Shown here: positions 1 through 64,000 of the stretch, piece by piece
How positions within the stretch are numbered: position 1 is the first letter of the stretch
Layout: the number at the start of each line of letters is the position of its first letter
From: a virus
Lineage: Duplodnaviria > Caudoviricetes
Reading direction: 5' to 3' (one strand)
Length of the DNA stretch: 64,000 bases
Virus record (IMG/VR): IMGVR_UViG_3300029288_000153
Coordinates: 1-64,000 of that record
Translations under genes and position numbers: made by a program
Notes under the pieces: generated by a model
Seen by the model: only the letters and a program-made list of their open reading frames with translations
Database searches by the model: none
What the model was told of the DNA's origin: nothing

Positions 1-753
1 CTTGCCCATCCCCGCCACGTTACCGCCTAGCAGATGACATTTGATGCAATCCAACGGCCCTTCGGTCCATATCGCATGCTCGCTCACCAGCAACCTGTCC
101 TGAAACATGAAACATTTGCCGCCCACCTTGCCTGTCGTCTTAGCTTTTGGGATGCGGATCACCCTGCCCTGCGTGGTAATAGATTCGGTGGGGTGGATGT
201 AGCGCCCCTGCCACCCGCGTAATAGGCCGCCAACCGCGATAGGGAACAGGACTCGCTGCTCTTCAGCAGACCACCCGATACCGTACTGTGTAGCGACCTC
301 CAAGGGCACGCCACGGCCTGCTAGGTAGGCGGCCCCTACCCGGGCCTCAGGGGCTGCGATATCAATCCACATGGGGTCTCTGGCGATTACTGGAGGGTAC
401 TGGATCTCGGTATCAAGTACCTTCTCCTCCTGCTCACCGTCCCAATAATCACCAAGATCCAGCCACCCATCGTCTACCGTGGCCCCCACTACCACGATCC
501 CGTATAGTATCTGAGATAGATCCTGGGGGGTACGACGATATACATCTACTAACGCCCGATGGGCCGGTTGGGTCGGCGTTGCACAATGAAAACACTTACA
601 CTGTCCGGCGGTTTTGTCGACGTATAGTTTGTCGTGCCCGCAGCGAGGGCATCTCAAAATATATGAACGATACGTTTGACCAAAAGGTTCACTGCCCCCC
701 TCGACGAGATTTCGTAGCGCAACGGAGTTAATTGTTGGGCGATAAGTATCCAT
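1..753 (-). CDS. dnaG: DNA primase (DnaG-like, Zn-binding + TOPRIM), 3' end cut off by window start
   Basis: Not in ORF track; hand-translated from ATG at 753: MDTYRPT...LRCPRCGHDKLYVDKTAGQCKCFHC (Zn finger)...YLAGRGV...RVLFPI...GWQGRYI...IWTEGPLDCIK (TOPRIM); open to position 1. Confidence 0.85.
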   Translation of the reverse strand, partial: MDTYRPTINSVALRNLVEGGSEPFGQTYRSYILRCPRCGHDKLYVDKTAGQCKCFHCATPTQPAHRALVDVYRRTPQDLSQILYGIVVVGATVDDGWLDLGDYWDGEQEEKVLDTEIQYPPVIARDPMWIDIAAPEARVGAAYLAGRGVPLEVATQYGIGWSAEEQRVLFPIAVGGLLRGWQGRYIHPTESITTQGRVIRIPKAKTTGKVGGKCFMFQDRLLVSEHAIWTEGPLDCIKCHLLGGNVAGMGK

Positions 754-803
754 GCGGTCTCGTAGGTATAGTGGCGATCAACCGTACGGTGATCTGATCG
801 CTA

Positions 804-1892
804 CTATACCCCTCTGGTCCGGATCAGATCCTTCATTTTACAATCCCGAACGATAGCAGCAAAAAGTTCGGGTTCTTGCTGGATGGCCTCTAGGATTGCC
901 CCTTTGCCGTGCCAAGAACGGTCGCCGTAAGTGTAGTAGCCTTGTTTCTCTTGCCCGATAACTTGCATGCCGACACCTAACAGGAATACTTCTTCGTGTT
1001 GGTGTATGAACCCCAAGTCGTGATGTAGGGTGCATATTGCGACTCGACCGGGGCGATCCAATGAATTATCCAGACACGTAATACGAAGCTTATGAGCGGC
1101 GGTGTCGCTCTCTCCGTCTAGCCCCTGGATACTGTTATCCTCGAACGTGTTGCCGGCGAGATCGGTCTTGCCGTCTTTGTTCCGGTAATTCTCTACCATC
1201 AGGTAGTACTCGGCCATATGCTTGACTGCGAAACTCGTAGCCATCCGGATCTTATTACCTCTTCGTATTTCAAGCTGATCCATTTCGGCTCTCACTTGTG
1301 AGGTAAGCACCGTGGTGACTCCGTATCGCCGCAGCATCCCTTTGATTCGCGATAGCCCATCTTGGATGGTCGCAGCCTTGTCGGCGATTTGCTGCTGATC
1401 CACCGAGTCGGCATTCATCTGTCGTCGTCCGAGTATGTCTTGTAGCGAGTCGATGATAAACAACTTGACCTTTACGCCGGCCTGGCACAGTTTTGGAATC
1501 TCCTGTTCCGCCCGATCAAAGATATTGGAGGGTTCTCGGACCTCCCAGACTATTCGGCGGTCCCGATCGATCCCCCATAGCCGCATTTGAGCCGGGGTGA
1601 CCTGGACGCTCTCGCGCATCTCAGTATTCACCTTGACTGTCACCGCATCTTCGTCCTGACGATGCATCAACCCCTCGATGGCGCTGATGATAATCGACTT
1701 GCCCGCTTTTGGCATGCCGGCCAATAGGACCGTGTACCCCTGAGGGATCAGCCAGGTGTTGCCCAGAATAAAACCTAAAGATGGCGTTGGCATCTCTATG
1801 CCATTTGCGAATGGATTAAAATCGTATTTTACCGCACCGTCTAGTTCATTGAGCTTCGCCATCATTCTCTTCTGCACATCTGTTAGTGCCAT
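804..1892 (-). CDS. recA: RecA/UvsX-family recombinase
   Basis: Walker A GMPKAGKS, Walker B LFIIDSLQD, LTSQVR, PSLGFILG motif. Confidence 0.9.
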   Translation of the reverse strand: MALTDVQKRMMAKLNELDGAVKYDFNPFANGIEMPTPSLGFILGNTWLIPQGYTVLLAGMPKAGKSIIISAIEGLMHRQDEDAVTVKVNTEMRESVQVTPAQMRLWGIDRDRRIVWEVREPSNIFDRAEQEIPKLCQAGVKVKLFIIDSLQDILGRRQMNADSVDQQQIADKAATIQDGLSRIKGMLRRYGVTTVLTSQVRAEMDQLEIRRGNKIRMATSFAVKHMAEYYLMVENYRNKDGKTDLAGNTFEDNSIQGLDGESDTAAHKLRITCLDNSLDRPGRVAICTLHHDLGFIHQHEEVFLLGVGMQVIGQEKQGYYTYGDRSWHGKGAILEAIQQEPELFAAIVRDCKMKDLIRTRGV

Positions 1893-1909
1893 GATATCTC
1901 CGTATTGAA

Positions 1910-2587
1910 TTAAGTAGCGTAAAGCGGCGTACCAAACCCTTCGACATCTACGAGAGGCGGGACCTCGTCGTGGGGTGGTTTGGTATGCCTAGGGGGCGGA
2001 TCGATCTCGAACTCCTTGGCGGAGTTCCATGGTTCAGACTCCATCATGCGCGGATTAGTATCTACCCCAAAGGCGTTAGGCCGTACCTCGACGTTGCTGA
2101 GCCTAGGTCTCTCGTCCGGAGATAGCATATGCTTACACGCATCGGCAGCTTCGCGCAGGGCCATCATCTTGCCGAATAGTAAAGCCTCGGCTGCTTCCAG
2201 AGCCGCTCGCCCGTCTTCGATTTGTAGATATTCGGCATCGGTGTAGTAAAACGCCTCGCGAATATCAGCCGCCCCCGTGGCGGATCTAGACGTTGCCAAT
2301 CCTCGCTCCTTGACCATCCCCGGAATGAGATCTAGTAAAATAACCGCTCGACGGCGGCGAGCCTCCACCGTAGCGCGAGCAACATGCAACTTACACATGG
2401 CGTGTAATTTCGATGTATACACGTAAGCTCGCGTGAAATCCGCAAACAGATCCTTCGCACGACTCTTATCAGCAAACGCGATCTCATGTATTCTAGCCTC
2501 GACCGGAAAAACAGAACCTAACTCAAACTCTACCGGCGCTCCACCTTTGCGATACGGAGCAATTGATAATGTTGTAGGGTTAGTCAT
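1910..2587 (-). CDS. UvsY-like recombination mediator (tentative)
   Basis: Helical protein with IREAFYYTDAEY...LEAAEALL pattern resembling UvsY; directly upstream of the recombinase. Confidence 0.5.
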   Translation of the reverse strand: MTNPTTLSIAPYRKGGAPVEFELGSVFPVEARIHEIAFADKSRAKDLFADFTRAYVYTSKLHAMCKLHVARATVEARRRRAVILLDLIPGMVKERGLATSRSATGAADIREAFYYTDAEYLQIEDGRAALEAAEALLFGKMMALREAADACKHMLSPDERPRLSNVEVRPNAFGVDTNPRMMESEPWNSAKEFEIDPPPRHTKPPHDEVPPLVDVEGFGTPLYAT

Positions 2588-2605
2588 ATGTTACTCGCGT
2601 AAAAA

Positions 2606-3112
2606 TTAAGCCGGAATGCCATAAATACCACCCGATACTTGAGCGTTGCCTCTTATTATGGTATCGCCGCCCACGGCGGAATCGCCAAATACCATAGACT
2701 TGCCACTCACCTTAGCATACTCGTATATCTTAGCACGCCCGAGTACCGAGGCGTCATCATATACTCGGGCGTGTCCGAATATCTGAGCGTAACCAGACAC
2801 CCGGCCCTTGCCGCCCACCTGCGCGTTCCCCAACACACAGGCGTCATCAAGTATCCGAGAGTCATGTAGTATCCGAGAGTTGCCACCCACTTTGGCGTGG
2901 CCGTATACCTGGGCAGCGTCTGATACCTTAGCATCACCCCACACGTAGGCGTTGTCGGATACCCGGCACGCTCCTTCCTGCGCGAGATTGGGGTAGTCCT
3001 CGATGTATCCACCCTTTACTCCGTCTCCGTAAAGCACTCGACGTAACGTGTGGCCACAATGAAGGATCGTGTCGGAGTCGGAGAGGGTGTATTTGAGATT
3101 TTTGGGGGGCAC
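2606..3112 (-). CDS. Hexapeptide-repeat (left-handed beta-helix) protein, paralog 1
   Basis: GGYIE...NLAQEG then repeated V-x-[GD]-[NDH]-A-x hexads. Confidence 0.85.
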   Translation of the reverse strand: MPPKNLKYTLSDSDTILHCGHTLRRVLYGDGVKGGYIEDYPNLAQEGACRVSDNAYVWGDAKVSDAAQVYGHAKVGGNSRILHDSRILDDACVLGNAQVGGKGRVSGYAQIFGHARVYDDASVLGRAKIYEYAKVSGKSMVFGDSAVGGDTIIRGNAQVSGGIYGIPA

Positions 3113-3165
3113 GATCGGGTATCTTGTGTTAAGTCAATTGCGTATATACCTTTGCTCTCGGTTAA

Positions 3166-3705
3166 CTACAGCAGATTGTTGTCCAGTATCACGGCCTCGC
3201 CCGATACCCAAAGATCGCCGGAGATTTTTGCGTTACCGAACACTTGAGCGTTGCCATATATGCGAATATCGCCGTGTACCTCGGCATTGTCGGATACCCG
3301 AGCGCTACCCCCCACCCGAGCGTGACTATGTATCCAGGCGTCATCTAGTACCTTGGCGTTATCGAGTACCGAGGCCGTGCCCGATACCTTGGCGCCGCCA
3401 CCTACCTGAGCATGGTCGTATACTCGGGCGTTGTCGGACACTTTGGCGTTGTCGGACACTTTGGCGTTGTCGGACACTTTGGCGTTGCCCGATACCACAG
3501 CGGCGTCTAATACCTGAGCGTCACCCCACACGTAGGCATTGTCGGATACCCGGCACTTACCGTACTGTGAAAGATTTCTGTGACTCTGAATATACCCCCC
3601 AAACGTACCGTCGTTGTAAATGATTCGACGTAGCGTACGATCAAAAACTTTGACGATATCAGTGCCAGAGAGGGTGTATTTGTACTTATATTTTGTGGGG
3701 GGCAT
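3166..3705 (-). CDS. Hexapeptide-repeat (left-handed beta-helix) protein, paralog 2
   Basis: Same N-terminus (KYTLS..D....TLRR....DG..GGYI) and VSDNAK hexads. Confidence 0.85.
   Translation of the reverse strand: MPPTKYKYKYTLSGTDIVKVFDRTLRRIIYNDGTFGGYIQSHRNLSQYGKCRVSDNAYVWGDAQVLDAAVVSGNAKVSDNAKVSDNAKVSDNARVYDHAQVGGGAKVSGTASVLDNAKVLDDAWIHSHARVGGSARVSDNAEVHGDIRIYGNAQVFGNAKISGDLWVSGEAVILDNNLL
3429..3484. repeat. 18-bp tandem repeat (about 3 copies) encoding DNAKVS hexads
   Basis: gttgtcggacactttggc repeated in tandem. Confidence 0.85.
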
Positions 3706-3722
3706 GATTTGATATTTTCATG

Positions 3723-4835
3723 TTAAAAATTAAATTGTGCCAAAAAATCCGCTTCCGCTGAGTCGTTGGTCGTCGTCACTGTCTTGGGGGCAACAACTGC
3801 GGCTGGCGCTGTAACCGATATATGTGGGAGAATCACCGATACCGCCGCGGGGGGTGGGGGGGGCACAAGCATAGCACGAGCGCGCGCTAGTAGATCTTCA
3901 TTATTAGCCGCGCTCGGAGCCGGAGCAACAGGAGCCGGGGCGACCGCAGGAGCAACAGGAGCCGGGGCGACCGCAGGAGCAACAGGGGCTAGACGGTCAC
4001 TACCAGCAAATATCGCCGCTACCACTTCCGGGTCCCCTTTGGCACTCACTAGGCGCTTTACATCCTCTAGGCTCAATCGTCGAATCCCCACATCGCCGAT
4101 ATCCATACAGGCGTTACGAGCCTTATTGGCATCTTCGACAGTTAAAGGGGCTAGTTTGGGTTTCTGGGCTCCATCAATGACCTGTCCATTGATGATCACT
4201 TCCTCGGTGACCACTTCAACATCGTACTCGGTTCCGAATCCTTCGCCGGAGCGCGAGATACGGAACCACAGCCCCTGACTGGCGCTAATAGCGTCAATTG
4301 GGACTCGGCGATTCTTGTAGTCGCCGATCAAGGTCTCTATCTTTTTCCACACACTCTTCCCCGGCATCTTGGCGGTAAAATATCGTCCCGAACTATCCTT
4401 GACGTTAGCGTAGAATTTGAATTCTCGGTTGTGTTTTGATAGCCAATTTTTGTGGGATTCTGTTGCCGACTGAATCTCGGCCGCACTCTTCCCTTCTTTT
4501 TGCATAGATATTTCGATCTGTGCCTTCTGGGCCTTGACCATCTGAATGGCCTGGCACTCCGGACACTCCTGCAGAATCACCAACTTCCCTGCTACCCACT
4601 TGGATTCTTCTACACAGTAGAAGGGGTTGACGATTTCTTTGTCCGTCCCTTGCTTCTTGGTGCCATACCCATAGTGACTACTATGAGGCAACACAAACTT
4701 ACCGGTTGCCACCTGACTCAGGATCGGCGGCAGAATACGCCATTCCTGTGACCCCTTCTTGGGGCCTTCGGGGAAGCTTCTTTTTCCTGAGTCAAAAATG
4801 GGTGTGCCGAATCCGTCGATAGTTTCAGTTGACAT
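3723..4835 (-). CDS. Single-stranded DNA-binding protein, T4 gp32-like
   Basis: Likely start MSTETIDG at 4835; WRILPP, FYANV, KIETLI, WFRISRSGEGFGTEYDV, Pro/Ala-rich linker, acidic-aromatic C-terminus (EADFLAQFNF). Confidence 0.75.
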   Translation of the reverse strand: MSTETIDGFGTPIFDSGKRSFPEGPKKGSQEWRILPPILSQVATGKFVLPHSSHYGYGTKKQGTDKEIVNPFYCVEESKWVAGKLVILQECPECQAIQMVKAQKAQIEISMQKEGKSAAEIQSATESHKNWLSKHNREFKFYANVKDSSGRYFTAKMPGKSVWKKIETLIGDYKNRRVPIDAISASQGLWFRISRSGEGFGTEYDVEVVTEEVIINGQVIDGAQKPKLAPLTVEDANKARNACMDIGDVGIRRLSLEDVKRLVSAKGDPEVVAAIFAGSDRLAPVAPAVAPAPVAPAVAPAPVAPAPSAANNEDLLARARAMLVPPPPPAAVSVILPHISVTAPAAVVAPKTVTTTNDSAEADFLAQFNF

Positions 4836-4839
4836 ATTG

Positions 4840-5679
4840 TTATCCTTGGTTTTGGTTGTTGGAGGTTTTAGAAGGACGTCCACGCTTGGGGGCGTTGGCG
4901 GTTTCGTTGGCTGCTGAGGTGGTAGCTGAGGTGGTAGCTGAGGTGGGTTGCATTTTGGCGCGTAGTTGTCGAAATGCCACAATCACGTCGTTGTTTTCGG
5001 GGCATGGTTTGGTGTCGACAACGATATTGTGCCCCGAGAACAGGCGCTGAAATAATTCGCCTTCAATTTCAGCCTGCGACGCGTTGACAAGCGACACTGG
5101 GACGATATTCAGCTCCCACTGTTCTCGTACGATTTTGTGGGCAACAGCAAAATCGATATACAGACCGAGAAGGTCGTCCATCACGGTACCTCGAATTATC
5201 TCTCGGGTTAGAGCCACTCCATCTTCAAAAGACGATAACACACGCCCCAAATAGGGGCCAAATTCGGGGATTGGTATAGAACGTACGCCTAGCTGCGAGA
5301 GGATTTGACCGACCGCCCCCTGAAACGACAGCAGGGAGTCGAGCGCAAATACCCCATCTTGGCGCACTGTCGAATACCATCCAGTAGTGATAAGGCGATA
5401 CAGCTCCGTGACGTCTATTGTAATAGCGGGCCCTTCATCTTCGGCGATTTCGGTAAACGCCACCGCCCCGGGACCTCTCACAAACATACCCCCCGCATAG
5501 TCCCCGACGCTGGCTACTAGCTCGTTCATCTGCTCGTTATACCGAGCCAGTGCGGCGTTTTTTAATGCACATCGGCCTGGTAGTAGCGAAAAATCAACAT
5601 CCACCAAACTTACCTCGGAGGCTGTCTTGTTGATGTTGATTTGTTGGATTTGTTCAGGTAACTGGTTCATTTTGTTCAT
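4840..5679 (-). CDS. Hypothetical protein with C-terminal AT-hook-like KRGRPSK
   Basis: 279-aa ORF in operon, RBS AAGG upstream. Confidence 0.7.
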   Translation of the reverse strand: MNKMNQLPEQIQQININKTASEVSLVDVDFSLLPGRCALKNAALARYNEQMNELVASVGDYAGGMFVRGPGAVAFTEIAEDEGPAITIDVTELYRLITTGWYSTVRQDGVFALDSLLSFQGAVGQILSQLGVRSIPIPEFGPYLGRVLSSFEDGVALTREIIRGTVMDDLLGLYIDFAVAHKIVREQWELNIVPVSLVNASQAEIEGELFQRLFSGHNIVVDTKPCPENNDVIVAFRQLRAKMQPTSATTSATTSAANETANAPKRGRPSKTSNNQNQG

Positions 5680-5711
5680 TTTATTCCTTTTGGACCTATG
5701 TCGCTGTAGAT

Positions 5712-5722
5712 ATTATAGCACG
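5712..5722 (-). promoter_or_regulatory. Extended -10 sigma70-type promoter CGTGCTATAAT
   Basis: TGn-TATAAT consensus upstream of ORF 4840-5679. Confidence 0.6.
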
Positions 5723-6165
5723 GTACCGAGGGATTCTATTTCTTGAATTTGTTTGGCTAATGAATACGCCTTAGTTTGGTGGTTGATAGAGTACTTGGAA
5801 TGCCGTTGAGCCGATTCGATGTGCCCAAGGGCCATTAAGGCCCGGGCCTTTTTACTCTCCATCGCTGCCAAGGCGCACTGCGCCTTGGACTTGCGCTGTA
5901 GATCGGCAATGTTCCTATCGATCTCGTCTTGTCTACTGGGGCAGCCGGCCAGATGCCATACATCTACCGCATGGGTAATGTCTGGGGGGATTTTTTCGGT
6001 CAGATCAACCACCGGTATTCGATCGGGTTGACGCTGTGTGTCCTCTGCCTCTTGTAGTATTTCGTCGATTACCGACGACCAGTCTGCCACGCTTCGGCCC
6101 CGAATAATTGTTTCGGCTAATGGATCAGTGGATAGCAAGGCTTTTCCCGTCGTCGATTTGGTCAT
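5713..6165 (-). CDS. Hypothetical protein
   Basis: Probable start MTKSTTG at 6165 within ORF 5713..6237. Confidence 0.55.
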   Translation of the reverse strand: MTKSTTGKALLSTDPLAETIIRGRSVADWSSVIDEILQEAEDTQRQPDRIPVVDLTEKIPPDITHAVDVWHLAGCPSRQDEIDRNIADLQRKSKAQCALAAMESKKARALMALGHIESAQRHSKYSINHQTKAYSLAKQIQEIESLGTVL

Positions 6166-6282
6166 TACATGGCCCCTGCAGCAGCAGATCGATGTCGACA
6201 GCTTGGGCGCGAAAAAAATCACGTAGATCACTGTCACTGCGCTTATCTAATGCCTTGAGGTACCGATCTAGATCTCTATTTT

Positions 6283-6528
6283 TCATGAGATTTGTTGGAA
6301 AGGATTTGGTCCCGAAAGAACTCGATTACGAACCTTCATGTCCCCCGACACCCTGGCATCGCCGTACACCTTGGCAGCATCTAGGATTCTACAGCTACCC
6401 TCTTGTGAGAGGTTACTATACGTTTCGACATATCCGCCGATCGTACCGTCTCCGTAAAGCACTCGACGTAACGTGTGGCCACAATGAAGGATCGTGTCGG
6501 AGTCGGAGAGGGTGTATTTAGAGGTCAT
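6283..6528 (-). CDS. Short/truncated hexapeptide-repeat protein, paralog 3
   Basis: N-terminus identical to paralog 1 (KYTLSDSDTILHCGHTLRRVLYGDG) but only about 2 hexads. Confidence 0.7.
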   Translation of the reverse strand: MTSKYTLSDSDTILHCGHTLRRVLYGDGTIGGYVETYSNLSQEGSCRILDAAKVYGDARVSGDMKVRNRVLSGPNPFQQIS

Positions 6529-6544
6529 ACTCTTCCTTGTTTAG

Positions 6545-6555
6545 ATGATAACACG
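6545..6555 (-). promoter_or_regulatory. Extended -10 promoter CGTGTTATCAT
   Basis: Same 11-mer recurs at 10891-10901 and 17031-17041, each upstream of leftward genes. Confidence 0.6.
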
Positions 6556-6799
6556 ACGTTTTGCGTTTGCTGAATCTACTTATCTACCACGATGACCGCT
6601 CGAACAAAACGACCGTTGTCCGAAGAATAACAAGTTCTTCGGATAAATATAATAACCTGCGCATAGTCGATCGAACAAGATCTCTCCTAATCCGTAGTGC
6701 GATCGCTACGCATTTGGCACGATAACCTGCTCACTATCTGGTCGTCTCATTCCCGTGCGCGCAAGCTCTCTAAGGCGATTCGGATCATTGACGCGTTAT

Positions 6800-9064
6800 C
6801 TACTTATCGTCTATTTGTTCTGATGATTCTTTGATTACTACCGCCGGGGTAATCACGCAAATATCGTCCAAAGTGAAATCTTTTTCGATGTCCCATCGAC
6901 GAAGCGTCAGCACACATACGCCGCCGATCGTCCCTTCTGGTAATTTTATTGGTGTCTTGACGGTGTCTCCGTCGGGCTTTCGAGTAGTCCGAGGCCACAG
7001 GTTGGCCCGAAAACGCTCGCCGTCAACTTCAAATGACACCTTGGTGGCCTTGCCTCCCCAAAACGATACCGCCTCCGACACGTACGCAACACATCCAAAT
7101 TTAAACTTTGGCGGAATGCCCCCGATGGAATTAGTAAGCAATGCTCGAACCGCCTTGCCGGGCACCAACACGGTCCAGTTTTGTCCCTCAAATTTCTCGG
7201 GCGCATGCCAGGCGTACTTGTTGCCCTGTGTTTTGTAATCAACTCGCCCCATAGCCGCCACTAATTGAGCGAGCGGTTGGGTATATGACGGTAAAATGCT
7301 CTTGGTCAGCAGATACCGTTGAATAGGGGTCAGGTTTAAAAATCGCTCGTCGGCTTTGTGTATTTTTAATTCGCCGGTACGTTTATATCGGCGGTCGTTT
7401 ACTTCAGCGTCGGTGGTCTCGTAGAAGGTCAGCTTGGTGTATACGTCATTACACCCGACCGGAAACAAGGAGTCCGCGCACCCGGATACAATCAATTTAG
7501 TAATCAAACTTCGCCCTAATGCACTGCGCCCCTTGTGCCCGTTTACTAACGTTTCCTTCTTGACTTTGATTTTTTGCAGGAAATCACGTAGATCCGTATA
7601 AGGGCGGCGGGCTATCAGCTCTTCGTGGGCGGTGGGGCCCACCCCAACTAACAGCCGCAGAGGGGCTCGAATACGCTCATTTTGGATCTCGAAATCGTCT
7701 CCACTGAGCCGTACGTCGGGGGAGTCGATTAGGTGGCCGGCGTGCACCCAGAAGGAATCATCGATTTCGTTGCGATCGGCGTTGCGCAATACGGCGCACC
7801 ACCACTCAAGCGAATAGTAATGTTTTAACCACGCACATACATAACCGGTGTACGCGTAGGCGGCTGAGTGGGATTTGTTAAATCCATATTGACCAAAAGT
7901 AAACATCTGCCCCCAGATTCTTTCAGCCTCCTCGACACTCCCAAGCGTCTTAATGGCGCCAGGTAGAAATATGTCGCGGTCTTTGGCTACCTCGGCCATC
8001 TTTTTCTTACCGATATGTTGCCGAAACAGATCTCCTGCCTCCGGGGTGGTCTGTCCGATCTCCTGGAAGATTTGTTGGAGCGATTCCTGGTATACGATCA
8101 CCCCGTATGTATCAGGTAGGAGTCTGTCAAGGTGGGGGTTGTTACCGATCGGCTTGGCGCCGCTAGCCCGCGACGCAAATTCAGCTAGCATGTTGCGACT
8201 AACCACCCCGTCGGTAACCGTTGCGTCCAAAGGGCCTGGGCGATCTAGGGCCGTAAAGGCCGACAGGTGGGCCACGCTGGTAAGAGTATGTTTCCCGTTG
8301 ACGAAGAATAATTTTAACCACTGCTTGGCGGCCGGGGTGGAAAACTGGAACACAGTCTCGGTCTTACCTTCACAAATGTCTCGGAACACCGCCTGATCTT
8401 CAGGCAAATCCCAGACATCTAATAGTGCCCCGCAATGTGGAATCACCCGTAGCCCCGGCACCCGTAGTCCGTCGATCTGTTCATCTTTTTGAGTGTATCC
8501 TTGCCGCTGCTGAATAAGCCGTATACACCCTTGGATATCCTTTAAGCAACTCACACCCAAAAAATCCAACTTGATTCCGCCCACGGCTTCTACGCCCGAG
8601 GGGGTATATTGGGTTACCGGCAGAGCACTGGACCCCACCGTGGTAGTAGGAATAAAATTGACGATAGGCTCATCGCTTAGCACGACCCCGCAGGCGTGTA
8701 TACTCTTTTGGCGCTGTAGCCCTATTGCTTTTTGTGCCACCTCCCAGTGTTTGGGGTATCTTCGGGTATATTCTTTTAGTGCCTCGTCGGTCTCGATGCT
8801 TCCGGGCACTGGTTGTCCGTCTGCTCCTACGTACCCAAAAATAAAATCTCTGTCGGCGATCCCTTGTGGCGACACCTGCATTCTGGCTACTAATTTTTCG
8901 ATCTCGGGCGATACCTTGCCATCCAACACTCTGGCCACGTCCTTGACGGAAGACTTCAGGCGCAACATGGTGTCGGTGGAAATCTGAGCAAAATATCCAT
9001 CAAAGCGGTGACGTAGGTATCCTTCGTATGGGGCGACAATTGTTTTTATCGACTTAATTTTCAT
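6800..9064 (-). CDS. dnaE: DNA polymerase III alpha (DnaE), C-terminal part
   Basis: AQIST...VKDVARV, SIHACGVV, IKLDFLGV, VFQF, DRPGPL, TYGVIVYQE, YGFNKSHSAAY, C-terminal OB-like region. Confidence 0.93.
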   Translation of the reverse strand: MKIKSIKTIVAPYEGYLRHRFDGYFAQISTDTMLRLKSSVKDVARVLDGKVSPEIEKLVARMQVSPQGIADRDFIFGYVGADGQPVPGSIETDEALKEYTRRYPKHWEVAQKAIGLQRQKSIHACGVVLSDEPIVNFIPTTTVGSSALPVTQYTPSGVEAVGGIKLDFLGVSCLKDIQGCIRLIQQRQGYTQKDEQIDGLRVPGLRVIPHCGALLDVWDLPEDQAVFRDICEGKTETVFQFSTPAAKQWLKLFFVNGKHTLTSVAHLSAFTALDRPGPLDATVTDGVVSRNMLAEFASRASGAKPIGNNPHLDRLLPDTYGVIVYQESLQQIFQEIGQTTPEAGDLFRQHIGKKKMAEVAKDRDIFLPGAIKTLGSVEEAERIWGQMFTFGQYGFNKSHSAAYAYTGYVCAWLKHYYSLEWWCAVLRNADRNEIDDSFWVHAGHLIDSPDVRLSGDDFEIQNERIRAPLRLLVGVGPTAHEELIARRPYTDLRDFLQKIKVKKETLVNGHKGRSALGRSLITKLIVSGCADSLFPVGCNDVYTKLTFYETTDAEVNDRRYKRTGELKIHKADERFLNLTPIQRYLLTKSILPSYTQPLAQLVAAMGRVDYKTQGNKYAWHAPEKFEGQNWTVLVPGKAVRALLTNSIGGIPPKFKFGCVAYVSEAVSFWGGKATKVSFEVDGERFRANLWPRTTRKPDGDTVKTPIKLPEGTIGGVCVLTLRRWDIEKDFTLDDICVITPAVVIKESSEQIDDK

Positions 9065-10826
9065 CGAACCACCCCGTCACGTCTAGGCCTTTCGACATGG
9101 CTTCAGCCACCAACATGTCGCCTTGGTCCGTGTGCACCTTCTGGGATTTCAGCACCCGTCGACTCGTTCCATCTTCCATCTCCACGTCCAGCTGCTCTAC
9201 CTCACCGCCGAGGAGAATAGACCGATCCGCGCTATCGTTGTCGATGTCGGGCATCGAGTTGCCTCGAATACGCGTGGTGGTCAGAAATCGCTCCATCGAT
9301 AATCCATAGCGCAGAGGGTTGATATGGGTAATACCTAATAGATATGACAGCAATACTCCACCTGCAGAGCCGCGAGCCATGCCGGTCAGTAATCCATTCT
9401 TTTCGTACAGGTCTGCCACCTCATGGCAAACAAAAAAGTAAGGCAGCAGATCGATGACCCCATTTTTATGTATCATCGTGATTTCTTTGGTCAATCTCGC
9501 GCGCCACTCAGCGTTATCCCACCTCATTCGCCCCACCTGTCGGATCAGCTCCATGGTGTGCTTGAGGGTGTCGGTGGGGTAGAAGTGGGCGGGCAACTGC
9601 TTGCGGGCCTGCCACTTCCAACCAAACTTCCCCGCCCAGGCGTAGCTGTTCTCCACCCACCCCTCAAACTCTTTTTGGGTGGTGTGTAGATACTCCTGGA
9701 AATGTCCGAAGGCGTCCAAGGAGGATTGGCGATCATATGTCTCCGACATCCTCCATGAATCCCCACCACTCATCAAACGTACGTCCTGGACCGGCTTGTC
9801 TGCAGGATAGGCCAAGTGGGCATCTTCGCTACACAGTACCGGATCCCCGTACTTATGAGCCAGCCCCAACATAAACTGGTTCATGCCCGTCTGTAGGGCT
9901 CCATCGGGGGCCAGAGGGGAACACTCATTGGCCACATAGCCCTCCACCGACTTGACACTTACGATCTCGTAGGCTTCCGGTAAGTCTTGCCAGGTATTGT
10001 AGTTTTTGGTGGCCGTCAGGGTGGCGGTGGCCGACCCGCGCCCCGAGATTATTTTGGTCCATAGTCGCGCGAACTCGTCAGCGGCCCCCTCCCATACCTC
10101 TCCGCCAGCTAGTGTGATTCGGAGCTTCTTGCCTGTCCAGAATCTTAGAGGGTCCGTCTTGTTGGCGGGTTGAAAAAACACCCCCTTGACCCAATTGGTA
10201 TTGCACCTATGGGGCATCACCTCAACCATCCAGTTGCCGGGACGCACTATACCTCGCAGAGCGGCGTAGTAGGCTTCGGCGATATCGGCCCGCCCCAACA
10301 GTAGACTACGGCCGATGATGCCAACCAGACACCCCGACCCTACCGTGATATTTTGCCCACATAGCTCTTCAAGCTGTCGCCAATTCCATAGAGGCTTACG
10401 CTCTGATCCATGTCGCTCAGCCCGCTGCTCAGCTGCGCTGGATAGTCGACACATGGTCTCATAGGCCTGTTGGTCGGCAGCATGAATGGTTAAGTGTCCG
10501 TATTTATGGTACGACGCGTAGGTGCCTTTGTCGTCCTTGGGTATCCCGAACTTAGGCAATATCGGATCGTCGTCGTCGGACCTATAATAGATCTCTTGCC
10601 CCAGTATGCTGATTAGATTATTTTTTTGGGCCAGAGCGTATACGGTGGGGCAGTTAGCTAGTGTGCCGTGGTCCGTGCAGGTGGTATACCCGGTCCCCAG
10701 CTCTATCTCGCGCCGCATAAAAGCGTCGGGCGTAGAAGCGGTGTCTAGTGATCCTTGATGGACGTGTGGCGACACGAAATTTCTCATATTAGTTTTGGTC
10801 GTCCGATTAAGGGGTATACGGGTCAC
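9054..10826 (-). CDS. dnaE: DNA polymerase III alpha (DnaE), N-terminal part (PHP + start of palm); probable start 10787
   Basis: PHVH, TDHG, HLTI, SEDAH (PHP); ARGSAGG, LGITHINP, ERFL, SMPDIDND. Confidence 0.93.
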   Translation of the reverse strand: MTRIPLNRTTKTNMRNFVSPHVHQGSLDTASTPDAFMRREIELGTGYTTCTDHGTLANCPTVYALAQKNNLISILGQEIYYRSDDDDPILPKFGIPKDDKGTYASYHKYGHLTIHAADQQAYETMCRLSSAAEQRAERHGSERKPLWNWRQLEELCGQNITVGSGCLVGIIGRSLLLGRADIAEAYYAALRGIVRPGNWMVEVMPHRCNTNWVKGVFFQPANKTDPLRFWTGKKLRITLAGGEVWEGAADEFARLWTKIISGRGSATATLTATKNYNTWQDLPEAYEIVSVKSVEGYVANECSPLAPDGALQTGMNQFMLGLAHKYGDPVLCSEDAHLAYPADKPVQDVRLMSGGDSWRMSETYDRQSSLDAFGHFQEYLHTTQKEFEGWVENSYAWAGKFGWKWQARKQLPAHFYPTDTLKHTMELIRQVGRMRWDNAEWRARLTKEITMIHKNGVIDLLPYFFVCHEVADLYEKNGLLTGMARGSAGGVLLSYLLGITHINPLRYGLSMERFLTTTRIRGNSMPDIDNDSADRSILLGGEVEQLDVEMEDGTSRRVLKSQKVHTDQGDMLVAEAMSKGLDVTGWFDEN

Positions 10827-10911
10827 CGCATGTACGTCTCACTCGACTGGACCGTGAGCAGGTCATTATACCCCCATCATCCCCTATCATATGATAACAC
10901 GCCCCCAAAAG

Positions 10912-10929
10912 CTCACTGTCTCACTCGAC
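10912..10929 (+). repeat. 18-bp direct repeat CTCACTGTCTCACTCGAC, copy 1
   Basis: Identical to 11513-11530; partial third copy at 10836-10852. Confidence 0.8.
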
Positions 10930-10943
10930 TGGACTGCTAGTGG

Positions 10944-11459
10944 TCACCGGAGTTCGTCGATAAGTATGTAGACCCGACCAAGAATCGTCTCGAACTCGTC
11001 GTTGTCGGGCAACGAGGTGGCATGGTGCAATAACTCGTGAGCAAAGGCGGTCTCGGCGCCACGCGTGGGAGCAAAATCCGTGTAGTCCTGCAAGTCCTCT
11101 GACCATTCATGTTGCCAACCGGCCGACACCTCTATCCATGGATGGTCCTATCCGCTGTGATGATAGCACCCATAAGCCCTAGTGCCGCCGCAATCAAGTA
11201 CGCCGTACGACCATAGGACCACCACCGGGGTGGGGAGGGGGTAGCCGACGACCTGCTCGACGACCTGCTGGATAGCTGCTATGTCGGCGTCGAAATCCTC
11301 GGTCCCAACCCATTCGGGGGCCCCAGAGTCAATCCAAGTACCGACTTGAGGGGTAGACTGGTAGTCGGCCGTGGGGGCTGCATCCGGCTCTCGACCACAC
11401 CCAGCAACCAACACGAAGGCGACGAGGATTAGATTGGAGATATTTTTATAGGCGATCAT
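10944..11459 (-). pseudogene. Lipoprotein with zincin HELLH motif, interrupted by one in-frame TAG at 11148-11150
   Basis: Lipobox LVAG-C; ORFs 11148..11459 and 10944..11129 share a frame (…CYHHSG*DHPWIEVSAGW…AFAHELLH). Confidence 0.7.
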
Positions 11460-11465
11460 GACAGT

Positions 11466-11494
11466 AGTATATCACCATCTCCTTGTGTGGTCAA
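11466..11494 (-). promoter_or_regulatory. sigma70 promoter TTGACC-N17-TATACT
   Basis: Near-consensus -35/-10, 17-nt spacer, TG extension, directly upstream of the lipoprotein start. Confidence 0.75.
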
Positions 11495-11508
11495 GGTCTT
11501 AGTCTTTG

Positions 11509-11784
11509 CTATCTCACTGTCTCACTCGACGGCCTATCTACGATGCGCCCCAACAGGCAGCGCATTTCTTGCAGGATCTCCTGGGCTCTCGCGCCCGATA
11601 TCCCCACGTGCTGCTTAAGTACGTAATATTTTTCGTACGATCGCTCGTACAACTCCAACCACCCCAATACTCGATACGCAAAATCTCGCTCGATCACGGT
11701 CGGCAAGGTGTGGACGTACTCGGCCGCCCGCCTGAGGCATACCAGATGATGGGCCGCGGTCATATTTTGAGCAGCGAGGGTCAT
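11509..11784 (-). CDS. Hypothetical protein
   Basis: 91-aa ORF, ATGA overlap with upstream gene. Confidence 0.6.
   Translation of the reverse strand: MTLAAQNMTAAHHLVCLRRAAEYVHTLPTVIERDFAYRVLGWLELYERSYEKYYVLKQHVGISGARAQEILQEMRCLLGRIVDRPSSETVR
11513..11530 (+). repeat. 18-bp direct repeat CTCACTGTCTCACTCGAC, copy 2
   Basis: Identical to 10912-10929. Confidence 0.8.
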
Positions 11785-12083
11785 CTGCGGGGCTCCCGTA
11801 CCTTAGATATAGCTTTGGCGTTTTTTATGCAGGTGTTTATTTTATTGGTCGCCGCCGTCGTACAAGATCTGATACACGCTCGCCCCACTTCGTTTTTCCT
11901 CGCTGGGGCCGCCGAGCTGCTAATTAGATCCCGATAGGCATCAGCGCATTCGGATATGCACGTCTCGTTGTCTCCCACCGCCCTGTCGACACATCGTTGG
12001 GCGTAGTCGACCGCCGCGGAGGCGTAGATCGCCGACGGAATCAAATAGGCTATTAAGAGGAAGAGGATAAGGAATCGGCTCAT
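11781..12083 (-). CDS. Small secreted cysteine-rich protein
   Basis: Probable start MSRFLILFLLIAYLIPSAIYASA (signal peptide) followed by six Cys including two CxxxC pairs. Confidence 0.6.
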   Translation of the reverse strand: MSRFLILFLLIAYLIPSAIYASAAVDYAQRCVDRAVGDNETCISECADAYRDLISSSAAPARKNEVGRACIRSCTTAATNKINTCIKNAKAISKVREPRR

Positions 12084-12223
12084 GAGGTAGGTGATGGTAT
12101 ATTTGGTCGTCGTGTGAATCGTCACCGCTTCGATGGTGGGGCAGTGTCTCGATGTATCTCTTCCTGCAGAAAACCAGAACATAACACTACTGTAACACAA
12201 ACACCTGACTTCGTCAACAGGTA

Positions 12224-13027
12224 TTACGTGCTGATTAGTTTTTGGGTGGCCTCGGAGTGCTTTACTACCACGCCGACCGGCCGGCCAGTAAGCGCAAAAT
12301 GCGCGTCTTTGCCGGGCTTCAGTGTCGCGGTGAGCTTGACGGTGGCACCGCGCAGGGCGTCTAATCTACCATTGGGGCCGCACGGCATCGAGTCGAGCAG
12401 GGCCGCCGGAACGGTGCCCCAGGCTAGCCAGATGCCGTCGCCGCATGGCACCTTAACCGTCATCTTGTAGGCGGTTCCGTATGGGGTGTCATAGGCCTTA
12501 GCCGACACCACCACCCCCAAAAAAGTTTGTCGGCCAGTACCGACAGGAGCCACCACCAGTTTCTCGGGGGGTCGCCTTGACTCCTCCGCTAACCTGAGTA
12601 CTAGCGCGATCTGGCGATTTGTGATCTTGCGATACTTAGCAAATCGCACCGCGATGTCGCGGACGATAGGGTGATCGACACATAGGGCGTCTTGTAGCCC
12701 CGGGTTTTGGTCTAGTATACTCTGGCGCTCGACTTCAAGGCGCTCTTCGCGCTCAGCGCTGAGCGCCGCCTTCTTGGTTGCCATCTCATCGTTTTTGTGC
12801 CTACGACGAATCGCTTTAATCTCCGACTTGAGTCCAAAATCTCCGGTCTTATAGACACAGTCGCATCCTACCTTAAACTGTCTATGATCAGTAGAGAGGA
12901 TCAAGTAGATATTCTTAATGCTCGTACCGCAATAATCACAAGATGTCCTCCCCTTATCGAACCCGACCACACGAAAAGGGGCTTCACCGAGGCCGGCTTG
13001 CGAAAAGGGATGGGGGCGGTCGATCAT
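12224..13027 (-). CDS. Hypothetical Zn-finger protein with C-terminal OB-like region
   Basis: CDYCG...VGCDCV; own promoter upstream. Confidence 0.7.
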   Translation of the reverse strand: MIDRPHPFSQAGLGEAPFRVVGFDKGRTSCDYCGTSIKNIYLILSTDHRQFKVGCDCVYKTGDFGLKSEIKAIRRRHKNDEMATKKAALSAEREERLEVERQSILDQNPGLQDALCVDHPIVRDIAVRFAKYRKITNRQIALVLRLAEESRRPPEKLVVAPVGTGRQTFLGVVVSAKAYDTPYGTAYKMTVKVPCGDGIWLAWGTVPAALLDSMPCGPNGRLDALRGATVKLTATLKPGKDAHFALTGRPVGVVVKHSEATQKLIST

Positions 13028-13033
13028 GAGATT

Positions 13034-13062
13034 AATATACGCTACCCATACGAGAATGTCAA
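13034..13062 (-). promoter_or_regulatory. sigma70 promoter TTGACA-N17-TATATT
   Basis: Perfect -35, 17-nt spacer. Confidence 0.75.
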
Positions 13063-13130
13063 GAGGCGTGTTGGCCGCTATTTTGGGGGTGATTTACTGT
13101 CTCGTTTAGGTGGAATGTGAACAGGGATTA

Positions 13131-13481
13131 TTAACCGCCAGTAACAAACGGACGCAGGGCGGTCCAGATGGCGTCTAGCTCATCATTCGACGCCTTACCC
13201 AACTTGACTCGATCTATTGCGTCGTCTATACGCACGACACGCCAGACTCGATTAATTTTGGTTTGACGTAGTATTTTATCCACGACCTCAACAGTGAACG
13301 GACATATCGTCATCGACCTGTCTAGTGTATATTTACTGAGCCTGATCTTGCCGGTTGGCGTGATTTTTGTAACGACGTCGCGACTGTACCAAGCATCTCC
13401 TGTCCGTGTCGTATTCGATATCGCCACTGCATCCCCGACCTTCAAGTTCTTTAGCCACTCACATCGCTCTGTATCAGTCAT
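13131..13481 (-). CDS. Hypothetical protein
   Basis: 116-aa ORF with SH3-like start (LKVGDAVAI). Confidence 0.65.
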   Translation of the reverse strand: MTDTERCEWLKNLKVGDAVAISNTTRTGDAWYSRDVVTKITPTGKIRLSKYTLDRSMTICPFTVEVVDKILRQTKINRVWRVVRIDDAIDRVKLGKASNDELDAIWTALRPFVTGG

Positions 13482-13547
13482 GACTATGATATATCACACC
13501 TCGGTATAGAAGTCAACCAGACCATAGGGCGAGTCACAACACTCCAC

Positions 13548-13781
13548 CTACCCAGAAACACAGTCCTCCGATATCATACCCCGAATCTTTCCGACCACTG
13601 TCCGGTACTGCGACTCAACCCAGTCGGATGTTTCGCCTAGCCCTTTGGCGATCATGACGGTGGGGAGTCCGTCGGGGAATTTTTGGATCGCCTCATCGAC
13701 ACTATAATGATAACGCCGAAGGAATACGTAGTCGGTTTCTTGGCGGATCATTTGTCGCTGTTCTTCTGTTATGGTGGCCAT
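13548..13781 (-). CDS. Small hypothetical, possibly HTH
   Basis: 77 aa, RBS GAGGGGG; IAKGLGETSDWVES...KIR pattern. Confidence 0.6.
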   Translation of the reverse strand: MATITEEQRQMIRQETDYVFLRRYHYSVDEAIQKFPDGLPTVMIAKGLGETSDWVESQYRTVVGKIRGMISEDCVSG

Positions 13782-13800
13782 ATTGCCCCCTCAGTCGCTA

Positions 13801-14220
13801 TTATACAACGTTACTTGTAGGACGCTGTGTCCAGCGTTCCAAGGGCACATCGATGATTTCGCCTAATCCTAGTGATTTTGGGCATATATCTTGCAAGTGC
13901 TTTTCGGCAATGGCGAAATGTTCTCGTCTCGCCCGAACTTCGATGGTGGTGGTATTATATAGTTGCCTCGCTGATGTGATTTGTGCACGGTAGCTCCTAC
14001 GTCTCTCCGCTGCCGCCGCGTACTCGGGCAGAGATACCACACATCCCTCGTCACAACACCGCACCATCTGCCTCTGCTGTGCGGTTTGCTGATCGACTAG
14101 GTGGACCAAGGCATCGATCTGATTTTTGGCTTTCGCCGCCCGCCCTTCTACTTCGACTAGCGCGGCCGAGAGGGTGTCAACTGTTTTTTTAATCTTAGCA
14201 ATATGGTCGATTTCAATCAT
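13801..14220 (-). CDS. Hypothetical coiled-coil protein
   Basis: 139-aa ORF with promoter TGA-TATACT at 14227-14235. Confidence 0.6.
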   Translation of the reverse strand: MIEIDHIAKIKKTVDTLSAALVEVEGRAAKAKNQIDALVHLVDQQTAQQRQMVRCCDEGCVVSLPEYAAAAERRRSYRAQITSARQLYNTTTIEVRARREHFAIAEKHLQDICPKSLGLGEIIDVPLERWTQRPTSNVV

Positions 14221-14270
14221 GATCGTAGTATATCATGCCTTAATAGCCTCAGTTAACCGAACCGTCATAT

Positions 14271-15572
14271 CTAAAACTCGCCGTTCCAAGGTCGGATGAT
14301 TTTATCTAATGCAGCTGCTTGATCTTGTTTTGGTCCGACCTGAACAAATCGACTGTCTCCTACCAAGAAGTCTGGTGTACTCTCAATCAGATACTGGCCA
14401 TTGCGGCTCGATGGATGCGCGATACTGACCGTAAAAGGATCTGGAGGAATCAGACATCCGTTGGTGCACAGGGCACCTGTGGCCGGGTAAGATAGCATCC
14501 CGACGTGTCCGTGTCCCACAATAAATAAGCGATATGACTCCTTGCCTCGCTGGGTTTCGCCGTCGTTGATGGCCAGCATCTGTGACTCTAGGTGTTCGGT
14601 GTTAAGCGATCTCCCTACGTTGCCTACACTCAGGCAAGTATCGCCGTGGGTAGCGTATACACGCTGTCCGGCGAACGGCGAATATTCCACGAAAGGTGTG
14701 CGAGGAATTTCAACTGTGACGTTATCAATATGAGCCAACGCGGCTTTGATAGCGATGTAGATGTGGGTCGCAAAACTATCCCATTTGTCGTTGATTGCTC
14801 GATCGGCGTGTACGCCGGGGTTCCGGTCGTGATTGCCGGAGGAGCACAAAATCGCTACCGATCGGTACTGGCTCCCTAGAATTACAAACACCTGATATAG
14901 CAACCAAACAGCGTCAGCCACCTGCTCGGCTAGTTTCGCTCCACTGGCAGATGCGTGAATCAACCCCTTAATCAGATCCCCCAGTAGTAACACAGTCAAC
15001 TTGGTCTGTTTCCGGTAATCTCGCTTGAACTCACATACACTCTTAGTCACCCATGCCAGGCGACGCGCCTCCTCGACGGCGCCAAAGCGATGCGGTACCT
15101 CTCTGGGGTCCAAGTTGGATCCCAGATGTAGATCGGATAGTACCAAGGTGACCATCCTCTGTACACTGTCTTTTGGTGCTCTTTTAACACTATACCCAAA
15201 GGCCTTTGGTGCGTGTTTCGTGAACATCCGATTCATCAAATCTTCTAGCCGCGACAAAAACAGATCTTGGCTAGCCAGAGCGTTAATGGCCGATTTGCCG
15301 ATTTTGGCCATTTCCTTGAGTTCTAGCTTCTGTATTGTGTTTACAGACGGCACCGAGGTAAAGAAAGCACTCTTGATAGCGTTGAATCCGCCAATAGAGG
15401 TAACGTATGTCGAGAGTTCACGTAGAGCAGACGTATCAAACGCCTGTTCGGCCCGTAGCCATGTGCGAAACACCCCGTACGGCAAATCGACTGGCTGAAT
15501 TTGTTTTCGGACACAGCACTGCGCCATCAGTCCTACTAGTTTTGTGGTCGTATCCGAAATAATTTTTGACAT
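14271..15572 (-). CDS. Calcineurin-like metallophosphoesterase
   Basis: SDLHLG, GDLIKG, GNHDR, THGD, GHGH motifs. Confidence 0.85.
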   Translation of the reverse strand: MSKIISDTTTKLVGLMAQCCVRKQIQPVDLPYGVFRTWLRAEQAFDTSALRELSTYVTSIGGFNAIKSAFFTSVPSVNTIQKLELKEMAKIGKSAINALASQDLFLSRLEDLMNRMFTKHAPKAFGYSVKRAPKDSVQRMVTLVLSDLHLGSNLDPREVPHRFGAVEEARRLAWVTKSVCEFKRDYRKQTKLTVLLLGDLIKGLIHASASGAKLAEQVADAVWLLYQVFVILGSQYRSVAILCSSGNHDRNPGVHADRAINDKWDSFATHIYIAIKAALAHIDNVTVEIPRTPFVEYSPFAGQRVYATHGDTCLSVGNVGRSLNTEHLESQMLAINDGETQRGKESYRLFIVGHGHVGMLSYPATGALCTNGCLIPPDPFTVSIAHPSSRNGQYLIESTPDFLVGDSRFVQVGPKQDQAAALDKIIRPWNGEF

Positions 15573-15672
15573 ACGCTACCTCCGTTGGTGTAGTGATGTA
15601 CTGTAGATTCTCATCGCAACATTGTAACTGCTAGTAGATGTTGCATGAATCATTTCAAGAGGCTATTCGTGT

Positions 15673-16206
15673 TTATTCCGGAGTTGCGGATGTTGCTTCT
15701 GTCAATGCCTTGGCCTTCGAGACAGCGGCAACCTCTTGCTGGTACTCGACCGCTCGCGCTTTATCAACCCGGTAGATCTCGGTAACGGTCAATGTGGCGT
15801 TATTGTGTTCTACAACATCCCCAACCCTTTTACCCACAAACTTGCCGCGAATATCGGCGGCGATGGCGCGTACCTCGAACTGAGCGCGACGTGTCTTGCT
15901 GTCGGCCCCCACATCGGCACCAACTATCAATGTATCTTCGGTTGACTCTTCGACAGGCTGAAGTACTCCAGCGTCCGCAAGCAACTTGACCCCATTCCCC
16001 ATCTCCGTTTCCTGCTGGTCTTGTCGTTCTTGTCGCAGCCGTAGAATCTCAGCAGTAACCGACTCTTCGCCAAGTAGACTGACGATGGCGGTGAGGACCT
16101 CTACATTGGCGGCCATTGCCTGGCGAACCTCGAACGCCTGAGCGTCTAATTGACCAACAGCCTTCTGCAACTCCTGATATGACTGACGTAGCTTCTTCTC
16201 TTGCAT
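15673..16206 (-). CDS. Hypothetical: N-terminal coiled coil + GreA/B C-terminal-like domain
   Basis: FVGKRVGDVVE....LTVTEIY resembles the GreA C-terminal LLGKKVGD motif. Confidence 0.5.
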   Translation of the reverse strand: MQEKKLRQSYQELQKAVGQLDAQAFEVRQAMAANVEVLTAIVSLLGEESVTAEILRLRQERQDQQETEMGNGVKLLADAGVLQPVEESTEDTLIVGADVGADSKTRRAQFEVRAIAADIRGKFVGKRVGDVVEHNNATLTVTEIYRVDKARAVEYQQEVAAVSKAKALTEATSATPE

Positions 16207-16231
16207 AGTGACTCCTTTGTGGTTTATTGTA

Positions 16232-16972
16232 TTACTGCGTTAACATTGATGCGCCTTCACCATCTATCACTGTCCCTTGCGTCGCTGCCTGCTCCTGGGC
16301 TTTTTGCGCCATCACAGCACTCATCCCGAGGCCCTGCGGCATCCGATACCTTTTAGGTGGCGGGGGTGACGGACGGTTGGCGGCGCTGTCGACGTCGGTT
16401 TTTTTGCGAGGTCGGCCCACCCTACGAACAACCGGGGACGGTGGTGGTGGTTGCGGTGGTTGCGAAGGTGTTATCTGGGGTAGTGGCCGTGAGAGCGATA
16501 CTAAAGGTGCCCTCTGCACGTATGTGGGACGCGTATTTACCTGTCGGCTAATAGGCGGTGCTGATAAATTTTGGGGCTCAACGGGGACGGGTTGTGACTC
16601 GTCACGAGACAACATCTTTTGGGCTAATAGTTTTAGTGCCCCCACTTCTTCGGCCGTGAATGATTCATTTTGAGTGGGGGTTTCTCCGAAAATTTCGTCG
16701 ATACGACGCTGCGCGTAGTTCCAGATTTCATCCTGCACCTGGTTGGCGTAATTATCGCTATCCTCCCCGAATAGCGGTGAGTTCAGTATTTCTTCGTAAT
16801 ATTGGGCCATTCGTAGTCGCTGCTCGACCTTATTATTGCGCCGCCTTGTACGTAGCCGTGTCGGTGCGGTTACAGGCGGTCCGGTGACCGCAGGAGCCGA
16901 TATATATTGCGGATCTTCATACGCGTCTTCCGGCGGCCCCCAGCCCGTCGGTCCATAGCCGTTATTTGACAT
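16232..16972 (-). CDS. Hypothetical Pro-rich protein with AT-hook-like VGRPRKK
   Basis: Probable start MSNNGY at 16972 (ORF track 16232..17005). Confidence 0.6.
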   Translation of the reverse strand: MSNNGYGPTGWGPPEDAYEDPQYISAPAVTGPPVTAPTRLRTRRRNNKVEQRLRMAQYYEEILNSPLFGEDSDNYANQVQDEIWNYAQRRIDEIFGETPTQNESFTAEEVGALKLLAQKMLSRDESQPVPVEPQNLSAPPISRQVNTRPTYVQRAPLVSLSRPLPQITPSQPPQPPPPSPVVRRVGRPRKKTDVDSAANRPSPPPPKRYRMPQGLGMSAVMAQKAQEQAATQGTVIDGEGASMLTQ

Positions 16973-17066
16973 GATTAGCCCCTTTCTACTACGCCTCACT
17001 GTCATGAACAGATTATTATGTCATATCAGTATGATAACACGACGAAGTGTCAGTGTGCATATATAT

Positions 17067-18725
17067 TTACCCACACGACCCGCCCTTGCCGGCGATATCG
17101 CAAACGTCAGCTTGCTCGTGGAATACTCGCCCAATGTGCGACACGGCGGTGGCATACGACACTACCCCCAGTGGCTGTCCGTCTCTGGCCCCGTCGGGGT
17201 AGACGGTGACGCCCCGTAGCTTGGGCAAATATCGATATAACATATCACCGAACGCCCGCACGGTTGAGTCGTTATTATGTTGCGAGCCCCAAGGGGGGAG
17301 GTTGATCGTGCTCGAAATGCCGTGATCCACGTATCCCTGTATCCAAGCCTGAAAGGCCACCCTGCGTTCAATATTGTCAGCTAATGAATACGCGTCTTCA
17401 ATGGCTTCGGGTCTTATACCCTGATCAATCAGCCTCCTAGCTACCGGATCAACGACATACTCGTAGTTAACCATGTTGCCTTTATAATATCGTCGCCGAT
17501 ATGCTGCACAGAATAACGGCTCAATCGATGCGGTGGTCTCGGCCACAATCGACGTCGTACCGTTTGGCGCACACGCTCGGGTCTTTTTGGGTCTCGATAT
17601 ATCCCACTCGCTGGCCCATTTATTAGCGACCTGCCCGGAAGTGGCGTATATATCCAACAGCTGTCCGAGTTCATCGTCGGGGCCATATACCTTACTTCGT
17701 TTCAGCAGCCACTCGTGCACTCCCATTACTCCGAGTCCTAGTCGGCGATTTTTGGTGCGCACCTTATCGACGGCTGGGTAGGGGACATCTGAGTACACTG
17801 ACCCCGCCAACAAAAAAGCAGTACCAATATCTACCAGCTCCTGCATGTGAGTTGCATCGCGTACATTGGCTATATTGATCGATCCAAGGTTGCAGATATC
17901 GTCCGTGTCGCAAGACGACACCTCGGCACACGCGTTGCGTAGATCTTCACCGGCGTTGTGTCCGATATCTATCGACAACCCCGGCTCGCCCTTTTTTAAA
18001 CCTTGGCGGATCACCTCCCAGTATACATTTCTGGCCAGCGAATGCTTGGGGTGTTTATCGTTATCATACGCCCGAAAGAAATCGTCATCCAGACATACCG
18101 ATACATTGGTCATATCCAAAGTGGCCGGTGATGCGAAGTCCTTGGACTTCATAGCTCTCACCTCAGGCGACCAATCCTTGATATGGATGAACTTCATGAC
18201 ATCGGGATGATCCCACCTTAACCCAGACCATATAGCCGATCGCCTTGCTCCACCTTGCATCACCCATCGTCCAATTTCGTTGATTATATTCATGAGCGCA
18301 AGGGGCCCCGACGACACCCCGCCCGTTTTGCGAATCTTAGCTCCCTCTTCCCTAATAGACGAATAATTGATACCGATTCCGGCACCGGTCATCAAGGCCA
18401 TCATAGAGTTGTGGGCTAAAATAGACCACCCCTCTCGGGAGTCGTCAGCTCTCATAAGCATGCAGTTTTGCACTTGATGTAGCGGCCTACCGGCCGCGTA
18501 CATATATCGTCCCCCCGGGATAAACTCACGAGCCGCGATAGCTTTTTCGGTGGCATCTACTAATTCACGAGATGCATCCACCGCCCCCAATACATGCTTG
18601 GCGACCCTTTTGGCTAGCTGCCCCCAGGTTTCCTGTACTCCGGATTTAAGGGTCCAGGCGTATCGGAGACGAAATACATTTTGGGCGAACGAGGAGCGAA
18701 ACACGTCTAGATCAGGTCGATTCAT
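17067..18725 (-). CDS. nrdJ: Ribonucleotide reductase, class II (B12-dependent) type
   Basis: PGGR, NCM, GAGIG, RRSA, RNACAEV, CNLGSIN, RRLGLGVMG, APNGTTS, ISSTIN, YPDGAR; no NrdB partner in window. Confidence 0.85.
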   Translation of the reverse strand: MNRPDLDVFRSSFAQNVFRLRYAWTLKSGVQETWGQLAKRVAKHVLGAVDASRELVDATEKAIAAREFIPGGRYMYAAGRPLHQVQNCMLMRADDSREGWSILAHNSMMALMTGAGIGINYSSIREEGAKIRKTGGVSSGPLALMNIINEIGRWVMQGGARRSAIWSGLRWDHPDVMKFIHIKDWSPEVRAMKSKDFASPATLDMTNVSVCLDDDFFRAYDNDKHPKHSLARNVYWEVIRQGLKKGEPGLSIDIGHNAGEDLRNACAEVSSCDTDDICNLGSINIANVRDATHMQELVDIGTAFLLAGSVYSDVPYPAVDKVRTKNRRLGLGVMGVHEWLLKRSKVYGPDDELGQLLDIYATSGQVANKWASEWDISRPKKTRACAPNGTTSIVAETTASIEPLFCAAYRRRYYKGNMVNYEYVVDPVARRLIDQGIRPEAIEDAYSLADNIERRVAFQAWIQGYVDHGISSTINLPPWGSQHNNDSTVRAFGDMLYRYLPKLRGVTVYPDGARDGQPLGVVSYATAVSHIGRVFHEQADVCDIAGKGGSCG

Positions 18726-19344
18726 CTTTGTCGTTTCCCGTGCACGGCTCGGCGCCGTTCAGATAGGCATGTAGCAGCAAAACGGCATCTGCTATGTCGT
18801 CGTCCTTAGCCAACAGCTCGATGCCGTATAGCTCCCTAACTCGACGTATCGCTACGTGTTTGATCGTGATCTTCCCCGCAATCCCCAATGTCTTTTTGTC
18901 TAGCTTTTGTCCACACGCCTTAGCTCGACGCTTATGTCTACTCAGTTTTGCGTTGCGATTTTTATCTTCTCGCGACATCTTTGTGGCCGTGACCTTCCGC
19001 CACTCCGAGGTGTTCAGGTACGTTAGTTTGATATCGGTATGTTCTTTGGCAAATGCGTCTAGGAACGCAAAGTGTAGGTACTCTAGCCCCTTCTGAGTAA
19101 ACCTAGATCTAGCTCCGTTTGTCTCTTCTACTACTACTTCATCGATCGGCCGAATTCGCACCTGCTGTATCAACAATTCGGCCATCGCCTTGGCACCTAG
19201 ATAATACCCCCAAGGATGTCTGGCGTAGTCCCTGAGTCGGCGGGGCAAAACGATGACACCGTATTTTAGGGAAGATGGGCCTATGTCGGTATCGATAGAG
19301 GCCCATCCAGTACTAGACGAGATATCGAATGAGAGTAGGCGCAT
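18712..19344 (-). CDS. ruvC: RuvC-like Holliday junction resolvase
   Basis: LLSFDISSSTGW, VVVEE, SEWRK, DDDIADA. Confidence 0.8.
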   Translation of the reverse strand: MRLLSFDISSSTGWASIDTDIGPSSLKYGVIVLPRRLRDYARHPWGYYLGAKAMAELLIQQVRIRPIDEVVVEETNGARSRFTQKGLEYLHFAFLDAFAKEHTDIKLTYLNTSEWRKVTATKMSREDKNRNAKLSRHKRRAKACGQKLDKKTLGIAGKITIKHVAIRRVRELYGIELLAKDDDIADAVLLLHAYLNGAEPCTGNDKDEST

Positions 19345-19352
19345 CGGGGTAG

Positions 19353-19661
19353 CTACTGCGCGCCTCTATCCGACAATACGCGTAGCGCAAATTTTGTGCG
19401 CAGCTTAAGCTCCTTTGTTTGTTGCTTGTATGGGTCGTTGCAGGTGTCGTATTCAGCCTTTTTATTGGCCAGATCGACGTCGTTTTCTTTGGCGATCGCC
19501 AAAGCCTCCATCTCCCCAGCCAACATGGAAATACGCTTGTAGATCTGCTCCGTCGAGTCCGCAGCCACCTCGGCCTTGTACTGGTCATCTAAATTCTTGA
19601 ACTTATCTTTGGCGTTGGGGTCGGCCTTTTCGTTTGTGGGGGCACCGAAATTTCGCGTCAT
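19353..19661 (-). CDS. Hypothetical coiled-coil protein
   Basis: 102 aa, RBS AGGAG. Confidence 0.65.
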   Translation of the reverse strand: MTRNFGAPTNEKADPNAKDKFKNLDDQYKAEVAADSTEQIYKRISMLAGEMEALAIAKENDVDLANKKAEYDTCNDPYKQQTKELKLRTKFALRVLSDRGAQ

Positions 19662-19772
19662 ATATTACTCCTAGTATGGTATAGTATCTACTTCGTTTGT
19701 TTCGCTTGGTTGTACCGTGAGCAGGTCACTGTACATAGAGTGATCATCATAACACGTACTGGGCTGGGCCTG

Positions 19773-21872
19773 CTACATTTCGTATTTAGATTTTTGTCCG
19801 TCGAAGTTGACAACAATTCGTGAATCAAACAGTTCCTGCATTTCACAGCTGTGATCAACCACAAACACAGCCCTATCGACCGAGATGGCTTTTAGTAAAT
19901 CAAAGCAAGCTCCCTTGGCTAATGAATCCAGCCCTTCGAAGCATTCGTCGAGAAAAAGGTATCCAGGGAAGACTCCGGTTCTTTCCGCGATGACATCAGC
20001 TAGCGACAGATCAACAGCCAATTCGAGGGCGCTGTACTGCCCCCCGCTTAGTCCATCTCGGGCTGGCACCACATGTCCGTCTTTTTCCACCACCGGGGTG
20101 ATCTCTTGCCGTATCTTACCTGCCCCGGTCTCTCTTTCACAGGCGAATCTAATGGTGGTGTTGCCGACATTAGGGATCAGCGCTAACCTAGCGTTGGCGA
20201 GGTCCGCGATTCGAGCTAGAGTTTCGTCAAAAAGATAAGACAGAAACCCCTTCACCAACACACAGAAATCGCTCTCCAAAGTCACCGCTCGCTCCGCCTC
20301 CTCTACACCTGCTCGCGCCCGCTCAACAGCAGCTACGGCTTTGTTCCTAATTACTAACGCGTCTGTGTAGAATCTCTCAGCTAACGCATTCTCCTTATGG
20401 GCAGCGGCGACCGCCTGTTTGGCGGCAGACACTCGATGCCCTATAGACGATACGGCAATCTGAAGTTCCCCTAGTTGCTGACGGACCTTTTCTTCTTCGG
20501 AGGTAATGACGTTGGCGGCATTAATGTCCCGATCGGCTGCGGCCTGTAGCCGGTGATACTCGCCTTTGGCGTTGGCGACCAACACATCTCTGATCGACTT
20601 GGCGTTGGCGATGCAACTACGTAGCTCCTGTTCCTGTTCTCTGAGAGCGACAGGTACGGGATCAGCGTTCCTTATCTGAGTTACTACAGCGCTGCGCTCC
20701 GCCATCAACCCTTTTAAGGTCTCTACCTGTGCGCGAGCATCTATGGCTTCTGCTATCACTTTTTGCTGTATGGCGATATCATTTTCACATCGATCGATCG
20801 CCGTAATTCGATTAGGATCCCCCGACCAAGAACGATGACACGTAAAGCATATCTCCGACTTCAGCTGCTTTAGTTCGGATCCTGTTTGCGCCAATTGAGA
20901 CATCGCACCGTCGTGACGATCGATAATCGTCTTCAGTCCACTGACAAGATCAACAACCTCAGCCAATTCTTTTTCGGCACTAACCAAGCTAGCGCGGTGT
21001 GTTGCTTTATATAACTCTACTTGTTTCCGTAGTGCCTGTAACCTCTCCTCCACGTCAGCTACGTCGACAGCTGGTACCTGATCCATATCCGCTTGGGCCT
21101 GTACGATCTTAGGGAACCAGTCGTCGCGAATAAGCTCCACATCTCTAGCATGTTTGGTTGTTAGATGCAGATCAAGGTCCTTGAGCACCTGCATTTGCTT
21201 ATCAAGTAACACCTGCTCTGATTCCAGTGCCACCACACGGGCCTGCAATAGATCGACATCAACCTGTGGTGACTTCGTTGGTTGAGGAGGTATCGCCTCT
21301 AGTAACGTCTGTTGACGGGCTTGGGCCCTGATCGTATCGTCATTCAAGGCGGTCAGCTTTTTAGTTGACTGCTCGATAACGCTCTCAAACCGATCCAGTC
21401 CAAGTAGCTCGGTGAGGAACTGTTTTTTTTCACGGTCCCCCATCGACAAGAATAGTCCCGGGGTTTTTTGCGATCGATACGTCAAGGCCTTTAGAAAACC
21501 AGGCCCAATTCCAAACGCCCCTACCAACCCTTCGCTAATAGACTTAGCTGATGTGTGGGGTTTATCTTCACCTGGCAGTAAAATACTGGCCGGTCTACCG
21601 CGCGTCACCTCCATGCTACCTTTGGCGGTCTCGATTTTTAGCGACACACGCATTGATTCGTCAGTCAACCAACTCCAGCTTTGTAGGGCGGTGGCGGCGA
21701 TGTCGGAATATCCTAGCGCAAACGCTACGCCCTCGGCCAGAGTTGACTTTCCCGCCCCCGACGGCCCGACGATCAGGTGGATGCCTCTAGTAGGCAAGGT
21801 AATCGTCTGCTCATCTACCACTGACCGAAACGCTCTTAAACTTAAGGACGTCAACGAAAACGATGGAATCAC
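19773..21872 (-). CDS. sbcC: SbcC/Rad50/gp46-like SMC ATPase
   Basis: GPSGAGKST, long coiled coil with CxxC hook (CFTC), LSGGQ, LFLDE. Confidence 0.92.
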   Translation of the reverse strand: MIPSFSLTSLSLRAFRSVVDEQTITLPTRGIHLIVGPSGAGKSTLAEGVAFALGYSDIAATALQSWSWLTDESMRVSLKIETAKGSMEVTRGRPASILLPGEDKPHTSAKSISEGLVGAFGIGPGFLKALTYRSQKTPGLFLSMGDREKKQFLTELLGLDRFESVIEQSTKKLTALNDDTIRAQARQQTLLEAIPPQPTKSPQVDVDLLQARVVALESEQVLLDKQMQVLKDLDLHLTTKHARDVELIRDDWFPKIVQAQADMDQVPAVDVADVEERLQALRKQVELYKATHRASLVSAEKELAEVVDLVSGLKTIIDRHDGAMSQLAQTGSELKQLKSEICFTCHRSWSGDPNRITAIDRCENDIAIQQKVIAEAIDARAQVETLKGLMAERSAVVTQIRNADPVPVALREQEQELRSCIANAKSIRDVLVANAKGEYHRLQAAADRDINAANVITSEEEKVRQQLGELQIAVSSIGHRVSAAKQAVAAAHKENALAERFYTDALVIRNKAVAAVERARAGVEEAERAVTLESDFCVLVKGFLSYLFDETLARIADLANARLALIPNVGNTTIRFACERETGAGKIRQEITPVVEKDGHVVPARDGLSGGQYSALELAVDLSLADVIAERTGVFPGYLFLDECFEGLDSLAKGACFDLLKAISVDRAVFVVDHSCEMQELFDSRIVVNFDGQKSKYEM

Positions 21873-22429
21873 GGCACGAATCCTACTTGACCAAAGATCG
21901 ATCTAAAAGCCCATTCGTATGCATTGCCGTAATATAACACTGCTATAGGCTTGGGGATACATGATTTAGCGGGCACCGGCACCTTATTATCGTTGCGAGT
22001 CCAAAACACCACCCTATGACGTAGAAAACAGACCACGGCCTTATCCCAGACCGAATTAAACCAAAAATTAGTCTCCACAGCCGCGGGGACCAGCGCGATC
22101 ACATCACACCCCTTCTGTGACGACTCCTCACACTTTCGTAGCCAATCAGCCATCGACGTGGCTCGCCCCCCACAAATTTCCGGATGAGGGGCAGTGCGTC
22201 CATACGGTGGGTTAACAAATATCCGTCCCGTCCATGGTTCCGACAGTCCGTCTCTACCGTCCCCGCCCCACGCCCTTGGTCCTGTGTAGGTTTGCTTGGC
22301 CGATACCCACCCCCTCGCGCTACCACAGGGGTCTAAGTCGATTTCCTGAAAGACATCAACCACCTTGTCTATAATCTCGGGTGGTGTAAGCCACGACTGA
22401 CCGGTACTGTCTATGATAGCTCCTGCCAT
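21869..22429 (-). CDS. Phage DNA N6-adenine methyltransferase
   Basis: WLTPPE, IDLDPC, VNPPY, ALVPA motifs. Confidence 0.85.
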   Translation of the reverse strand: MAGAIIDSTGQSWLTPPEIIDKVVDVFQEIDLDPCGSARGWVSAKQTYTGPRAWGGDGRDGLSEPWTGRIFVNPPYGRTAPHPEICGGRATSMADWLRKCEESSQKGCDVIALVPAAVETNFWFNSVWDKAVVCFLRHRVVFWTRNDNKVPVPAKSCIPKPIAVLYYGNAYEWAFRSIFGQVGFVP

Positions 22430-22458
22430 AGGACCCCTTTTAGATATAATATAACACG

Positions 22459-22710
22459 CTATCGCGTCCGGTAATCGGCGTGTGCTCGCTCGTCGTATAG
22501 TTGTTCCGCGTCCACGTACCGCTCGACGTCCTTAATCATATGCCCCATACGCAGCACCTCCTTGTTATGCAGTGATGGGGCGGTCGGGGTCCGGACACAG
22601 ACTCCATCACAATGCCTACACGGTAGACCTTGATTAGCTTCGGCCGACGTATCGAGCAGGACTTTTTGAATCATGGCACAGTTCTGGCAAGTTAAAATAA
22701 ACAAAGGCAT
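22459..22710 (-). CDS. FmdB-like zinc-ribbon protein
   Basis: MPLFILTCQNC...PCRHC. Confidence 0.7.
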   Translation of the reverse strand: MPLFILTCQNCAMIQKVLLDTSAEANQGLPCRHCDGVCVRTPTAPSLHNKEVLRMGHMIKDVERYVDAEQLYDERAHADYRTR

Positions 22711-22740
22711 GGTATGCCCTTCTTGGCGTTGGGCATCTAG

Positions 22741-24576
22741 CTACCAGTGCTCGTTAGCTGTCTCGATAGATGCGTTGCGATCCCAACCTGCAGCCTCGCG
22801 AGCCTCGCAACGCTCTAACTCGGCATCTCGGGGAAACACCACCACCCCACCCAGCGTCCCCAGTAAGGTAGCGATAGAGATACTGTTACGTAGCGCCTCT
22901 AGCACAGCTGGGGTAGCATCGAGGACGCCTGAATGAAATGCGTCGACTGTCTTCCCGTTAGCTGCATCGTATATTTGGGTGCCTACGCCGATTTTTGGTT
23001 GTATGGCGGCTATCTCGTCGGCGTTGAGGCCGACGTTGTTAAGTAGCCTAATCCACGGCTCGTGTAGAGCAGGGACCAGTACCTCATTTACAATGGATAG
23101 TACATCGGGCTTTTTGCTGTATTGTTTGACTAATAGATGTGTCAGTTTTAGTAACGTCCAGCAACCACCAGGCAACACTCCGCTTTTTAGCGAGCCCTGA
23201 ACTGACCGCACCGCATCGTCACAGCGATCTCGACGCTCCCGAATATCGCCAGTCGACGATCCGACCACAAACAGCTTGGCGATCCCCCCTACTAAACTGG
23301 CTCTGCGCTCTTCAATTAGCCTGCGATCGAGTTCACTAATAGCATTCTTGGACATACCCGCCAGGACCTCGGCTCGTTCAATGACTTCGTCGGGGTCATT
23401 GACACCGACCAAGGTGGATCGAAAACGCAATGCCTCGAATTCCTTTGCTCTTCCCACCCATGGCAGGTGGTAGACATCTCCTTGGTCGTCTACTTCTATA
23501 GGCCGGGCCGTATCGAACGGCGCCGAGACCGGATCAAAAATTTGAGCGCCAGTTACCGCAGACAAATCGTCCAAAAACATAACCTCGCCGTTCATCAACG
23601 CACACCGAGGGGTAATCACGGGGTACACCTTTAGCGACCCTTTTGTCCAATTCAGCATCAGCGAGCCTAATACGGCATCGCTAAACCCATGGGCGACCAG
23701 CACCACCCCAGGGGCTCGTAGCTTCGGCATGTCGGCGATAGCGGGAGATACCCCGGTACCGTTATTGAGGGCATCCTGCAGGATATTAAGCAGCGGCATT
23801 GCTGTGGCGATATCGGTAATCGATCCATTGTATAATACGACACAAGGTTCTTCCAAAAAGACTCGATTATTGCTCTTGTCGTTCATGAACGCGCTCGACC
23901 ATCGCGCCACCGAATCTTCGATCCCCGTAGGAATAGGAAATCCATCTAGTTTTTCGACCTCATACCCAGATGGCCCGCTTTTATCTGATAGACAAATGTT
24001 GCCGTTGTCTCCGATCAGATCAAAACACGACATCACGGCGTCGGCTAATCGTTCTTCGCCGTTCGCCGAGATCAGCGCGACAGAACGGCAGAGTCTACGT
24101 CCTTCTGAGGTAGATATATCCACCTTGGTGGCCCATTCTTTGATTGCTGGCTCGATCGTATCCTCAAAGATCTTTTGAATTGTCTGAACGATTCGTTGTG
24201 GCGGGATCTCTGGGTGACGTGTATGAAACTCTTGAGCGCCGCGCAGTAGCGCATAAGACAAAACCGTCGCGGTAGATGTACCGTCCCCCGCTTCACTGAC
24301 AGTACGCACAGCAGCATCCCTTGCCGACTCCATAATCGAATGAGCAACAGGGTTTTGAAACCCTAAATGCTGAAACACGGTTACGCCATCTTTGGTTAGA
24401 ATTGGAGGCAGTGAGAACTCCTGTCGCTCAATCATCACAGGGGATCCACCGGGGCCCAATGTAGCACCTACGATATCAGAGATCGTCTTCATCGTATTTA
24501 GGATGAGTTTATCTAGATCCGGAGAGCGAACCTTCACCAACTTCGCTGCGGCTTGCACTTTTAAATGTGCTGTCAT
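22741..24576 (-). CDS. groL: Chaperonin GroEL
   Basis: TLGPGG, TKDGVTV, AGDGTSTATV, DDA, GVLPGGC, GVLD. Confidence 0.95.
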   Translation of the reverse strand: MTAHLKVQAAAKLVKVRSPDLDKLILNTMKTISDIVGATLGPGGSPVMIERQEFSLPPILTKDGVTVFQHLGFQNPVAHSIMESARDAAVRTVSEAGDGTSTATVLSYALLRGAQEFHTRHPEIPPQRIVQTIQKIFEDTIEPAIKEWATKVDISTSEGRRLCRSVALISANGEERLADAVMSCFDLIGDNGNICLSDKSGPSGYEVEKLDGFPIPTGIEDSVARWSSAFMNDKSNNRVFLEEPCVVLYNGSITDIATAMPLLNILQDALNNGTGVSPAIADMPKLRAPGVVLVAHGFSDAVLGSLMLNWTKGSLKVYPVITPRCALMNGEVMFLDDLSAVTGAQIFDPVSAPFDTARPIEVDDQGDVYHLPWVGRAKEFEALRFRSTLVGVNDPDEVIERAEVLAGMSKNAISELDRRLIEERRASLVGGIAKLFVVGSSTGDIRERRDRCDDAVRSVQGSLKSGVLPGGCWTLLKLTHLLVKQYSKKPDVLSIVNEVLVPALHEPWIRLLNNVGLNADEIAAIQPKIGVGTQIYDAANGKTVDAFHSGVLDATPAVLEALRNSISIATLLGTLGGVVVFPRDAELERCEAREAAGWDRNASIETANEHW

Positions 24577-24618
24577 ATGTTACCTTTCGTCTAGCTCGAC
24601 TGGAACGGTCCCTTACAG

Positions 24619-25284
24619 TCAAAATGAAAACACTACTCTCCCTGATAAAATATCATTTACCGGCCCTTCTCCTCGTCGAGCACGAGCCAAGGAGGCTTTG
24701 ACGTATCTTTTACGTAACCGATCTAGTTCCTCTTGTTCCGGGGACACTACCCGAGGTTTACGTATATCGTCAAGTAGCTTTTGGGCGATCTGACGGGCTC
24801 GTTCAACCATCATAGCTGTTTCTATTTCTGTTTTTGTTTCGGCGGCAGAAGAAGACACGTTGATACCACAGGCCGTGTAGTCTGCTGCCCCAAAACCTAG
24901 AACATCACGCCTAGGAGGTATTTTTATAGCGGTATCTAATCGTTTAGGAGTTTTTGACATCTGCGAGGTAGAGGAGGTGTCGTGATACGAGGATTGCTTG
25001 TAGTTTTTGATTTCATGTCGTGTAAGTCCAAACACGGGGACACGATCGTTTGGACGTATCAGTCGTTTCGAGAACCACCCACCTTCTTGTCGGAAAGCGA
25101 AGGTTGTTTTATTTATCTTGTGGAATTTATTAAGTATTTTAATGTATCGTCGCACTGTCCTAGGCGATACATCTAATTCTTGCGCCAGAAACTTGTCTCC
25201 AGCGTTACACCACCCTCTACGAGCGAGGCTAGATATCAGTATCATACAGCGATTCAGTTGAGTGGAGAGTCTGTTGGATCTCAT
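24619..25284 (-). CDS. Winged-helix protein, phage replication-initiator-like
   Basis: GWCNAGDKFLAQELDVSPRTVRRYIKIL; adjacent to 84-bp repeats. Confidence 0.65.
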   Translation of the reverse strand: MRSNRLSTQLNRCMILISSLARRGWCNAGDKFLAQELDVSPRTVRRYIKILNKFHKINKTTFAFRQEGGWFSKRLIRPNDRVPVFGLTRHEIKNYKQSSYHDTSSTSQMSKTPKRLDTAIKIPPRRDVLGFGAADYTACGINVSSSAAETKTEIETAMMVERARQIAQKLLDDIRKPRVVSPEQEELDRLRKRYVKASLARARRGEGPVNDILSGRVVFSF

Positions 25285-25350
25285 TTTGATAAGTAGTTGC
25301 TGACGATACTATAACACGGCGTCGAATGAATCACCACAACATCGTAGAAG

Positions 25351-25434
25351 TCCACTGTCCTCTAGATCTGTATTTTAATATATCACGTAGATCTCTATAT
25401 GATCACAGATCTAGCGGCCAAAAACAAGATGGCT
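25351..25434 (+). repeat. 84-bp perfect direct repeat, copy 1 (candidate origin/iteron)
   Basis: Identical to 25482-25565; three AGATCT palindromes and a leftward CGTGA-TATATT promoter per unit. Confidence 0.9.
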
Positions 25435-25481
25435 GTACCTAAAGAAGGAGGTTATTGGGAGATTTAAATAGCAGTATTTAC

Positions 25482-25565
25482 TCCACTGTCCTCTAGATCT
25501 GTATTTTAATATATCACGTAGATCTCTATATGATCACAGATCTAGCGGCCAAAAACAAGATGGCT
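25482..25565 (+). repeat. 84-bp perfect direct repeat, copy 2
   Basis: Identical to 25351-25434; 47-bp spacer between copies. Confidence 0.9.
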
Positions 25566-25620
25566 ATCGATATAGAGGCATGTTATAGTTACGTTAAGGG
25601 ATATGAACACTGCTCACTAG

Positions 25621-26214
25621 GTGGTGTACGAGAAATCTATGTTAATCACATTTATTGGAGTCCCGTGTTCAGGAAAAACCTCGGTGGCATCTCGATTATT
25701 CGCTGACCTCAAGGATCACGGGTTGTCGGTGGAGTTACTAACCGAACAGGCACGCATGTATATTGCGAAAAAAAAATACCGTGAAAAGAACGGGTTTACT
25801 GGGTTGGATACCAATGATCAATTTACTATTATGCGGGAACAGGCTATCAATGAATTAGCTCTAGCAGCTAATTCGTCTTCGATCGTAATAGCAGACTCAT
25901 GTGCCCTGTCGGCACTTTTCTACGTTCCTAAATCAGAAATAACTCAGACTGCTATCTGTTTAGCTAGACGGATGGCTCCTAGGTATAGTCTAATATTCCG
26001 CTGTGCGGCTGTTGTGCCGGGAATTAACTATGATCCCTTGCGAATACATAGCTACGAAGAGTCAATCGCCCTGGAGCCTAGAATTGACGATGTGTTGGCT
26101 CTAGCGCGAGTAAACGACGATCGGATCGTGCGATTATATGGCGATAACAACACTCGCGCCCTAGATGCCGGTCGTATAACTACTGCTTTGATATATGAGG
26201 AGTTCAGGCGTTGA
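25621..26214 (+). CDS. P-loop nucleoside/nucleotide kinase (NadR/AAA_28-like)
   Basis: FIGVPCSGKTS, LTEQAR, IADSC. Confidence 0.75.
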   Translation: MVYEKSMLITFIGVPCSGKTSVASRLFADLKDHGLSVELLTEQARMYIAKKKYREKNGFTGLDTNDQFTIMREQAINELALAANSSSIVIADSCALSALFYVPKSEITQTAICLARRMAPRYSLIFRCAAVVPGINYDPLRIHSYEESIALEPRIDDVLALARVNDDRIVRLYGDNNTRALDAGRITTALIYEEFRR

Positions 26215-27752
26215 AATTGATTATTACGTCATCAACCCCCGCTGAGTTGACCGTGACGGAGGCCACGGAGTCTGATTTGTCTACCTTAAGATCCTTGTTG
26301 ACTTTTCGTGATCGTCAGGTTGAATTTCTGGTCTCGAAACATAAACGGAACAGAAGGTGGAGGGATTCTGCAACCGAAACCTGGAAGAGTAAGTTAGATG
26401 ATTTGACAGGTCAGATCACTCGATGTTTGTTGCTCTCCGATGATTCAGGCAGATGGTATACCTACGTTGGTCTGGCCTCGTATATTCAACAAGCCATGCC
26501 GGGGACAGTAGTAGAAAATCAAGTACAATACCCGGTCCCCGCACCTGTCGCTTGGGAGCATGTACCTAAGTATTCTCCTCGCTATTATCAGTCAGAGGCC
26601 AAAGCGGCGCTTTGGGTCACCAGACACGGCGCAATCAGTATGCCAACAGGATCTGGTAAGTCGTATATAATTAGTGAGCTGTGTCGTGATTTAGGAGTGA
26701 GGGCTGTAATCATGGCCCCTACTACCAGTATTGCTCGACAGTTATATTGCGACTTTTTGTCGCTGTTTGGTAAGAAAAATGTTGGTCTGTATGGCGACGG
26801 AAAAAAAGAAATTGGCAAGAGATTTACTATCGGCATAGCGGCAAGTTTAACTAGAGTTGAGATTGGGTCGGAGGCGTGGAATTTTTTCTCGAACAGCGAT
26901 TTGGTTATCTGCGATGAATCTCACCTACTACCAGCCACCACCTTTGAGCACGTATGTATGGGGCTATTACGCACCGCCCCTTATCGTTTTTTTGTTTCGG
27001 CCACTCAAATGCGCACGGATGGTGCCGAGCTATTGTTAAGGGGTATAGTTGGTGATATCGTTTACCGGAAAGAATTCCAAGAGCTAGTGGACGAGGAATT
27101 CTTAGCTAAGCCTCATTTTGTTATGGCGCGGATCCCCTCAACTCACCCTTATCACGGAGACGATGCATTAAAGATGTCGCAGCATCACCTATTGTACAAT
27201 AAGCGTATAATTGAACATGCGGGGCGTCTAATTAACGGGATGGCCAAGCAAGGCAAGAGGGTGCTGGTGTTGATAGATGAAATTGCTCAATTTGCTGCAC
27301 TGCTACCTCAGTTGCGTGTACAGGTAGGGTTTGCACATGGAGGTTGCACGGCCGTAAATCGAGATTCGGTACCCGGGGAATATCGTAAATCCGATCCTCA
27401 GGCTTTGGTGCGAGCGTTCGACGCCGGTGAATTGCCTGTGCTCGTTGGGACTAGCTGTATTGGCATTGGTACGGATATCCGCTCTCCCGAGGTTGTGGTG
27501 TTTTTGCAAGGAGGAATGAGCGAAATACAGGTCACGCAGGCGCTGGGCAGAGGCACTCGGCGGGGGTATGTATATCCCGACGGTCATACCAAGTCGGATT
27601 TTTTATTTGTGGACTATGCCCCCGTGGTTCAGAATGGACACTATCAGGATGGTGTCGGTAAGATGTCCTCGGTATATCGACACGCATTGGCGCGATCGAA
27701 GATTTACGAGCAGATATATCCCAATTCGCTGAAGTGGGTGCAATATGACTAA
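26211..27752 (+). CDS. uvsW: SF2 DNA helicase, UvsW-like
   Basis: RYYQ, PTGSGKS, CDESH, SAT, QALGRGTR. Confidence 0.85.
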   Translation: MKLIITSSTPAELTVTEATESDLSTLRSLLTFRDRQVEFLVSKHKRNRRWRDSATETWKSKLDDLTGQITRCLLLSDDSGRWYTYVGLASYIQQAMPGTVVENQVQYPVPAPVAWEHVPKYSPRYYQSEAKAALWVTRHGAISMPTGSGKSYIISELCRDLGVRAVIMAPTTSIARQLYCDFLSLFGKKNVGLYGDGKKEIGKRFTIGIAASLTRVEIGSEAWNFFSNSDLVICDESHLLPATTFEHVCMGLLRTAPYRFFVSATQMRTDGAELLLRGIVGDIVYRKEFQELVDEEFLAKPHFVMARIPSTHPYHGDDALKMSQHHLLYNKRIIEHAGRLINGMAKQGKRVLVLIDEIAQFAALLPQLRVQVGFAHGGCTAVNRDSVPGEYRKSDPQALVRAFDAGELPVLVGTSCIGIGTDIRSPEVVVFLQGGMSEIQVTQALGRGTRRGYVYPDGHTKSDFLFVDYAPVVQNGHYQDGVGKMSSVYRHALARSKIYEQIYPNSLKWVQYD

Positions 27753-28803
27753 AAAACAGTATAGTAGCGAGCATTTTTTGTCGTTTGTGTCAAGTTTAGG
27801 TGGGTTGTTAGATGGAGAGAAAAACACAGAGGAGTTTCAGAAAAAACAAGTAGAAACCTTATTTAAGGCGGAGAGGAGTTTTCGGCGTGCGTTGATTTGT
27901 CATCCTTCGGGCGCCGAGGTGTATCAAGCGTTTATTGATCATATTATGATACGCCAGCGTAATATATTACGAGCCCGGGTGTACTTTCGGGAGCGCGATG
28001 TCCGTTTCAAAAAAGATATTGCCCCTATTTTACGTGCCCGCAAGTTTCGGCGACTATTTCGTTTCGACATTAACTATCAGTTTATTAAGTTTGCTTTGGG
28101 GTGTCGTCAGTGGTCCGAAGATGCTCAGTCCCGGAAGCTTCTAAAGTTAGCCGATAAGGCCATAGCGGCTCGCAATTGTTTGATTCAGAGTAATATCCCG
28201 TTGGCGATCTCCCGGGCTCGGTTGTTTTTTAGTCGATCTCGGGGAGGACATCATACGTTTCTAGATCTACTTCAGACCGCGGTGGGGGGGATGTGTTCGG
28301 GGGTCGACAAATATTGCGGTAGCTACACGCCCGTGTTTCGGGCCGTATTGATCGGTCGCATGCTTGGCGACCTATTAGAAGCCAACAGCGATACTTTGGC
28401 TCATCTGTTCCCGGCCGATAAGCGTCGACTATATCGAGCGAGGAAGATTGCGGCCGGGCTGCGCGAGGGTCTAGACAACGTGGACTGCTTGGAGCTGACC
28501 AAGTTGTTGAATGACGAGGAACTAGCCAAGGGGGAGCCCCCAACCAGCGCAAATGATTTAGTTGCGCTAGTCAACGCGGCCACCGTGATCTTGGCCAGTA
28601 CTCTGCCGTCGGGGGAGGACGATGATGGTCATTCGACGAGTTTCATTGAGGCATATCCAGACAGTTCCGACCCGGCCGACGTTATGTTGGAAAAAGCAGA
28701 ATCTAGACATCGGGTTGCTGAGGCCATAAAAAAGCTGCCGTTGGTGGACCGTAAGTTGTTGCGCTTGAAAGGGATCGATCTGGCGGCTATCGCGTCGTCG
28801 TGA
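27745..28803 (+). CDS. sigma70-family RNA polymerase sigma factor (lacks region 4.2)
   Basis: Region 2: NIPLAISRA...FLDLLQTAVGGMCSGVDKY; ends just after region 4.1-like EAIKKLPLVDRKLLRLKG. Confidence 0.8.
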   Translation: MTKKQYSSEHFLSFVSSLGGLLDGEKNTEEFQKKQVETLFKAERSFRRALICHPSGAEVYQAFIDHIMIRQRNILRARVYFRERDVRFKKDIAPILRARKFRRLFRFDINYQFIKFALGCRQWSEDAQSRKLLKLADKAIAARNCLIQSNIPLAISRARLFFSRSRGGHHTFLDLLQTAVGGMCSGVDKYCGSYTPVFRAVLIGRMLGDLLEANSDTLAHLFPADKRRLYRARKIAAGLREGLDNVDCLELTKLLNDEELAKGEPPTSANDLVALVNAATVILASTLPSGEDDDGHSTSFIEAYPDSSDPADVMLEKAESRHRVAEAIKKLPLVDRKLLRLKGIDLAAIASS

Positions 28804-28849
28804 TATAGTAGTAGTGGGGTGTTGCGGTAATTAAATCATAGAGGATGCC

Positions 28850-29179
28850 ATGGTATTTCGGACAGTCAATAAAGATATAGCATGTAGCCCGTTTCCTACT
28901 CACGCTATTGAACCTGCGATCAGTAAGAGCGGATTCATCACCGCGGCCCCTAGGGCCACAATGTGTGCCTTGACCGTACGAGCCGAGTACATGCCACTGG
29001 ACTTGCAGCGAGGTGATGTTGTTTTTGTCCCCTTGGAGTTCGCGAATTCGGTTTGGGGCAAGAGGCGTATTTCTGTCTTGGGGCTCGACGAGTTCATATT
29101 GGTTCCCGCCGAACAGATCTGTGTGATTCAGAAACACGAACAGGCCCGTCCGCTTCCCACTAGGGAGGCGAGTGAATAG
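28850..29179 (+). CDS. groS: Divergent GroES/Cpn10-like co-chaperonin
   Basis: FRTVNKDIAC ~ IRPLHDRV; KSGFI ~ AGGIV; DLQRGDVVFV ~ DVKVGDIVIF; DEFILVPAEQICVI ~ EEVLIMSESDILAI. Confidence 0.65.
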   Translation: MVFRTVNKDIACSPFPTHAIEPAISKSGFITAAPRATMCALTVRAEYMPLDLQRGDVVFVPLEFANSVWGKRRISVLGLDEFILVPAEQICVIQKHEQARPLPTREASE

Positions 29180-30164
29180 ATATTTGATTGTAGGTGATGT
29201 ACACGCCAAGGTCGACGATCTTGACGATTGTCGACATCTACAGGAGCTGATCCGGACAGTGGAGTCCACGGAAAATCCCGATGCCACTATATTTCTAGGC
29301 GATCAGTTCGACGCCTTCGCCTTAAAAAATGTGATAGTAGAGCGCTGGTGGATGGATATGTTGGAGGATGGTCGTAAGAGGTACCTGTTGATGGGCAACC
29401 ATGATCGCCCCGGCGACTCTGCGGCTGTAGGTAATGCCCTACAGGCTCACCGGGATCGAGCTGTCGTGGTCGATGTTCCGGTCGTGGTCGGAGACGTAGC
29501 TTTGTTGCCTTTTTATTTTTGTGCTGCTGATTTTGTGGCGGCGTGTTGTACGCCTGACGTGTTGCGAGCCAAAACGATATTCGCTCATCAGAGCTTTTTG
29601 GGGGGGCGATTTGAGTCTGGGATTCCCATCGATCAGCGCACTGATCCGTCGGCTGTCGAGCCCGGGGCTGTGCCACAGCAGTGTGTGATTAGTGGGCATA
29701 TTCATGCTCCTCAGAGTGTTGGCAAAGTGTGGTATCCTGGGGCTCCTCGGTGGCGAAATAACGTCTCCGACGCTAATTGTGAGCGCTACATCTACTTGGT
29801 TTCGTTTGATGTGGGGGTGCCTAAGGGGATAAAAAAATTCTCGACCGGTGAGGTGTGTCGGCGGATGTGGCGTGTGGAGGATACTGAGGGCGTATGTGAG
29901 GTGTCGGATCTGCCCGGTCGACCAACTGATCGATTTGTGGTGGATATTACCGGCACGGCAGCGTATATTGAGCGACAAAAGAAAAAATGGTCGTCGCCAG
30001 GGGTCAGAATCAGGGCTTTTCAAACAGATCGACCCGGACCAAAATTGTCTGAGTCTCAAGGTGTAGAGGCGGCGTGGAATAAGTGGATGTCGGAGTACTC
30101 CCCAAAGCACGGATCGTCGCTAGAGGCGCTCCGTCGATTAGCAATAGAAAGGTTGTCGCCGTGA
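29172..30164 (+). CDS. sbcD: SbcD/Mre11/gp47-like nuclease
   Basis: GDVH, GDQFD, GNHD, AHQ, SGHIH, YPGAP. Confidence 0.88.
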   Translation: MNRYLIVGDVHAKVDDLDDCRHLQELIRTVESTENPDATIFLGDQFDAFALKNVIVERWWMDMLEDGRKRYLLMGNHDRPGDSAAVGNALQAHRDRAVVVDVPVVVGDVALLPFYFCAADFVAACCTPDVLRAKTIFAHQSFLGGRFESGIPIDQRTDPSAVEPGAVPQQCVISGHIHAPQSVGKVWYPGAPRWRNNVSDANCERYIYLVSFDVGVPKGIKKFSTGEVCRRMWRVEDTEGVCEVSDLPGRPTDRFVVDITGTAAYIERQKKKWSSPGVRIRAFQTDRPGPKLSESQGVEAAWNKWMSEYSPKHGSSLEALRRLAIERLSP

Positions 30165-30652
30165 ATGATGTACTTGATACCCCCGATGCAAAGGCTCAGT
30201 TGTTGCTGGCAAAGGATTTGACTCGACGGACAGGGATTTTGGTTGAGGCCCAGATAACGCAGCTACGTATTTGGCCTATGGTGTCGTTTGATGATGTTTC
30301 AGATGTAGAGATCAATCCTTTGGATGTGGAAACTAAGACTATCCACTATCTGTGGCGTGTGCGAAAGGTTCCGTCCGGCGCCGATCTGATGCGTCGAGCT
30401 GAGCAGTTAGGGGGGTGGGTACGATCGCTGTTAGGGGATGACTGGAAAATAAATATTAAAATCAAGCAAAAAAAGGGCGGGCCCGGAAGGTTGATATGGA
30501 ACGGGCAGCGGAAGGTGGCTTTGTCGAATGAAGAAGGTGAAGGACGAGTCGAAGGAAAGTATGGGGCGGCGATGGTAGGATATAAGCGATATCGACTGCG
30601 CGAGAAAGACGCCATAGACGCCGTCGAGGAAGATAAGGTAGATTGGCTATGA
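30161..30652 (+). CDS. Hypothetical protein
   Basis: Probable GTG start overlapping SbcD stop. Confidence 0.6.
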   Translation: MNDVLDTPDAKAQLLLAKDLTRRTGILVEAQITQLRIWPMVSFDDVSDVEINPLDVETKTIHYLWRVRKVPSGADLMRRAEQLGGWVRSLLGDDWKINIKIKQKKGGPGRLIWNGQRKVALSNEEGEGRVEGKYGAAMVGYKRYRLREKDAIDAVEEDKVDWL

Positions 30653-30801
30653 CACGATCTGTTATCAGGTGGCTATGTACTATGGTGTTTAGTGTTGGTG
30701 GTTGGTGTGAGCGAGATTCGTGGCTAGGAAGATGGTGCGATAAAACGTGGGTCTCTTTAGCTTCGAGATATTTTCGTAATCTAAATAAATCAAGGAGGTA
30801 G
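30649..30801 (+). CDS. Small Trp-rich hypothetical protein (50 aa)
   Basis: Hand-found; ATGA overlap with upstream stop; MTRSVIRWLC...RNLNKSRR. Confidence 0.4.
   Translation: MTRSVIRWLCTMVFSVGGWCERDSWLGRWCDKTWVSLASRYFRNLNKSRR
30777..30783 (+). promoter_or_regulatory. Candidate late promoter TAATCTA
   Basis: Recurs upstream of structural genes. Confidence 0.55.
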
Positions 30802-30804
30802 TAT

Positions 30805-31080
30805 ATGGAATACGTCGATCAATCGAACGTATCGGAGTATTGTAAGTGTATAAGGAGTACTGGAATAGATAGGCGGATTCAGCGTGTAGATCTCCGCGAT
30901 TCCGATGAGGGGGCGTGGGCGTTTTTTTTGCCGACCTTATATGTCATCAAGAGGAATACGTGGGAGTGTTTCCGGTATCGGTTGGTTTTGTGTGTAGGAT
31001 TCTGGGAGATTCGCGTCGGGGTCGGTCGAATCGACCACGACGCCCCCGGTGACTCGTCAGAAGCCGACGAAAGATGGTAA
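30805..31080 (+). CDS. Hypothetical protein
   Basis: Strong RBS AAGGAGG. Confidence 0.65.
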   Translation: MEYVDQSNVSEYCKCIRSTGIDRRIQRVDLRDSDEGAWAFFLPTLYVIKRNTWECFRYRLVLCVGFWEIRVGVGRIDHDAPGDSSEADERW

Positions 31081-31715
31081 AAGAGGTGTCGATGCGTAAC
31101 GACTTGCCCACGGTCCAGTCGACTGAGACGGCGGTTGGTAGGATAGGTAGGGCGCTAGATCGTCTCAGTGTAGATGAGCGGTCGATTTACGATCGATTTG
31201 TTCATATTGGTGGTCGAGAGCTATCTGCTGACGCTGCGGCTAGGCTATATGGGCTGTATTTGCAGGGGGTGTCGTGTGAGGATATCAGCAGATTGAATCC
31301 GGCTGTCGATTTGGCCACCGTGTTGGCCGCGAGAGTGCGATACAACTGGGACGAACGTAAGGATGTATATGTCGGCGATTTGATGGCTTACACGGGCGAC
31401 GCAGTGCGTCAGACCGCTGCCGAGACCGTGCAATTGTTGGGGCTGATGGTCGCGGCAGCCAGCAAAAAACACGGGGACGCGCTGAAACGTTATCTGGCTA
31501 CCGGCGATGAGTCAGTATTGGGGGAGTTTGATATTAAGACCATCAGGCAATTTCGAGATGTAGTCGAGATGATGGTGCGGATCACGGGGGGGGACAGCAA
31601 GAGGCAAGTGGTTATTGCTAGATCGATCCAGCCCGAGGCTCCTGTGTTGTCTGTGCAAGGTCGCCGGCTAAGTCCAGGGGAGGCTGACTCAATTCGAAGC
31701 GCCAATATGAAGTAG
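31074..31715 (+). CDS. Terminase small subunit (by position and HTH)
   Basis: LYGLYLQGVSCEDIS HTH; RARYNW; immediately upstream of TerL. Confidence 0.6.
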   Translation: MVKEVSMRNDLPTVQSTETAVGRIGRALDRLSVDERSIYDRFVHIGGRELSADAAARLYGLYLQGVSCEDISRLNPAVDLATVLAARVRYNWDERKDVYVGDLMAYTGDAVRQTAAETVQLLGLMVAAASKKHGDALKRYLATGDESVLGEFDIKTIRQFRDVVEMMVRITGGDSKRQVVIARSIQPEAPVLSVQGRRLSPGEADSIRSANMK

Positions 31716-31717
31716 TC

Positions 31718-33631
31718 ATGTTAGATCCCCAAATCCAGCTAGAGCGCCGTCTCTTATTGACCCCGTGCGCCTCCAAGGAGGGGCTACGGAATTGGCTTAT
31801 TACCTATTTGGATATTGATCTGCCTGATCAAATTGTAGATCCTGACAGTAACTCCACCCCCTTGGGGGCGCTGTGGCAGATGTATAGCGCCATGCTGCGT
31901 CGCGATACGGGGTTCTATCGTCGAGTGTTGATGTACGCAGCCCGAACGGCCTGGAAGACGGTGCTGTTGTCGTTACTAGAGCTTCTGGGTCTACTACATC
32001 TAGATAGATCGAGTTGTCATCTAGCGGCTCAAGAGGACCAGGCACAGAAGGCACAGAGATACTTGCGGGCGTATTTGAGTCGGCCTGGGCTCGATGAGCT
32101 AAATGCCGGGAACAATAAAAGGACCCTGGCGGTGGCATTCGCAGAGCATAAGGAAACTGGCGATATCCTGACCCAGCAAGAATATAAGGACCTAGAGCGA
32201 GCGGAACGCAAAAAATACTGGCACTACGCCAGGTATGTTAAGGTGCTAGTCGCGACAATGAGCGGTACCAACAGTGAGCATCAGTCGCTGCTGCTCATCG
32301 ACGAAGCTGAGTTGATAGCCAACCCCCACGCCTACGATGAAGCTAAGATGATCCCCGAGGATCAGCGGTCGGTGAAGGGCGAGCTACAGCCGCCTCTGAC
32401 TGTTATTACTTCGTCCCGTAAATTTTCTCAAGGGATTGTGCAGCGAGAAATCGACGAATCAGAAAAGACCGGTACCGCCATTTGGCATTGGGGGATCTTG
32501 GACGTGACCCAGCGCTGTCCCGATCGGATGTGCCGACCGGATTTAGATACAGCTAAAATATGGGTCAATGACGAAGAGTTGGTGGCTGTTACTGCTGAAG
32601 GTTACGAAAAGCTAACAGAGATGGACCCCAAAAAGGCTGGCGAATACGCGCAAGTGGAGGTGTCGGGTGGGTGCGTGGGGTGTTTTATCGCGCCGGCCTG
32701 TAAGGGGCGCTTGGTTCGGGTGACCGATCGCGCCAGGCTATTGAAGCGTATTGATGACACGATCGGGAAGTTTCGTGATACCTCGGTCGAGCTAGCTCAG
32801 TGTCAGTTGTTATCCCGCAAGCCAGGTAACTTCGGCGGTATTTATCGATTCTTTTCTCGGTCAAAACACATGCTGTCTGTCTCGGAGATGTGGGAGACGA
32901 TCACTGGCGATGTGATGCCATCGAGCTTGCCGCGCACCAAGGAATCGATCATTCAGCTGCTGATTAGTAGGGGGTGCCGTTGGGTTGCGGGGATGGATTT
33001 TGGATTCTCACACTTATTTGCGGTGTGTTTGTTTGCTGTGGACGGTCGCCGAGCATTTCTGATCGACGCCTTTGAGGTAGGTGGTTTGGAGCTATTGCAA
33101 AAAATTGCCCTTTGTGATCGTCGAATCAAGCGGTATAACCCAATCTGTTGGCCCGATGTCGCTTACCCATCAGATATCGCTAGTTTTCGTCGATGCGGTT
33201 ATCGTATGATGCCCACCAAGAAAGATGTACTGCCCGGAATCGATGCCGTGCGCGCTAAGTTGAGCCCGGCCGGAGGTGCTGATCCGGAGATGTTTATGCT
33301 GCGGGGCGATGTGGCCGGAGACCTGCTGGCGCGGCGGATCGAAGGATATAAATGGAAGCTGAACGGAGCCGGGGATGCCACCGACATCCCCGACGAAACC
33401 GACGATGATCTCGATGACGCGGTGAGGTACGCTATTTACAATACATTTCGACCTGCGGGGAAGGTGGTGGTGTCTCGGGATGCGCCAGAGATAGCCGTGC
33501 CTCGTCCTGGTGCGGTCCCTAGGACGTGGATGACAGAGGAAATTCAAGCGCGTATCGGCGGTGGCTCGACGGTGGATGAAGGGGTCCCCGCGAAAATACG
33601 TAAAGGTGGCTTTTTCTTTGATGCCACGTGA
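31718..33631 (+). CDS. terL: Terminase large subunit
   Basis: AARTAWKT (Walker A), LLIDEAE (Walker B), GMDFG, DDLDDAVRY nuclease. Confidence 0.9.
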   Translation: MLDPQIQLERRLLLTPCASKEGLRNWLITYLDIDLPDQIVDPDSNSTPLGALWQMYSAMLRRDTGFYRRVLMYAARTAWKTVLLSLLELLGLLHLDRSSCHLAAQEDQAQKAQRYLRAYLSRPGLDELNAGNNKRTLAVAFAEHKETGDILTQQEYKDLERAERKKYWHYARYVKVLVATMSGTNSEHQSLLLIDEAELIANPHAYDEAKMIPEDQRSVKGELQPPLTVITSSRKFSQGIVQREIDESEKTGTAIWHWGILDVTQRCPDRMCRPDLDTAKIWVNDEELVAVTAEGYEKLTEMDPKKAGEYAQVEVSGGCVGCFIAPACKGRLVRVTDRARLLKRIDDTIGKFRDTSVELAQCQLLSRKPGNFGGIYRFFSRSKHMLSVSEMWETITGDVMPSSLPRTKESIIQLLISRGCRWVAGMDFGFSHLFAVCLFAVDGRRAFLIDAFEVGGLELLQKIALCDRRIKRYNPICWPDVAYPSDIASFRRCGYRMMPTKKDVLPGIDAVRAKLSPAGGADPEMFMLRGDVAGDLLARRIEGYKWKLNGAGDATDIPDETDDDLDDAVRYAIYNTFRPAGKVVVSRDAPEIAVPRPGAVPRTWMTEEIQARIGGGSTVDEGVPAKIRKGGFFFDAT

Positions 33632-33674
33632 TCTAGTTGAGAGAGACCGGTCCGGTTGAATGAGGTGTTGGCCG

Positions 33675-33681
33675 TAATCTA
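33675..33681 (+). promoter_or_regulatory. Candidate late promoter TAATCTA
   Basis: Intergenic, upstream of ORF starting 33736. Confidence 0.55.
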
Positions 33682-33735
33682 TTGCCTATACTGATTGGCC
33701 CGCGACAGGTCAGTAAGAGAAAGAACGAAGAGATT

Positions 33736-34704
33736 ATGCTCCTAGCTAACGTAGTAGAAAAAGTTTTGTTTTATGAGGATGTCGAAAACTCCACCAATCC
33801 GCAACGTAAGGTTGTGGACTGGTCACGTAGTGCCACAGGGCTACCTTTCGAGGAGGTTCGATCAGAACGGTTTTTGTTACAAGTGGGAGGTACCAAGACT
33901 TTAGAGCCGGACGTAGGGGTCGTTGATTTGTCGGCCACTCCGGTGGATATTGCGCCAGCGCCAGGTAAGCAGACATGGGTTCAGATCAGAGGGGCGTTCG
34001 CAACAAATCCCTGGGCGAGTGCTTTGGCGGTTGCTGGTCAGCTATTGACCGCCACTCTACAGCCTGATGGTTCCTTGTTGTTGACGGGGGCGGGGTTGGG
34101 TGCGTTGACCTCTGTCAGGCCCGGCGATCGACTGTATCTATCTGGCGCCGACTATGGAGATGCCGGTGCGTTTTCGACGGCCAACCAGGGGATCTGGGGG
34201 GTGGTGTCGATCGGTGTCGGGGTAACCTTGCGACGGGTCTATGCTGAGGATGTGACAGGTGTTACGGAGACCGTCACGACCGTTGGTACAGGAGACATCC
34301 AACACCTGCCCGAGTCTCTGCGGCCTCAATGGGCTTTTATTCGCGGCCTATATGGGTATGCTGGCGTGAAGCTGATTACGGCGGCTGTATCTGGTTGGGT
34401 GGCTATTGCCGACGAAGCGCAGTTTGCTGATGCGGTTGGGGTGACGTTGGATTGTTTAGTGGTGGTACCTAGGTATATAGCGTATGTGCGAGTGGAAACC
34501 GATAAGCCGGTTACTGTAGTGGTTGGTGACGTCGGGGTATCTGCTAATGAGATCAGCTTGCTGCCGGTGTCGTCTGGGGCACCTGGATGGTATGAGGGGT
34601 TTGCGTTTGGGACTAGCCTGGCGATCACCAATGCGGGCGGATACGATAGTGCTACAATTAATTGTATCTATGCTTTTTCTAGTAGCGGCTTGTCCACGGT
34701 CTAG
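33736..34704 (+). CDS. Putative virion protein, beta-rich
   Basis: Probable start MLLANV; between TerL and portal. Confidence 0.65.
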   Translation: MLLANVVEKVLFYEDVENSTNPQRKVVDWSRSATGLPFEEVRSERFLLQVGGTKTLEPDVGVVDLSATPVDIAPAPGKQTWVQIRGAFATNPWASALAVAGQLLTATLQPDGSLLLTGAGLGALTSVRPGDRLYLSGADYGDAGAFSTANQGIWGVVSIGVGVTLRRVYAEDVTGVTETVTTVGTGDIQHLPESLRPQWAFIRGLYGYAGVKLITAAVSGWVAIADEAQFADAVGVTLDCLVVVPRYIAYVRVETDKPVTVVVGDVGVSANEISLLPVSSGAPGWYEGFAFGTSLAITNAGGYDSATINCIYAFSSSGLSTV

Positions 34705-34718
34705 CGGAGTAGCGAACT

Positions 34719-36764
34719 ATGAGCAAACGATCTGTGGTGTCGGAAATACTATCAGCTATGCCGACTGGCATACGCCCCCCCGATAAGCGCACCCCTTTGG
34801 ATATCAATAGTCGCTCGGGGTTGCGTAATGTGTTGGATCAGAGATATTTGGCTAAGGGGGAGATGCCCGACAGTTCCCTGAATAAGACTATGGTGGTACC
34901 TAGGGACTCAAACACATTAGAGAAGTCGTTCAGAAAATTTTTGGACGGCCCCGAGGATTCGATCGAGCGGCTGGCCTTCGAGAGAGATCCACAGCGTATC
35001 TCAGAGTTTGCTGGCCTCTATCGACCTAAAATAGCGCTTATACCCGACACGCTACTCAAGCGAGCTGCTATCCAGGATGATCTGGTAGCGGCAATTGTCC
35101 ACACTCGCTGTAATCATTTATCTCAGCTGGGCAGGAAGCAACCGAATCGACACTCCAAAGGGTTCGTGATGGAGATCGATACGGATATTGACGCGTCATT
35201 GGACGACGCGCAGAAAAGGAAGCTGCAGGATCGGATTAACAGAGCCGAGAGATTATTGCTGACTTGTGGACACACTAAAGGGTGGGGGAAGCAAGATAGG
35301 TGTTCGTTTGCGGAATATCTCTACTTATCTACTCGCAATGCGGTGGTGGTGGGGCGTACCGCTACCGAGGTGATCAGTGTCCCGGATAAAAACGATCCCA
35401 CCAAACGTGTATTTCACTCTTTTCGACCTACTGATGCGGGGACTATCTACTATGCGGCGCCGTATCGGGACGCCCAGGAGGCGGTCAGGCAGCAGGCCAG
35501 GATACTACTAGCACAACTAAAAAACGAGAAGTTGGTAGAGGATAAATTCATCAACGACGAGTATGCGTGGGTGCAGGTGATTGAGGGTCGCCCCACGCAG
35601 GCGTTTTCGTCGGATGAGATGTTGGTACAGAATTTTTACCCTGTGACTGACCTCGAACTACAGGGTTATCCCCTTACGCCGCTGGACACGGCGTTGACCG
35701 CTGTTACTACACACCTGAATATTTCGTCGCATAATAAGCTGTACTTTCAGTACGGCCGGGCTGCGAGGGGGATGTTGGTTATTAAGAGTCAAGACGTTGA
35801 CGCCGAAGTGGTCCAGGCAGTTAAACAGCAATTCAACGCCTCGATTAATTCGGTCTCAAATAGTTTTCGTATGCCATGTTTTGGGATCTCGCCTGACGAT
35901 GAAATCACCTGGCAGCCAATCGATCAGGGATCGAGAGATGCAGAGTTTCAGTTTTTATCTGACTCAAACGCCCGTACTATTCTAGCCGCGTTTCAAATGA
36001 GTCCTGAGGAGTTGCCTGGGTACCAGCATCTTTCACGGGGCACCAGCAACCAGGCGCTGTCTGAGTCAAATAACGAGTATAAATTGACAGCTGCTCGTGA
36101 CGTTGGGATTCGTCCCCTGGTGGCCAAGATCGAAGACCACCTTAATGACTCGTTATTGCCTCTGATCGATCCGGAATTGGCCAAGATTGTTAAGATTCGT
36201 CTAGTAGGTTTGGACGTAGACGACCAAGAAAAAGAGAGTGTGCGCCTCCAGCAGGATATGGGCGTGCACATGACCTACGACGAGGTACTAGGAAAGGTCG
36301 AAAAAGACCCGTTGGGGAAGGATCTATGCGGCGGATTCCCTTTGAATCAGCAGGTGATGGCGTATGTCGAGAAGTATATGACATTCGGCGAGATCTTAGC
36401 AAAGCTTCGAGGGGTCAAGGGAGCTGATAAGGATCCGTCGTTGCAATTTTATCAAAATCCCGCTTGGTTGCAGTTTTATGGGTTACAAGCGCAACAGCAA
36501 GCGCAACAGGCGCCCCCCGGACAGCCCGGACAAAACAAGCAGTCGTCTGACGGGCAGGGCGGTGGAGAGTTGGGGAGCGCGGTAGATCAGTTGGGGGCGA
36601 TGCTGGGGAAATCCGAAGGGTTCCGAGGTACACTCAAGGCCCATCAGGCTAAGCTCAATCGATACATCATGGACACTTTTCAGGCCGAGACGGTTAAGCT
36701 TGTAAGTGAAATTGCGGACATCGCCGATATTCATAAGCCGCAGCCGCCTGTTGAGAAGAAATAA
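34719..36764 (+). CDS. Portal protein
   Basis: GYPLTPLD, QFNASINS...RMP, DAEFQFL, ILAAFQMSPEELP, RDVGIRPL. Confidence 0.88.
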   Translation: MSKRSVVSEILSAMPTGIRPPDKRTPLDINSRSGLRNVLDQRYLAKGEMPDSSLNKTMVVPRDSNTLEKSFRKFLDGPEDSIERLAFERDPQRISEFAGLYRPKIALIPDTLLKRAAIQDDLVAAIVHTRCNHLSQLGRKQPNRHSKGFVMEIDTDIDASLDDAQKRKLQDRINRAERLLLTCGHTKGWGKQDRCSFAEYLYLSTRNAVVVGRTATEVISVPDKNDPTKRVFHSFRPTDAGTIYYAAPYRDAQEAVRQQARILLAQLKNEKLVEDKFINDEYAWVQVIEGRPTQAFSSDEMLVQNFYPVTDLELQGYPLTPLDTALTAVTTHLNISSHNKLYFQYGRAARGMLVIKSQDVDAEVVQAVKQQFNASINSVSNSFRMPCFGISPDDEITWQPIDQGSRDAEFQFLSDSNARTILAAFQMSPEELPGYQHLSRGTSNQALSESNNEYKLTAARDVGIRPLVAKIEDHLNDSLLPLIDPELAKIVKIRLVGLDVDDQEKESVRLQQDMGVHMTYDEVLGKVEKDPLGKDLCGGFPLNQQVMAYVEKYMTFGEILAKLRGVKGADKDPSLQFYQNPAWLQFYGLQAQQQAQQAPPGQPGQNKQSSDGQGGGELGSAVDQLGAMLGKSEGFRGTLKAHQAKLNRYIMDTFQAETVKLVSEIADIADIHKPQPPVEKK

Positions 36765-37570
36765 TGACCCCTCGGCTTAGTCGTGGAGCTATCAAGGTTA
36801 TTGAAGCTAAGATCGACGGAATGTATGATCGGCTACTCAATAGGCTACTAGGTACCTGTTCTCCGCATAAATCTCTGTTTATGTCGGTGGATCCATTCTT
36901 TTCTGTGCCAGGTCTCTATGCTCAGGCGGTGTCGGAGGAGGGTGGTGCGGTGGATCGTGATTTGGTGCAGGGGCTATCGGATGTGGTGTCTCATATTACC
37001 GACAAGCAGCGCTCCGAAAGTAAGGCGATCACTATTCGTAAGATCCAAGCCATCTTGGAGGATGTTAAGGCCGGTAGGATAGAGCCCCAAAACTTCAAGA
37101 ATCATTTAGAAAGTGAGCTGATCGATACTTGGGGGAGAGTGTCGAGCAACGTCGAGCGCATTGTGGATACTGAAACCCAGCACGCCATGACCATTGGGCT
37201 ACGTGAAGGGATAAGTCAAATAAATGCCGTACGGGGCATCGTTGATCCAGTATTGGTTTTCGTGGTAAAGAACGATCAGGCTTTGTGTGATGAATGCCGG
37301 CGTGTCCATTTATTGGACGACGGACATACGCCTAGGGCGTGGTACCAATCTGAGGTGTCGGCGGATTATCATCATCGAGGTGACAACGTTCCGTCGTTCC
37401 ATCTCATGCACCCACATTGTCGATGTGTTATGGGTACTATTTTACCAGGATTTGGTCTAGATGGTAATGGCCGCATCACCTTTATTGCAGATGGATTCTC
37501 GGAGCTAGATTTCCAGCGCACAACGGGCGGTGGTGGCGGGGTGGAGGCGCGTCGCCGGTGGAGGGGGTAA
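36764..37570 (+). CDS. Head morphogenesis protein (MuF/SPP1 gp7-like)
   Basis: ERIVDTE...D..LCDECRR...HPHCRC after portal. Confidence 0.8.
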   Translation: MTPRLSRGAIKVIEAKIDGMYDRLLNRLLGTCSPHKSLFMSVDPFFSVPGLYAQAVSEEGGAVDRDLVQGLSDVVSHITDKQRSESKAITIRKIQAILEDVKAGRIEPQNFKNHLESELIDTWGRVSSNVERIVDTETQHAMTIGLREGISQINAVRGIVDPVLVFVVKNDQALCDECRRVHLLDDGHTPRAWYQSEVSADYHHRGDNVPSFHLMHPHCRCVMGTILPGFGLDGNGRITFIADGFSELDFQRTTGGGGGVEARRRWRG

Positions 37571-37574
37571 TCTA
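37568..37574 (+). promoter_or_regulatory. Candidate late promoter TAATCTA (second TAATCT at 37595-37600)
   Basis: Upstream of ORF 37623. Confidence 0.55.
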
Positions 37575-37622
37575 AGTAGAGTGGTTGTGGCGTCTAATCT
37601 GTAAGCCAGCGGAGAAAACTAT

Positions 37623-38306
37623 ATGATGAACCTGAAGAGGGTGTCGCAGATTAGCCGGGCGTTGACGGCCGATGGTGCTAGTGGATTTGTGCGCGTGGCG
37701 ACGCCAAATCCTTTTGTGGTGGGCATGACCGTAAATCTGACATCGGCTGGCCCTGCTGTATTAGGTTTACAGATTTCAGATATCAAAGGGGTGGGAGGCA
37801 GTACCGACGTGGCCGTGTACCTTATTGATCCAGCCACTCAGGCGGCCTACGACGCTTCGGCGTACACCACCCTACTGACATCTCTGATCATTGCTCCTGC
37901 TCAGACCCTTTGGTACGAGGTCGGGGTAGATGGCGTGGTTCCCACACCGTTTACTGATCTACAGATGCGGTCTATTATGGACGCCATCTTGCCGGCGTCA
38001 TTGTCGGGTGGGGTAACCGACGCTCAGCTACAAGTTACCCTAAACAAGTACGTGTATCCGGTATTAGGGGCAAATCTCTATCTGGCTATCTCTACTGTCG
38101 ACGCTTCTGTGTCGGTGGGGGCAGGATCGTACTTGATGATGAGCACCGTTGATGTGTCTTTTGCGGATGGCGTCGAGCCGACCTTGGGGCAGTCTAAATT
38201 GTTGGCGGCTAAAATTTACGTGCCCTGTAGATGGGCGTCGACCACCACGGTACACTTCAAGACATCGGCGGGCACCGGAACGGTATTTCTCTGGCCCTGT
38301 ACCTAA
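37623..38306 (+). CDS. Putative virion protein, paralog of 41069..41833
   Basis: Shared N-domain ...DASAYTT...QTLWY. Confidence 0.65.
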   Translation: MMNLKRVSQISRALTADGASGFVRVATPNPFVVGMTVNLTSAGPAVLGLQISDIKGVGGSTDVAVYLIDPATQAAYDASAYTTLLTSLIIAPAQTLWYEVGVDGVVPTPFTDLQMRSIMDAILPASLSGGVTDAQLQVTLNKYVYPVLGANLYLAISTVDASVSVGAGSYLMMSTVDVSFADGVEPTLGQSKLLAAKIYVPCRWASTTTVHFKTSAGTGTVFLWPCT

Positions 38307-38315
38307 GGGGATTAG

Positions 38316-39095
38316 ATGCGTCTGATTTCCGCACCAGCCACGGTCCTACATGCCCCGTTCACTACCTTTGGGGCGTCGGTGCCGGAAGACGGTAACTGCG
38401 TTTCACATGTGACGTTTCCTGGTGGCTCTATCTACGATAGTAAAGGGAACATGTGGACGCAGATAGGGGCCGTGCCTCAGGTAGCAACCTCTCAGCTGTA
38501 TCCGTTGGGTTTTGGGGCTGCTAGTAGGTCCGGGGCGGGGCCATTTACTTCGAGTGTTAACTATTTTCAGCTCGACCCTTTGGGGACCGGTACCGATGTG
38601 CTAGATTTTGCTGGTGACTTTTTGGGGGTGGCGGTGTTTCGGCCTACCGCTGTGCCAACCGGTGTTCTGGTTTCGAACGGGCTATATCAAGTAGATGGTT
38701 ATTACCTGCAGTTTTCGGGGTTGACCTTAAGCTTGGTGCAGAGTCAATCCGGCGAGGCTGATTTGCAGTCGGTGGGGGGCTGTGATGCCGACGCTATCAA
38801 CGTGGTGTGTTTTGGGCGGGTAGGGGCGAATAATATAATTAAACTCAATCTTAATGGTCTTATCTCGGGTGTTGGGAAAACTATTACCCCAGCAACCACC
38901 CGGCCTGCTCGTATTGGTGTATATGGAGATGGTGGATCGGCTACTTCTAGCACCGTCTACGAGCTGTATTTTACCACTACGACACCTACCGATGCTCTCT
39001 GTATTAATATTGTCAATCATGTATTTCAGCAGCAGGGGACTATGGGCGAGGCGTTGATTGTTGCTAGGGCCATATGTGGGAGCTACGAGATATGA
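38316..39095 (+). CDS. LamG/concanavalin-like virion protein
   Basis: YDSKGN, DFLGVAVF, YYLQ, ARIG, YELYF beta-sandwich pattern. Confidence 0.6.
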   Translation: MRLISAPATVLHAPFTTFGASVPEDGNCVSHVTFPGGSIYDSKGNMWTQIGAVPQVATSQLYPLGFGAASRSGAGPFTSSVNYFQLDPLGTGTDVLDFAGDFLGVAVFRPTAVPTGVLVSNGLYQVDGYYLQFSGLTLSLVQSQSGEADLQSVGGCDADAINVVCFGRVGANNIIKLNLNGLISGVGKTITPATTRPARIGVYGDGGSATSSTVYELYFTTTTPTDALCINIVNHVFQQQGTMGEALIVARAICGSYEI

Positions 39096-40135
39096 CGGTT
39101 GTTTATTCACCGATTGACGGTATTCGCGTTAACGAAAAAGGGGTGCTAGTAGAATCCAGTCGCACTAACTCAATTTTGCAGTCGCAGTCGCTCGCCACCT
39201 CTCCTTGGGGCGTTGCGCATGTTACTGTCGCTGATCCAACGGTGACCAATAATACCGTTGATGTACTAGCCCCTGACGGGACCCAGACGGCCACCAAGGT
39301 GATTCTTCCGGCCGTGGCGGCTGGGGAGATGTCGTCGATACAACAGACGTTTACGGCTACGGCTACGGCATGGTCGGCTTCGATTTGGCTTCGGACCGCC
39401 ACCGGGACAGCAACGGTGTTTTTGCATCTCATTACAGGAGCAACGATCAAAACTGTGCAGTGCAATGTAACTAGTGATTGGACTAGGATCTCGCTCAACG
39501 CCCAGACCCTTACAGCTGCAACGTGGATCTACGAGCTAGGGGTTGATTGTGTAAACGGAGACGCGGAGCAACCGGCACAGACCGTTTACGCCTGGGGGGC
39601 CCAGTGTGAGCTAGGAGCATTTGCGTCGAGCTATATTTATACGGTGGCCGGGACACAAAATCGCCCAGCTGATATGGTATCTGTTGTGAACCCATTGTGT
39701 AACTGCGATGATACTTGGATGATTGGCGGAACATTTACCCCGTACGTAGGATCTGCATGGAGTGCGGTCAGTTCTTCGACTATGTTGTGGGGCGTAAATG
39801 TTGGGACCGGCGCAAATACTGCGTACTTCTACCTCAACGGAACCAATTTGGCGTTTACGGTTCGCGACGTCAGCAATAATGCCAAAACTATTGCCGCTAC
39901 TTTTAGCTGGACGACCGGCCAGATCACCAAACAGATATTTGCTAGTAACACCCGAGGGTTACTAGAGATATGGGTTGAAGGGGTGTCGGTGGGCAGTGTG
40001 TCCGGGACCGGAACGGGGATAATCAGTACCTGGCCATCTGCTATTGCGATCGGTCGCACGGGGACCGGTAGTCATTTTAATGGCTATGTGCGTGATTTCA
40101 AGATCGCACGACATGCGGATATAGCTAGGTTATAG
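39092..40135 (+). CDS. Head spike/fibre protein with carbohydrate-binding + LamG domains
   Basis: GVLVESSRTNSILQS, SIWLR, WTRIS, WGAQCELG..ASSYI.T, FNGYVR. Confidence 0.7.
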   Translation: MTVVYSPIDGIRVNEKGVLVESSRTNSILQSQSLATSPWGVAHVTVADPTVTNNTVDVLAPDGTQTATKVILPAVAAGEMSSIQQTFTATATAWSASIWLRTATGTATVFLHLITGATIKTVQCNVTSDWTRISLNAQTLTAATWIYELGVDCVNGDAEQPAQTVYAWGAQCELGAFASSYIYTVAGTQNRPADMVSVVNPLCNCDDTWMIGGTFTPYVGSAWSAVSSSTMLWGVNVGTGANTAYFYLNGTNLAFTVRDVSNNAKTIAATFSWTTGQITKQIFASNTRGLLEIWVEGVSVGSVSGTGTGIISTWPSAIAIGRTGTGSHFNGYVRDFKIARHADIARL

Positions 40136-40142
40136 CTGTGAG

Positions 40143-40153
40143 CGTGATATTGT
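40143..40153 (+). promoter_or_regulatory. Extended -10 promoter CGTGATATTGT
   Basis: Matches CGTGWTATNNT family; upstream of ClpP-like gene. Confidence 0.45.
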
Positions 40154-40198
40154 ATATGTATGCGTTGAGTACCTAACCTTCCAACCGGCGGATCTGCG

Positions 40199-40804
40199 AT
40201 GAAAAAAATAACGGCAATTATCTTTAGTTTGTTTTTTGCGGTAGTCGCCCACGCCGTTGAGCCGGTGGTCGGCGTGATCCACGTAGAGTCGGAGTTTACT
40301 AGCGTGTTAGTATCGATGGTGGACTCGGAGCTAGCACAGGCCAAGGCCGCATCGGCAACGTCGTTGATAGTGTTGATCGACTCCCCCGGTGGAGGAATGG
40401 GGAGTATGCTCAAGGTCATCAAGGCGATATCTGATACGAAACTACCTACGGTATGTATTGTCGGCAACCAAGCAGCGTCGGCAGCGTTTGTCTTGTTGCA
40501 GTCGGAGGCCTGTACGGTTCGGATTGTTCGACCTTATTCTGTGTTGCTGGCGCATCTTGCTCGCTCGGCTGATGATACGCCGGCTAACGTCACAGAACTA
40601 GAGGAGAGGATCACGGATCTGAAACTATACGATCGGGTTATTGCGCTGCGGGTTTGTGGCCGAATAGGGATGACCCCAGATGAATATCTCAGCAAACTAC
40701 AAAACGGCGATTGGGTCTCGTTGGGTGAGGATGCGGTGGCTAATCATCTAGCAGATAAGGTTATCCCCGGTGGCGTTGTGGTACAGATTGGGCCTCGATC
40801 GTAA
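40199..40804 (+). CDS. Exported ClpP/SppA-like serine protease
   Basis: Signal peptide MKKITAIIFSLFFAVVAHA; IDSPGG, AASAA (Ser), LAH, EDAV...LADKV. Confidence 0.8.
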   Translation: MKKITAIIFSLFFAVVAHAVEPVVGVIHVESEFTSVLVSMVDSELAQAKAASATSLIVLIDSPGGGMGSMLKVIKAISDTKLPTVCIVGNQAASAAFVLLQSEACTVRIVRPYSVLLAHLARSADDTPANVTELEERITDLKLYDRVIALRVCGRIGMTPDEYLSKLQNGDWVSLGEDAVANHLADKVIPGGVVVQIGPRS

Positions 40805-40838
40805 TAGTAGATGTAGGGATCGACGAAGAGGAGGCGAT

Positions 40839-41042
40839 ATGGCGTTAGGACGGAAGTCGCAATACGCACTCACGGCGGCCTGGTTGCTCACGATGGGGTG
40901 GCTCTTGCAGGCTGCCTTGGTGGCCCTGCAGGATCAGTTTGGCACCTGGATGGCGGCCATATTGGCCATCTACGGCGGCCTGGTAGGAGCACACACGGCC
41001 ACTGACATGAAAAACGGTGCCCGACAGGACCCCACCAACTAG
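40839..41042 (+). CDS. Small 2-TM membrane protein, holin-like
   Basis: RBS GAGGAGG; two hydrophobic helices, charged C-terminus. Confidence 0.55.
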   Translation: MALGRKSQYALTAAWLLTMGWLLQAALVALQDQFGTWMAAILAIYGGLVGAHTATDMKNGARQDPTN

Positions 41043-41068
41043 ATTGTACGCCGCTGTGTTGTTGTGTT

Positions 41069-41833
41069 ATGGTATCTAAGGTACCGTGCGACGATATATT
41101 CAGTATCAGTAGAGGGGGTCCGGTGATTCGGATTAAGAGGTTGCCCCCCACGACAAAACAACTAGTTGACGATGGGTCTCTCGGGTATGTTCGTGTGGAA
41201 GATGCGACAGGGCTAGCGCAGGGTGCTCAAGTCACGTTGAGTGCCGGTGTTTTGTCGGCGTCTGGTCTGAAAATTGTCGAGTTCAAGGGGGTGGCTGGAC
41301 AACCTAATGTAGAGATCCGGATTGTTGATCCGGTGACTGGCAGTGACTTCGACGCCTCAGCGTACACGACCGCATTGCAATCTGAGTTATTCGTCCCCGA
41401 GCAGACCTTGTGGTATGGGTTAGGTGATGAGGTGTACTCGGACGATGACGTGGCTGCGGTGTTTCGTGCTATACTACCTGCTGGCCCAGGTGTAGCCAGT
41501 AACGTTGCGATCACCAACTTCCCTCCTCAACAACATGTTATTGTCGATGCCGGCGGTTCGTCTGTGGCTACGCCAAGTACAGTGATGGTATCGACCTCGG
41601 CGGTAACCTTGTTGCCTACGAACCTGCAGCGGCGAGGTGCGAGTATCTACAATGATAGTACAGGTACGTTGTATATTCAGGTGGGGGGTGAGGCGCCCGG
41701 CCCGCTATCTTTTGCTGCGAAGTTGTTCCAGGATGATTATTTTACTAGTGAATTTGACTATACGGGAATCATCCGGGGCATATGGAGTGGTGGTGAAGGC
41801 GAAGCTAAGATCGTGGAGTATAATCGGCCATGA
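41069..41833 (+). CDS. Putative virion protein, paralog of 37623..38306 with different C-domain
   Basis: DASAYTT...QTLWY; NFP linker; LLPTNLQRRGASIYND...LYI C-domain. Confidence 0.65.
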   Translation: MVSKVPCDDIFSISRGGPVIRIKRLPPTTKQLVDDGSLGYVRVEDATGLAQGAQVTLSAGVLSASGLKIVEFKGVAGQPNVEIRIVDPVTGSDFDASAYTTALQSELFVPEQTLWYGLGDEVYSDDDVAAVFRAILPAGPGVASNVAITNFPPQQHVIVDAGGSSVATPSTVMVSTSAVTLLPTNLQRRGASIYNDSTGTLYIQVGGEAPGPLSFAAKLFQDDYFTSEFDYTGIIRGIWSGGEGEAKIVEYNRP

Positions 41834-42051
41834 CCTTATTGGAGCAGTGGTGTATTCCTGTACGTTGTGGTCAATGTGGGGCGGTGGCCAGAATCAAGGC
41901 GTCAAATGTGGTGCGTTGGGATGATAGTTATCGGTGGAGATGTGTTGGGTGTCGGGGTTGGGGGGCGGTGGTCGTGCGTATACCGCTTTGTGTGCGGAGG
42001 GCGGCCAAGTCGCTGTCGATATGGCAGAGAATTAGGCGCCTATGGGGTTAG
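41830..42051 (+). CDS. Small Zn-finger protein
   Basis: CGQCG...CVGCRG; ATGA overlap. Confidence 0.55.
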   Translation: MTLLEQWCIPVRCGQCGAVARIKASNVVRWDDSYRWRCVGCRGWGAVVVRIPLCVRRAAKSLSIWQRIRRLWG

Positions 42052-42430
42052 TTCGGTCGAATAGATTCAAAAACTTGGATCTAACCATCCCTGTGACCTG
42101 TGAGCTAGGGTGCGTGGTAGGGGATGTAGTGTATATGGTGGATTCTCGTATCGTTGCCCGAGTTGACCCTTTGTTGTACGCTAAGATGCCGGCCGCGGGG
42201 GTGATGATTGCGGTAAGCGGTGTCGATGGGGTGTTGGCCACCGGTGGGGTGATATATGGCATTTACAGCGGTTTGATCCCCGGGGGGTGTATTATGCGGG
42301 AGTAAATCACCGTCCTGTCTTGCTATCGACCCTCCAGGAGAGCCAGCGTCCGTTTTGCCAGCAATTGGGGGTGGCGGTGGCAGAAGATTCCTTGGGTATA
42401 CTTCTAGGAGTGTCGATTTCAAGGTTATGA
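42042..42430 (+). CDS. Capsid decoration/cement-like protein, frameshifted at G6 tract 42282-42287
   Basis: Frame 0 stops at 42305; the -1 frame continues VYYAGVNHRPVLL...QQLGVAV...L* (42430), matching the C-terminus of paralog 42791..43342. Confidence 0.65.
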
Positions 42431-42473
42431 CGAGATGCAATCTACGATGTAGCTACCCGTACCTCAACGGAGT

Positions 42474-42788
42474 GTGACCATGAAGCGCCGGCTATCAAAT
42501 ATTGATCGGTTAAGTGTTCTGCGGTGCGACGCCGAAATTCGTGCGGTCAACGCCAAGCGGGCTTTAGTGGTTCATTCGTTGACTCAGTACTTAAGGGACA
42601 TCGACCCCAACGGAGTAGTTAAAGGGATGGAGACCGAGTTGGCGTCTTTGCTAACAGAGAAGGAGAGGTGGCAAGGGGAATACAAGGCGGTATTGGAGAG
42701 GGTGCTTGTAAAAACTGGAATAAATCTAACGAGCTACACCTTTGATGATTGTACTGGGGAGCTTAGCTCAATGACGGAGGAAAGGTAA
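42474..42788 (+). CDS. Hypothetical coiled-coil protein
   Basis: 104 aa; CAATCTA motif upstream at 42438. Confidence 0.6.
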   Translation: MTMKRRLSNIDRLSVLRCDAEIRAVNAKRALVVHSLTQYLRDIDPNGVVKGMETELASLLTEKERWQGEYKAVLERVLVKTGINLTSYTFDDCTGELSSMTEER

Positions 42789-42790
42789 TT

Positions 42791-43342
42791 ATGGCGACTA
42801 GAAAATTTCTGTGGCAGAACCTCGGCGATGGCTCGGGTTTTGTTTATTCCGAGGATGGGCTCACTGCGGCCGATGAGGTGGACGTGCAGGGGGCGGGAAT
42901 TATTAATCTCAGGGCTCCTGTGGCCGACCAGGATGCGGCCACAAAAAAATATGTAGACGATTTGGTCGACGAAAACATGCAGTCGGCCGTTCAGCTTGAT
43001 GTCGAGCTGACTGCCGCTGGCGCGGTGCCCGCTAAGAAGATCGTGTATTTTAGTGACAACGATGCGGTCAGCGTCGCAGATAGCAGTGACGCAGCTAAGG
43101 TGGGGGCGATCGGTTTCGCTTTGGCTGCTATCGCCGATACGGAAACGGGGACCATCCGACAGGCGGGGGTCGTTGAGGGGGTGTTGACGGGCGCCACTGC
43201 GGGTAGGCCTTATTACCTAGGCCACGCCGGGGACCCAGTACTAGCCACCGCCCTGGCCAACGGCGATAGGATCATTAAGGTTGGATACGCCAAGAACGCC
43301 ACCGATCTATATATCAAGATCGACGACGTTGGGAAGAAGTAA
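42791..43342 (+). CDS. Capsid decoration/cement-like protein
   Basis: PVADQDAATKKYVD; AIGFA; GRPYYLG...KVGYA. Confidence 0.65.
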   Translation: MATRKFLWQNLGDGSGFVYSEDGLTAADEVDVQGAGIINLRAPVADQDAATKKYVDDLVDENMQSAVQLDVELTAAGAVPAKKIVYFSDNDAVSVADSSDAAKVGAIGFALAAIADTETGTIRQAGVVEGVLTGATAGRPYYLGHAGDPVLATALANGDRIIKVGYAKNATDLYIKIDDVGKK

Positions 43343-43347
43343 TAGCA

Positions 43348-43953
43348 ATGGCGCTCTACCGGCCGCTCCGACTGGACGGGGGTGACGACGCCTTGGCGGA
43401 GTATCCGGTTCCTATTAACCCTGCGGCGGATCAAATCGCCGCCGCAGGGTTTTATCCACAGTACGGTACTGGATTTGATTTGAGCGCGGGGGTTACCCGG
43501 GATTTTACTGGTCGTCTGATGTTGGGCGACGATTTAACAGGCAATTGGCCCTTGCTGAACCTGTTGCAGTTGACGTCCTTCGCTGAAGTGACCTCGGATG
43601 TTTCGACCTCGTCTGTCGACTGGGTCGATTTGCTGACCGTCAATATTAAGACAGTGGTCAATCAAAACGTCTACTTATTGGCCGTGGCGACGTTTGGAAT
43701 GGACGCGGCCAATAAGATGACGTACTTTAGGGTGTTGTTTGATGGGCGAGTCTGTCGTGGTGCGGGGGCCAGGTATCCCGGTACCCCCGCAACCACAGTG
43801 TCTATTTTAAGTCAAGTCGTACACCCCCGTGCCGACGCTCATACTGTCACCTTGCAGTGGAAGGTGGGGTCAAGTAAAGCTCGTATACGGCCCGTAACCA
43901 TCCCCGATGCCGAGAGTTGTTCGTTGCTGGCGTTGGCTGTTGGGTCGCTGTGA
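43348..43953 (+). CDS. Putative virion protein
   Basis: MALYRPL start; beta-sandwich C-domain (HTVTLQWK). Confidence 0.6.
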   Translation: MALYRPLRLDGGDDALAEYPVPINPAADQIAAAGFYPQYGTGFDLSAGVTRDFTGRLMLGDDLTGNWPLLNLLQLTSFAEVTSDVSTSSVDWVDLLTVNIKTVVNQNVYLLAVATFGMDAANKMTYFRVLFDGRVCRGAGARYPGTPATTVSILSQVVHPRADAHTVTLQWKVGSSKARIRPVTIPDAESCSLLALAVGSL

Positions 43954-44020
43954 TTTGTGGTATGTGTTCTAGCGGCAATCTAACTACAGGCGTGTCGCGT
44001 TGGTATCTGCGAGGTCATCG

Positions 44021-46891
44021 ATGAGCTTGGTTATATATGGGGTTATCGGTAGTGAGGCGATTGATTCTTCGTCCGAGATGTTGTCGGTCAAGGGGTGTGA
44101 TATCTCCACCCTTGCTCAAAGCGGTGTGCTAAATTACGAGCACGTTGGCAATGAGGACGGGTCGTTTAATTCTATAATCGGTAAATGTATCAAAGCAAAG
44201 AAGATTTATTCGTCCTCTGATTGTGAGGACAGCAACGAAGAAAAATGTTGGGCGGCCACCGGAGTGCCTTTTATTTATGGGGTGTTTCGTCTTTTTGATG
44301 GTGCTGGCCATCCCAATGCGGTAGCGGCTGCTGCGATAATGAGAGATCAGGCGGCTCATGGCGAGGATCAAATCCTACGTCTGAGTATTGAAGGCAACAC
44401 CTTAGAGTCTAAGGACGGGGTCTTGGTTTCCACGATTGCCAAAAACGTGGCTTTGACTAAGGCTCCGTGTAACAAGACCGCCATTACGGGGATTGTCGGC
44501 GACCCTCAAAAGGAAATGTCGGAGGACGGTGATCTATCTGATATTCTAGCTACCAAAAAAGGTGGAGATCTCAATATCCGGTTGTCGTCGGTCCCTTTTA
44601 TTTATGCGCCGTACGAAGAACCTCTTGATGCGATCGATGCCTTTGTTGTGAACGCCAAAAGGGTAATTGAGTTGGCGAAAGCCATGACGGCCGGTGGGGA
44701 CAATGTAGCTCCCTCTTCGTTGACGGGCGGTAGCGCTCTGATGCGCGAGGACCTTGGCGGCGACCAACGGAAGCGTCTGATTGCTGTTTGCAAGGCCGCT
44801 CTACGAGATCACAACCCTATGGTACATGGGCCATTTAGGCGGTTTTTGAAAAGTTTATTGCCAGAAGTCAGTGATGAGTTTTTGGATAGATTTCAGGAGG
44901 TTGCTGACGATCTCGATGTCAAGGCTAAGCTAAATTATTTACGCAAGGACGAGGGCGATCTGTCCGTTGAGAAGATGTTGAACGCGGCCAAAGATGATGC
45001 CTATGTCCGTCGAGATCTAGCTCGACACCCCAAGTTGCCGCCGGAGCTAATGCCTCAATTGGCGCAGGACAAAGACGAAGGTGTCCGTCGATACCTAGCC
45101 CTACACCCCCAGTTGCCGCCGGCAGCGATGTCTCAATTGGCGCAGGATTCAAGCGAATATGTCCGTCGAAATCTAGCCCAACACCCCAAGTTGCCGCCGG
45201 AGCTAATGCCTCAATTGGCACATGATGAAGACAAATATGTTCGCCAAAATCTAGCTGGACATCCCCAGTTGTCGCCGGAAGCGATGTCTCGGTTGGCACA
45301 TGATGAAGACAAATATGTTCGCCAAAATCTAGGTGGACATCCCCAGTTGCCTCCAGAGCTGATGTCTCGGTTGGCGCAGGACAAAGACGAAGGTGTCCGT
45401 CGAAATCTAGGTCGACATCCCCAGTTGCCTCCGGCAGCGATGTCTCAATTGGCGCAGGACAAAGACGAATATGTTCGCCAAAATCTAGCCAAACACCCCC
45501 AGTTGCCTCCAGAGCTGATGCCTCGGTTGGCGCAGGACAAAGACGAAGGTGTCCGTCGAAACCTAGCTCGACACCCCAAGTTGCCGCCGGCAGCGATGTC
45601 TCAATTGGCGCAGGATTCAGACGAAGGTGTCCGTCGATACCTAGCCCTACACCCCCAGTTGCCTCCAGAGCTGATGTCTCGGTTGGCACAGGATTCAAGC
45701 GAATATGTCCGTCGAAATCTAGCCCAACACCCCCAGTTGCCGCCGGAGCTGATGCCTCAATTGACGCAGGACAAAGACGAAGGTGTCCGTCAATACCTAG
45801 CTCGACACCCCCAGTTGTCGCCGGAAGCGATGTCTCGGTTGGCACATGATGAAGACAAATATGTTCGACAAAATTTAGCTGAGCACCCAAACCTGTCGCC
45901 GGAAGCGATGTCTCGGTTGGCGCAAGACGAAAACGAAGATGTTCGCCAGTGGGTGTTTGAGTGGCATAATCCCGACCAATTAACCAAAGAGCACGTGAAC
46001 GTCAAATACAATACCACCAAGCTCCGTAAGATTCGTGATCACATTTTGGCTCAGGGGAAGACTGAGATGTCTCCCAAAGACCTCCCTCCGGGGGACTGGA
46101 GTGTGGGGCGTGTGTCTTCGGGAAACATCTCAGCACAGAAGATCCAAGAACACATCGACCGGATGTCTGCGACTAGGTTTACTATCAGTCATGGCACCTG
46201 GGCAGGTGCCCAACGGCACTCTGGGGAGTCGTCCAAGGTTTTCCAAGTCGGGTTGTCGACTGACACTATCCAGAAACTGAAGGCCGCCGGTGTCTATGGG
46301 TCGTTCCGGAAGATCTATGACGAAAACGTAACCGACGCCCATCCCCATGGGCCGTCGGGAATCGGGTGGGTTAGGTGGACGGGCGATCAAAAGGGTGTTC
46401 ACATCGACGAGGTACAGTCTGATATCGGCCGGCAATTCGGCAAATACAAAGAAGCCTCTTCGGATAAGCAACCCCTTGTTCCCGACGAACACCGCCAGAA
46501 GATCAAGGCGATTGTTTTCAGTGACCGACACCCCAACGAGGTGCTACACGAAGCCTTTCAACAACACTTACGTGACCGAGGGTGGATAGACACGCCGGTA
46601 CACACATGGACACCCGAAACCAAAGCGCCCCTGTCCTCTTTGGATGCCAATAAACCGATCCCCGGTCACATGCAAGTAACATACCGGGATATCCCAAAGA
46701 AGATGGGCTGGGAGGAAGGGCGGTATGGTTCGTTGCCGACGCAGAAAAACAAAAAGCTAAAGGATAGTACGACCGTCGGTGACGCGGTGAGAAAAGCGGA
46801 GGAGCAGGTCGTAGGGGTGAACTGGCCTGATGTTTTTGTAAACGTGTCTGCATCAGAAATAATACGAAACGCGAGTATCCGTTATGGATAA
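44021..46891 (+). CDS. Prohead (HK97/U35-type) protease fused to LRV/HEAT repeats and a C-terminal EVQSD domain
   Basis: GVIGSEAIDSSSE, LNYEH (His), LSIEG (Ser); RBS GAGGT before ATG 44021; HIDEVQSD near C-terminus. Confidence 0.8.
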   Translation: MSLVIYGVIGSEAIDSSSEMLSVKGCDISTLAQSGVLNYEHVGNEDGSFNSIIGKCIKAKKIYSSSDCEDSNEEKCWAATGVPFIYGVFRLFDGAGHPNAVAAAAIMRDQAAHGEDQILRLSIEGNTLESKDGVLVSTIAKNVALTKAPCNKTAITGIVGDPQKEMSEDGDLSDILATKKGGDLNIRLSSVPFIYAPYEEPLDAIDAFVVNAKRVIELAKAMTAGGDNVAPSSLTGGSALMREDLGGDQRKRLIAVCKAALRDHNPMVHGPFRRFLKSLLPEVSDEFLDRFQEVADDLDVKAKLNYLRKDEGDLSVEKMLNAAKDDAYVRRDLARHPKLPPELMPQLAQDKDEGVRRYLALHPQLPPAAMSQLAQDSSEYVRRNLAQHPKLPPELMPQLAHDEDKYVRQNLAGHPQLSPEAMSRLAHDEDKYVRQNLGGHPQLPPELMSRLAQDKDEGVRRNLGRHPQLPPAAMSQLAQDKDEYVRQNLAKHPQLPPELMPRLAQDKDEGVRRNLARHPKLPPAAMSQLAQDSDEGVRRYLALHPQLPPELMSRLAQDSSEYVRRNLAQHPQLPPELMPQLTQDKDEGVRQYLARHPQLSPEAMSRLAHDEDKYVRQNLAEHPNLSPEAMSRLAQDENEDVRQWVFEWHNPDQLTKEHVNVKYNTTKLRKIRDHILAQGKTEMSPKDLPPGDWSVGRVSSGNISAQKIQEHIDRMSATRFTISHGTWAGAQRHSGESSKVFQVGLSTDTIQKLKAAGVYGSFRKIYDENVTDAHPHGPSGIGWVRWTGDQKGVHIDEVQSDIGRQFGKYKEASSDKQPLVPDEHRQKIKAIVFSDRHPNEVLHEAFQQHLRDRGWIDTPVHTWTPETKAPLSSLDANKPIPGHMQVTYRDIPKKMGWEEGRYGSLPTQKNKKLKDSTTVGDAVRKAEEQVVGVNWPDVFVNVSASEIIRNASIRYG
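44995..45960 (+). repeat. 78-bp (26-aa) tandem repeat, 12 full units, LRV/HEAT-like
   Basis: D.DE.VR..LA.HP.L.P..M..LAQ units. Confidence 0.9.
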
Positions 46892-48917
46892 TGACAAGTT
46901 GATGAGTGCTTCGTTAGATGCCGCTCGCCGTGGTGATTGGCAGAGGGCCATCGATCTGGCCAGACAGGTGCCTAAAAATTGGGACGTCTGGCAACAATTC
47001 CCGTCGATCGCGTTAGGTGACGAAGGGCAGGGGGCGGGGCTCCCTGATAGCGCCGTACACGCCATCATGGATGTAATCCCACAACAAAATCTGCTTGGAT
47101 TTCTCTACGAATATTCCACTAACCTACCGCCGACGGCCGGGGTGGAGGTACTTGGTAGAGTGGCCGATGCCGCAAAGGAAGACTATCTAACTACAGATAA
47201 CGTGACCCAGCACCCAAACTTCAAACTCGACCCTCACTCTAAGGCCCTAAAAAACGCCAGTGACTTCTGGGCAACATACGAGACGGAGGTAGGTGCTCAT
47301 CATTTTGCGGTGGTGAAGAGTCTGTTCACCGGCCGCCCCGAGGAAGTGGTGGATCATAGAGGTCAATCCGGTTCATCTGAGCAGCATATTCATCTGCTGC
47401 CTGATCTATCCGTATATGCCCAAGAGGTACAGCGCGCTGTATTACACGACGCCAATGATCGAGGGCATCAGATCAGGTACTTCGGCGCCGAGCCTCATAT
47501 TAAGGTGTATCGCGGTGTTGGTGGCCGATACGCGGCGGAGATAAGTAAGGCAGCCAACTATGATCCGGTAAGCGGTAAGGTAGACGGCAAGAATTTACGT
47601 ATTCCAACATCCCACTTGACCTCGTGGTCGACCGACCCTACGCTGGCTCATCGTTTTGCTACCACGCGAGCTACCGACCAAGAGACGGCGAACCGACCTG
47701 AACATCAGGTCGGTGTAGTGGTAGAAAAATGGATGCCGGTTAAGAATATTTTACACTCAGGATATCATACCGTGGTGCCCAGTCAGAATCATCCACATGC
47801 AGACGAGGAAGAGTTGGTGTTCGGCCATATGAACGAACATGTCAAGGTACCAACCACCTCCATACATTTTTTATCGCAACCTACATCGGAGCAGGGCTAT
47901 CAGTACCCGTGGGGGTCGAAACGTGGGGTGGCTCGTCCGAGCCCCTCGACGGCATCAAGGTCCCCGGGGGCACTTCACAAAGACGAACAAGATACCAAGG
48001 AGCCTTATTGGTGGCATGGGACACCTAGTGGCGACATGAGGGGTGGATCGACGGGTCTTCATATCGGAACCAAGAAGGCCGCCACCGAGGCCTTAACGGC
48101 TCGTATCGGACACCCCGTGGAGGGTAGTTGGGATGGCACCAGGGAGTACGGTAAGACCCTGTTGGCCGGGAAAAAGACGTTACGGGCTCGTGGTATCTAT
48201 CCCACCGGATATAGTGCCGAGTTGGCGCCTGAAGAGGATTTTTACGCCGATTCCATGCCACGGTTTTCGACCGACGTGCCAATGCTGCCTACGCATAAGC
48301 CTATAATATTTCCTGTCGCGATAGTAGGTAAGATGTCCAACACTCCACAGACACCTCATGCAGACTTTGCGGCCAATAGCAGGATGAAATCAGCTTTGCA
48401 GCGAGGTGTGGCTCGTAGGGGGTACTACTACGCCAACATTGGCGAGGACGCAGGAAATATCAGCGCGGTGCTACCTGGTCCCGAACACGTGCGGCGGCTT
48501 GATGGGTTAGGCAAGTCAGAGGTGGAAATCGACCCCCACGTGGTGGTGGCCATTGTGGCCCAAGATGGACTGGGGCGTATCCTATGGGGGCGGAAGCGGA
48601 GCAACAAAAAATGGTGTGTGCCGGCCGGTCACGTAAATTTAAACGAACATCCGGTGGATGGAGCCAAGAGGGAGCTGGGTGAGGAGACCGGTTTGATCCC
48701 TCGGCAGATGTGGTTGGTGGGGAGCGGGAATACCGCCGATGGGTCCATTTACGTCTACTACTGCGTGGTGGACGGTACTGTCACGCTCGCGCACGATCCA
48801 GACAACGAATTCGCACAGCTGATTTGGGTGGATTGTCTACGTGGTTTGCCCGACTTTATTCGGATGAATCTAGCGCACGCGCCCGATCTGGTCTGTGAGT
48901 TGATGGGGTGGCAGTAG
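46884..48917 (+). CDS. Multidomain protein: R-S-E ADP-ribosyltransferase + H-type ART-like + Nudix hydrolase
   Basis: KVYRG / SWSTD / DEEEL; WHGT / GLHIGT; Nudix box GHVNLNEHPVDGAKRELGEETGL. Confidence 0.75.
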   Translation: MDNDKLMSASLDAARRGDWQRAIDLARQVPKNWDVWQQFPSIALGDEGQGAGLPDSAVHAIMDVIPQQNLLGFLYEYSTNLPPTAGVEVLGRVADAAKEDYLTTDNVTQHPNFKLDPHSKALKNASDFWATYETEVGAHHFAVVKSLFTGRPEEVVDHRGQSGSSEQHIHLLPDLSVYAQEVQRAVLHDANDRGHQIRYFGAEPHIKVYRGVGGRYAAEISKAANYDPVSGKVDGKNLRIPTSHLTSWSTDPTLAHRFATTRATDQETANRPEHQVGVVVEKWMPVKNILHSGYHTVVPSQNHPHADEEELVFGHMNEHVKVPTTSIHFLSQPTSEQGYQYPWGSKRGVARPSPSTASRSPGALHKDEQDTKEPYWWHGTPSGDMRGGSTGLHIGTKKAATEALTARIGHPVEGSWDGTREYGKTLLAGKKTLRARGIYPTGYSAELAPEEDFYADSMPRFSTDVPMLPTHKPIIFPVAIVGKMSNTPQTPHADFAANSRMKSALQRGVARRGYYYANIGEDAGNISAVLPGPEHVRRLDGLGKSEVEIDPHVVVAIVAQDGLGRILWGRKRSNKKWCVPAGHVNLNEHPVDGAKRELGEETGLIPRQMWLVGSGNTADGSIYVYYCVVDGTVTLAHDPDNEFAQLIWVDCLRGLPDFIRMNLAHAPDLVCELMGWQ

Positions 48918-48931
48918 TCGGTACGTGCCGC

Positions 48932-48942
48932 CGTGTTATAAT
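48932..48942 (+). promoter_or_regulatory. Extended -10 promoter CGTGTTATAAT
   Basis: Perfect TGn-TATAAT upstream of ORF 48972. Confidence 0.7.
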
Positions 48943-48971
48943 GATGATGCGGGCTACCGACAAGGAGACGT

Positions 48972-49250
48972 ATGTTGGAAATGAACATAAAAATCTACGA
49001 CAACGGTAGGGTTTGTCGGTTTTTTGGCACAGAGCGCGAAATGGAGACCAAATTACGTCATATGTTCCCGACTGAAACCCAAAATGTTCGGGGATTAATT
49101 GGCTGTGTGGATGCGATTACTCAAGGTGGGTTCGCTGAGGTCGAGGTAGAGAATTGGCACGAACCCCCCGAGCGGAACGTGTTGCCTGAGGACTATCTTA
49201 CATCTGACTCGGGAGATGATCCTTGGGTCCGGGAAGGGGACCGAGAGTAA
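48972..49250 (+). CDS. Hypothetical protein
   Basis: RBS AAGGAG. Confidence 0.65.
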   Translation: MLEMNIKIYDNGRVCRFFGTEREMETKLRHMFPTETQNVRGLIGCVDAITQGGFAEVEVENWHEPPERNVLPEDYLTSDSGDDPWVREGDRE

Positions 49251-49289
49251 TCTGAGATGCGTTGTCCGATAGGCGAAAGTGCCGCGATG

Positions 49290-49296
49290 TAATCTA
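49290..49296 (+). promoter_or_regulatory. Candidate late promoter TAATCTA
   Basis: 6 nt upstream of ATG 49303, no SD between. Confidence 0.55.
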
Positions 49297-49302
49297 ATCA
49301 AC

Positions 49303-52300
49303 ATGGCCCTCAAGCCGACCACCCTTTCAGTCACCGAGTTGGACCCTCAGCAAATTGCTTCCAGGGTGGTAGATCAAGTCGATCAATCTACTAAGTACCG
49401 TACCACAGATCCTACGCAAGAGCGGGAGTTTACGGCCCGAAAGAAACCCGCCCCAATCTATAGCCCTCATGATATAGACGAAGCCCCCGACGAAGCCCCA
49501 AACCAAGGCATTGAGTACCCGGCGATATGGAAACAGAAGGCTTCGCTGACCCCCACGCAGTTAGTTATTGCCCATAAGTTGATGGGGCATATGTCGTCTT
49601 CCACCCCTCTTTCTGCGCCAGATCTATATCGAGCCTACAAGCATTCACCACAAACCCCCGCCTCCGTTTTTTTGAAGTACTCCGTGCATCGGATCAACCA
49701 TCTAGACGACTACGGCGATCCTCGAAAGGCACATGATTTAGATAAACAGTTCTTGGGGTTGGTGCAGAGAGGCAAGGCTGAGGATAAAAATGGTCATGTG
49801 TCTGTTTCGGATCTACACGGCTGGACACGCCGCCACGCCGCCAGGATTATTCCCGAGATACTAGCGATCCGAGATAAACATCAAAAACACATCTTAAGAG
49901 GTATTGGGTTAAATGTCCGGTCGATCAACGGCCAACCTCATGTGGCTCTGACCAGAGGGTTGGAGTCAGATTTTATGAGCGACGAGCATCCACTATCTAG
50001 TCACGCGGATAAGCCAGAAACTGGATTCGGTTTATGTATGCACCATAGTTGGGTACCGGTACGTGATCTATGGTATTCGTTTGATTTAGGAACAAAATAT
50101 AGTACGGGGAATATGGGCCCTGAGGACGAATATCTGATATCCAATACGTTACCTAGGTATCAGGCAACTCCCAATGACGTCACGATGGGGCGCATTAAGC
50201 CTTATACATTAGATAGCGGTGTTGGCGTTCCTGAGAGCGAGTATGCGTACGACTCTGATACTGATCAGCAATTAGCCGCCAAGGTAAATGCGTTGCCGGC
50301 GGATACCTCCTCGGCTCTCGATGGGTTGTTAAATCAGATATATCAACTCCCAAATGCAGGTGCGGCCGTTTACGAGGCGGTCAAAAAAAAGCTCCCGAAC
50401 TTCCACCATATTAAAAGTGACTACTATTGCTATAAATGGTATCCGCGCGAAGAGATCATGCGCGACTACGGCAATGTCGTTGATATAGCCCGTGCCGAAC
50501 CTTTACAGAACCCCAATCTGACTTCACAGGATTTAGACAAATTAAGTCGGGCTGTATTAAATCCGAGTTTGCTTCGCCCCGAGTCGCACCCGGATCCCGA
50601 AAGGGCTAAGAGAGATGTCATTTTAGAGTGGATGCGGCATCCATCCATGACCTCACATGTCTTAGAACGTACATGGAAGAACACTCCGTCAAGCAATCCT
50701 CTTCGAAGTCGGTTATTGGAATCACCTCTAGCTACCCCCGTGATGCTACAGGAGGTAACTGACCAGATCGATGACGATAAAGACAACGATCACGCGGTTA
50801 CGTCTTTATTGGGGGTCGTCCGCAACCCCCATCACACTGAAAAGCATGGACAGGTGGCATATGATTGGGCGGTGCGACATGGATTATTCGACGATACGGC
50901 GATAGTAGGCGGTTTGCATGCTATAGTCACCGCCGCCAAGTTGCCGATTCAGACTGTTCGCCAGATGGCGGACAAACAGGATACGTTTGCAGGTAGGCAA
51001 GTACTCAAGAGATACGTTTCCTTCAATCCCCGCGCCGCCCCTAATATAGCACAGCTCGCTGTTGAAGGAAAAGTTTCTCGTGAACATCTGAATTCAAGAT
51101 TGACATCCCTCCGTAAGCTCGAATCAGAGCTACAGATGCCATATCTACGGATGTTACTAGATGGCGACGTGGCGAATATTAAGAAGCTAAAAGCGAATGT
51201 GTCAGGGCGCGATGCTTATGATGTGGCGATTAATTCTAGTTTGACTCCGGAGTCGATCAGATTGTTGAGTCACTATCCGATTAAAAGTGTTCGCAACGCG
51301 TTATTTCACAACAAATCCGTATTGCCCGAGCAGATCAAAGAAGCGTTTCCAAAGGAGCTACCGTTTCCTCAGCCCCCTACCCTACTGGCCCCCCTACCCT
51401 CAACTGGCGATCCTATTGCTGATGAGATAGCCGCTGCGTATTATAGCCGCAAGGCCTACGAGGATCAAAGGAACAAGAAACATTTAATCAAACCTCTGCC
51501 GCCTGATCTTGCGAAGTCTGATGTGGATATGTGGCGAGCGCAGGTCCGCGAGTGGTTGGCCGACCAGGAAGTGAAAGGGTACTACCTGGTAGTTGATCAA
51601 GAGCATGCCACTAATATAGTACGAGATCAAGCTATTGAACCGCAGTTTACCGATAGGTTGTTGGAGGGGGAGGCGATTTTTGCGCACAGAGCCTCTCCTG
51701 TATTTATCGGCAATTGGCACCTGACCGCTCATCCGGATGACGTGTTGGTTTATTTCGAGACTTCTAGTCAACCTCAACAACAAGGTGACGAGTACTACTG
51801 GACTGCTCGGATTCCAATCGAGAACGCTCGTATAGTCGATGTGGCCACGCCGCTGGCTAAGTTTCAAACGCCGCTTATGTTCCCGGGGTTGGGAATATCA
51901 GACGATCGTCGTGAAACCAAGATTATACAAACACCTACGGAACGCAAAGGTGTGGCGAGAGCTGCTGCCGCACAGGCGGTACGAGAAAATCAGGTCGGGG
52001 ATGTGTCGTTTGATCCTCAAGTTAACATTAAAATAGCCAATAGGGCCTATGGTCGTTATCGGAAATTAGTGACTGAGGGATCTTCTCCTGAAGGGGTGAC
52101 CTTCGAGGGGGTGGCGGGGGTAGGTCATCCGGGTTTTGGCATTAAAAAACAGGATAGAGAGCGAATCCCAGGAGCCGGATCTGGACAGTCTGCTATATCC
52201 ATTGCCGTTGTGCCTGCCCAAGACAACGCGGGGGACAAGGGGGTTCCGGCCACGGTAGTCCACGAAAATCTACATCGTATTTTTTCGCGGGTGCAACATC

Positions 52301-53871
52301 GTCATGGCACGTCGGCCCGAAACACACTAGCAACGAATCTGCTATACGCCCTACCACAAGACACCCGAGAGGCGATATCGGAGCATATGTTATATCAAAG
52401 AACCGACCTGCCTCCTGGGCCTGGGTGGGATGAGGAAGCGCTGACCATGTTGGGATCGTACTTGAATGACCCAAAGGCTCGCAGATCGTTTCACGACAAA
52501 CAACAGCACTCCCCTGAGCAAGAGCAGCAATTTTCGGAGAAGATGAAGCGAGCATATAAGACCCTACACGCTATCTCGGGAACTGTACACGAAGGGTGGT
52601 TACATCGCTTGCGTCCGTGGCTACATAAAGGGCAAGGTGAAGTGCCGGCCCATCAGCTAATTGACGTGGATTTAGGCAAATCGGACTCTATCGGGTTCAT
52701 TTTATCGGACGAAAAGGTGTTTGGGGCCGGCGAGGAGTCGGCTGCTAATATGTTGTTGGGGCATAATAAGCACCACGATGTTGCCGTGGCGGCGGCTATG
52801 TTTTTGGTGGGTCGCAGCCGCTTGCCCGACGACGACGCATTTCGTACTGCCATGCGGGTCTATGATGGAGACTACGAGAGTGCTGCATTGTTCTCGGTGG
52901 GGCTAACTAACTCCACAGAGAATCTGCGAGCCCTAAGGGCCGCTATTGAGTTAGGTGAGTTCGATAAGACACTATCTAAGTCCGAGTATCCAACGACGCG
53001 CATTGGGTCCGTGGGGGCCGGTACAGTAGACGCACAAGATACTGCCAATCAAGTAGCCAGAGGGGTGACGGCCGGTTTGGTGCGAGCACTTCATCTCCGT
53101 GGCAAGCATTCGGCCGGCGCCACGGCGGTGCGTGATCCTCAGACAGGTGGTGTCTGGCTACTTAAGCCAGCTGCCAATAAGCCTAGTCCAGCTAAGGGGA
53201 TTAGAGAAGACCCGTCCAGTCAGTCTGAGCGCGAGGCGGCTTTTTGGCATTGTGCTCAGGTAATGGGTTTGGAGAGGTATATGCCTCGCTGTGACCTATT
53301 AGTAGTCGACGGACATAAAGTAGCGGCCATCAAGCTGTTAGGCGATAGGTGGCATGGTTTATCGGAGCGCGACAAGGCGGTTGCAAATAGAGCTGTAGAG
53401 ATTCTGACTCCATATTTGCAACGTGGAGATGTGCATCGGTTCGCGATTATGGATTGGGTGCTGGGCCAGGTAGATAGGCACGGACAAAACATCCTGACAA
53501 CCAACCATGCTATTGCGTTGATCGACGAGGGGTCTACGTTTGCTGCCGCGGGCTTCAATCCGGGCTGCGATACTAAGTCGTTCGTCCCTTATTATCTTAG
53601 AGTATTTGCTCCGAGTGGTTTTTCTACAAAAAACCCCGACGATCGGGCGCGTGGTTTACCTGTGCTGGAACACGAGGTTGATGCACAGGTGCGTCAATGG
53701 GTCAAGAATATCGATCCCGCTACGCTATTAGAAACAATGTCTCGATACGGGATCGGCGCCGTTGCGCAGAAAGCGGTATTATCGCGGCTCGACGCCCTAC
53801 AACACGCCACCGTGTCGTCGATTAGCTCGTATGTCAATCAATTGTGGTGTGGTGTTCACTCCCACGATTGA
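49303..53871 (+). CDS. About 1520-aa polyvalent protein: ART + helical repeats + zincin (HExxH) + HipA/PI3K-like kinase
   Basis: LTRG / LSSH / EDEYL; HENLH...EEAL; WLLKP, EREAA, DWVLGQVDRHGQN, LIDEG. Confidence 0.8.
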   Translation: MALKPTTLSVTELDPQQIASRVVDQVDQSTKYRTTDPTQEREFTARKKPAPIYSPHDIDEAPDEAPNQGIEYPAIWKQKASLTPTQLVIAHKLMGHMSSSTPLSAPDLYRAYKHSPQTPASVFLKYSVHRINHLDDYGDPRKAHDLDKQFLGLVQRGKAEDKNGHVSVSDLHGWTRRHAARIIPEILAIRDKHQKHILRGIGLNVRSINGQPHVALTRGLESDFMSDEHPLSSHADKPETGFGLCMHHSWVPVRDLWYSFDLGTKYSTGNMGPEDEYLISNTLPRYQATPNDVTMGRIKPYTLDSGVGVPESEYAYDSDTDQQLAAKVNALPADTSSALDGLLNQIYQLPNAGAAVYEAVKKKLPNFHHIKSDYYCYKWYPREEIMRDYGNVVDIARAEPLQNPNLTSQDLDKLSRAVLNPSLLRPESHPDPERAKRDVILEWMRHPSMTSHVLERTWKNTPSSNPLRSRLLESPLATPVMLQEVTDQIDDDKDNDHAVTSLLGVVRNPHHTEKHGQVAYDWAVRHGLFDDTAIVGGLHAIVTAAKLPIQTVRQMADKQDTFAGRQVLKRYVSFNPRAAPNIAQLAVEGKVSREHLNSRLTSLRKLESELQMPYLRMLLDGDVANIKKLKANVSGRDAYDVAINSSLTPESIRLLSHYPIKSVRNALFHNKSVLPEQIKEAFPKELPFPQPPTLLAPLPSTGDPIADEIAAAYYSRKAYEDQRNKKHLIKPLPPDLAKSDVDMWRAQVREWLADQEVKGYYLVVDQEHATNIVRDQAIEPQFTDRLLEGEAIFAHRASPVFIGNWHLTAHPDDVLVYFETSSQPQQQGDEYYWTARIPIENARIVDVATPLAKFQTPLMFPGLGISDDRRETKIIQTPTERKGVARAAAAQAVRENQVGDVSFDPQVNIKIANRAYGRYRKLVTEGSSPEGVTFEGVAGVGHPGFGIKKQDRERIPGAGSGQSAISIAVVPAQDNAGDKGVPATVVHENLHRIFSRVQHRHGTSARNTLATNLLYALPQDTREAISEHMLYQRTDLPPGPGWDEEALTMLGSYLNDPKARRSFHDKQQHSPEQEQQFSEKMKRAYKTLHAISGTVHEGWLHRLRPWLHKGQGEVPAHQLIDVDLGKSDSIGFILSDEKVFGAGEESAANMLLGHNKHHDVAVAAAMFLVGRSRLPDDDAFRTAMRVYDGDYESAALFSVGLTNSTENLRALRAAIELGEFDKTLSKSEYPTTRIGSVGAGTVDAQDTANQVARGVTAGLVRALHLRGKHSAGATAVRDPQTGGVWLLKPAANKPSPAKGIREDPSSQSEREAAFWHCAQVMGLERYMPRCDLLVVDGHKVAAIKLLGDRWHGLSERDKAVANRAVEILTPYLQRGDVHRFAIMDWVLGQVDRHGQNILTTNHAIALIDEGSTFAAAGFNPGCDTKSFVPYYLRVFAPSGFSTKNPDDRARGLPVLEHEVDAQVRQWVKNIDPATLLETMSRYGIGAVAQKAVLSRLDALQHATVSSISSYVNQLWCGVHSHD

Positions 53872-54241
53872 TGAGTTGAGGTAGTTTCGGGGAAGACGAT
53901 ACGATATGGAGGAGCGCCAGGGCCTCAGCTGAGCATCTGTTTTCTGCCCAGTTTATTATTTGACCTTGAGGTAGCCCCAACATGCGCTCAATATACGCCA
54001 AAGGACATCTTTTTTGAGTGAATAAGTCGATGATTTTGAGTAACGCTGTTTGTCGGGCCTTGGCTATGGCTTTGTTGATCTTGTTGTCGTTTACGTGTCT
54101 GAAATCGCCTGTCAGCGAGCAGTCGCGACATATATTGATTGTTTCGCGATATCTTACGGTGCTGGCTATGGGCACTTGCAATATCGTATCCGTGTAGGAT
54201 GTAGATATCGACGTGGACCGACATCCGGGGCATTGTGTCAT
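53834..54241 (-). CDS. MqsA/YgiT-like Zn-ribbon + HTH protein
   Basis: CPGC...ICRDC, then IERMLGLPQGQIINW...ALALL; probable start MTQCP at 54241. Confidence 0.65.
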   Translation of the reverse strand: MTQCPGCRSTSISTSYTDTILQVPIASTVRYRETINICRDCSLTGDFRHVNDNKINKAIAKARQTALLKIIDLFTQKRCPLAYIERMLGLPQGQIINWAENRCSAEALALLHIVSSSPKLPQLINRGSEHHTTID

Positions 54242-54261
54242 TTGATTTGATCGTGAGCAGG

Positions 54262-54570
54262 TCATTTGCGTCTCCACTTCATCATCGCGTCGGCAATCTG
54301 ATAGGCGCGGCCTACGATGGTGTCGGCGTATGGATCGACATGAGATACGGCATTTGCGTCAGTGACGATTCCTTGCATGGCTATCTCGGCGATCCGGTCC
54401 CGCTGTCCCGGTGCCAACGGATGCTCAGAGCACCACCAGTCGGCATATCGATTCACTCCGTGTTCGGCCTGTAGCACCAGCGCGTGATGACACTCACCTG
54501 GCCGTGAAACACCTAAGGAGATCCAATATGGGCACGTATCACAGCGCAACTGCGGATTAGATTCAGCCAT
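54262..54570 (-). CDS. Hypothetical protein
   Basis: CDTC...GEC...WCSEH; RDRIAEIAMQG...RAYQIADAMM phage-type motif. Confidence 0.65.
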   Translation of the reverse strand: MAESNPQLRCDTCPYWISLGVSRPGECHHALVLQAEHGVNRYADWWCSEHPLAPGQRDRIAEIAMQGIVTDANAVSHVDPYADTIVGRAYQIADAMMKWRRK

Positions 54571-54652
54571 TAGTCAATCCCGTCTCGGTGAGTTTCATGT
54601 TGTTGGTATCTTTATCTTGTTTGGTTAGGCCCCAAACATTACATATGTCGAT

Positions 54653-54663
54653 ATTATATCACG
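54653..54663 (-). promoter_or_regulatory. Extended -10 promoter CGTGATATAAT
   Basis: Perfect TGn-TATAAT. Confidence 0.65.
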
Positions 54664-54826
54664 ATCCTTTGAGTTGGAGGTAGATTTTCAACGCAAAAAA
54701 TAATATCCCCAGTCCGGCCGCGTATATTAAGATGCGCCAAGTGAACTTACGACTCCAAATTAACCCAGCGATCACCACAGCAACGCCGCACCCCGGTATG
54801 GCCCAATTAGGTAATATGAAATCCAT
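54659..54826 (-). CDS. Small 2-TM membrane protein (55 aa)
   Basis: Hand-found: MDFILPNWAIPGCGVAVVIAGLIWSRKFTWRILIYAAGLGILFFALKIYLQLKGS. Confidence 0.55.
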   Translation of the reverse strand: MDFILPNWAIPGCGVAVVIAGLIWSRKFTWRILIYAAGLGILFFALKIYLQLKGS

Positions 54827-54850
54827 ACTATTTGGCTCCGTGTAGGGTAT

Positions 54851-55243
54851 CTACATAAATCTAGGGTACGTCCAGACGAGCTTGTCGGCGCCTTGAGGTG
54901 TCATTGGCGCGTATTGGCTTAAGTTGCTGATCATGTATTGAACAGCCACCGGATTAGCGGAGTGTAGGATGAGTTTACGGGGCCACATCAATAACCCATC
55001 CCTCTCCTGCGCAGTGATTAGTCGCTTTATTATTTCCCGCCCCTCGTTTTCGAGCCCAGGTACTCCGAGGTCGTTGTCGAGCGAGCAGGTGTCGACGTTG
55101 TAAGTGCACAGTAGCTCCCAGCACTCATCTACCGTCTTAACGCTCCAGCATTCCTTCACCGTCTTAGGATCATAGAACCCTTTTGGGGGCGTACGTTCGT
55201 CGTCCAGGTAGACGGCTATGAGATGTGTCCTGTACGTAGTCAT
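54851..55243 (-). CDS. Cyclic-phosphate-processing receiver (cREC-like) domain protein
   Basis: YLDDERTPP, SLDNDLG, LHSANPV. Confidence 0.75.
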   Translation of the reverse strand: MTTYRTHLIAVYLDDERTPPKGFYDPKTVKECWSVKTVDECWELLCTYNVDTCSLDNDLGVPGLENEGREIIKRLITAQERDGLLMWPRKLILHSANPVAVQYMISNLSQYAPMTPQGADKLVWTYPRFM

Positions 55244-55899
55244 GGTTGGCTAAAGGCGAGAGCCCTGGTGGTTTTTGTGATTATCACCTTTTCTATGTTT
55301 TGTACAGTGGATCTACTTACCCCGTATTTCGTAGATAGGATCCCAAGATCGGTCGGATTATAAGACAGCAGACGACCGTACACTACCTCTCGACACAGGT
55401 TGGCGTCATATCTACTACGATGCCCCTTAGTCAATCGATCTATCACTCCGCATAAGGTACGGCGCAAGTGGGCGGCTCGATCCTGTTTGATTGCCGCATC
55501 TTCGGGGGTGTCTTCGGGGGACGTCGTAGACTCAAAATAGGATCTAGCTCCGTCGCTGCTCGTGTCGTCTATCGATACGTCGGCCTGGGCTTTTGTTCGT
55601 ACATTGCGTACCACGCAGGAGGAGCCGGCGCATCGGTATCGCTGGATGTAGGTGCGTACCCACTGAGCCGCGTAAAAGCGGAACTGCAGCCCTTTGGCGG
55701 GATTAAAGTTTGGAATAACATCCCTAATGATCGTCATTCTGCCCACTTGAGCCAGATCCTCTCGTTCACTGGATGGGCACTTGGTTTTGGCTACTATGGC
55801 GGCGATATCTCGCTCGCAGTACTTGATCAGCGCTTCGACGGCTCGTTTGTTGCCTGCCTTGGCTGCGCAGGCGAGGCGGTTTTGGTCGTTGGGGGTCAT
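55240..55899 (-). CDS. sigma70-family sigma factor (regions 2 and 4)
   Basis: GNKRAVEALI, EDLAQVG, FNPAKGLQFRFYAAQWVR, YGVSRSTVQNIE. Confidence 0.85.
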   Translation of the reverse strand: MTPNDQNRLACAAKAGNKRAVEALIKYCERDIAAIVAKTKCPSSEREDLAQVGRMTIIRDVIPNFNPAKGLQFRFYAAQWVRTYIQRYRCAGSSCVVRNVRTKAQADVSIDDTSSDGARSYFESTTSPEDTPEDAAIKQDRAAHLRRTLCGVIDRLTKGHRSRYDANLCREVVYGRLLSYNPTDLGILSTKYGVSRSTVQNIEKVIITKTTRALAFSQP

Positions 55900-55909
55900 G
55901 GTTGGTCCT

Positions 55910-57043
55910 TTATTCGGGCTGCCGTATACGCAGCCCTACGGGGAAACGAGGGATGCCGCGTGCGCTTAGATTTTGATATTGCACCGTCAACATCTTACCG
56001 ACTACTAGGCTCGGGGTCAAGAGGAATATTTTAAGATCCTCCATGTTACCTTTTAGTTTGACGCTGAACCGGTCCTTTGCGCCGGTCTCGCAGATAAACA
56101 CGGCCTTGTCGGCCATCGTCCCTCTACCCGCTTCCACCCCCACTACTCTGTATTCAGAGTCTTGCATCTCCTTGACTTTCTGCAGATTGTAGCTACGTTT
56201 GTGTTCGTACCCCCCTTGGCTGTTGCGAATCATACATCCTTCGTATCCTTTACTTAAGGATTCCTGGAAAAATTCTAGTAGTTGGTCTTCGTCGTGTACC
56301 AAAAATGTCGGCGCCAGTAAAACCACAGAACCGCTGGCGGGGAGGTGATGTTTCAGATATTCCGACCGCTCGGCGAACGAACACGGCTGTATGACGTCGT
56401 ATATATGATAGTGGATCATCTCCGCGTCGGGTTGGTTGGGGTGATCCTTACGAATCAAAGACGTTATTTTTTCAAAATCGGCGCGGAGCTGATGGTTGTA
56501 GCCCTCGCCATCGAGGAAATGTTCGCCGACGGGGAATAGTCGCTCGCAGGCTCGTTGGATGTGAACTAGCGAGTGGATTGGCTTGCGGGTGCGACTCCAC
56601 AGTGTGCACTGTCCGTCTTTAATATGGGCGATAATTCGTAGTCCGTCGTATTTGTATTGCACAAACGCAGGGTAGGTGATCTTAGCTGCGTGGTCGCGGT
56701 ATTTATGGGCTAGCATGGGGTCAGCTCCGCCTTTGATGAGCGCGGAGCGTTCGCCGGCCAAAGCGGCCTCGCGGGTCAATACGTATTTCTTGTTTTTCTG
56801 TTGCTTGGTCCAACGAGCCTCTGCCTCAAAGGCAGCTTGTTGTTGGGGGGTGGTTTCGTTTTTTCTGCCGATATTCTTCCCATCAGCAATGATATCGGTA
56901 GTGCGTTGTGTCGCCCCACCCTCCTGGCCCCAGGAGGTAATGATCGAGGTATCGTCGGTGGCGATATTCCATACGATAATCGCCCCGGTGTCGGAAAGTT
57001 TGTAGAGGGTAGGTAGGTTCATTGTTGATCTGTGTGTCGTTTG
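55910..57043 (-). CDS. lig: ATP-dependent DNA ligase with N-terminal WGR-like domain
   Basis: QYKYDGLR, LDGE, YHIYD, EGCM, LQKVK, PRFP; SWGQEGG N-domain (ORF track start 57061). Confidence 0.9.
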   Translation of the reverse strand, partial: QTTHRSTMNLPTLYKLSDTGAIIVWNIATDDTSIITSWGQEGGATQRTTDIIADGKNIGRKNETTPQQQAAFEAEARWTKQQKNKKYVLTREAALAGERSALIKGGADPMLAHKYRDHAAKITYPAFVQYKYDGLRIIAHIKDGQCTLWSRTRKPIHSLVHIQRACERLFPVGEHFLDGEGYNHQLRADFEKITSLIRKDHPNQPDAEMIHYHIYDVIQPCSFAERSEYLKHHLPASGSVVLLAPTFLVHDEDQLLEFFQESLSKGYEGCMIRNSQGGYEHKRSYNLQKVKEMQDSEYRVVGVEAGRGTMADKAVFICETGAKDRFSVKLKGNMEDLKIFLLTPSLVVGKMLTVQYQNLSARGIPRFPVGLRIRQPE

Positions 57044-57070
57044 AGGGGTTAAATACAGCAATTATATCTG

Positions 57071-57607
57071 CTAGGCCTGTTTGGTAAAGAATCGAACTGC
57101 CGCCGCCACCGCATCGGCGGGTAATATCAGCTCGCTCAAGTCAGCGCCGCAATCTTGGCAGGTGGTGTAGTGTACTACGTCTCCGATCTTAAAGTAGTCG
57201 CTATGTGAACAATATTCCGGGTCGTTGTCGATCGACCATTCGGATCCGAGTTGTCGATCAATCGACAACATACCTATTTTTTCGGAGTGTCGGCGGGCGT
57301 ACCCCATCCCCGTCGATTCGCCTCGATCTGTGTAGAAGGCCCGGAATCCTCCGACTTGGTGAAATATCTCAGCGGTACGGAACCCCGCCTCGATGCCGGC
57401 GGTGCGTTGGGTGGGGTCGGTGTCGTCTAGGGCTCCAGGGTAAAATCCGTGCGACGCGTACGGTACTTCGCCGCGCTGCAGGCAGTCCAGGATACAGGCG
57501 TGTAGGTAGGCGATATTACGGCGATAATGGGCGGGGTTCCTCCCTGCGTACGGGCTTTCGACTATCACAGCTCTGTGGTCCATAAGGCTCCTTAGGTTTC
57601 GATACAA
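57071..57607 (-). CDS. Conserved phage protein (VIVESPYAG family)
   Basis: VIVESPYAG...RGEVPYASH...LDD....R..GI. Confidence 0.7.
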   Translation of the reverse strand: MYRNLRSLMDHRAVIVESPYAGRNPAHYRRNIAYLHACILDCLQRGEVPYASHGFYPGALDDTDPTQRTAGIEAGFRTAEIFHQVGGFRAFYTDRGESTGMGYARRHSEKIGMLSIDRQLGSEWSIDNDPEYCSHSDYFKIGDVVHYTTCQDCGADLSELILPADAVAAAVRFFTKQA

Positions 57608-57737
57608 CGATTACAGGCGACCATACTATTACGTATCGTCGTGTGGTAGAATACCATACCCCATCGGAGATGTCAAGTCGTCGATTACTTCACAGCTTGA
57701 TTGTAACACGCTCGGCTAGAATATCAAAGGCCCGCTC

Positions 57738-57744
57738 TAATCTA
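57738..57744 (+). promoter_or_regulatory. Candidate late promoter TAATCTA
   Basis: 7 nt upstream of ATG 57752. Confidence 0.55.
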
Positions 57745-57751
57745 TCAACAT

Positions 57752-58549
57752 ATGGCGACTACGACCAGCGTGGTGGGGATTTTTCAGGGGGAGATTATTA
57801 TTCGATCGGCCCTCTCGTTGGCTTTGCGGGAGCTGCGCGAGGTCCCTAGTTTGATCGACGATGCGTTGGCCTCTTTGCCTCAGGACGATATCACCGCCGG
57901 CAAGTATGGGTCCAAGACCATCGAGGAGTGCCGGCGGTGGTTCCTGGGTACTCCTATACCCATACGATTCGGACTGTCGCTAAATCAGATTGTATCCCCT
58001 TTGATTGCGATTGAGAGTAGTGGTGGCGATGAGGCGGAATCTACGATCGGTGACGTGGATTATGACGTCAGCGAAGACGATCCTTATTTCGATGAGCACG
58101 GTCGTTCCTTGGCGTCAGTTCACGCCCGGGAGTCGTATCAGGTGGTTATGTTGGTGCAAGGTGAACCCGAGCTTCTCTTGTTTTTGTCTACGTTAGTGCG
58201 ATTCGGTTTTCTACGTCACAAAGAAGATTTATTGGATGCCCGGGGGGTCACTCGGGTAACGTGGAGTATGGGGCCGTTTAGTGCCATGAATGGCATACCA
58301 GGACGGGAAAATTTTTTCACCCAGAATCTCCGAATCAACTGCTATGTGCGTCATAGTTGGCCGGTCCCCACGGCTGAGACAGCTATTATCACCAGTATCC
58401 CCGCTCAAACGCTTAATGCCATGTCGGTGCATACAGACGGCACGGCTACCAGTCGCCCCGTCACTCCGTCAGAACCTCCTGGCGGTGTCACCTTGAATCT
58501 AACGGACTGGGGAGAACGCGACATATCTTCAGGGCGTATCGTGAGATAG
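57752..58549 (+). CDS. Putative neck/tail-completion virion protein
   Basis: Late-motif-led ORF in structural cluster; function by context only. Confidence 0.5.
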   Translation: MATTTSVVGIFQGEIIIRSALSLALRELREVPSLIDDALASLPQDDITAGKYGSKTIEECRRWFLGTPIPIRFGLSLNQIVSPLIAIESSGGDEAESTIGDVDYDVSEDDPYFDEHGRSLASVHARESYQVVMLVQGEPELLLFLSTLVRFGFLRHKEDLLDARGVTRVTWSMGPFSAMNGIPGRENFFTQNLRINCYVRHSWPVPTAETAIITSIPAQTLNAMSVHTDGTATSRPVTPSEPPGGVTLNLTDWGERDISSGRIVR

Positions 58550-58554
58550 CGCGG

Positions 58555-58561
58555 TAATCTA
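58555..58561 (+). promoter_or_regulatory. Candidate late promoter TAATCTA
   Basis: Immediately upstream of ORF 58565. Confidence 0.55.
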
Positions 58562-58564
58562 TTC

Positions 58565-58888
58565 ATGGGAGATCGCATGTTACCTAAGATCACAGACAAG
58601 CAGCTGCAATATAAGAAACGCATCGGAACGTGTCATGGTAATCCGGTAATGGAAATGTGTACCAGCGGTGGTCTCTATATAGTGGCCGTAAGAAAAAACA
58701 ACGCCGTCGAGGTGATGGGAACCGGTCCTCATAGGGCCGTGGCAAGATTTATCGCCAAAAAAAAAGAACCCACCATGCTGATCACTGAGTTGTCGAAGTC
58801 AGATTGGATCGATCGGCCCTCGATTGATAGCGTCCTCGCCAAATATGAGGCTTTGACCGATGCCATCAACGGATCCCTAGTGACGTAA
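58565..58888 (+). CDS. Small putative head protein
   Basis: Contains LSKSD junction motif. Confidence 0.6.
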   Translation: MGDRMLPKITDKQLQYKKRIGTCHGNPVMEMCTSGGLYIVAVRKNNAVEVMGTGPHRAVARFIAKKKEPTMLITELSKSDWIDRPSIDSVLAKYEALTDAINGSLVT

Positions 58889-59724
58889 TGTCAGACAAAA
58901 AACACACGTTTCATTCTCTGCTATCTTCCGTGTTGCCTGACGAGGCGGTGGGGCTTGATCCCGTTGCTTTTGATGCTCTGGTACGCGGAAAAGGAGTTCC
59001 ATTCCTACATCAACGAGCCATTCCGTGTCCGTCTGGTTTGATAGATGAAGGAGACGTGCATCGGGTACAGGCATGTCACCTAGGGTGTAGTGGGGGGTTT
59101 TTGTTCCGCGATATAGGGCGAGTTACTGTAGTTTTCACTTCGAATACTACAGATCCTCGTCGTTTGGATGAGGGGTTTTTTGATGGCTCTATGGCAATGG
59201 TGACATTTCCTCGATTCTACGATGATCCCAGCGACAAGAGGGTGATGGTGCATCCTTTTGATCGGCTATACCTAACGCAGAGAGATCTGCTGGTAAGTAC
59301 ATGGGATAAGACCCATCGTCGTAACGATGGCCTACCCGACAAAGGGAAGTTTCCTTTTCGTATTATCGATCACCTAATCGACTCTCACGGCGCCTGGTGG
59401 TCCCAGGACGTGGATTATGACGTTGTCGGTGGCGCGTTAGTGTGGCGCGAAGGGCGTGGGCCTATTCCGGGTACCGTTTATTCGATTTACTATCAGTATG
59501 AACCATATTTTATCGTAGATCGACTCCTACATGAAATACGGGTCATCCCCGTCCAGGACTATATCAACACTGACGAGATCCGTATGGAGCGTCTGGCGTT
59601 TGGCGCGGTGTTGACGCGTGAAAACGTGTTTGAATCCCAGCAGCAGGACGATCAGGCGGTGCGCGGGGATCGACGTCGTCAGCCTCGTCCCATAGATACC
59701 CCCGAACCTCAAGACGACTTCTGA
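58888..59724 (+). CDS. Putative neck/head-closure protein
   Basis: AIPCP...CHLGCSGG; PFDRLYL; YSIYY...Y.V.RLLHEIR. Confidence 0.55.
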   Translation: MSDKKHTFHSLLSSVLPDEAVGLDPVAFDALVRGKGVPFLHQRAIPCPSGLIDEGDVHRVQACHLGCSGGFLFRDIGRVTVVFTSNTTDPRRLDEGFFDGSMAMVTFPRFYDDPSDKRVMVHPFDRLYLTQRDLLVSTWDKTHRRNDGLPDKGKFPFRIIDHLIDSHGAWWSQDVDYDVVGGALVWREGRGPIPGTVYSIYYQYEPYFIVDRLLHEIRVIPVQDYINTDEIRMERLAFGAVLTRENVFESQQQDDQAVRGDRRRQPRPIDTPEPQDDF

Positions 59725-59727
59725 TTG

Positions 59728-59734
59728 TAATCTA
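59728..59734 (+). promoter_or_regulatory. Candidate late promoter TAATCTA
   Basis: Intergenic, upstream of 59759. Confidence 0.55.
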
Positions 59735-59758
59735 CTTTGAGGTAATATAGGGAACACT

Positions 59759-60661
59759 ATGAACATCGACAATATCGACCACTTCCTTCAATCAGCTTTG
59801 GGCACTGAGGCATTTCGGGCGCTCCACAAGGCTACTGATCGATCCTGCGCCCTGCAATCTGTGGTAGGTACTCGGGCTATATTTGGGTGGCTGTCGCTGT
59901 GTTCCCGTTACGGCTTTGACGGTGCTTTGCCGGGGTTATCGGGGTCCTATTTTTATCTGCGCAAGAACCATGATAGTACCTTTACGGGCCAGATCAATCT
60001 ACATAAGACCCACTATGAATTCGATGCCGTGACTTTACCTCACGTGGCCGCCGGATTGAGTGTGGCTCTAGGGGTTGATCAGGCACCTGATAGTGACCTC
60101 AAGGACTCGGCCCTGGCCGCCTTAGGGCAAAATTTAGATCTACTGCTTAAGGCTCAGGTGATCAAGGATACTAATTTACCAAACAATGACGCTTGCCCCA
60201 AGTGTGGCGGAAATAATATTAAATTGGCGATGATCGGCGAGCCGGTCAACGTATGCCAAGACTGTGACAAGAAATGGGCCGTGGAGGATGAGCTAGATAA
60301 AAATCAAGGGCAAGCTACGGCTCCGGGGGCGCCTGCGAGTTTCAACCCCCCGATCGGTGCCGTAGGAACCGGCAGCAACGAAGGGTTCACTGCCCCTAAG
60401 GGCAGTCAGTCTAAACGCTCAAAAAAGAAAACTGTAGTAGCGAAGCTGTCTTTGGCGGAGAGTACATCTAAGTGTACTGTATGTGGATCTCCCCAGATGA
60501 GAGGAGATAACTTTACGGGGTGTTATTGTTTGCGATCGTTAGCTAAGGGGGCCGAGGTGGTGGGCGTGGACGAGCAGGGGTACTCGGTGAGCTTCGATCC
60601 TGATATCTGGAGTCAAGACGATGTATCGTTAATGCTAGATATTGTCAGAGAGGGGCGATAA
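59759..60661 (+). CDS. Hypothetical protein with two Zn fingers
   Basis: CPKC...CQDC; CTVC...CYC. Confidence 0.65.
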   Translation: MNIDNIDHFLQSALGTEAFRALHKATDRSCALQSVVGTRAIFGWLSLCSRYGFDGALPGLSGSYFYLRKNHDSTFTGQINLHKTHYEFDAVTLPHVAAGLSVALGVDQAPDSDLKDSALAALGQNLDLLLKAQVIKDTNLPNNDACPKCGGNNIKLAMIGEPVNVCQDCDKKWAVEDELDKNQGQATAPGAPASFNPPIGAVGTGSNEGFTAPKGSQSKRSKKKTVVAKLSLAESTSKCTVCGSPQMRGDNFTGCYCLRSLAKGAEVVGVDEQGYSVSFDPDIWSQDDVSLMLDIVREGR

Positions 60662-61075
60662 ATGACCAAGCAGCCATTAATGTGGTTGGGTCACCCCGTT
60701 CGCGACTCCGAGCATATCAACTCACTGGAGCTTAATGCGGCCATCAATCAATATCACCACGGGATGAGTAGGGCCGATGCGGAAGCTCGGGTGAAGGACG
60801 AGGATCGTCGTGATAGGCATCTTAGGGCGGCAGCCCACCACTTCGAAGGTCTTCGCGCAGCCAATGCGGTTGGGTCCGAAGATGACGCCAAGCGGCATCA
60901 TGAAATGTACTCGATGCACCTACGAGTTTTAGGTCTAGAACCAAACGGACCGGTGCCCATTGAGATACAGCGCTATCGAGACGCCGAGACGCATCGCCGC
61001 GCCTATGCGTATAAAGGGCACTCCGACGATCAATTGCTGGCGGATGGCGCCAAAAAGAATGTTGGAGACAGGTAA
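60662..61075 (+). CDS. His-rich hypothetical protein
   Basis: 137-aa ORF abutting neighbours. Confidence 0.65.
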   Translation: MTKQPLMWLGHPVRDSEHINSLELNAAINQYHHGMSRADAEARVKDEDRRDRHLRAAAHHFEGLRAANAVGSEDDAKRHHEMYSMHLRVLGLEPNGPVPIEIQRYRDAETHRRAYAYKGHSDDQLLADGAKKNVGDR

Positions 61076-62553
61076 TGCCACAATTAACTATCAGTGCTGT
61101 TTCGAATATCTCAACGGAGATCGAGCGTCAATTACAGCACGATCACCCCGAAGAGGCAGCGCGGACCAGCCAAGGTATTTCGGCTGCCAATATGGTGGTG
61201 GAGAGTTGGGCGCTGCAGAGTCACGGTAAAATTATCTCGCAAGATGGAGCTAGTTTTACGATCGAAATCCCCGCCGCCTATCTCGAAGAGTTGGCGGAAA
61301 TCATAGAGCGCATTGAGGGTGTTAGTGGTAGTGAATATGCGGTAGGGGTAGGAGCGGATGCCGGCGAGGCTATTGTGGCTCGACGGGTCGCCGAGCAGCG
61401 CGGGGGGTCTCGAAATATCGTGCTATATACGCCAGATATTCACAGCGAAATCGAGGACGACATAAAGGATTCCGAGTCCGACATATTCGATGGTGAAATG
61501 AATAAGGCGGAGGAGCAGAGACGCCCCGGCGAGGCCACCCAGGTGGTTAGGGGCGAGGTATCGCCGCTACACACGCAACCCTCCCCTCCGCCTAGTCCGT
61601 CGATCAGCGCCGACCCCCACGCCCCTCCGTCAGGTGATCGGCAGTCAGCTCCGGAACCGTCTGAACAGGATCTGGTTGGGGCCATTGGGCAAGTATTAAG
61701 TCAATTCAAACAACAGGTTCCGTTTTTTGAGCAGCAAGTCAAGTCAGCGAATCGACCAGCCTACGATGCTGTGATGGGGTTGGTCCAAGGGTTGATTGCT
61801 CTAGCTCAACAGTTAGTAGGTAATCCAGCAACGAACGAGGATGTAGGTGAGGCGGTACAAAAAGCTGAGGACGATATGCGTAGGTCTACTGGACGGCGTA
61901 ATCATCGATGTAGTCGGTGTGGCAACTTGGTGTCTGTGTTGAAGGACGGTCGAGTGGAAGCACATCTACACAGGCAGCTACGATCTAGCACCTTGTCGCC
62001 GTGTGACGGCGAAGCGGCGCTGCCCGTTAAAAAATCTGAGACCTCTAAGGTGGAGATCGATCCATCGAAGCCGCTGCCTGATTCCGATGCATTACGTAAG
62101 CTATTCGATTGGGCCCGGGATAGTATTATGCAACGCGGTGAGGAGGATTGGGGGGCCGATTTGTTCCGGGAGTTCCCTACAGGATTCGAGCACGAGCGTA
62201 GTGAACATCCTCATTTAGACGACCACGACACGGCGCTTACTACCATCCAACACCTCAAAGAGGATCCTAATTACTACACCAAGATTCAACACATGGAGGA
62301 GTCGGGGGTGTTGGGAAAAGAAGAGGTTGGGCGACATAGAGTGGTGCTACCTGTCGGTAGTCGCGGCGTGGGGGCCAAGGGGAATAGTATTAAGGTTCTT
62401 GAGCCAACTACAGGAAAAACCGCTTGGCACCAGATGGGTGCTGGCTGCAAACTGAGCGCCGACGGCCACCCTATTAGCACCAAAGTGACGGAGTGTGGTA
62501 GCGCCGACACGCCTGAACACCGAGCTGCTGCGGCTGGGTTAGTTGGTAGGTAG
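61075..62553 (+). CDS. Multidomain protein: degenerate mCpol-like N-domain, Zn ribbon, DUF5661-like domain
   Basis: GKII..G...AVGVG....EA..A...RG..NIVLY; CSRCG; EHERSEH...QHLKEDPNYYTK. Confidence 0.6.
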   Translation: MPQLTISAVSNISTEIERQLQHDHPEEAARTSQGISAANMVVESWALQSHGKIISQDGASFTIEIPAAYLEELAEIIERIEGVSGSEYAVGVGADAGEAIVARRVAEQRGGSRNIVLYTPDIHSEIEDDIKDSESDIFDGEMNKAEEQRRPGEATQVVRGEVSPLHTQPSPPPSPSISADPHAPPSGDRQSAPEPSEQDLVGAIGQVLSQFKQQVPFFEQQVKSANRPAYDAVMGLVQGLIALAQQLVGNPATNEDVGEAVQKAEDDMRRSTGRRNHRCSRCGNLVSVLKDGRVEAHLHRQLRSSTLSPCDGEAALPVKKSETSKVEIDPSKPLPDSDALRKLFDWARDSIMQRGEEDWGADLFREFPTGFEHERSEHPHLDDHDTALTTIQHLKEDPNYYTKIQHMEESGVLGKEEVGRHRVVLPVGSRGVGAKGNSIKVLEPTTGKTAWHQMGAGCKLSADGHPISTKVTECGSADTPEHRAAAAGLVGR

Positions 62554-62757
62554 TTGAGGGTCGGATAATTCTAGATCGTATCTGATCGACGGAGTTGGTA
62601 GGTTTCGCTTCACCTCGCCCTGATTATCGAACCATCCCTGTGCGTCTACCCAGGTGACTCCGTCGTCTCCTTGGTGTGCATCTGGATGCCGATCGGGTTT
62701 GAGGCAGGTCTGCAGGTATATGCCGTCGTTGAAACGATTATAGCAGCGCTTGGTCAT
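62539..62757 (-). CDS. Small hypothetical protein
   Basis: 72-aa ORF downstream of RNA ligase. Confidence 0.45.
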   Translation of the reverse strand: MTKRCYNRFNDGIYLQTCLKPDRHPDAHQGDDGVTWVDAQGWFDNQGEVKRNLPTPSIRYDLELSDPQLPTN

Positions 62758-62857
62758 TTTTGTCGCCCCAATATTCGACTAAGGCTAGTGTGCCGATCGA
62801 TGACAGGTCCATATTAGATCTCGTAAGTTATGAGACAAGGCAGAGAAAAATCCGTTA

Positions 62858-63973
62858 TCAATGCAACTCCTTGGTGGCGCCTTTGCGGAGCTTGTATGCC
62901 TGGGAGACGTATTTCAGCACCACCCTCCCGAACCCCGTTGAGTAGCGGGTCGTCGCTGGCTTGACCACCACTCCTTCTCGGATTTGTTGTGAGGCCAGCT
63001 GGCTCTGCCCTTCCACTAATGACCGTAACATGTCTGCATCAAAAGGGCCATCGTTTAATACCGGCACGGTATCGAGTCCAAGCTGTTGGCAAATTTGGAC
63101 TACGTTATCCCATCCTAGCCAGGTGCCGGTATCCATGTCGTAGATGTCGAATACGCGAAACCACACCTGACCAGGAGATGCCTGGTAGGTAAGGTCTTGT
63201 ACGTTTCCGAAGATTTCGCCGTAAATGGCCAGCCCTTTGGCGATCGCAGCACGTAATCGATCTTGTAGGGCGTATTGACGAGCTATCAACCAGTATAGGT
63301 TTTCTTTGCGTACTGGAGTGGCCACCGGTCGCCGGGTTAGCGTACGCCACATAGAAAATAGCCGCCAGCGCCATGATGGCGGGGCCAGGGGGTCGCGCCA
63401 GAAACAATTATGCGATCCGACGTAGAATTTCTTGTCGACGTACGCAAAGCGCGCCTGAGTTCCATGTAGCTTTTCGGTGACGATCACGCGCTCTAGCGGT
63501 ATCATTAGTTCTGGGTGTGTATTATATGGCTCGATGTCATAGCGCGGGATGCATGTGGGGGTTTTTTCTTGTTGGGATGTCCCTTTAAGGGATCTATTCT
63601 TGGTTTTGGTGCCACCCCATCCTTCCGGCACTTCGTCTTCGTATTTGACGATGCCTAGGATTTTAGATACGTCTTTCTGTGGGTATGTTTGGTGAAGGGG
63701 CAGGATGGAGATGGGGAGTAGAAGCCCTTCGGAATACACGCCTCGTAGCCGACGAGCCTTGATTCGTCGGTGGTCGCCGAGGAATTCGGTGCCCGGCACC
63801 GAGGCGGGCACCACTGACTCCACGGGCACATAGATGGCTAGATCCCCGGACCGAAAATCTCCGGTGCGAATAACTACATTCTCGCCGTACACCGTCACTA
63901 CGCTGAGGTTGTCGGCGTTGGGGTGTGGTAACACTTCCCCGACAGAGATAATTGGGCAGGCGAATTTACTCAT
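62858..63973 (-). CDS. RNA ligase (Rnl2-like/DRB0094 type) with N-terminal OB domain
   Basis: HPNADNL, SEGLL, TEKLHGT, YGEIFG, FDI, REGVVVK, LKYVS..Y. Confidence 0.9.
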   Translation of the reverse strand: MSKFACPIISVGEVLPHPNADNLSVVTVYGENVVIRTGDFRSGDLAIYVPVESVVPASVPGTEFLGDHRRIKARRLRGVYSEGLLLPISILPLHQTYPQKDVSKILGIVKYEDEVPEGWGGTKTKNRSLKGTSQQEKTPTCIPRYDIEPYNTHPELMIPLERVIVTEKLHGTQARFAYVDKKFYVGSHNCFWRDPLAPPSWRWRLFSMWRTLTRRPVATPVRKENLYWLIARQYALQDRLRAAIAKGLAIYGEIFGNVQDLTYQASPGQVWFRVFDIYDMDTGTWLGWDNVVQICQQLGLDTVPVLNDGPFDADMLRSLVEGQSQLASQQIREGVVVKPATTRYSTGFGRVVLKYVSQAYKLRKGATKELH

Positions 63974-64000
63974 TGGTTTCCTTGTATCTCAATTGATTAG

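Follow-up and report, generated by a model that had tools for sequence, protein, structure and literature searches.

Gene organisation of the locus

In the window, i.e. the whole stretch of 64,000 nucleotides from a virus of the Caudoviricetes (IMG/VR record IMGVR_UViG_3300029288_000153, positions 1 to 64,000), two minus-strand ORFs, 10826-9054 and 9064-6800, which share 11 nt, together code for a polymerase of the DnaE type. The N-part counts 590 aa from its GTG and the C-part 754 aa. The features of the two genes are as follows:

9054..10826, minus strand: dnaE N-part ORF, with the PHP domain, the first part of the palm and the tail at its end
6800..9064, minus strand: dnaE C-part ORF, with the remaining palm, the fingers and the HhH domain
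9054..9064, minus strand: overlap of the N-part and C-part, 11 nt, with the stop TAA at 9056-9054 and the start ATG at 9064-9062
9234..9251, minus strand: PDIDND in the N-part, with D527 and D529, two catalytic Asp of the C-family palm
8564..8566, minus strand: codon of D167 in IKLDFLG of the C-part, the third catalytic aspartate

Since homologues begin ~7 residues ahead of the HxH motif, the true start of the N-part is likely the ATG at 10787 and not the GTG. The C-terminus of the N-part reads ...PDIDNDSADRSILLGGEVEQ...DVTGWFDEN, followed by the TAA stop, and the N-terminus of the C-part reads MKIKSIKTIVAPYEGYLRHRF... The overlap and an SD-like GGGGTGG, both pointed out in the first-pass annotation, were confirmed; the SD-like motif sits at 9075-9069, 4 nt ahead of the C-part ATG, which suggests translational coupling of both ORFs. 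As the ORFs overlap, no gene lies between them, and the endonuclease of a fractured gene is thus missing from this junction. A PHROGs search of eight neighbouring ORFs returned nothing informative.

Pfam assigned PHP and DNA_pol3_alpha (positions 20-109) to the N-part, and DNA_pol3_alpha (120-260), DNA_pol3_finger and HHH_6 to the C-part. Together, the two ORFs hold what is expected of a DnaE/Pol III alpha: a PHP domain, a palm with three catalytic Asp, fingers and HhH. The nearest named relative is the DnaE of Mx1 (46.8% identity), and the phage from which the polymerase comes is Mx1-like. The columns D527, D529 and D531 of PDIDND (family motif PDIDxD) are invariant in 40 relatives, and K165, D167 and L169 (KxDFLG) are invariant across 13 C-parts. 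Their catalytic role is presumably the one known for Pol III alpha (D401, D403 and D555 in E. coli). The sharing out of the catalytic Asp between the parts, noticed at first reading, was confirmed in both translations: with PDIDND in the N-part and D167 in the C-part, the active site is predicted to be composite, drawn from both chains. The break falls 8 residues past the catalytic PDIDxD strand.

Conservation of the split

The first-pass annotation had taken the split to be real, while keeping as an alternative that a +1 frameshift or a 1-nt error disguises one continuous gene. An artefact of sequencing or assembly, or else programmed frameshifting, could be sought at the short A-run (9061-9058) in the overlap, and a +1 shift would restore a continuous frame. 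However, contigs of a second, independent study span 8747-9478 with zero indels and two substitutions only, and on another contig a protein of 99% identity likewise terminates in ...TGWFDEN. Moreover, 57 related N-parts share the C-terminal tail, and 15 paired loci display varied junctions, i.e. overlaps of 1-32 nt, an in-frame TAG, gaps and intervening genes. In relatives, the stops are found in different frames and at different distances, with whole genes intervening in some, and the M-K-I-K start of the C-part is conserved. The split and its conservation are therefore established, and the relatives and independent contigs refute, to the extent that sequence data can, an error or frameshift, whose probability we consider negligible.

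The genes filling the gaps among the paired loci are two Endonuclease_7 genes, in relatives L084 (E 4.7e-8) and L088 (E 2.3e-12), and one TnpB-like gene, in relative L083. Insert-free relatives, Myxococcus phage Mx1 among them, are unsplit. Among the matches listed, insert-bearing proteins are split throughout except for one re-fused clade; four re-fused proteins retain both tail and head, with linkers of 8-12 residues. The existence of such contiguous versions means that the split is not obligatory. These four contiguous forms came from an exhaustive HMMER search, against which a word-indexed search for longer tail-bearing proteins, returning none, was a false negative. Scans with a three-tail alignment yielded no more than 7 loci from viruses and 6 from metagenomes, most of them duplicates.

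The insert is patchy across the polymerase tree, with at least seven forced changes, and the tail is less conserved than the polymerase core (mean identity of 36% vs. 53%). When tail identities were compared with extein identities (r = 0.66), no clear instance emerged in which the cassette had recently been transferred horizontally, the best excess being 0.70 vs. 0.55. As a whole, the module is a family-wide, patchily spread cassette, sometimes with a homing-type endonuclease gene, and is not specific to the window.

Sequence features of the tail and head

The residues inserted at the break consist of a C-terminal tail on the N-part and an N-terminal head on the C-part:

9057..9209, minus strand: N-tail, residues 540-590, GGEVEQLDVEMEDGTSRRVLKSQKVHTDQGDMLVAEAMSKGLDVTGWFDEN, acidic (net -7), similar to the second half of IntN
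9023..9064, minus strand: C-head, residues 1-14, MKIKSIKTIVAPYE, basic, matching the first IntC beta-strand

The DnaE sequence picks up again at G15 (GYLRHRF), immediately after the head. In the family, the acidic tail is ~50 aa long and the basic heads (MKIKSI...) range from 14 to 25 aa, the head of the window having 14 aa; the residues between the exteins number ~64 in the window and up to ~90 in relatives. The mean charges, -7.0 for tails and +2.8 for heads, are complementary. An alternating acidic strand is conserved in the 57 tails and a basic head in ~20 sequences. Natural split inteins have a charge zipper of this kind (bioRxiv 10.1101/546465; PMC11766414).

Relationship to the HINT superfamily

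By eye, the tail had been aligned with the second half of the Npu DnaE IntN, and the beginning of the C-part with the first strand of IntC. Profiles built from 9 and 15 tails matched the Ssp, Npu and halophilic DnaE inteins of the PDB with E-values of 0.003-0.011, positions 11-53 of the tail profile aligning with intein residues 52-100. Against 1.84 billion proteins, the tail profile retrieved N-intein fragments (P0162, E 1.7e-7; P0175/P0176, E 1.1e-5), which appear intact, with Cys1 and TxxH (TEDH or TLDH). Pfam, run on nine tails with E-values up to 10, gave no Hint or Intein family. A profile of the whole N-part still recovered the Ssp DnaE inteins of the PDB, but at no better than E ~0.8-0.9. 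Another family of split DnaE proteins (the P0090/P0093 group) also has a tail, for which a whole-protein profile found no PDB intein.

The fold was examined in an AF2 model of an insert that is naturally contiguous (pLDDT 89.6), in which the strand equivalent to the head has a pLDDT of ~94. A Foldseek-independent search of 48,161 chains with this model placed HINT superfamily members in all of the top 26 positions, the best structural matches being gp41-1 (Z 6.1), NrdJ-1 (Z 5.9) and KlbA (Z 5.8; rmsd of 2.3 over 59 residues). Foldseek also returned gp41-1, with a probability of 1.00. Model residues 10-80 align with HINT residues ~45-118. The register was no different in a first AF2 model, built for the in-frame L008 fusion, which aligned with Npu residues 53-113 (Z 5.4). 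Structural Z scores of at most 6.1 are modest, as expected for half a domain, and AF2 may draw on the same sequence signal, so that the models are not fully independent evidence.

The register proposed by eye for tail and head was thus recovered three ways, by the PDB profile, the 1.84-billion-protein profile and the fold comparison of two AF2 models. The resemblance could nonetheless be convergent or due to chance, the tail being an unrelated small beta-rich domain acquired at insertion. The PDB E-values are borderline, with the non-intein 8yke intruding at E 0.007, the Pfam result is blank for Hint and the structural Z scores stay below 8. On the other hand, searches of differing method settle on one register, the matches in the 1.84-billion set are motif-bearing N-inteins and the foremost structural matches are uniformly HINT. 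In addition, the break coincides exactly with the canonical intein split site, and the gaps of relatives hold homing-type endonuclease genes. On these grounds, convergence appears improbable.

Significant similarity in both sequence and fold, in a consistent register, marks the module as a HINT-derived domain, a relationship that we regard as established. From the profile alignments and fold comparison, the N-tail corresponds, within the second pseudo-symmetric HINT unit, to the long acidic strand and the globular part. Judging from profiles and models, tail and head together are this second unit, cut at the canonical loop for splitting and endonuclease insertion.

Loss of the splicing residues

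A complete HINT fold comprises two units plus C-terminal strands, with blocks A, B, F and G; about half of it is present here. The residue at the Cys/Ser1 position varies in the 57 tails (G, K, W, M, Q, Y... after ...LL(V)G), without any conserved Cys or Ser, and in the window, where the junction between N-extein and insert reads LL-GGEVEQ, the first residue is Gly. The TxxH of block B is replaced by LKSQ in the window and mostly by PEDF in the family; HMMER aligned ATKDH or ATSDH of the DnaE inteins with VLKSQ of the window. The terminal Asn of block G is absent, as the heads end in ...PYE, ...HHK or ...PYFP, and position +1 is occupied by an invariant Gly (G15), not Cys, Ser or Thr. Neither block F nor a terminal Asn, Gln or Asp is present in the module. 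The loss of the splicing residues, reported at first for the window, is established and holds family-wide.

With Cys/Ser1, TxxH and the terminal Asn missing and an invariant Gly at +1, protein splicing is, as far as the residues tell, excluded. One could argue that the module still trans-splices, or joins the chains covalently by a non-canonical mechanism, given that non-canonical inteins exist (class 2, class 3; Ala1 inteins) (PMC11766414). However, just about half of the fold remains, a conserved nucleophile is missing from both junctions, +1 is the invariant Gly, and the terminal residues and block F are lacking; covalent joining is hence very improbable.

Proposed role of the module

The best explanation of the locus, which we favour with moderate confidence, is a two-polypeptide DnaE in which a dead split-intein remnant, derived from a cassette, serves as a non-covalent clasp. 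Such a clasp had been proposed in the first-pass annotation; the intein descent and the loss of splicing residues on which it was built are borne out, but the clasp function itself is only inferred. According to this proposal, the two ORFs would be translated in a coupled fashion, and the acidic E-x-E-x-E-D-G strand of the tail would zip with the basic K-I-K-x-I-K strand of the head, in a manner resembling the 'capture' step of natural split inteins. A small two-chain domain would then fold, keeping the palm fragments in register and bringing D527 and D529 of the N-part and D167 of the C-part into one site active as a polymerase. The module probably came as a mobile 'fractured gene' cassette made up of tail, homing endonuclease and head, of which the endonuclease would since have been lost in the window. 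Past homing is likewise presumed. A complex prediction for residues 425-590 of the N-part and 1-200 of the C-part scored 0.25, vs. a mark of 0.32, and counts neither for nor against the clasp.

A rival reading accepts the split and the intein descent as real, yet takes the tail and head to be a scar that a selfish cassette has left and that is tolerated. The halves would then associate by way of the large native palm/fingers interface, and the module would need no more than to fold harmlessly, or would serve solubility, stoichiometry or higher-order assembly. In Aeromonas phage Aeh1, the NrdA tails are dispensable for heterodimer formation (PMC3045599), and by analogy the DnaE halves might come together by their native palm interface alone. 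The re-fused clade retains the insert with no need of a clasp, so the persistence of the insert alone is no proof of one, and the lower identity of the tail relative to the core points the same way. Against a mere scar stand the conservation of the acidic strand and basic head with their complementary charges, the fact that the listed insert-bearing proteins are split save for the one re-fused clade, and the consideration that a domain folded from two chains would itself tie these chains together. The scar seems unlikely, although it keeps appreciable weight next to the non-covalent clasp that we prefer.

Significance

As a rule, split inteins are presented as elements that splice, and gene breaks caused by homing endonucleases are known to be mended either by splicing or by anonymous 'tails'. 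The DnaE family would join both modes of repair, its tails being the association half of a split intein minus the chemistry. No published description of a DnaE half-intein module was found in the literature searched. With the clasp as preferred reading, a broader proposal can be made, to which we give somewhat less than even credence: tail, optional endonuclease and head would form a mobile element complete in itself, which breaks essential genes of phages and brings its own antidote, a minimal two-chain HINT half of ~65 residues that rejoins the fragments non-covalently. If true, protein splicing would have decayed naturally into pure docking, half a HINT domain would be an autonomous folding unit, with a bearing on the duplication origin of the fold, and a natural, small, charge-coded tag for split-protein association would be at hand.

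Several questions become testable: can the capture module of a split intein by itself act as a protein clasp, does one pseudo-symmetric HINT half fold autonomously, and how can a selfish cassette break an essential polymerase by its active site with the phage surviving? The insert-free dnaE allele, with the sequence coding ...RDLLVDPETGWL..., is a candidate homing target for the Endonuclease VII-like proteins of L084 and L088. Of practical interest is a small natural heterodimerising pair for which nucleophilic junction residues are not needed.

Comparison with known systems

Fractured genes, with split inteins and a free-standing homing endonuclease between the halves, were described by Dassa et al. 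2009 (PMC2677866) at phage-like metagenomic loci, including three DnaE loci. As in those loci, a phage replication gene is here found in adjacent ORFs with HINT pieces, oppositely charged, at the canonical split site, and an endonuclease gene occupies the gap in some relatives (Endonuclease_7, L084 and L088); the variants without endonuclease correspond to step III of the Dassa model. The endonuclease family differs, being of the Endonuclease VII type here vs. Vsr-like or GIY-YIG there. Also, the Dassa split inteins retain six motifs and five catalytic residues, with an IntN of 88-105 aa and an IntC of 33-54 aa, whereas the DnaE family has ~50 + 14-25 aa left and every catalytic residue gone. 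With all of these residues lost, the DnaE product would have to stay as two chains.

The Aeh1 NrdA-a/NrdA-b pair, whose tails stem from a mobE insertion, was studied by Crona et al. 2011 (PMC3045599), who found the tails essential for activity and unnecessary for heterodimer formation, and speculated that they are degenerate split intein remnants. In both systems, an essential phage enzyme is broken beside its active site by a mobile endonuclease (probably so for DnaE), with oppositely charged extra tails, no splicing and a composite active site. The charge polarity is reversed in Aeh1 NrdA, where the N-side tail is basic. The function of the NrdA tails was tested biochemically, whereas the DnaE module is known from sequence and models; conversely, intein homology was not shown for the NrdA tails, whereas in the DnaE family it is detectable by sequence and fold, which lends support of both kinds to the 2011 speculation.

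Finally, the Ssp/Npu DnaE intein and gp41-1 are the best sequence and structure matches of the module. The tail corresponds to Npu/Ssp IntN residues ~52-100 and the head to the first IntC strand; with reference to gp41-1, the module would be the second C2-related unit (residues 59-110), where gp41-1 is naturally split (bioRxiv 10.1101/546465). Relative to these three inteins, the module is without the first unit, the C-terminal strands, Cys1, TxxH, Asn and Cys+1. The insertion site in DnaE also differs, being after PDIDxD here vs. before FNKSH in cyanobacteria, whereas the charge polarity, with an acidic IntN and a basic IntC, is shared with Npu.

The split dnaE gene and its junctions

The window comes from a 74-kb IMG/VR virus record. 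Among named relatives, Myxococcus phage Mx1 is the nearest; its DnaE and the window N-part share 46.8% identity. The two halves of the polymerase are encoded as follows:

10826..9054, minus strand, dnaE N-part ORF (590 aa from GTG)
9064..6800, minus strand, dnaE C-part ORF (754 aa)

According to Pfam, the N-part carries the PHP domain and positions 20-109 of DNA_pol3_alpha, and the C-part positions 120-260 of the latter, the finger domain and HhH. The first-pass annotation had described this layout accurately: the ORFs overlap by 11 nt, with ATG 9064 lying within the 3' end of the N-part ORF and GGGGTGG 4 nt before it, and the catalytic aspartates are shared out between the chains, PDIDND being on the first and IKLDFLG, whose Asp is invariant among relatives, on the second. 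The N-part ends in ...MPDIDNDSADRSILLGGEVEQLDVEMEDGTSRRVLKSQKVHTDQGDMLVAEAMSKGLDVTGWFDEN, followed by TAA (its acidic last ~50 aa are referred to as the tail), and the C-part starts with MKIKSIKTIVAPYEGYLRHRFDGYFAQISTD (the basic head). Since homologues begin ~7 residues ahead of the HxH motif, the true N-part start is probably ATG 10787 and not GTG 10826. Concerning this start region (10787-10826, minus strand), at least one public gene call begins later still, at residue 37.

In Mx1, DnaE is one continuous 1289-aa protein, reading PDIDMDFPDRDLLIHPETGWLYRRFG at the break site, without the ~65 extra residues. A frameshift or 1-nt error, initially kept as an alternative to a true split, is ruled out to the extent that sequence data allow: Logan contigs from a second study span window positions 8747-9478 with no indel and only two substitutions, at 9201 (E to D) and 9210 (silent), and the junctions all differ among the 15 paired N-part/C-part loci whose DNA was compared. 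The split is also conserved, as a database search with the N-part end returned protein clusters by the dozen (560-600 aa, 45-63% identity), among which 57 N-parts were counted that stop after the same kind of tail. For one relative (P0006), gene calls placed no C-part gene within 4 kb downstream of the N-part.

Junctions between the dnaE halves in the paired loci
Overlapping halves: 1, 4, 4, 11, 29 and 32 nt
L008, 7777-7782: in-frame TAG, then directly a TTG start
Gaps: 1, 30, 234 and 479 nt
L094, 4672-5915: 1.2-kb gap, four small unknown ORFs
L084: gap with an Endonuclease VII-family gene (Pfam E 4.7e-8)
L088: gap with an Endonuclease VII-family gene, uncalled in the annotation (Pfam E 2.3e-12)
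L083, 2399-3511: gap with a TnpB-like gene (Cas12f1-like TNB domain, E 7.6e-17)

Every C-part starts with M-(K/R)-(I/V/F/L)-(K/R/T/V/A)-x-(I/V/F), and an invariant Gly marks the return to DnaE. The TnpB-like gene is found in the window's closest split relative (L083), so that mobile elements of two kinds use this DnaE gap. As for the small ORFs in gaps L094:4672-5915, L102:4693-4926 and L103:362-840 (0.2-1.2 kb), Pfam gave zero matches; they could be decayed or novel cassette cargo.

Intein ancestry of the insert

HMM profiles built from the tails only (9, later 15 sequences; 56 positions) were run against the full set of PDB chain sequences. The best matches were the Synechocystis, Nostoc and halophilic DnaE split inteins (E 0.003-0.011), with gp41-1 at E ~1 and one unrelated protein intruding at E 0.007, and profile positions 11-53 always aligned to intein residues ~52-100. 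Outside its own family, the 15-tail profile matched other DnaE with N-terminal intein pieces that retain the canonical motifs, in a search of 1.84 billion representative proteins; two of these (P0162 and P0175) have Pfam Hint or Intein_splicing matches, under the curated cut-offs:

P0162: ...FNRSHSR/CIHADQG...TEDH..., E 1.7e-7
P0175: TEDH, E 1.1e-5
P0176: ...YAFNK/CLTGDT...TLDH..., E 1.1e-5

An AF2 model of the L008 in-frame fusion (overall pLDDT 66.6, confident for the tail only) matched Npu DnaE residues 53-113 (Z 5.4, rmsd 2.7 over 60 residues), inteins making up nearly all its Foldseek and VIA matches. A second model, of the naturally contiguous insert of L104, reached a pLDDT of 89.6 (~94 over the head strand) and a pTM of 0.73. 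In a Foldseek-independent comparison, the top 26 of 48,161 representative chains all belonged to the HINT superfamily, model residues ~10-80 corresponding to HINT residues ~45-118; the Z scores were modest (gp41-1, 6.1; NrdJ-1, 5.9; KlbA, 5.8, rmsd 2.3 over 59 residues; PolII mini-intein and Npu IntN, both 5.4), and AF2 is not independent of the sequence signal. The top Foldseek match of this model was gp41-1 (prob 1.00, E 0.04). With ESM Atlas features, the nearest named clusters of the window tail were Intein_splicing (scores 0.82-0.88, taken as a lead only). The register, identical in each of these four methodologically different searches, is the one first read by eye, namely the latter half of IntN together with the first IntC strand, and their agreement supports the proposed origin of the insert (tail plus head) as a degenerate split intein.

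The splicing residues, already reported missing at first pass, are indeed absent. Block A, i.e. the first ~50 IntN residues, has no counterpart in the insert; the residues following the N-extein are variable, without a conserved Cys or Ser across the 57 tails; and at the block B TxxH positions, the window has LKSQ and most of the family PEDF. The heads, of 14-25 residues, run straight into DnaE and lack blocks F and G as well as the terminal Asn; position +1 is occupied by the invariant Gly. Because of these absences and the Gly at +1, canonical or known non-canonical protein splicing is, judging from the sequence, impossible, and the enzyme must work as two chains.

Proposed tail-head pairing and contiguous forms

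Tails have a mean net charge of -7.1 (n = 57; -7.0 when taken over the window and its 14 paired relatives) and bear an alternating h-E-h-E-h-E-D-G strand, while heads have a mean charge of +2.8 and an alternating K-I-K-x-I-K strand. An exhaustive search yielded four contiguous DnaE (P0147, P0149, P0152 and P0156), in which a single frame runs through tail, linker (8-12 residues), head and DnaE, e.g. ...VYVWW-RKSDRSTE-KLTVLRRSRTDKSLPRWFP-GWFKERFG.... Three of the four were checked on contigs of three different sources, and the gene translates under the standard code. Contiguous genes keeping the half-intein insert are located at:

L104:3001-7140
L105:3001-6468
L106:3001-8412

On the N-terminal polymerase-region tree, the four contiguous forms form a single cluster within a well-supported clade that holds 28 split forms, and are for that reason best read as secondary re-fusions; L008, with its single in-frame TAG, is one substitution away from the contiguous state. 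Retention of both pieces with a short linker is expected if tail and head form a single small domain.

The tail end (9057-9077, minus strand; TGWFDE, PWWLEK in many relatives) resembles the site where DnaE resumes (9011-9028, minus strand; EGYLRH, GWLEER or GWLKKR in relatives and unsplit proteins), and MAFFT repeatedly mixed up the two. This resemblance could be a vestigial target-site duplication, or simply the last HINT strand.

Distribution and proposed mechanism

On the same tree, the split state requires 10-12 changes, 7-9 of them forced by well-supported branches, and insert presence/absence 11 changes, so that the module has been gained or lost many times. The window protein lies within a supported trio of split forms, whose sister group includes unsplit, insert-free proteins. 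Tail identities follow the polymerase tree (r = 0.66), and their comparison gave no clear case of recent tail transfer. The patchy distribution, together with the Endonuclease VII-type genes in two gaps, is consistent with a 'fractured gene'-type homing cassette made up of tail, endonuclease and head, and endonuclease loss in the window would fit step III of the model of Dassa et al. 2009.

In the proposed mechanism, a single message would serve both ORFs, the second being translated by reinitiation at the overlapping ATG; the acidic tail would capture the basic head, allowing a two-chain HINT half-domain to fold; and this half-domain would dock the broken helix after the catalytic strand, bringing D527/D529 and D167 into one active site. 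The data show that the gene is split, that the split is conserved, that the insert descends from an intein and that its splicing chemistry is gone; what we infer is docking through the module, together with enzyme activity and homing. The main rival sees the module as a tolerated scar, with the native interface keeping the halves together; in Aeh1 NrdA, the tails were essential for activity and not for heterodimer formation (PMC3045599).

Other elements in phage DnaE

A second, separate split phage DnaE family (L090:4001-8449; proteins P0090, P0093 and P0099-P0121) breaks ~9 residues upstream, before the PDIDxD motif (...RFLVPER/CGLEW...). Its tail is ~95 aa long with Cys first, its gap holds an HNH_3/NUMOD4 endonuclease gene, and its C-part starts with MKITHHKIQRATAPTTVIDCIVGRGLILGGHS/SLPDIDVDY, without the terminal Asn; it may be a fuller, likewise non-canonical, split HINT pair. 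At other positions of the window's type of DnaE, relatives have further inteins or intein-length insertions (P0032, P0040, P0055, P0145, P0146, P0156, P0173 and L088:6104-9040). Pfam LAGLIDADG, Hint or Intein_splicing matches support those of P0032, P0040, P0055 and P0173, and faintly that of the L088 C-part; those of P0145, P0146 and P0156 were assigned by length alone. Intein-type elements seem to have a hot spot in this DnaE lineage.

A second half-HINT-like insert had also been proposed at first pass, in the PHP domain (9936-10190, minus strand). Profile data give it no support: with a 40-sequence N-part profile, the PHP region had zero PDB intein matches, these being confined to tail positions 537-580. 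The PHP insert also occurs in the unsplit Mx1.

Comparison with known systems

The insert corresponds to the second of the two C2-related units in the gp41-1 crystal structure, residues 59-110, which holds the natural split site (bioRxiv 10.1101/546465). Its charge polarity, acidic tail and basic head, is that of the Npu DnaE intein, and the charges follow the pattern described for the electrostatic 'capture' first step and charge zipper of natural split inteins (PMC11766414; PMC2677866; bioRxiv 10.1101/546465). The literature searched contained no account of a gene break that carries a non-splicing half-intein. Earlier work describes active split inteins in fractured genes, some of them in DnaE at sites other than this one (PMC2677866), as well as non-spliced genes-in-pieces with charged tails, which the authors speculated might be degenerate intein remnants (PMC3045599).

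Follow-up and report, generated by a model that had tools for sequence, protein, structure and literature searches.

The window, a 64,000-nucleotide stretch from an uncultured phage that is a relative of Myxococcus phage Mx1, carries on its plus strand an exact ORF (27745..28803; stop codon 28801-28803) whose 352-aa product is, by profile and model comparisons, a sigma-70-family protein of RpoD-like build. Region 1.2, domains 2 and 3, a 3.2 linker and helices of region 4.1 are predicted in it. The protein ends ahead of the region 4.2 helix-turn-helix (HTH), and the alignments show this truncation to be a trait of the entire family. We regard it as fairly likely that this phage sigma, made from an early host-type promoter, retargets the host core RNA polymerase to the virion genes via single-element promoters; the late genes are probably switched on in a manner that resembles that of T4 and is differently built.

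The predicted layout of the protein consists of region 1.2 with a helical N-terminal part (residues ~5-125), domain 2 (residues 126-215, nt 28120-28389), domain 3 (residues 223-282, nt 28411-28590), a disordered 3.2 linker (residues 288-307) and two 4.1 helices (residues 311-341, nt 28675-28767). A profile of 31 homologues matched RpoD/SigA chains at E=3e-8 with region 2 aligned, and a Foldseek search with the structural model recovered SigA with probability 1.0. VIA comparisons of the model with sigma domain 2 structures gave Z-scores of 11.7-12.8 (about 12-13), model residues 5-336 aligning with residues 92-556 of E. coli sigma-70 and residues 7-282 with residues 76-314 of Thermus SigA. Searches with the single sequence were marginal against the PDB (E=0.04) and under cut-off for the NCBIfam sigma70 superfamily (E=1e-5), and the Pfam models, Sigma70_r2 included, did not match the window's own copy, for which homologue profiles were needed; Sigma70_r2 was detected in 14 of the 31 family members (best E 8.4e-5). 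Outside region 2 the sequence support for the RpoD-like parts is weak, the NCBIfam RpoD models scoring far under their cut-offs, and in the 31-homologue profile alignment the tryptophan pair and other sigma-70 residues of region 2.3 are, judged by eye, not conserved, which counts against the reading of a -10 element proposed below. A PHROG scan for gp55-family membership at E<=0.01 returned only the generic sigma phrog_351 (E=3e-3), and tblastn against 50,697 phage records matched Mx1 alone.

The initial annotation had described a protein that keeps region 2 and stops right after a 4.1-like helix without the HTH of region 4.2, and this description is borne out at the level of RpoD, NCBIfam and Foldseek matches alike. 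RpoD (617 aa) is matched over residues 373-570, the match closing with 'LTAREAKVLRMRFGID' at the end of region 4.1, a point equivalent to '...RFGID' of E. coli RpoD ahead of the 4.2 HTH, and the NCBIfam alignments end at profile positions 129/165 and 189/227, leaving the HTH part uncovered. Sigma70_r4 was sought in the 31 family members and matched none of them. It had further proposed to check whether homologues share the truncation, and they do: 31/31 aligned homologues end 0-12 residues past 'KLLRLKGV', with one exception bearing an acidic tail of ~20 residues, and the extension into region 4.2 that would have refuted the reading was seen in none of the 31. Among 150 listed of 394 cluster representatives, whose lengths are mostly 335-380 aa, nearly all are likewise truncated, the tails past the match being at most ~19 residues except in intein-bearing forms. 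The same truncation recurs in 80 IMG/VR loci, the longest contig among them measuring ~177 kb, and in the 335-aa homologue of Mx1 (WNM70309.1), the stop codon of which overlaps the next gene. The inteins found in some homologues are inserted near residues 212-231, a position that fits with an important site but does not prove one.

An early-type extended -10 box (TGTTATAGT, 25581..25589, plus strand) stands ahead of an operon of kinase, helicase and sigma genes that overlap one another at 26211-26214 and 27745-27752, and the sigma gene can therefore be assigned to the early or middle class. It had been placed directly beside a gp47-like gene, as in T4; in fact a GroES-like ORF (28850-29179) separates it from the SbcD/gp47-like gene (29172-30164), whose proximity is weak evidence for a T4-like role. 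Whether the intervening ORF might supply the absent 4.2 piece or a gp33-like partner was also weighed, and both roles were rejected, since the ORF is conserved in Mx1 and has the look of a GroES-type co-chaperonin (TM 0.55-0.60), a reading that fits the GroEL-like gene at 22741-24576.

The second component of the proposal is a short sequence box ahead of the virion genes. TAATCT, which the initial annotation took as the late motif, shows no overall enrichment in the window (24 copies against 27 expected), but of the 14 copies in sense orientation nine lie between genes, where intergenic DNA makes up 8.3% of the window (binomial P=2.5e-7), and it is the top intergenic-enriched sense 6-mer. Relatives have CAATCTT at corresponding positions, for example just past the terminase gene, and the late box is better given as G-Y-AATCT-W, with AATCTW as the hexamer. 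In the window 11 YAATCT(A/G) sites with a preceding G/C stand before virion-block genes. On the plus strand, TAATCTA at 30777..30783 lies 21 nt before the ATG (30805) of the first gene of the run into the large terminase, and TAATCTA at 33675..33681 lies just past the terminase stop codon (33631), a position at which Mx1 and many relatives have CAATCTA/T. Further along the same strand are paired boxes (TAATCTA 37568 and TAATCTG 37595; 37568..37601) before the gene at 37623, CAATCTA at 42438..42444 before the gene at 42474, CAATCTA at 43976..43982 before the gene at 44000 for a 963-aa head-protease fusion, and a second pair (TAATCTG 49248 and TAATCTA 49290; 49248..49296) before the ATG at 49303, the nearer box leaving 6 nt in a leaderless geometry. 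The remaining TAATCTA sites, also on the plus strand, are found at 57738..57744, 7 nt ahead of an ATG (57752), at 58555..58561 before the gene at 58565/58577, and at 59728..59734 before the gene at 59759. Late boxes lie in the virion blocks of the plus strand, whereas most early TGnTAnnnT boxes belong to minus-strand blocks (Fisher P=0.003). Copies of TAATCT at 13029-13034 and 17010-17015 (minus strand) fall within sigma-70-type early promoters, are not preceded by G/C, and were counted as chance overlaps rather than late boxes.

In Mx1, CAATCT(T/A) stands ahead of the genes for portal and tail sheath and of no fewer than 8 others in the late block. Across 80 related loci, counted without the window and Mx1, AATCTT, CAATCT and TAATCT are 4.6- to 7.8-fold intergenic-enriched, ranking just below TGATAT and GATATA among 6-mers, and a 20-kb related locus holds 1-4 late-box sites. 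An alignment of 92 sites, which are not independent because one intergenic region can be represented by several orthologous copies, has its information confined to the box, with G at -1 (position -14 of the promoter) in 53/92 and a purine 13 nt past the Y, at the predicted +1, in 78/92. The modal spacing from the W of the box to the ATG is 6 nt, equal to that between the early -10 hexamer and its ATG; by this geometry the late box would sit in the -10 register of leaderless genes, like the early TGnTAnnnT promoters. Word counts upstream of the 92 sites for a -35 element of variable spacing found none; the words that were enriched are purine-rich (AAGGG and the like) and stem from the 3' coding end of the terminase gene, which is conserved. 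The earlier observation of a box before structural genes with no shared -35 element extends, as a single-box motif, from the window to Mx1 and the 80 loci, although the absent -35 signal is not distinctive of the late class, since -35 information is scarce in the early extended -10 class as well.

In the switch that we envisage, the truncated sigma gene would be transcribed from its early host-type promoter, and the conserved domain 2 of the product would bind the host core RNA polymerase and bring it to the virion genes. There, domain 2 would read a promoter of the form G(-14) Y(-13) AATCTW(-12 to -7), possibly assisted by domain 3 at -14/-13, and no -35 contact would be made because the sigma is devoid of region 4.2. 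Transcription would start ~7 nt after the box, many late starts falling at or just before the ATG to give leaderless mRNAs, and the beta-flap site normally taken by region 4 may be occupied by an acidic mini-protein described below. That the truncated sigma and not another factor reads the AATCT box is what we infer from finding the two together in a single phage family, although there the box accompanies all the other core genes just as well. The initial annotation's late, gp55-like sigma of RpoD descent survives in part: the lack of 4.2 across the family, the RpoD-like build and the single box agree with it, but region 1.2, domain 3 and 4.1 appear to be kept, unlike in gp55. With these parts and the G that the box often has at -14, the protein also resembles a sigma-70 minus 4.2 acting at extended -10 promoters.

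A refinement of this explanation, rather than an opponent of it, is that the truncated sigma can act only in partnership with a separate domain-4-like module that does not read DNA. The candidate, overlooked in the initial annotation, is an acidic protein of 77 aa (13548..13781, minus strand; pI 5.0) with a putative HTH of sigma-region-4/LuxR type, which might complete domain 4 in trans or sit on the beta-flap like T4 gp33. Profile searches of whole genomes found it in Mx1 (76 aa; 157482-157685, minus strand) and in 10/10 complete relatives, and as every relative tested encodes it, the holoenzyme may still own a module of this kind. Its family comprises 471 proteins of 70-93 aa, always free-standing and uniformly acidic (pI 4.4-5.5), in which the putative recognition helix begins acidic. 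The fold and family matches all lie under significance: PDB profile matches to NarL and sigma region 4.2 are weak (E 0.013-0.08), Sigma70_r4 reaches E about 0.01-0.06 in two relatives, Foldseek places ECF sigma-4 and RcsB/NarL on top with a best E of 1.1, and the window's copy has no match in Pfam or NCBIfam, yet in neighbouring Atlas clusters 63-83% of members carry Sigma70_r4. A word-based homologue search found only the mini-protein itself, and a related-locus search with 3 sequences found one locus. Its gene does not neighbour that of the sigma: the two are ~14 kb apart in the window and Mx1, and in one relative it lies on the opposite side of the sigma gene. Alternatively, the product could be an early regulator of the ordinary kind, or serve as a decoy that blocks region 4 of host sigma-70. 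On balance an obligate two-piece system is a minority reading that we hold tentatively, and a gp33-like partnership with the truncated sigma is possible by analogy.

The box might instead be read by another factor, such as the host holoenzyme under a phage activator, a second sigma or some other phage sigma-like factor, with the truncated sigma serving middle genes or competing for core polymerase. The connection of sigma and box is inferential, AATCTW has A(-11) and T(-7) in common with the sigma-70 hexamer, and the window does encode a second, complete sigma factor, likewise overlooked in the initial annotation, of 219 aa with domains 2 and 4 (55240..55899, minus strand), which is matched by TIGR02937 at 45.2 bits, over cut-off, and by Sigma70_r2 at 27.7 bits. 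However, a counterpart of this second sigma was sought in Mx1 and 10 complete relatives and was absent from all of them, which makes it an accessory, lineage-specific factor; these genomes keep the box, no canonical sigma besides the truncated one was found in them, and the second sigma was accordingly rejected as a family-wide reader. Moreover, AATCTT agrees with TATAAT at only 3/6 positions, and a -35-blind sigma alongside conserved -35-less promoters is an economical pairing, so that another reader of the box seems unlikely to us.

We give still less credence, as a distinctly improbable option, to the box being an RNA-level signal for processing or translation, or a stretch of DNA bound by a regulatory or packaging protein. 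Its distance of 0-90 nt before start codons would also be usual for RNA leader elements, but the modal 6 nt leave no room for a leader and match the early -10 hexamers, as befits a start at the ATG; further, the sites are strand-specific and intergenic with a purine at the predicted +1, and no anti-Shine-Dalgarno complementarity is apparent by eye. That the truncation is an artefact of frameshift, assembly error or gene decay, for which only the odd end point speaks, is negligibly probable and is refuted by the retention of that end in the aligned homologues and listed representatives, hundreds of independent sequences with cultured Mx1 among them, and by a conserved gene that begins just 46 nt past the sigma stop codon.

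T4 late transcription employs gp55 as a minimal sigma, consisting essentially of domain 2 only, together with gp33, an acidic co-activator on the beta-flap, the gp45 clamp, and a promoter with TATAAATA at -10; textbooks have long relied on gp55 as their chief case of a sigma indifferent to the -35 element, and its origin is obscure. The retargeting by the truncated sigma proposed here would share with T4 a phage sigma without the -35-reading part, late promoters made of a single box in the -10 region, a small acidic partner possibly replacing domain 4 on the beta-flap, and a sigma gene near an SbcD/gp47-like gene. It differs in that the 352-aa sigma has no sequence relationship to gp55 in the PHROG scan and appears to retain region 1.2 and domain 3 as well as the 3.2 linker and both helices of 4.1, in that the candidate partner is a sigma-4/LuxR-like HTH protein, which gp33 is not, and in that no sliding-clamp dependence is suggested. 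A closer counterpart in end point is E. coli sigma-70 cut before region 4.2, which reportedly (Kumar et al. 1993) still initiates at extended -10 promoters (TGnTATAAT). The two proteins end at nearly the same place (RpoD 570/617) with domains 2 and 3 kept, and the late promoter likewise dispenses with a -35 box and frequently shows G at -14; here, however, the truncation occurs naturally and throughout the family, AATCTW stands in place of TATAAT as the hexamer, and the region 2.3 tryptophan pair is replaced.

Among other phage systems, gp36 of phiEco32 is an ECF-like sigma that retains domain 4. Reportedly, gp36 and the phage 7-11 sigma act at single-element middle and late promoters (PMC8948821, PMC12276001), and to that extent they steer host core polymerase to one-element promoters of the -10 region, as is proposed for the window sigma. 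The window sigma differs from gp36 in lacking the 4.2 HTH and in its RpoD-like build. Literature searches found no description of this truncation or of the AATCT box. Phage proteins that disable -35 recognition are also known, T4 AsiA being one. Likewise gp39 of Thermus phage P23-45 reportedly disables -35 recognition, leaving only extended -10 phage promoters active (PMC3950348). Both promoter classes of the present phages, early TGnTAnnnT and late AATCTW, likewise look -35-independent, and a sigma-4 mimic occupying the beta-flap would for this reason spare phage promoters and silence the -35-dependent ones of the host. No homology to these systems was found, and a comparable role for the mini-protein is speculation by analogy. 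The fuller version, in which Mx1-like late transcription depends on a two-piece sigma, truncated after 4.1 and joined by an acidic sigma-4 homologue that does not read DNA on the beta-flap, and in which -35-dependent host promoters are shut off as well, we rate well short of even odds, a shade below the two-piece system alone. Were the sigma indeed in two pieces, it would represent an evolutionary intermediate between an ordinary sigma and the gp55/gp33 arrangement of T4.

The group that these phages of ~165-177 kb form is large and widespread and has hardly been studied. Its sigma is still recognisably RpoD-like and minus only the -35-reading HTH, and with Mx1 as a cultured member on the tractable Myxococcus xanthus, the questions of how a sigma functions without region 4, how it holds on to the beta-flap and how gp55/gp33-like systems originated are directly testable. 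For annotators of these phages the conserved late box also offers a practical rule by which to place late genes and starts without a leader. In the window, the true start of the gene after the 33675 box is probably the ATG at 33736, and the likelier of the alternative starts at 58565 and 58577 seems to be the second, an ATG with a GGGAGA ribosome site.

The sigma-70-family ORF at 27745-28803(+) (352 aa, with exactly the limits of the initial annotation) encodes a protein without the region 4.2 helix-turn-helix. The original claim that it keeps region 2 and ends after a 4.1-like helix is borne out by its alignments, of which that with RpoD stops at '...LTAREAKVLRMRFGID' and those with NCBIfam models end 36-38 profile positions early. 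Just 46 nt lie between its stop codon and the conserved gene that follows, and therefore a frameshifted continuation has no space. When homologues were inspected for the same truncation, a check proposed at the outset, none of the 31 aligned extended into region 4.2; all 31 (336-381 aa) end 0-12 residues from a conserved 'KLLRLKGV', with one exception bearing an acidic tail of ~20 residues. The protein is encoded in 80 IMG/VR loci (contigs up to ~177 kb), and an exhaustive HMMER search recovered 394 cluster representatives; among the 150 listed, nearly all are 335-380 aa long with the match reaching their ends. An intein near residues 212-231, where region 2.4 meets domain 3, interrupts the family members of 570-824 aa; among the representatives listed these are P0061, P0093 (Intein_splicing, 38.2 bits) and ~15 other forms. 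Sequence comparison thus indicates that truncation before region 4.2 is a trait of the whole family.

A Pfam search with the window's copy returned zero matches, PHROGs gave a weak generic sigma match alone, and the NCBIfam sigma-70 superfamily model matched at E=1e-5, under its cut-off. A profile of the 31 homologues matched RpoD/SigA chains (E=3e-8), and Sigma70_r2 was found in 14 of these 31 family members. Foldseek searches with an AlphaFold model (mean pLDDT 84) retrieved SigA/RpoD chains with probability 1.0, and VIA-align superimposed model residues 5-336 on residues 92-556 of E. coli sigma-70 (Z 12-13). Based on these profile and structural matches, the protein is predicted to comprise region 1.2, domain 2, domain 3, a disordered 3.2 linker and two 4.1 helices. 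Its architecture is like that of sigma-70 forms truncated in the laboratory that still function at extended -10 promoters.

The initial annotation also held that structural genes are preceded by TAATCT with no evident shared -35 element. The hexamer is not over-represented in the window overall (24 copies versus 27 expected), but nine of its 14 sense-strand copies fall in the intergenic 8.3% of the window (P=2.5e-7), making it the top intergenic-enriched 6-mer. Eleven sites of the form YAATCT(A/G) after G or C lie ahead of genes in plus-strand virion blocks. A second intergenic-enriched class (CGTGTTA/GTGATAT) corresponds to the extended -10 boxes of early promoters, chiefly in minus-strand replication blocks, as against the plus-strand virion blocks of the late box (Fisher P=0.003). 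The window's own form of the late box is TAATCTA. Mx1, a cultured Myxococcus phage, has CAATCT(T/A) at equivalent positions, for example ahead of the gene after terminase, the portal and tail sheath genes and eight or more further genes of the late block. Across 80 related loci other than the window and Mx1, AATCTT, CAATCT and TAATCT are 4.6- to 7.8-fold intergenic-enriched, ranking next below TGATAT and GATATA. The longest-ORF start of the gene after terminase is TTG 33682; alignment with the Mx1 orthologue opens at Met19 (ATG 33736), which is probably the correct start and would place the late box inside a ~50-nt leader.

In an alignment of 92 non-identical sites, information is limited to the late box, and no position from -45 to -20 holds a notable amount. 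A G immediately precedes the box in 53 of the 92 sites, and 78 of 92 have a purine 13 nt downstream of its Y. Purine-rich upstream words, considered as a -35 element, were rejected because they belong to the terminase gene, whose coding 3' end is conserved, and hence the 92 sites are partly orthologous rather than independent. The early extended -10 class likewise has no clear -35 signal, and the late class is not unique in that. In the relatives, the modal spacing between the last base of the late box (W) and the start codon is 6 nt, the same as from the early -10 hexamer to the ATG; because of this equal spacing we place the late box in -10 register, its hexamer AATCTW spanning -12 to -7 and preceded by G at -14 and Y at -13. 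The bases that sigma-70 flips out, A(-11) and T(-7), are kept, the second of them in most cases. Early boxes in the window often lie exactly 6 nt ahead of the ATG, giving leaderless genes; many early genes (11459-14235(-) and elsewhere) show this geometry with no ribosome-binding site, and some late boxes (49290, 57738) share it.

The truncated sigma is a consistent candidate for the factor that would read the late box, since it is the sole canonical sigma found in Mx1 and the ten complete relatives, all of which have the box. The window additionally encodes a complete second sigma (55240-55899(-), 219 aa, domains 2 and 4; TIGR02937 45.2 bits, over cut-off; Sigma70_r2 27.7 bits), related most closely to Bacillus-phage and SigF/G/K/RpoH-like sigmas; as Mx1 and the ten relatives lack it, it was probably acquired recently. 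A DNA ligase, a cREC_REC receiver-like gene and a DUF7768 gene lie in the same minus-strand islet.

T4 late transcription combines gp55 with a single-box late promoter, and as read from sequence the truncated sigma and the late box would be alike in function. The proposal of a late sigma on the gp55 strategy stands as to truncation and single-box motif, with the pairing of sigma and box being what we infer. However, much more of an ordinary sigma is retained in this protein than in gp55, and neither a PHROGs scan nor tblastn against phage records placed it in the gp55 family. The literature searched describes neither this truncation nor the late box.

A mini-protein of 77 aa (13548-13781(-)), homologous to small ORFs with weak Sigma70_r4 matches in two relatives, is encoded ~14 kb from the truncated sigma gene in both the window and Mx1. 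Its profile has matches in Mx1 and 10/10 complete relatives (E 1e-17 to 1e-39), and its family comprises 471 proteins of 70-93 aa, all free-standing and uniformly acidic (pI 4.4-5.5). Comparisons consistently point to sigma region 4/LuxR HTH domains, although no match is significant. As its putative recognition helix opens with acidic residues, we speculate that it more likely binds a protein, such as the beta-flap bound by T4 gp33, than a -35 box.

The window covers the opening 64 kb of an IMG/VR phage record of 74 kb, whose completeness is estimated at 45%. Mx1 (169.6 kb) is its sole named relative, with a sigma protein 40.6% identical that stands in GenBank as 'putative RNA polymerase sigma factor' with no further label. 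Both share the order kinase-like gene, helicase, sigma, small ORF, SbcD-like phosphoesterase, two small genes, large terminase and portal. The truncated sigma ORF overlaps the helicase stop codon, and an early-type extended -10 box lies ahead of their operon at 25581. The divergent control region (25285-25620) between this operon and an HTH_11 protein gene (24619-25284(-)) contains an ~85-nt repeat in two copies, each with the early box GTGATATA between AGATCT-containing palindromes; words of the AGATCT type are over-represented in the window's intergenic DNA, and the HTH protein may use the repeat region as its operator.

The ORF just 3' of the truncated sigma (28850-29179(+)), which has no Pfam match, was rejected as its partner and is instead GroES-type co-chaperonin-like (Atlas structure TM 0.55-0.60). 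With a GroEL-like chaperonin 4 kb upstream (22741-24576(-); Cpn60_TCP1; phrog_5725, E=1e-78), it may give the phage its own chaperonin pair. A 15-nt word, CCAGTCGAGTGAGAC, has 7 matches in the window when up to 3 mismatches are allowed (1.5 expected), including copies at 10836-10850, 10918-10932, 11519-11533 and 24589-24603 on the minus strand and 31115-31129 and 33633-33647 on the plus strand. These lie mostly in leaders directly ahead of start codons (DnaE N-half, GroEL-like gene), and a 26-nt form occurs at 10836-10861 and 31104-31129.

Follow-up and report, generated by a model that had tools for sequence, protein, structure and literature searches.

An uncultivated relative of Myxococcus phage Mx1 encodes, in its late region, a set of long proteins in which a short motif of the type L-x-K-S-E recurs. 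We consider it most likely, with a probability of about 0.7, that this motif is the site at which the head-maturation protease cuts, freeing capsid-borne pieces of multi-enzyme proteins. A cleavage tag at module junctions had been proposed in a preliminary description of this DNA, and the enrichment and conservation of the motif, its position at module seams and the identity of the protease all agree with that proposal, cleavage itself being predicted.

The window analysed is a stretch of 64,000 nucleotides from a 74-kb contig, whose proteins show 25–47% identity to those of Mx1. The phage has a portal-terminase system, and the genes for the multi-enzyme proteins belong to its late, virion-related set, flanked by terminase (31718), portal (34719) and sheath (69845 in contig numbering). 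The order portal then protease is common to the contig, Mx1, L008 and SPO1, and the portal, capsid protein and protease are SPO1-like, unlike those of phiKZ and SPN3US. The capsid's own site cannot be read here because the capsid gene is absent from the 74-kb contig. The literature searched contained no proteomic or biochemical data on this phage or on Mx1.

Every motif coordinate given in the preliminary description translates to the expected pentapeptide. The sites, and one four-residue variant (LAKF), are:

34848–34862, + strand, LAKGE, portal, predicted N-terminal site
36603–36617, + strand, LGKSE, portal, predicted C-terminal site
44939–44953, + strand, LRKDE, protease protein, predicted self-cleavage site dividing the protease-plus-helical part from the cargo
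46787–46801, + strand, VRKAE, protease protein
47973–47987, + strand, LHKDE, 677-aa protein
48507–48521, + strand, LGKSE, 677-aa protein
51508, + strand, LAKSD, 1530-aa protein
51853, + strand, LAKF, 1530-aa protein
52672, + strand, LGKSD, 1530-aa protein
52972, + strand, LSKSE, 1530-aa protein
58790–58804, + strand, LSKSD, 107-aa protein
61498, + strand, MNKAE, 492-aa protein
61855, + strand, VQKAE, 492-aa protein
62026, + strand, VKKSE, 492-aa protein

Enrichment was scored with the strict pattern [LVM]xK[SAD][ED] against expectations from within-protein shuffles. The contig as a whole (22,950 aa) contains 16 matches, and 12 fall in + strand genes from 34719 onwards (10,154 aa), against 2.26 ± 1.47 expected; none of 2000 shuffles reached 12. 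The 4 matches in the rest of the contig are at chance level (2.9 expected from shuffles). Mx1 was used as an out-of-sample test, and its head module has 14 matches against 2.8 expected (0 of 2000 shuffles) while the remainder of its genome has 7 against 9.5 from shuffles. The Mx1 head module contains the tripeptide KSE 17 times, where 2.4 are expected, and the rest of the phage only twice. Three sets of metagenomic homologues gave 98, 20 and 24 matches against 26, 5 and 5.8 after shuffling, an approximately four-fold excess. In both the contig and Mx1 the enrichment is confined to head-module proteins. Early proteins contain a few matches, among them two in a sigma-like protein.

Aligned sites are conserved among homologues at 30–47% identity. 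Since the codons of the sites differ at synonymous positions, selection acts on the protein. The recurrence of the motif stands as first described, whereas its fourth and fifth positions are looser than originally written: Gly, Asn, Thr and Lys are tolerated, and the capsid site has no Glu at +2. The proposed variant LTKE at 45980 shows no conservation and is probably not a site. A crude hydrophobicity proxy gave no linker signature around the sites.

The candidate cutting enzyme is the N-terminal part of a 963-aa protein (44021–46891), with the following parts:

44021–44515, + strand, prohead serine protease catalytic domain (residues 1–165 from the 44021 start)
44672–44790, + strand, mimic of the capsid-protein N-terminus, opening with the predicted cut site LAK↓AM (Lys220)
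44954–46891, + strand, cargo of LRV/HEAT-like repeats (Pfam LRV, 2.6e-55)

This protein had been put forward as the head protease, and both fold and profile homology bear out an assemblin-fold prohead protease at its N-terminus. The AF2 model of the domain (pLDDT 96–98) superimposes on T4 gp21 (5jbl) with a Z score of 10.9 and an rmsd of 2.3 Å over 121 residues, and matches the VZV and HCMV proteases with Z scores of 9.8 and 7.5, the next unrelated match being at 5.2. Foldseek likewise returned herpesvirus, T4 and HK97-type proteases, and BFVD prohead proteases down to E 1e-12. His41 and Ser122, plus His97 and Glu124, are invariant across 46 sequences. They align with the DH and S-V-E-G of SPO1 gp3.2, and the profile matches SPO1 gp3.2 and A511 gp84 with E about 1e-15. 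On the basis of sequence and model, we identify this domain as a prohead protease of the same kind as in SPO1-like phages, with predicted activity.

The mimic can be aligned with the N-terminal ends of the Mx1, L007 and L008 capsid proteins, and when the protease of each of five phages was compared by pairwise BLAST with the capsid N-terminus of the same phage, E values ranged from 1e-14 to 5e-4. Lys220 is conserved in 63 of 64 homologues. The LRKDE column reads [LV]xKxE in the family, with the Lys kept in 56 of 64, and downstream of it the homologues diverge completely: their C-terminal cargo may be GGDEF, PI3/4-kinase-like, NUDIX or LRV, and the AF2 model of the fusion falls below pLDDT 50 from residue 312. 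The second site, VRKAE, lies 30 residues from the end of the fusion; [VI]RK[AS] is kept at this position in homologues P0008 and P0009, the latter of which then runs straight into a Nudix domain.

Three further proteins carry several sites each:

46884–48917, + strand, 677-aa three-module protein (A, residues 1–351; B, 376–540; Nudix, 551–650)
49279–53871, + strand, 1530-aa multi-module protein with a C-terminal kinase-like module and four sites
61075–62553, + strand, 492-aa protein with a weak mCpol-like N-terminus, a DUF5661-like part and three sites

Two or more unrelated enzymatic domains are joined in one polypeptide in the 677-aa protein (A, B and Nudix) and in homologues with ART-PolyVal, GNAT, GGDEF, Nudix and kinase-like domains. 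Sites lie between modules defined by homology or by Pfam, the coincidence with domain boundaries that had been anticipated, and relatives have extra cassettes inserted exactly at motif sites. In the 677-aa protein LHKDE and LGKSE occupy the two seams: the homology blocks break at 351/376 and 540/551, residues 333–373 have pLDDT below 50 in the AF2 model, where the final strand of module B stops at 538. In relatives module B adjoins ART-PolyVal, GNAT, GGDEF, MuF or Nudix, with motifs in between. The earlier label ART-Nudix for this protein holds for the Nudix domain (Pfam NUDIX, 4.4e-15) and is tentative, with indirect support, for ART.

Among 12 homologues of the 1530-aa protein, L-A-K-S-E at residue 744, L-x-K-[FM] at 859 and LSK[SANT]E at 1232 are kept, and site 1132 is a cassette insertion point in relatives, flanked by L-R-K and xK[SA]E. 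The kinase-like module, a weak match to Pfam PI3_PI4_kinase, shares homology with the Mx1 'kinase' and with the C-terminal ends of numerous protease fusions. Around site 744 the flanking sequence is also well conserved, and this site may sit in a folded context. In the 492-aa protein the Pfam matches to mCpol (3e-4) and DUF5661 (5e-5) are both below cut-off, making the earlier mCpol label tentative; the middle site, VQKAE, is conserved in the Mx1 orthologue and MNKAE and VKKSE are not. No N-terminal targeting peptide was found on the free-standing 677-aa and 1530-aa proteins, and some homologues (P0088–P0090) have a site at residue 23.

Sites are also found in two other head-module proteins:

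34719–36764, + strand, portal protein (Pfam Phage_portal and PHROG portal families)
58565–58888, + strand, 107-aa head-module protein with LSKSD, 43% identical to Mx1 30724–31035

The portal is 47% identical to that of Mx1, and LAKGE and LGKSE are both kept in Mx1 and L008 within otherwise variable stretches. The LSKSD of the 107-aa protein is kept in Mx1 as ELSKSE.

In the A511 record the mature capsid protein is annotated as beginning at residue 24, directly behind a Lys, and L-x-K-A is present in capsid N-termini of the Mx1 type; from this we infer a cut of the form L-x-K↓S/A. The cut after Lys that had been proposed fits the annotated A511 N-terminus. The sites do not fit a cut of the T4 type, after Glu in L/I-x-E, Lys being the conserved residue two past the hydrophobic one. 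In the A511 capsid site the Leu is at P2, not P3. In Mx1, L007 and L008 the scaffold-like proteins whose genes precede the capsid gene have 3–5 sites each, and SPO1 has LEKSE in its portal, ILKSE in its protease and LSKSE in its scaffold.

We propose that the assemblin-fold protease would act inside the assembling prohead, recognising a hydrophobic P3 and Lys at P1 and cutting before a small Ser, Ala, Gly or Asp that is usually followed by Glu or Asp. It would cut its own chain after Lys220 and Lys309, the latter cut freeing the repeat cargo. Predicted substrates are the portal tails, the 677-aa protein (module A, module B and Nudix), the 1530-aa protein with its kinase and the 492-aa protein, together with the capsid-protein N-terminus and scaffold-like protein in relatives. 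With a site at each module seam, a long precursor could co-assemble into the head core and then be split into its domains, which would stay in the capsid and exit with the DNA.

Cleavage could also occur with no injected arsenal, if the large proteins were core or scaffold to be degraded and expelled, or enzymes working in the producing cell. T4 core proteins are mostly degraded, and capsid retention and delivery are predictions here. However, the modules are enzymes (Nudix, kinase-like, GGDEF, GNAT, ART-PolyVal) and not scaffold-like sequences, other phages have MuF head proteins with module B attached, and T4 Alt and the SPN3US ejection proteins provide precedents. We regard this alternative as unlikely.

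It is quite improbable that the motif stays uncut and serves in docking or assembly, as a tag for capsid targeting or scaffold binding, or is a conserved helix-capping linker that moves with the shuffled modules. The conserved flanks of some sites would suit such a role, as would a hydrophobicity proxy devoid of linker signal, and cleavage is predicted from sequence. Nevertheless, L-x-K plus a small residue also stands at the capsid N-terminus, annotated as cut in A511; many copies are present in scaffold-like proteins, a usual kind of protease substrate; the motif is present at the ends of the protease itself; and a docking tag would be unexpected at every module seam.

A different cutter for the same sites, namely a ClpP-like protease, a zincin-type peptidase in the 1530-aa protein or a host protease, is highly improbable. 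The first is encoded in the module:

40199–40804, + strand, ClpP-like protease gene, rival cutter (Pfam CLP_protease, 9e-9; matches to PHROG 'head maturation protease' families)

This gene is part of a block that is missing at the corresponding place in Mx1 and L008. Both of these phages have the motif to the same degree, with no ClpP-like gene in the interval from portal to protease. The 1530-aa protein has an HExxH motif (HENLH, residue 995, position 52261), and Iyer et al. credit an MPTase domain with the processing of polyvalent proteins (PMC5512222), but no Pfam peptidase family matches residues 745–1240 even at E = 1. The conserved site right behind the assemblin-fold domain and the one at the capsid N-terminus both implicate the assemblin-fold protease, and the A511 and SPO1 head modules, with the assemblin-type protease alone, show the same K↓S sites. 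Finally, a chance or compositional artefact, conceivable for a pattern drawn up by eye on the same proteins and resembling the LxKAE-like strings frequent in helices, is effectively rejected by replication against shuffles in Mx1 (including the KSE excess in its head module) and about 100 metagenomic homologues, and by the conserved columns.

Cleavage by the prohead protease, our preferred reading, would have wider consequences. Capsid-carried, injected phage proteins are the first weapons against host defences and are hard to spot from sequence. If the reading is correct, the motif, now paired with an identified protease, would allow probable capsid cargo and its mature fragments to be listed from sequence alone across the Mx1-like clade and probably SPO1-like phages. 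It would also explain the cassette swapping of Nudix, kinase-like, GGDEF, GNAT and ART modules. More tentatively, and at somewhat less than even odds, the mostly uncultivated Mx1-like clade may build its injected enzymes from swappable cassettes flanked by L-x-K↓S-E, with a Lys-specific prohead protease heading a cargo polyprotein and perhaps tethered in the prohead by its co-varying copy of the capsid N-terminus. Mx1, which grows on Myxococcus xanthus, is cultivable and makes these predictions directly testable.

Related systems are those of T4 (gp21, Alt and the internal proteins), of phiKZ and SPN3US, and of polyvalent proteins. T4 gp21, which cuts at I/LxE (10.64898/2026.03.04.709575), shares the protease fold and a short motif with hydrophobic P3; it trims the N-terminus of the capsid protein gp23, core proteins and packaged, injected enzymes (the Alt ADP-ribosyltransferase and internal proteins), a likeness that would hold here too. 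Unlike gp21, the protease here has a predicted P1 of Lys rather than Glu and forms the N-terminus of a long fusion with cargo, and its substrates are multi-enzyme chains with internal seams, whereas those of T4 are single proteins that shed a short N-terminal targeting peptide. The phiKZ and SPN3US proteases cut after Glu in small-x-Glu motifs, in contrast to the predicted cut after Lys in this different, SPO1-like lineage. The prohead proteases of these giant phages, phiKZ gp175 and SPN3US gp245, reportedly cut many head proteins, ejected ones included, at a short consensus (PMC5694885, PMC10052503); here too a prohead protease accompanies a short consensus in many head proteins, with cutting predicted.

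Closer in lineage, the Herelleviridae (SPO1 gp3.2, A511 gp84 and the A511 Cps precursor) have a homologous protease that carries the same capsid-N-terminus mimic, and the same K↓S/A site in the capsid. Their proteases differ in being about 260 aa without enzyme cargo, and the part of the head module covered contained no multi-enzyme substrates. Phages are known to carry effectors in their capsids, and the polyvalent proteins of phages and conjugative elements (Iyer et al. 2017, PMC5512222) likewise join unrelated enzymes (ART-PolyVal, GNAT, GGDEF, Nudix, MuF) in one late-gene polypeptide. Their predicted fate is packaging, processing and delivery, and we would expect the same here. Our results would revise that picture in that the processing enzyme would be the prohead protease and not a zincin peptidase, and that the assemblin-like domain can be N-terminal: unlike the polyvalent proteins, the proteins described here include an assemblin-fold protease at the N-terminus and a defined cut motif at every seam.

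Every position at which the preliminary description had placed the motif [LVM]-x-K-[SAD]-[ED] translates to the pentapeptide it had named. The proteins concerned are the following:

34719–36764 (+), portal protein
44021–46891 (+), 963-aa protease protein with LRV/HEAT-like cargo
46884–48917 (+), 677-aa protein with module A, module B and Nudix
49279–53871 (+), 1530-aa protein with a kinase-like C-terminal module
58565–58888 (+), 107-aa protein
61075–62553 (+), 492-aa protein

A greedy gene set for the whole contig contains 16 matches. Twelve fall in + strand genes from 34719 on, where within-protein shuffles predict 2.26 ± 1.47 (none of 2000 reaches 12), whereas the remaining genes hold four against 2.9 expected. 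Since the pattern had been chosen on the contig's own proteins, it was tested elsewhere, in Myxococcus phage Mx1 and in metagenomic homologues. The head module of Mx1 (8.6–39.3 kb) has 14 matches against 2.8 expected, whereas the other 43,000 residues have seven against 9.5, and for the bare tripeptide KSE the head-module count is 17 against 2.4 expected. Three sets of metagenomic homologues give 98, 20 and 24 matches where 26, 5 and 5.8 are expected. The motif is thus enriched in head proteins over other proteins in the contig and Mx1 alike, and the observation made in the preliminary description is confirmed and holds across a wide clade. In the Mx1 genome (L002, L004, L005 and L006) outside the head module, KSE is rarer than expected (2 against 8.3; a single shuffle in 400 gives so low a count), and the non-head proteins of Mx1 may avoid the protease site.

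The parent IMG/VR viral contig is 74,001 bp long, with a CheckV completeness estimate of 45%, and the 64-kb window is its first part. Its genes are syntenic with those of Mx1 (OR576727.2, 169.6 kb) at 25–47% protein identity, with a common order of replication genes (−) and then helicase, sigma-like factor, terminase, portal and head/neck genes (+). The portal is distantly SPO1-like, as is the capsid protein of the relatives. The 74-kb contig yielded no gene for a major capsid protein. In Mx1 and two related phage sequences, L007 and L008, this gene lies 3–9 kb downstream of the protease; the contig gene order differs, and the portion of the genome that the contig lacks must contain the capsid gene. 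Being Lys-rich and of low complexity, the protein of the 452-aa ORF at contig position 68403 was ruled out as the capsid protein. It lies beyond the window (contig 68403–69761; 8403–9761 of L003, the corresponding part of the contig), directly upstream of the tail sheath gene, carries three x-K-A-E strings and is possibly a further internal protein of the head or neck. Among the replication genes, DnaE (Pol III alpha) is split over two adjacent ORFs in window 6800–10826 (−): that at 9054–10826 corresponds to Mx1 residues 5–520 and that at 6800–9064 to residues 516–1274 of what in Mx1 is one gene of 1289 aa. Mx1 and L008 lack, at the corresponding place, a block that in the window (37623–43953) separates the portal-adjacent gene from the protease and includes:

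39074–40135, Laminin_G_3 tail-like protein
40199–40804, ClpP-like protease
42791–43342, tail-fibre-like protein

The protease named in the preliminary description is the 44021–46891 protein (database start 44021), and a prohead-type protease domain at its N-terminus is borne out by fold, invariant residues and homology to SPO1 and A511. Residues 1–165 are modelled at pLDDT 96–98, and the domain model matches T4 gp21 with Z 10.9 (rmsd 2.3 Å over 121 residues), VZV protease with Z 9.8 and HCMV protease with Z 7.5, unrelated chains starting at 5.2. Foldseek returned the same families together with many phage prohead proteases. His41, His97, Ser122 and Glu124 do not vary among 46 sequences, and a profile of the domain matches both SPO1 gp3.2 and A511 gp84 with E near 1e-15. 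Pfam gave no match for the domain, and when the protease alignment was used as a profile against PDB sequences, all matches were spurious. The cutting enzyme could instead be the ClpP-like protease of the 37623–43953 block; however, its gene is not conserved at the same place in relatives that retain the motif.

The N-terminal part of the prohead-type protease is common to 74 homologues, and what differs is the C-terminal cargo, which is GGDEF, PI3/4-kinase-like, NUDIX or, as in the contig, LRV repeats. An alignment column [LV]-x-K-x-E closes the shared part, with Lys in 56 of 64 sequences and divergence beyond it; in the model of the contig protein, confidence is below 50 from residue 312 on. 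At the VRKAE site [VI]RK[AS] is conserved, and in the homologue P0009 a Nudix domain follows the site immediately. Directly after the catalytic domain (window 44672–44790) the protease has a stretch of 35–55 residues that copies the N-terminal end of the major capsid protein of its own phage, and the Lys of the predicted cut site is part of the copy. Such copies are present in SPO1 (L009), A511 (L011), Mx1 (13002–16721), L007 and L008, with pairwise E of 1e-14 to 5e-4 in these five phages. Judged by eye, they look closer to the capsid protein of their own phage than to those of others, which would suggest that copy and capsid N-terminus co-vary.

The motif also occurs in typical protease substrates. 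In Mx1, L007 and L008, the proteins encoded directly upstream of the capsid gene are scaffold-like (286–329 aa, Pro/Ala-rich centres) and have three to five sites each. In SPO1, the portal (LEKSE), protease (ILKSE) and scaffold (LSKSE) all have a site near the N-terminus, and the scaffold is full of x-K-S. The capsid proteins of Mx1, L007 and L008 begin with 11–14 residues followed by L-x-K-A-[LM]-E-G/A-G, the SPO1 equivalent being L-N-K-A-L-E-A-G, and in the GenBank record of A511 the annotated mature capsid protein begins at residue 24, which places the boundary between ...A-L-K and S-F-T-T-G. When all sites are aligned on Lys, a hydrophobic residue at P3 and a small residue at P1′ are kept; when aligned on Glu they are not. 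A cut after Glu, in the style of T4 and phiKZ, was set aside as the less parsimonious reading, as the capsid sites L-x-K-A-[LM]-E do not line up on Glu. Cleavage after Lys, as first proposed, fits the A511 annotation, and from this and the Lys alignment we take the site to be L-x-K↓[S/A/G/D], with Glu or Asp apparently preferred at P2′ in cargo sites; the predicted position comes from one annotated relative, A511, which has Leu at P2.

Sites also coincide with the seams between modules, as the preliminary description had expected of domain boundaries. BLAST blocks of the 677-aa protein end at 351 and resume at 376–540, with Nudix from 551, and LHKDE (364) and LGKSE (542) lie inside the two gaps. 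In its AF2 model, pLDDT is below 50 over residues 333–373 and module B ends at 538; the Nudix part, at about 30, was in effect not modelled, since it lay outside the alignment. In relatives, module B adjoins other domains, a motif separating each from the next, and further homologues show similar arrangements:

P0079: module A, VKKSE, kinase
P0086: module B, ITKAE, ART-PolyVal
P0090: two sites immediately before Nudix
P0091: LGKSE, GNAT, LQKSE, module B, LQKAD, ART-PolyVal

Across 12 homologues of the 1530-aa protein (30–47% identity), sites 744, 859 and 1232 are kept as L-A-K-S-E, L-x-K-[FM] and LSK[SANT]E, respectively. At site 1132 (LGKSD in the contig, window 52672–52686), P0099–P0106 have inserted cassettes of 100–700 residues, one of them GNAT, which start after L-R-K and end with xK[SA]E directly before the kinase module. 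The portal keeps its N-terminal and C-terminal sites in the contig, Mx1 and L008, within poorly conserved stretches; the site of the 107-aa protein is conserved in Mx1, and of the three in the 492-aa protein the middle one alone is conserved. The hydrophobic fraction within 15 residues either side of 149 sites (0.283) is no different from background (0.280) or from tail-less L-x-K (0.272), so this proxy lends no support to a linker location. Site codons vary at synonymous positions, so selection is on the peptide, which rules out a DNA-level recombination box.

Some domain names fared less well. The Nudix part of the ART-Nudix label holds; the ART part is unproven, deriving from neighbouring ART-PolyVal domains in homologues and weak matches (RES toxin, Z 5.8, residues 375–540; Tne2, Foldseek rank 44), and Foldseek and VIA-align results with the whole 677-aa model were dominated by N-terminal helical repeats. 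Pfam matches for mCpol in the 492-aa protein and for PI3/4-kinase are below or near cut-off, and Pfam gave none for module A, module B or residues 1–1240 of the 1530-aa protein. In related phages (P0002–P0074), many protease fusions have the kinase-like module of the 1530-aa protein as their C-terminal cargo; the module seems to be a core packaged enzyme of the clade.

Comparison lends good support to reading the motif as cut sites of the prohead protease, and we put the probability of this reading at roughly 0.7–0.8. Delivery of the cut pieces as an arsenal is plausible, with the odds slightly in its favour.

T4 gp21 processes packaged, injected proteins, Alt among them. Its cleavage is reported at I/LxE (cited in 10.64898/2026.03.04.709575), and many head and ejection proteins are described as cut in SPN3US and phiKZ (PMC5694885, PMC10052503). 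Our literature search found no description of the motif or of Mx1 virion processing. As known here from sequence alone, the contig system would work like those of T4 gp21 and SPN3US/phiKZ and like the polyvalent proteins (Iyer et al., 2017; PMC5512222), but would differ from all of these in its predicted Lys specificity, in the fusion of an N-terminal protease to cargo and in the regular marking of every seam.
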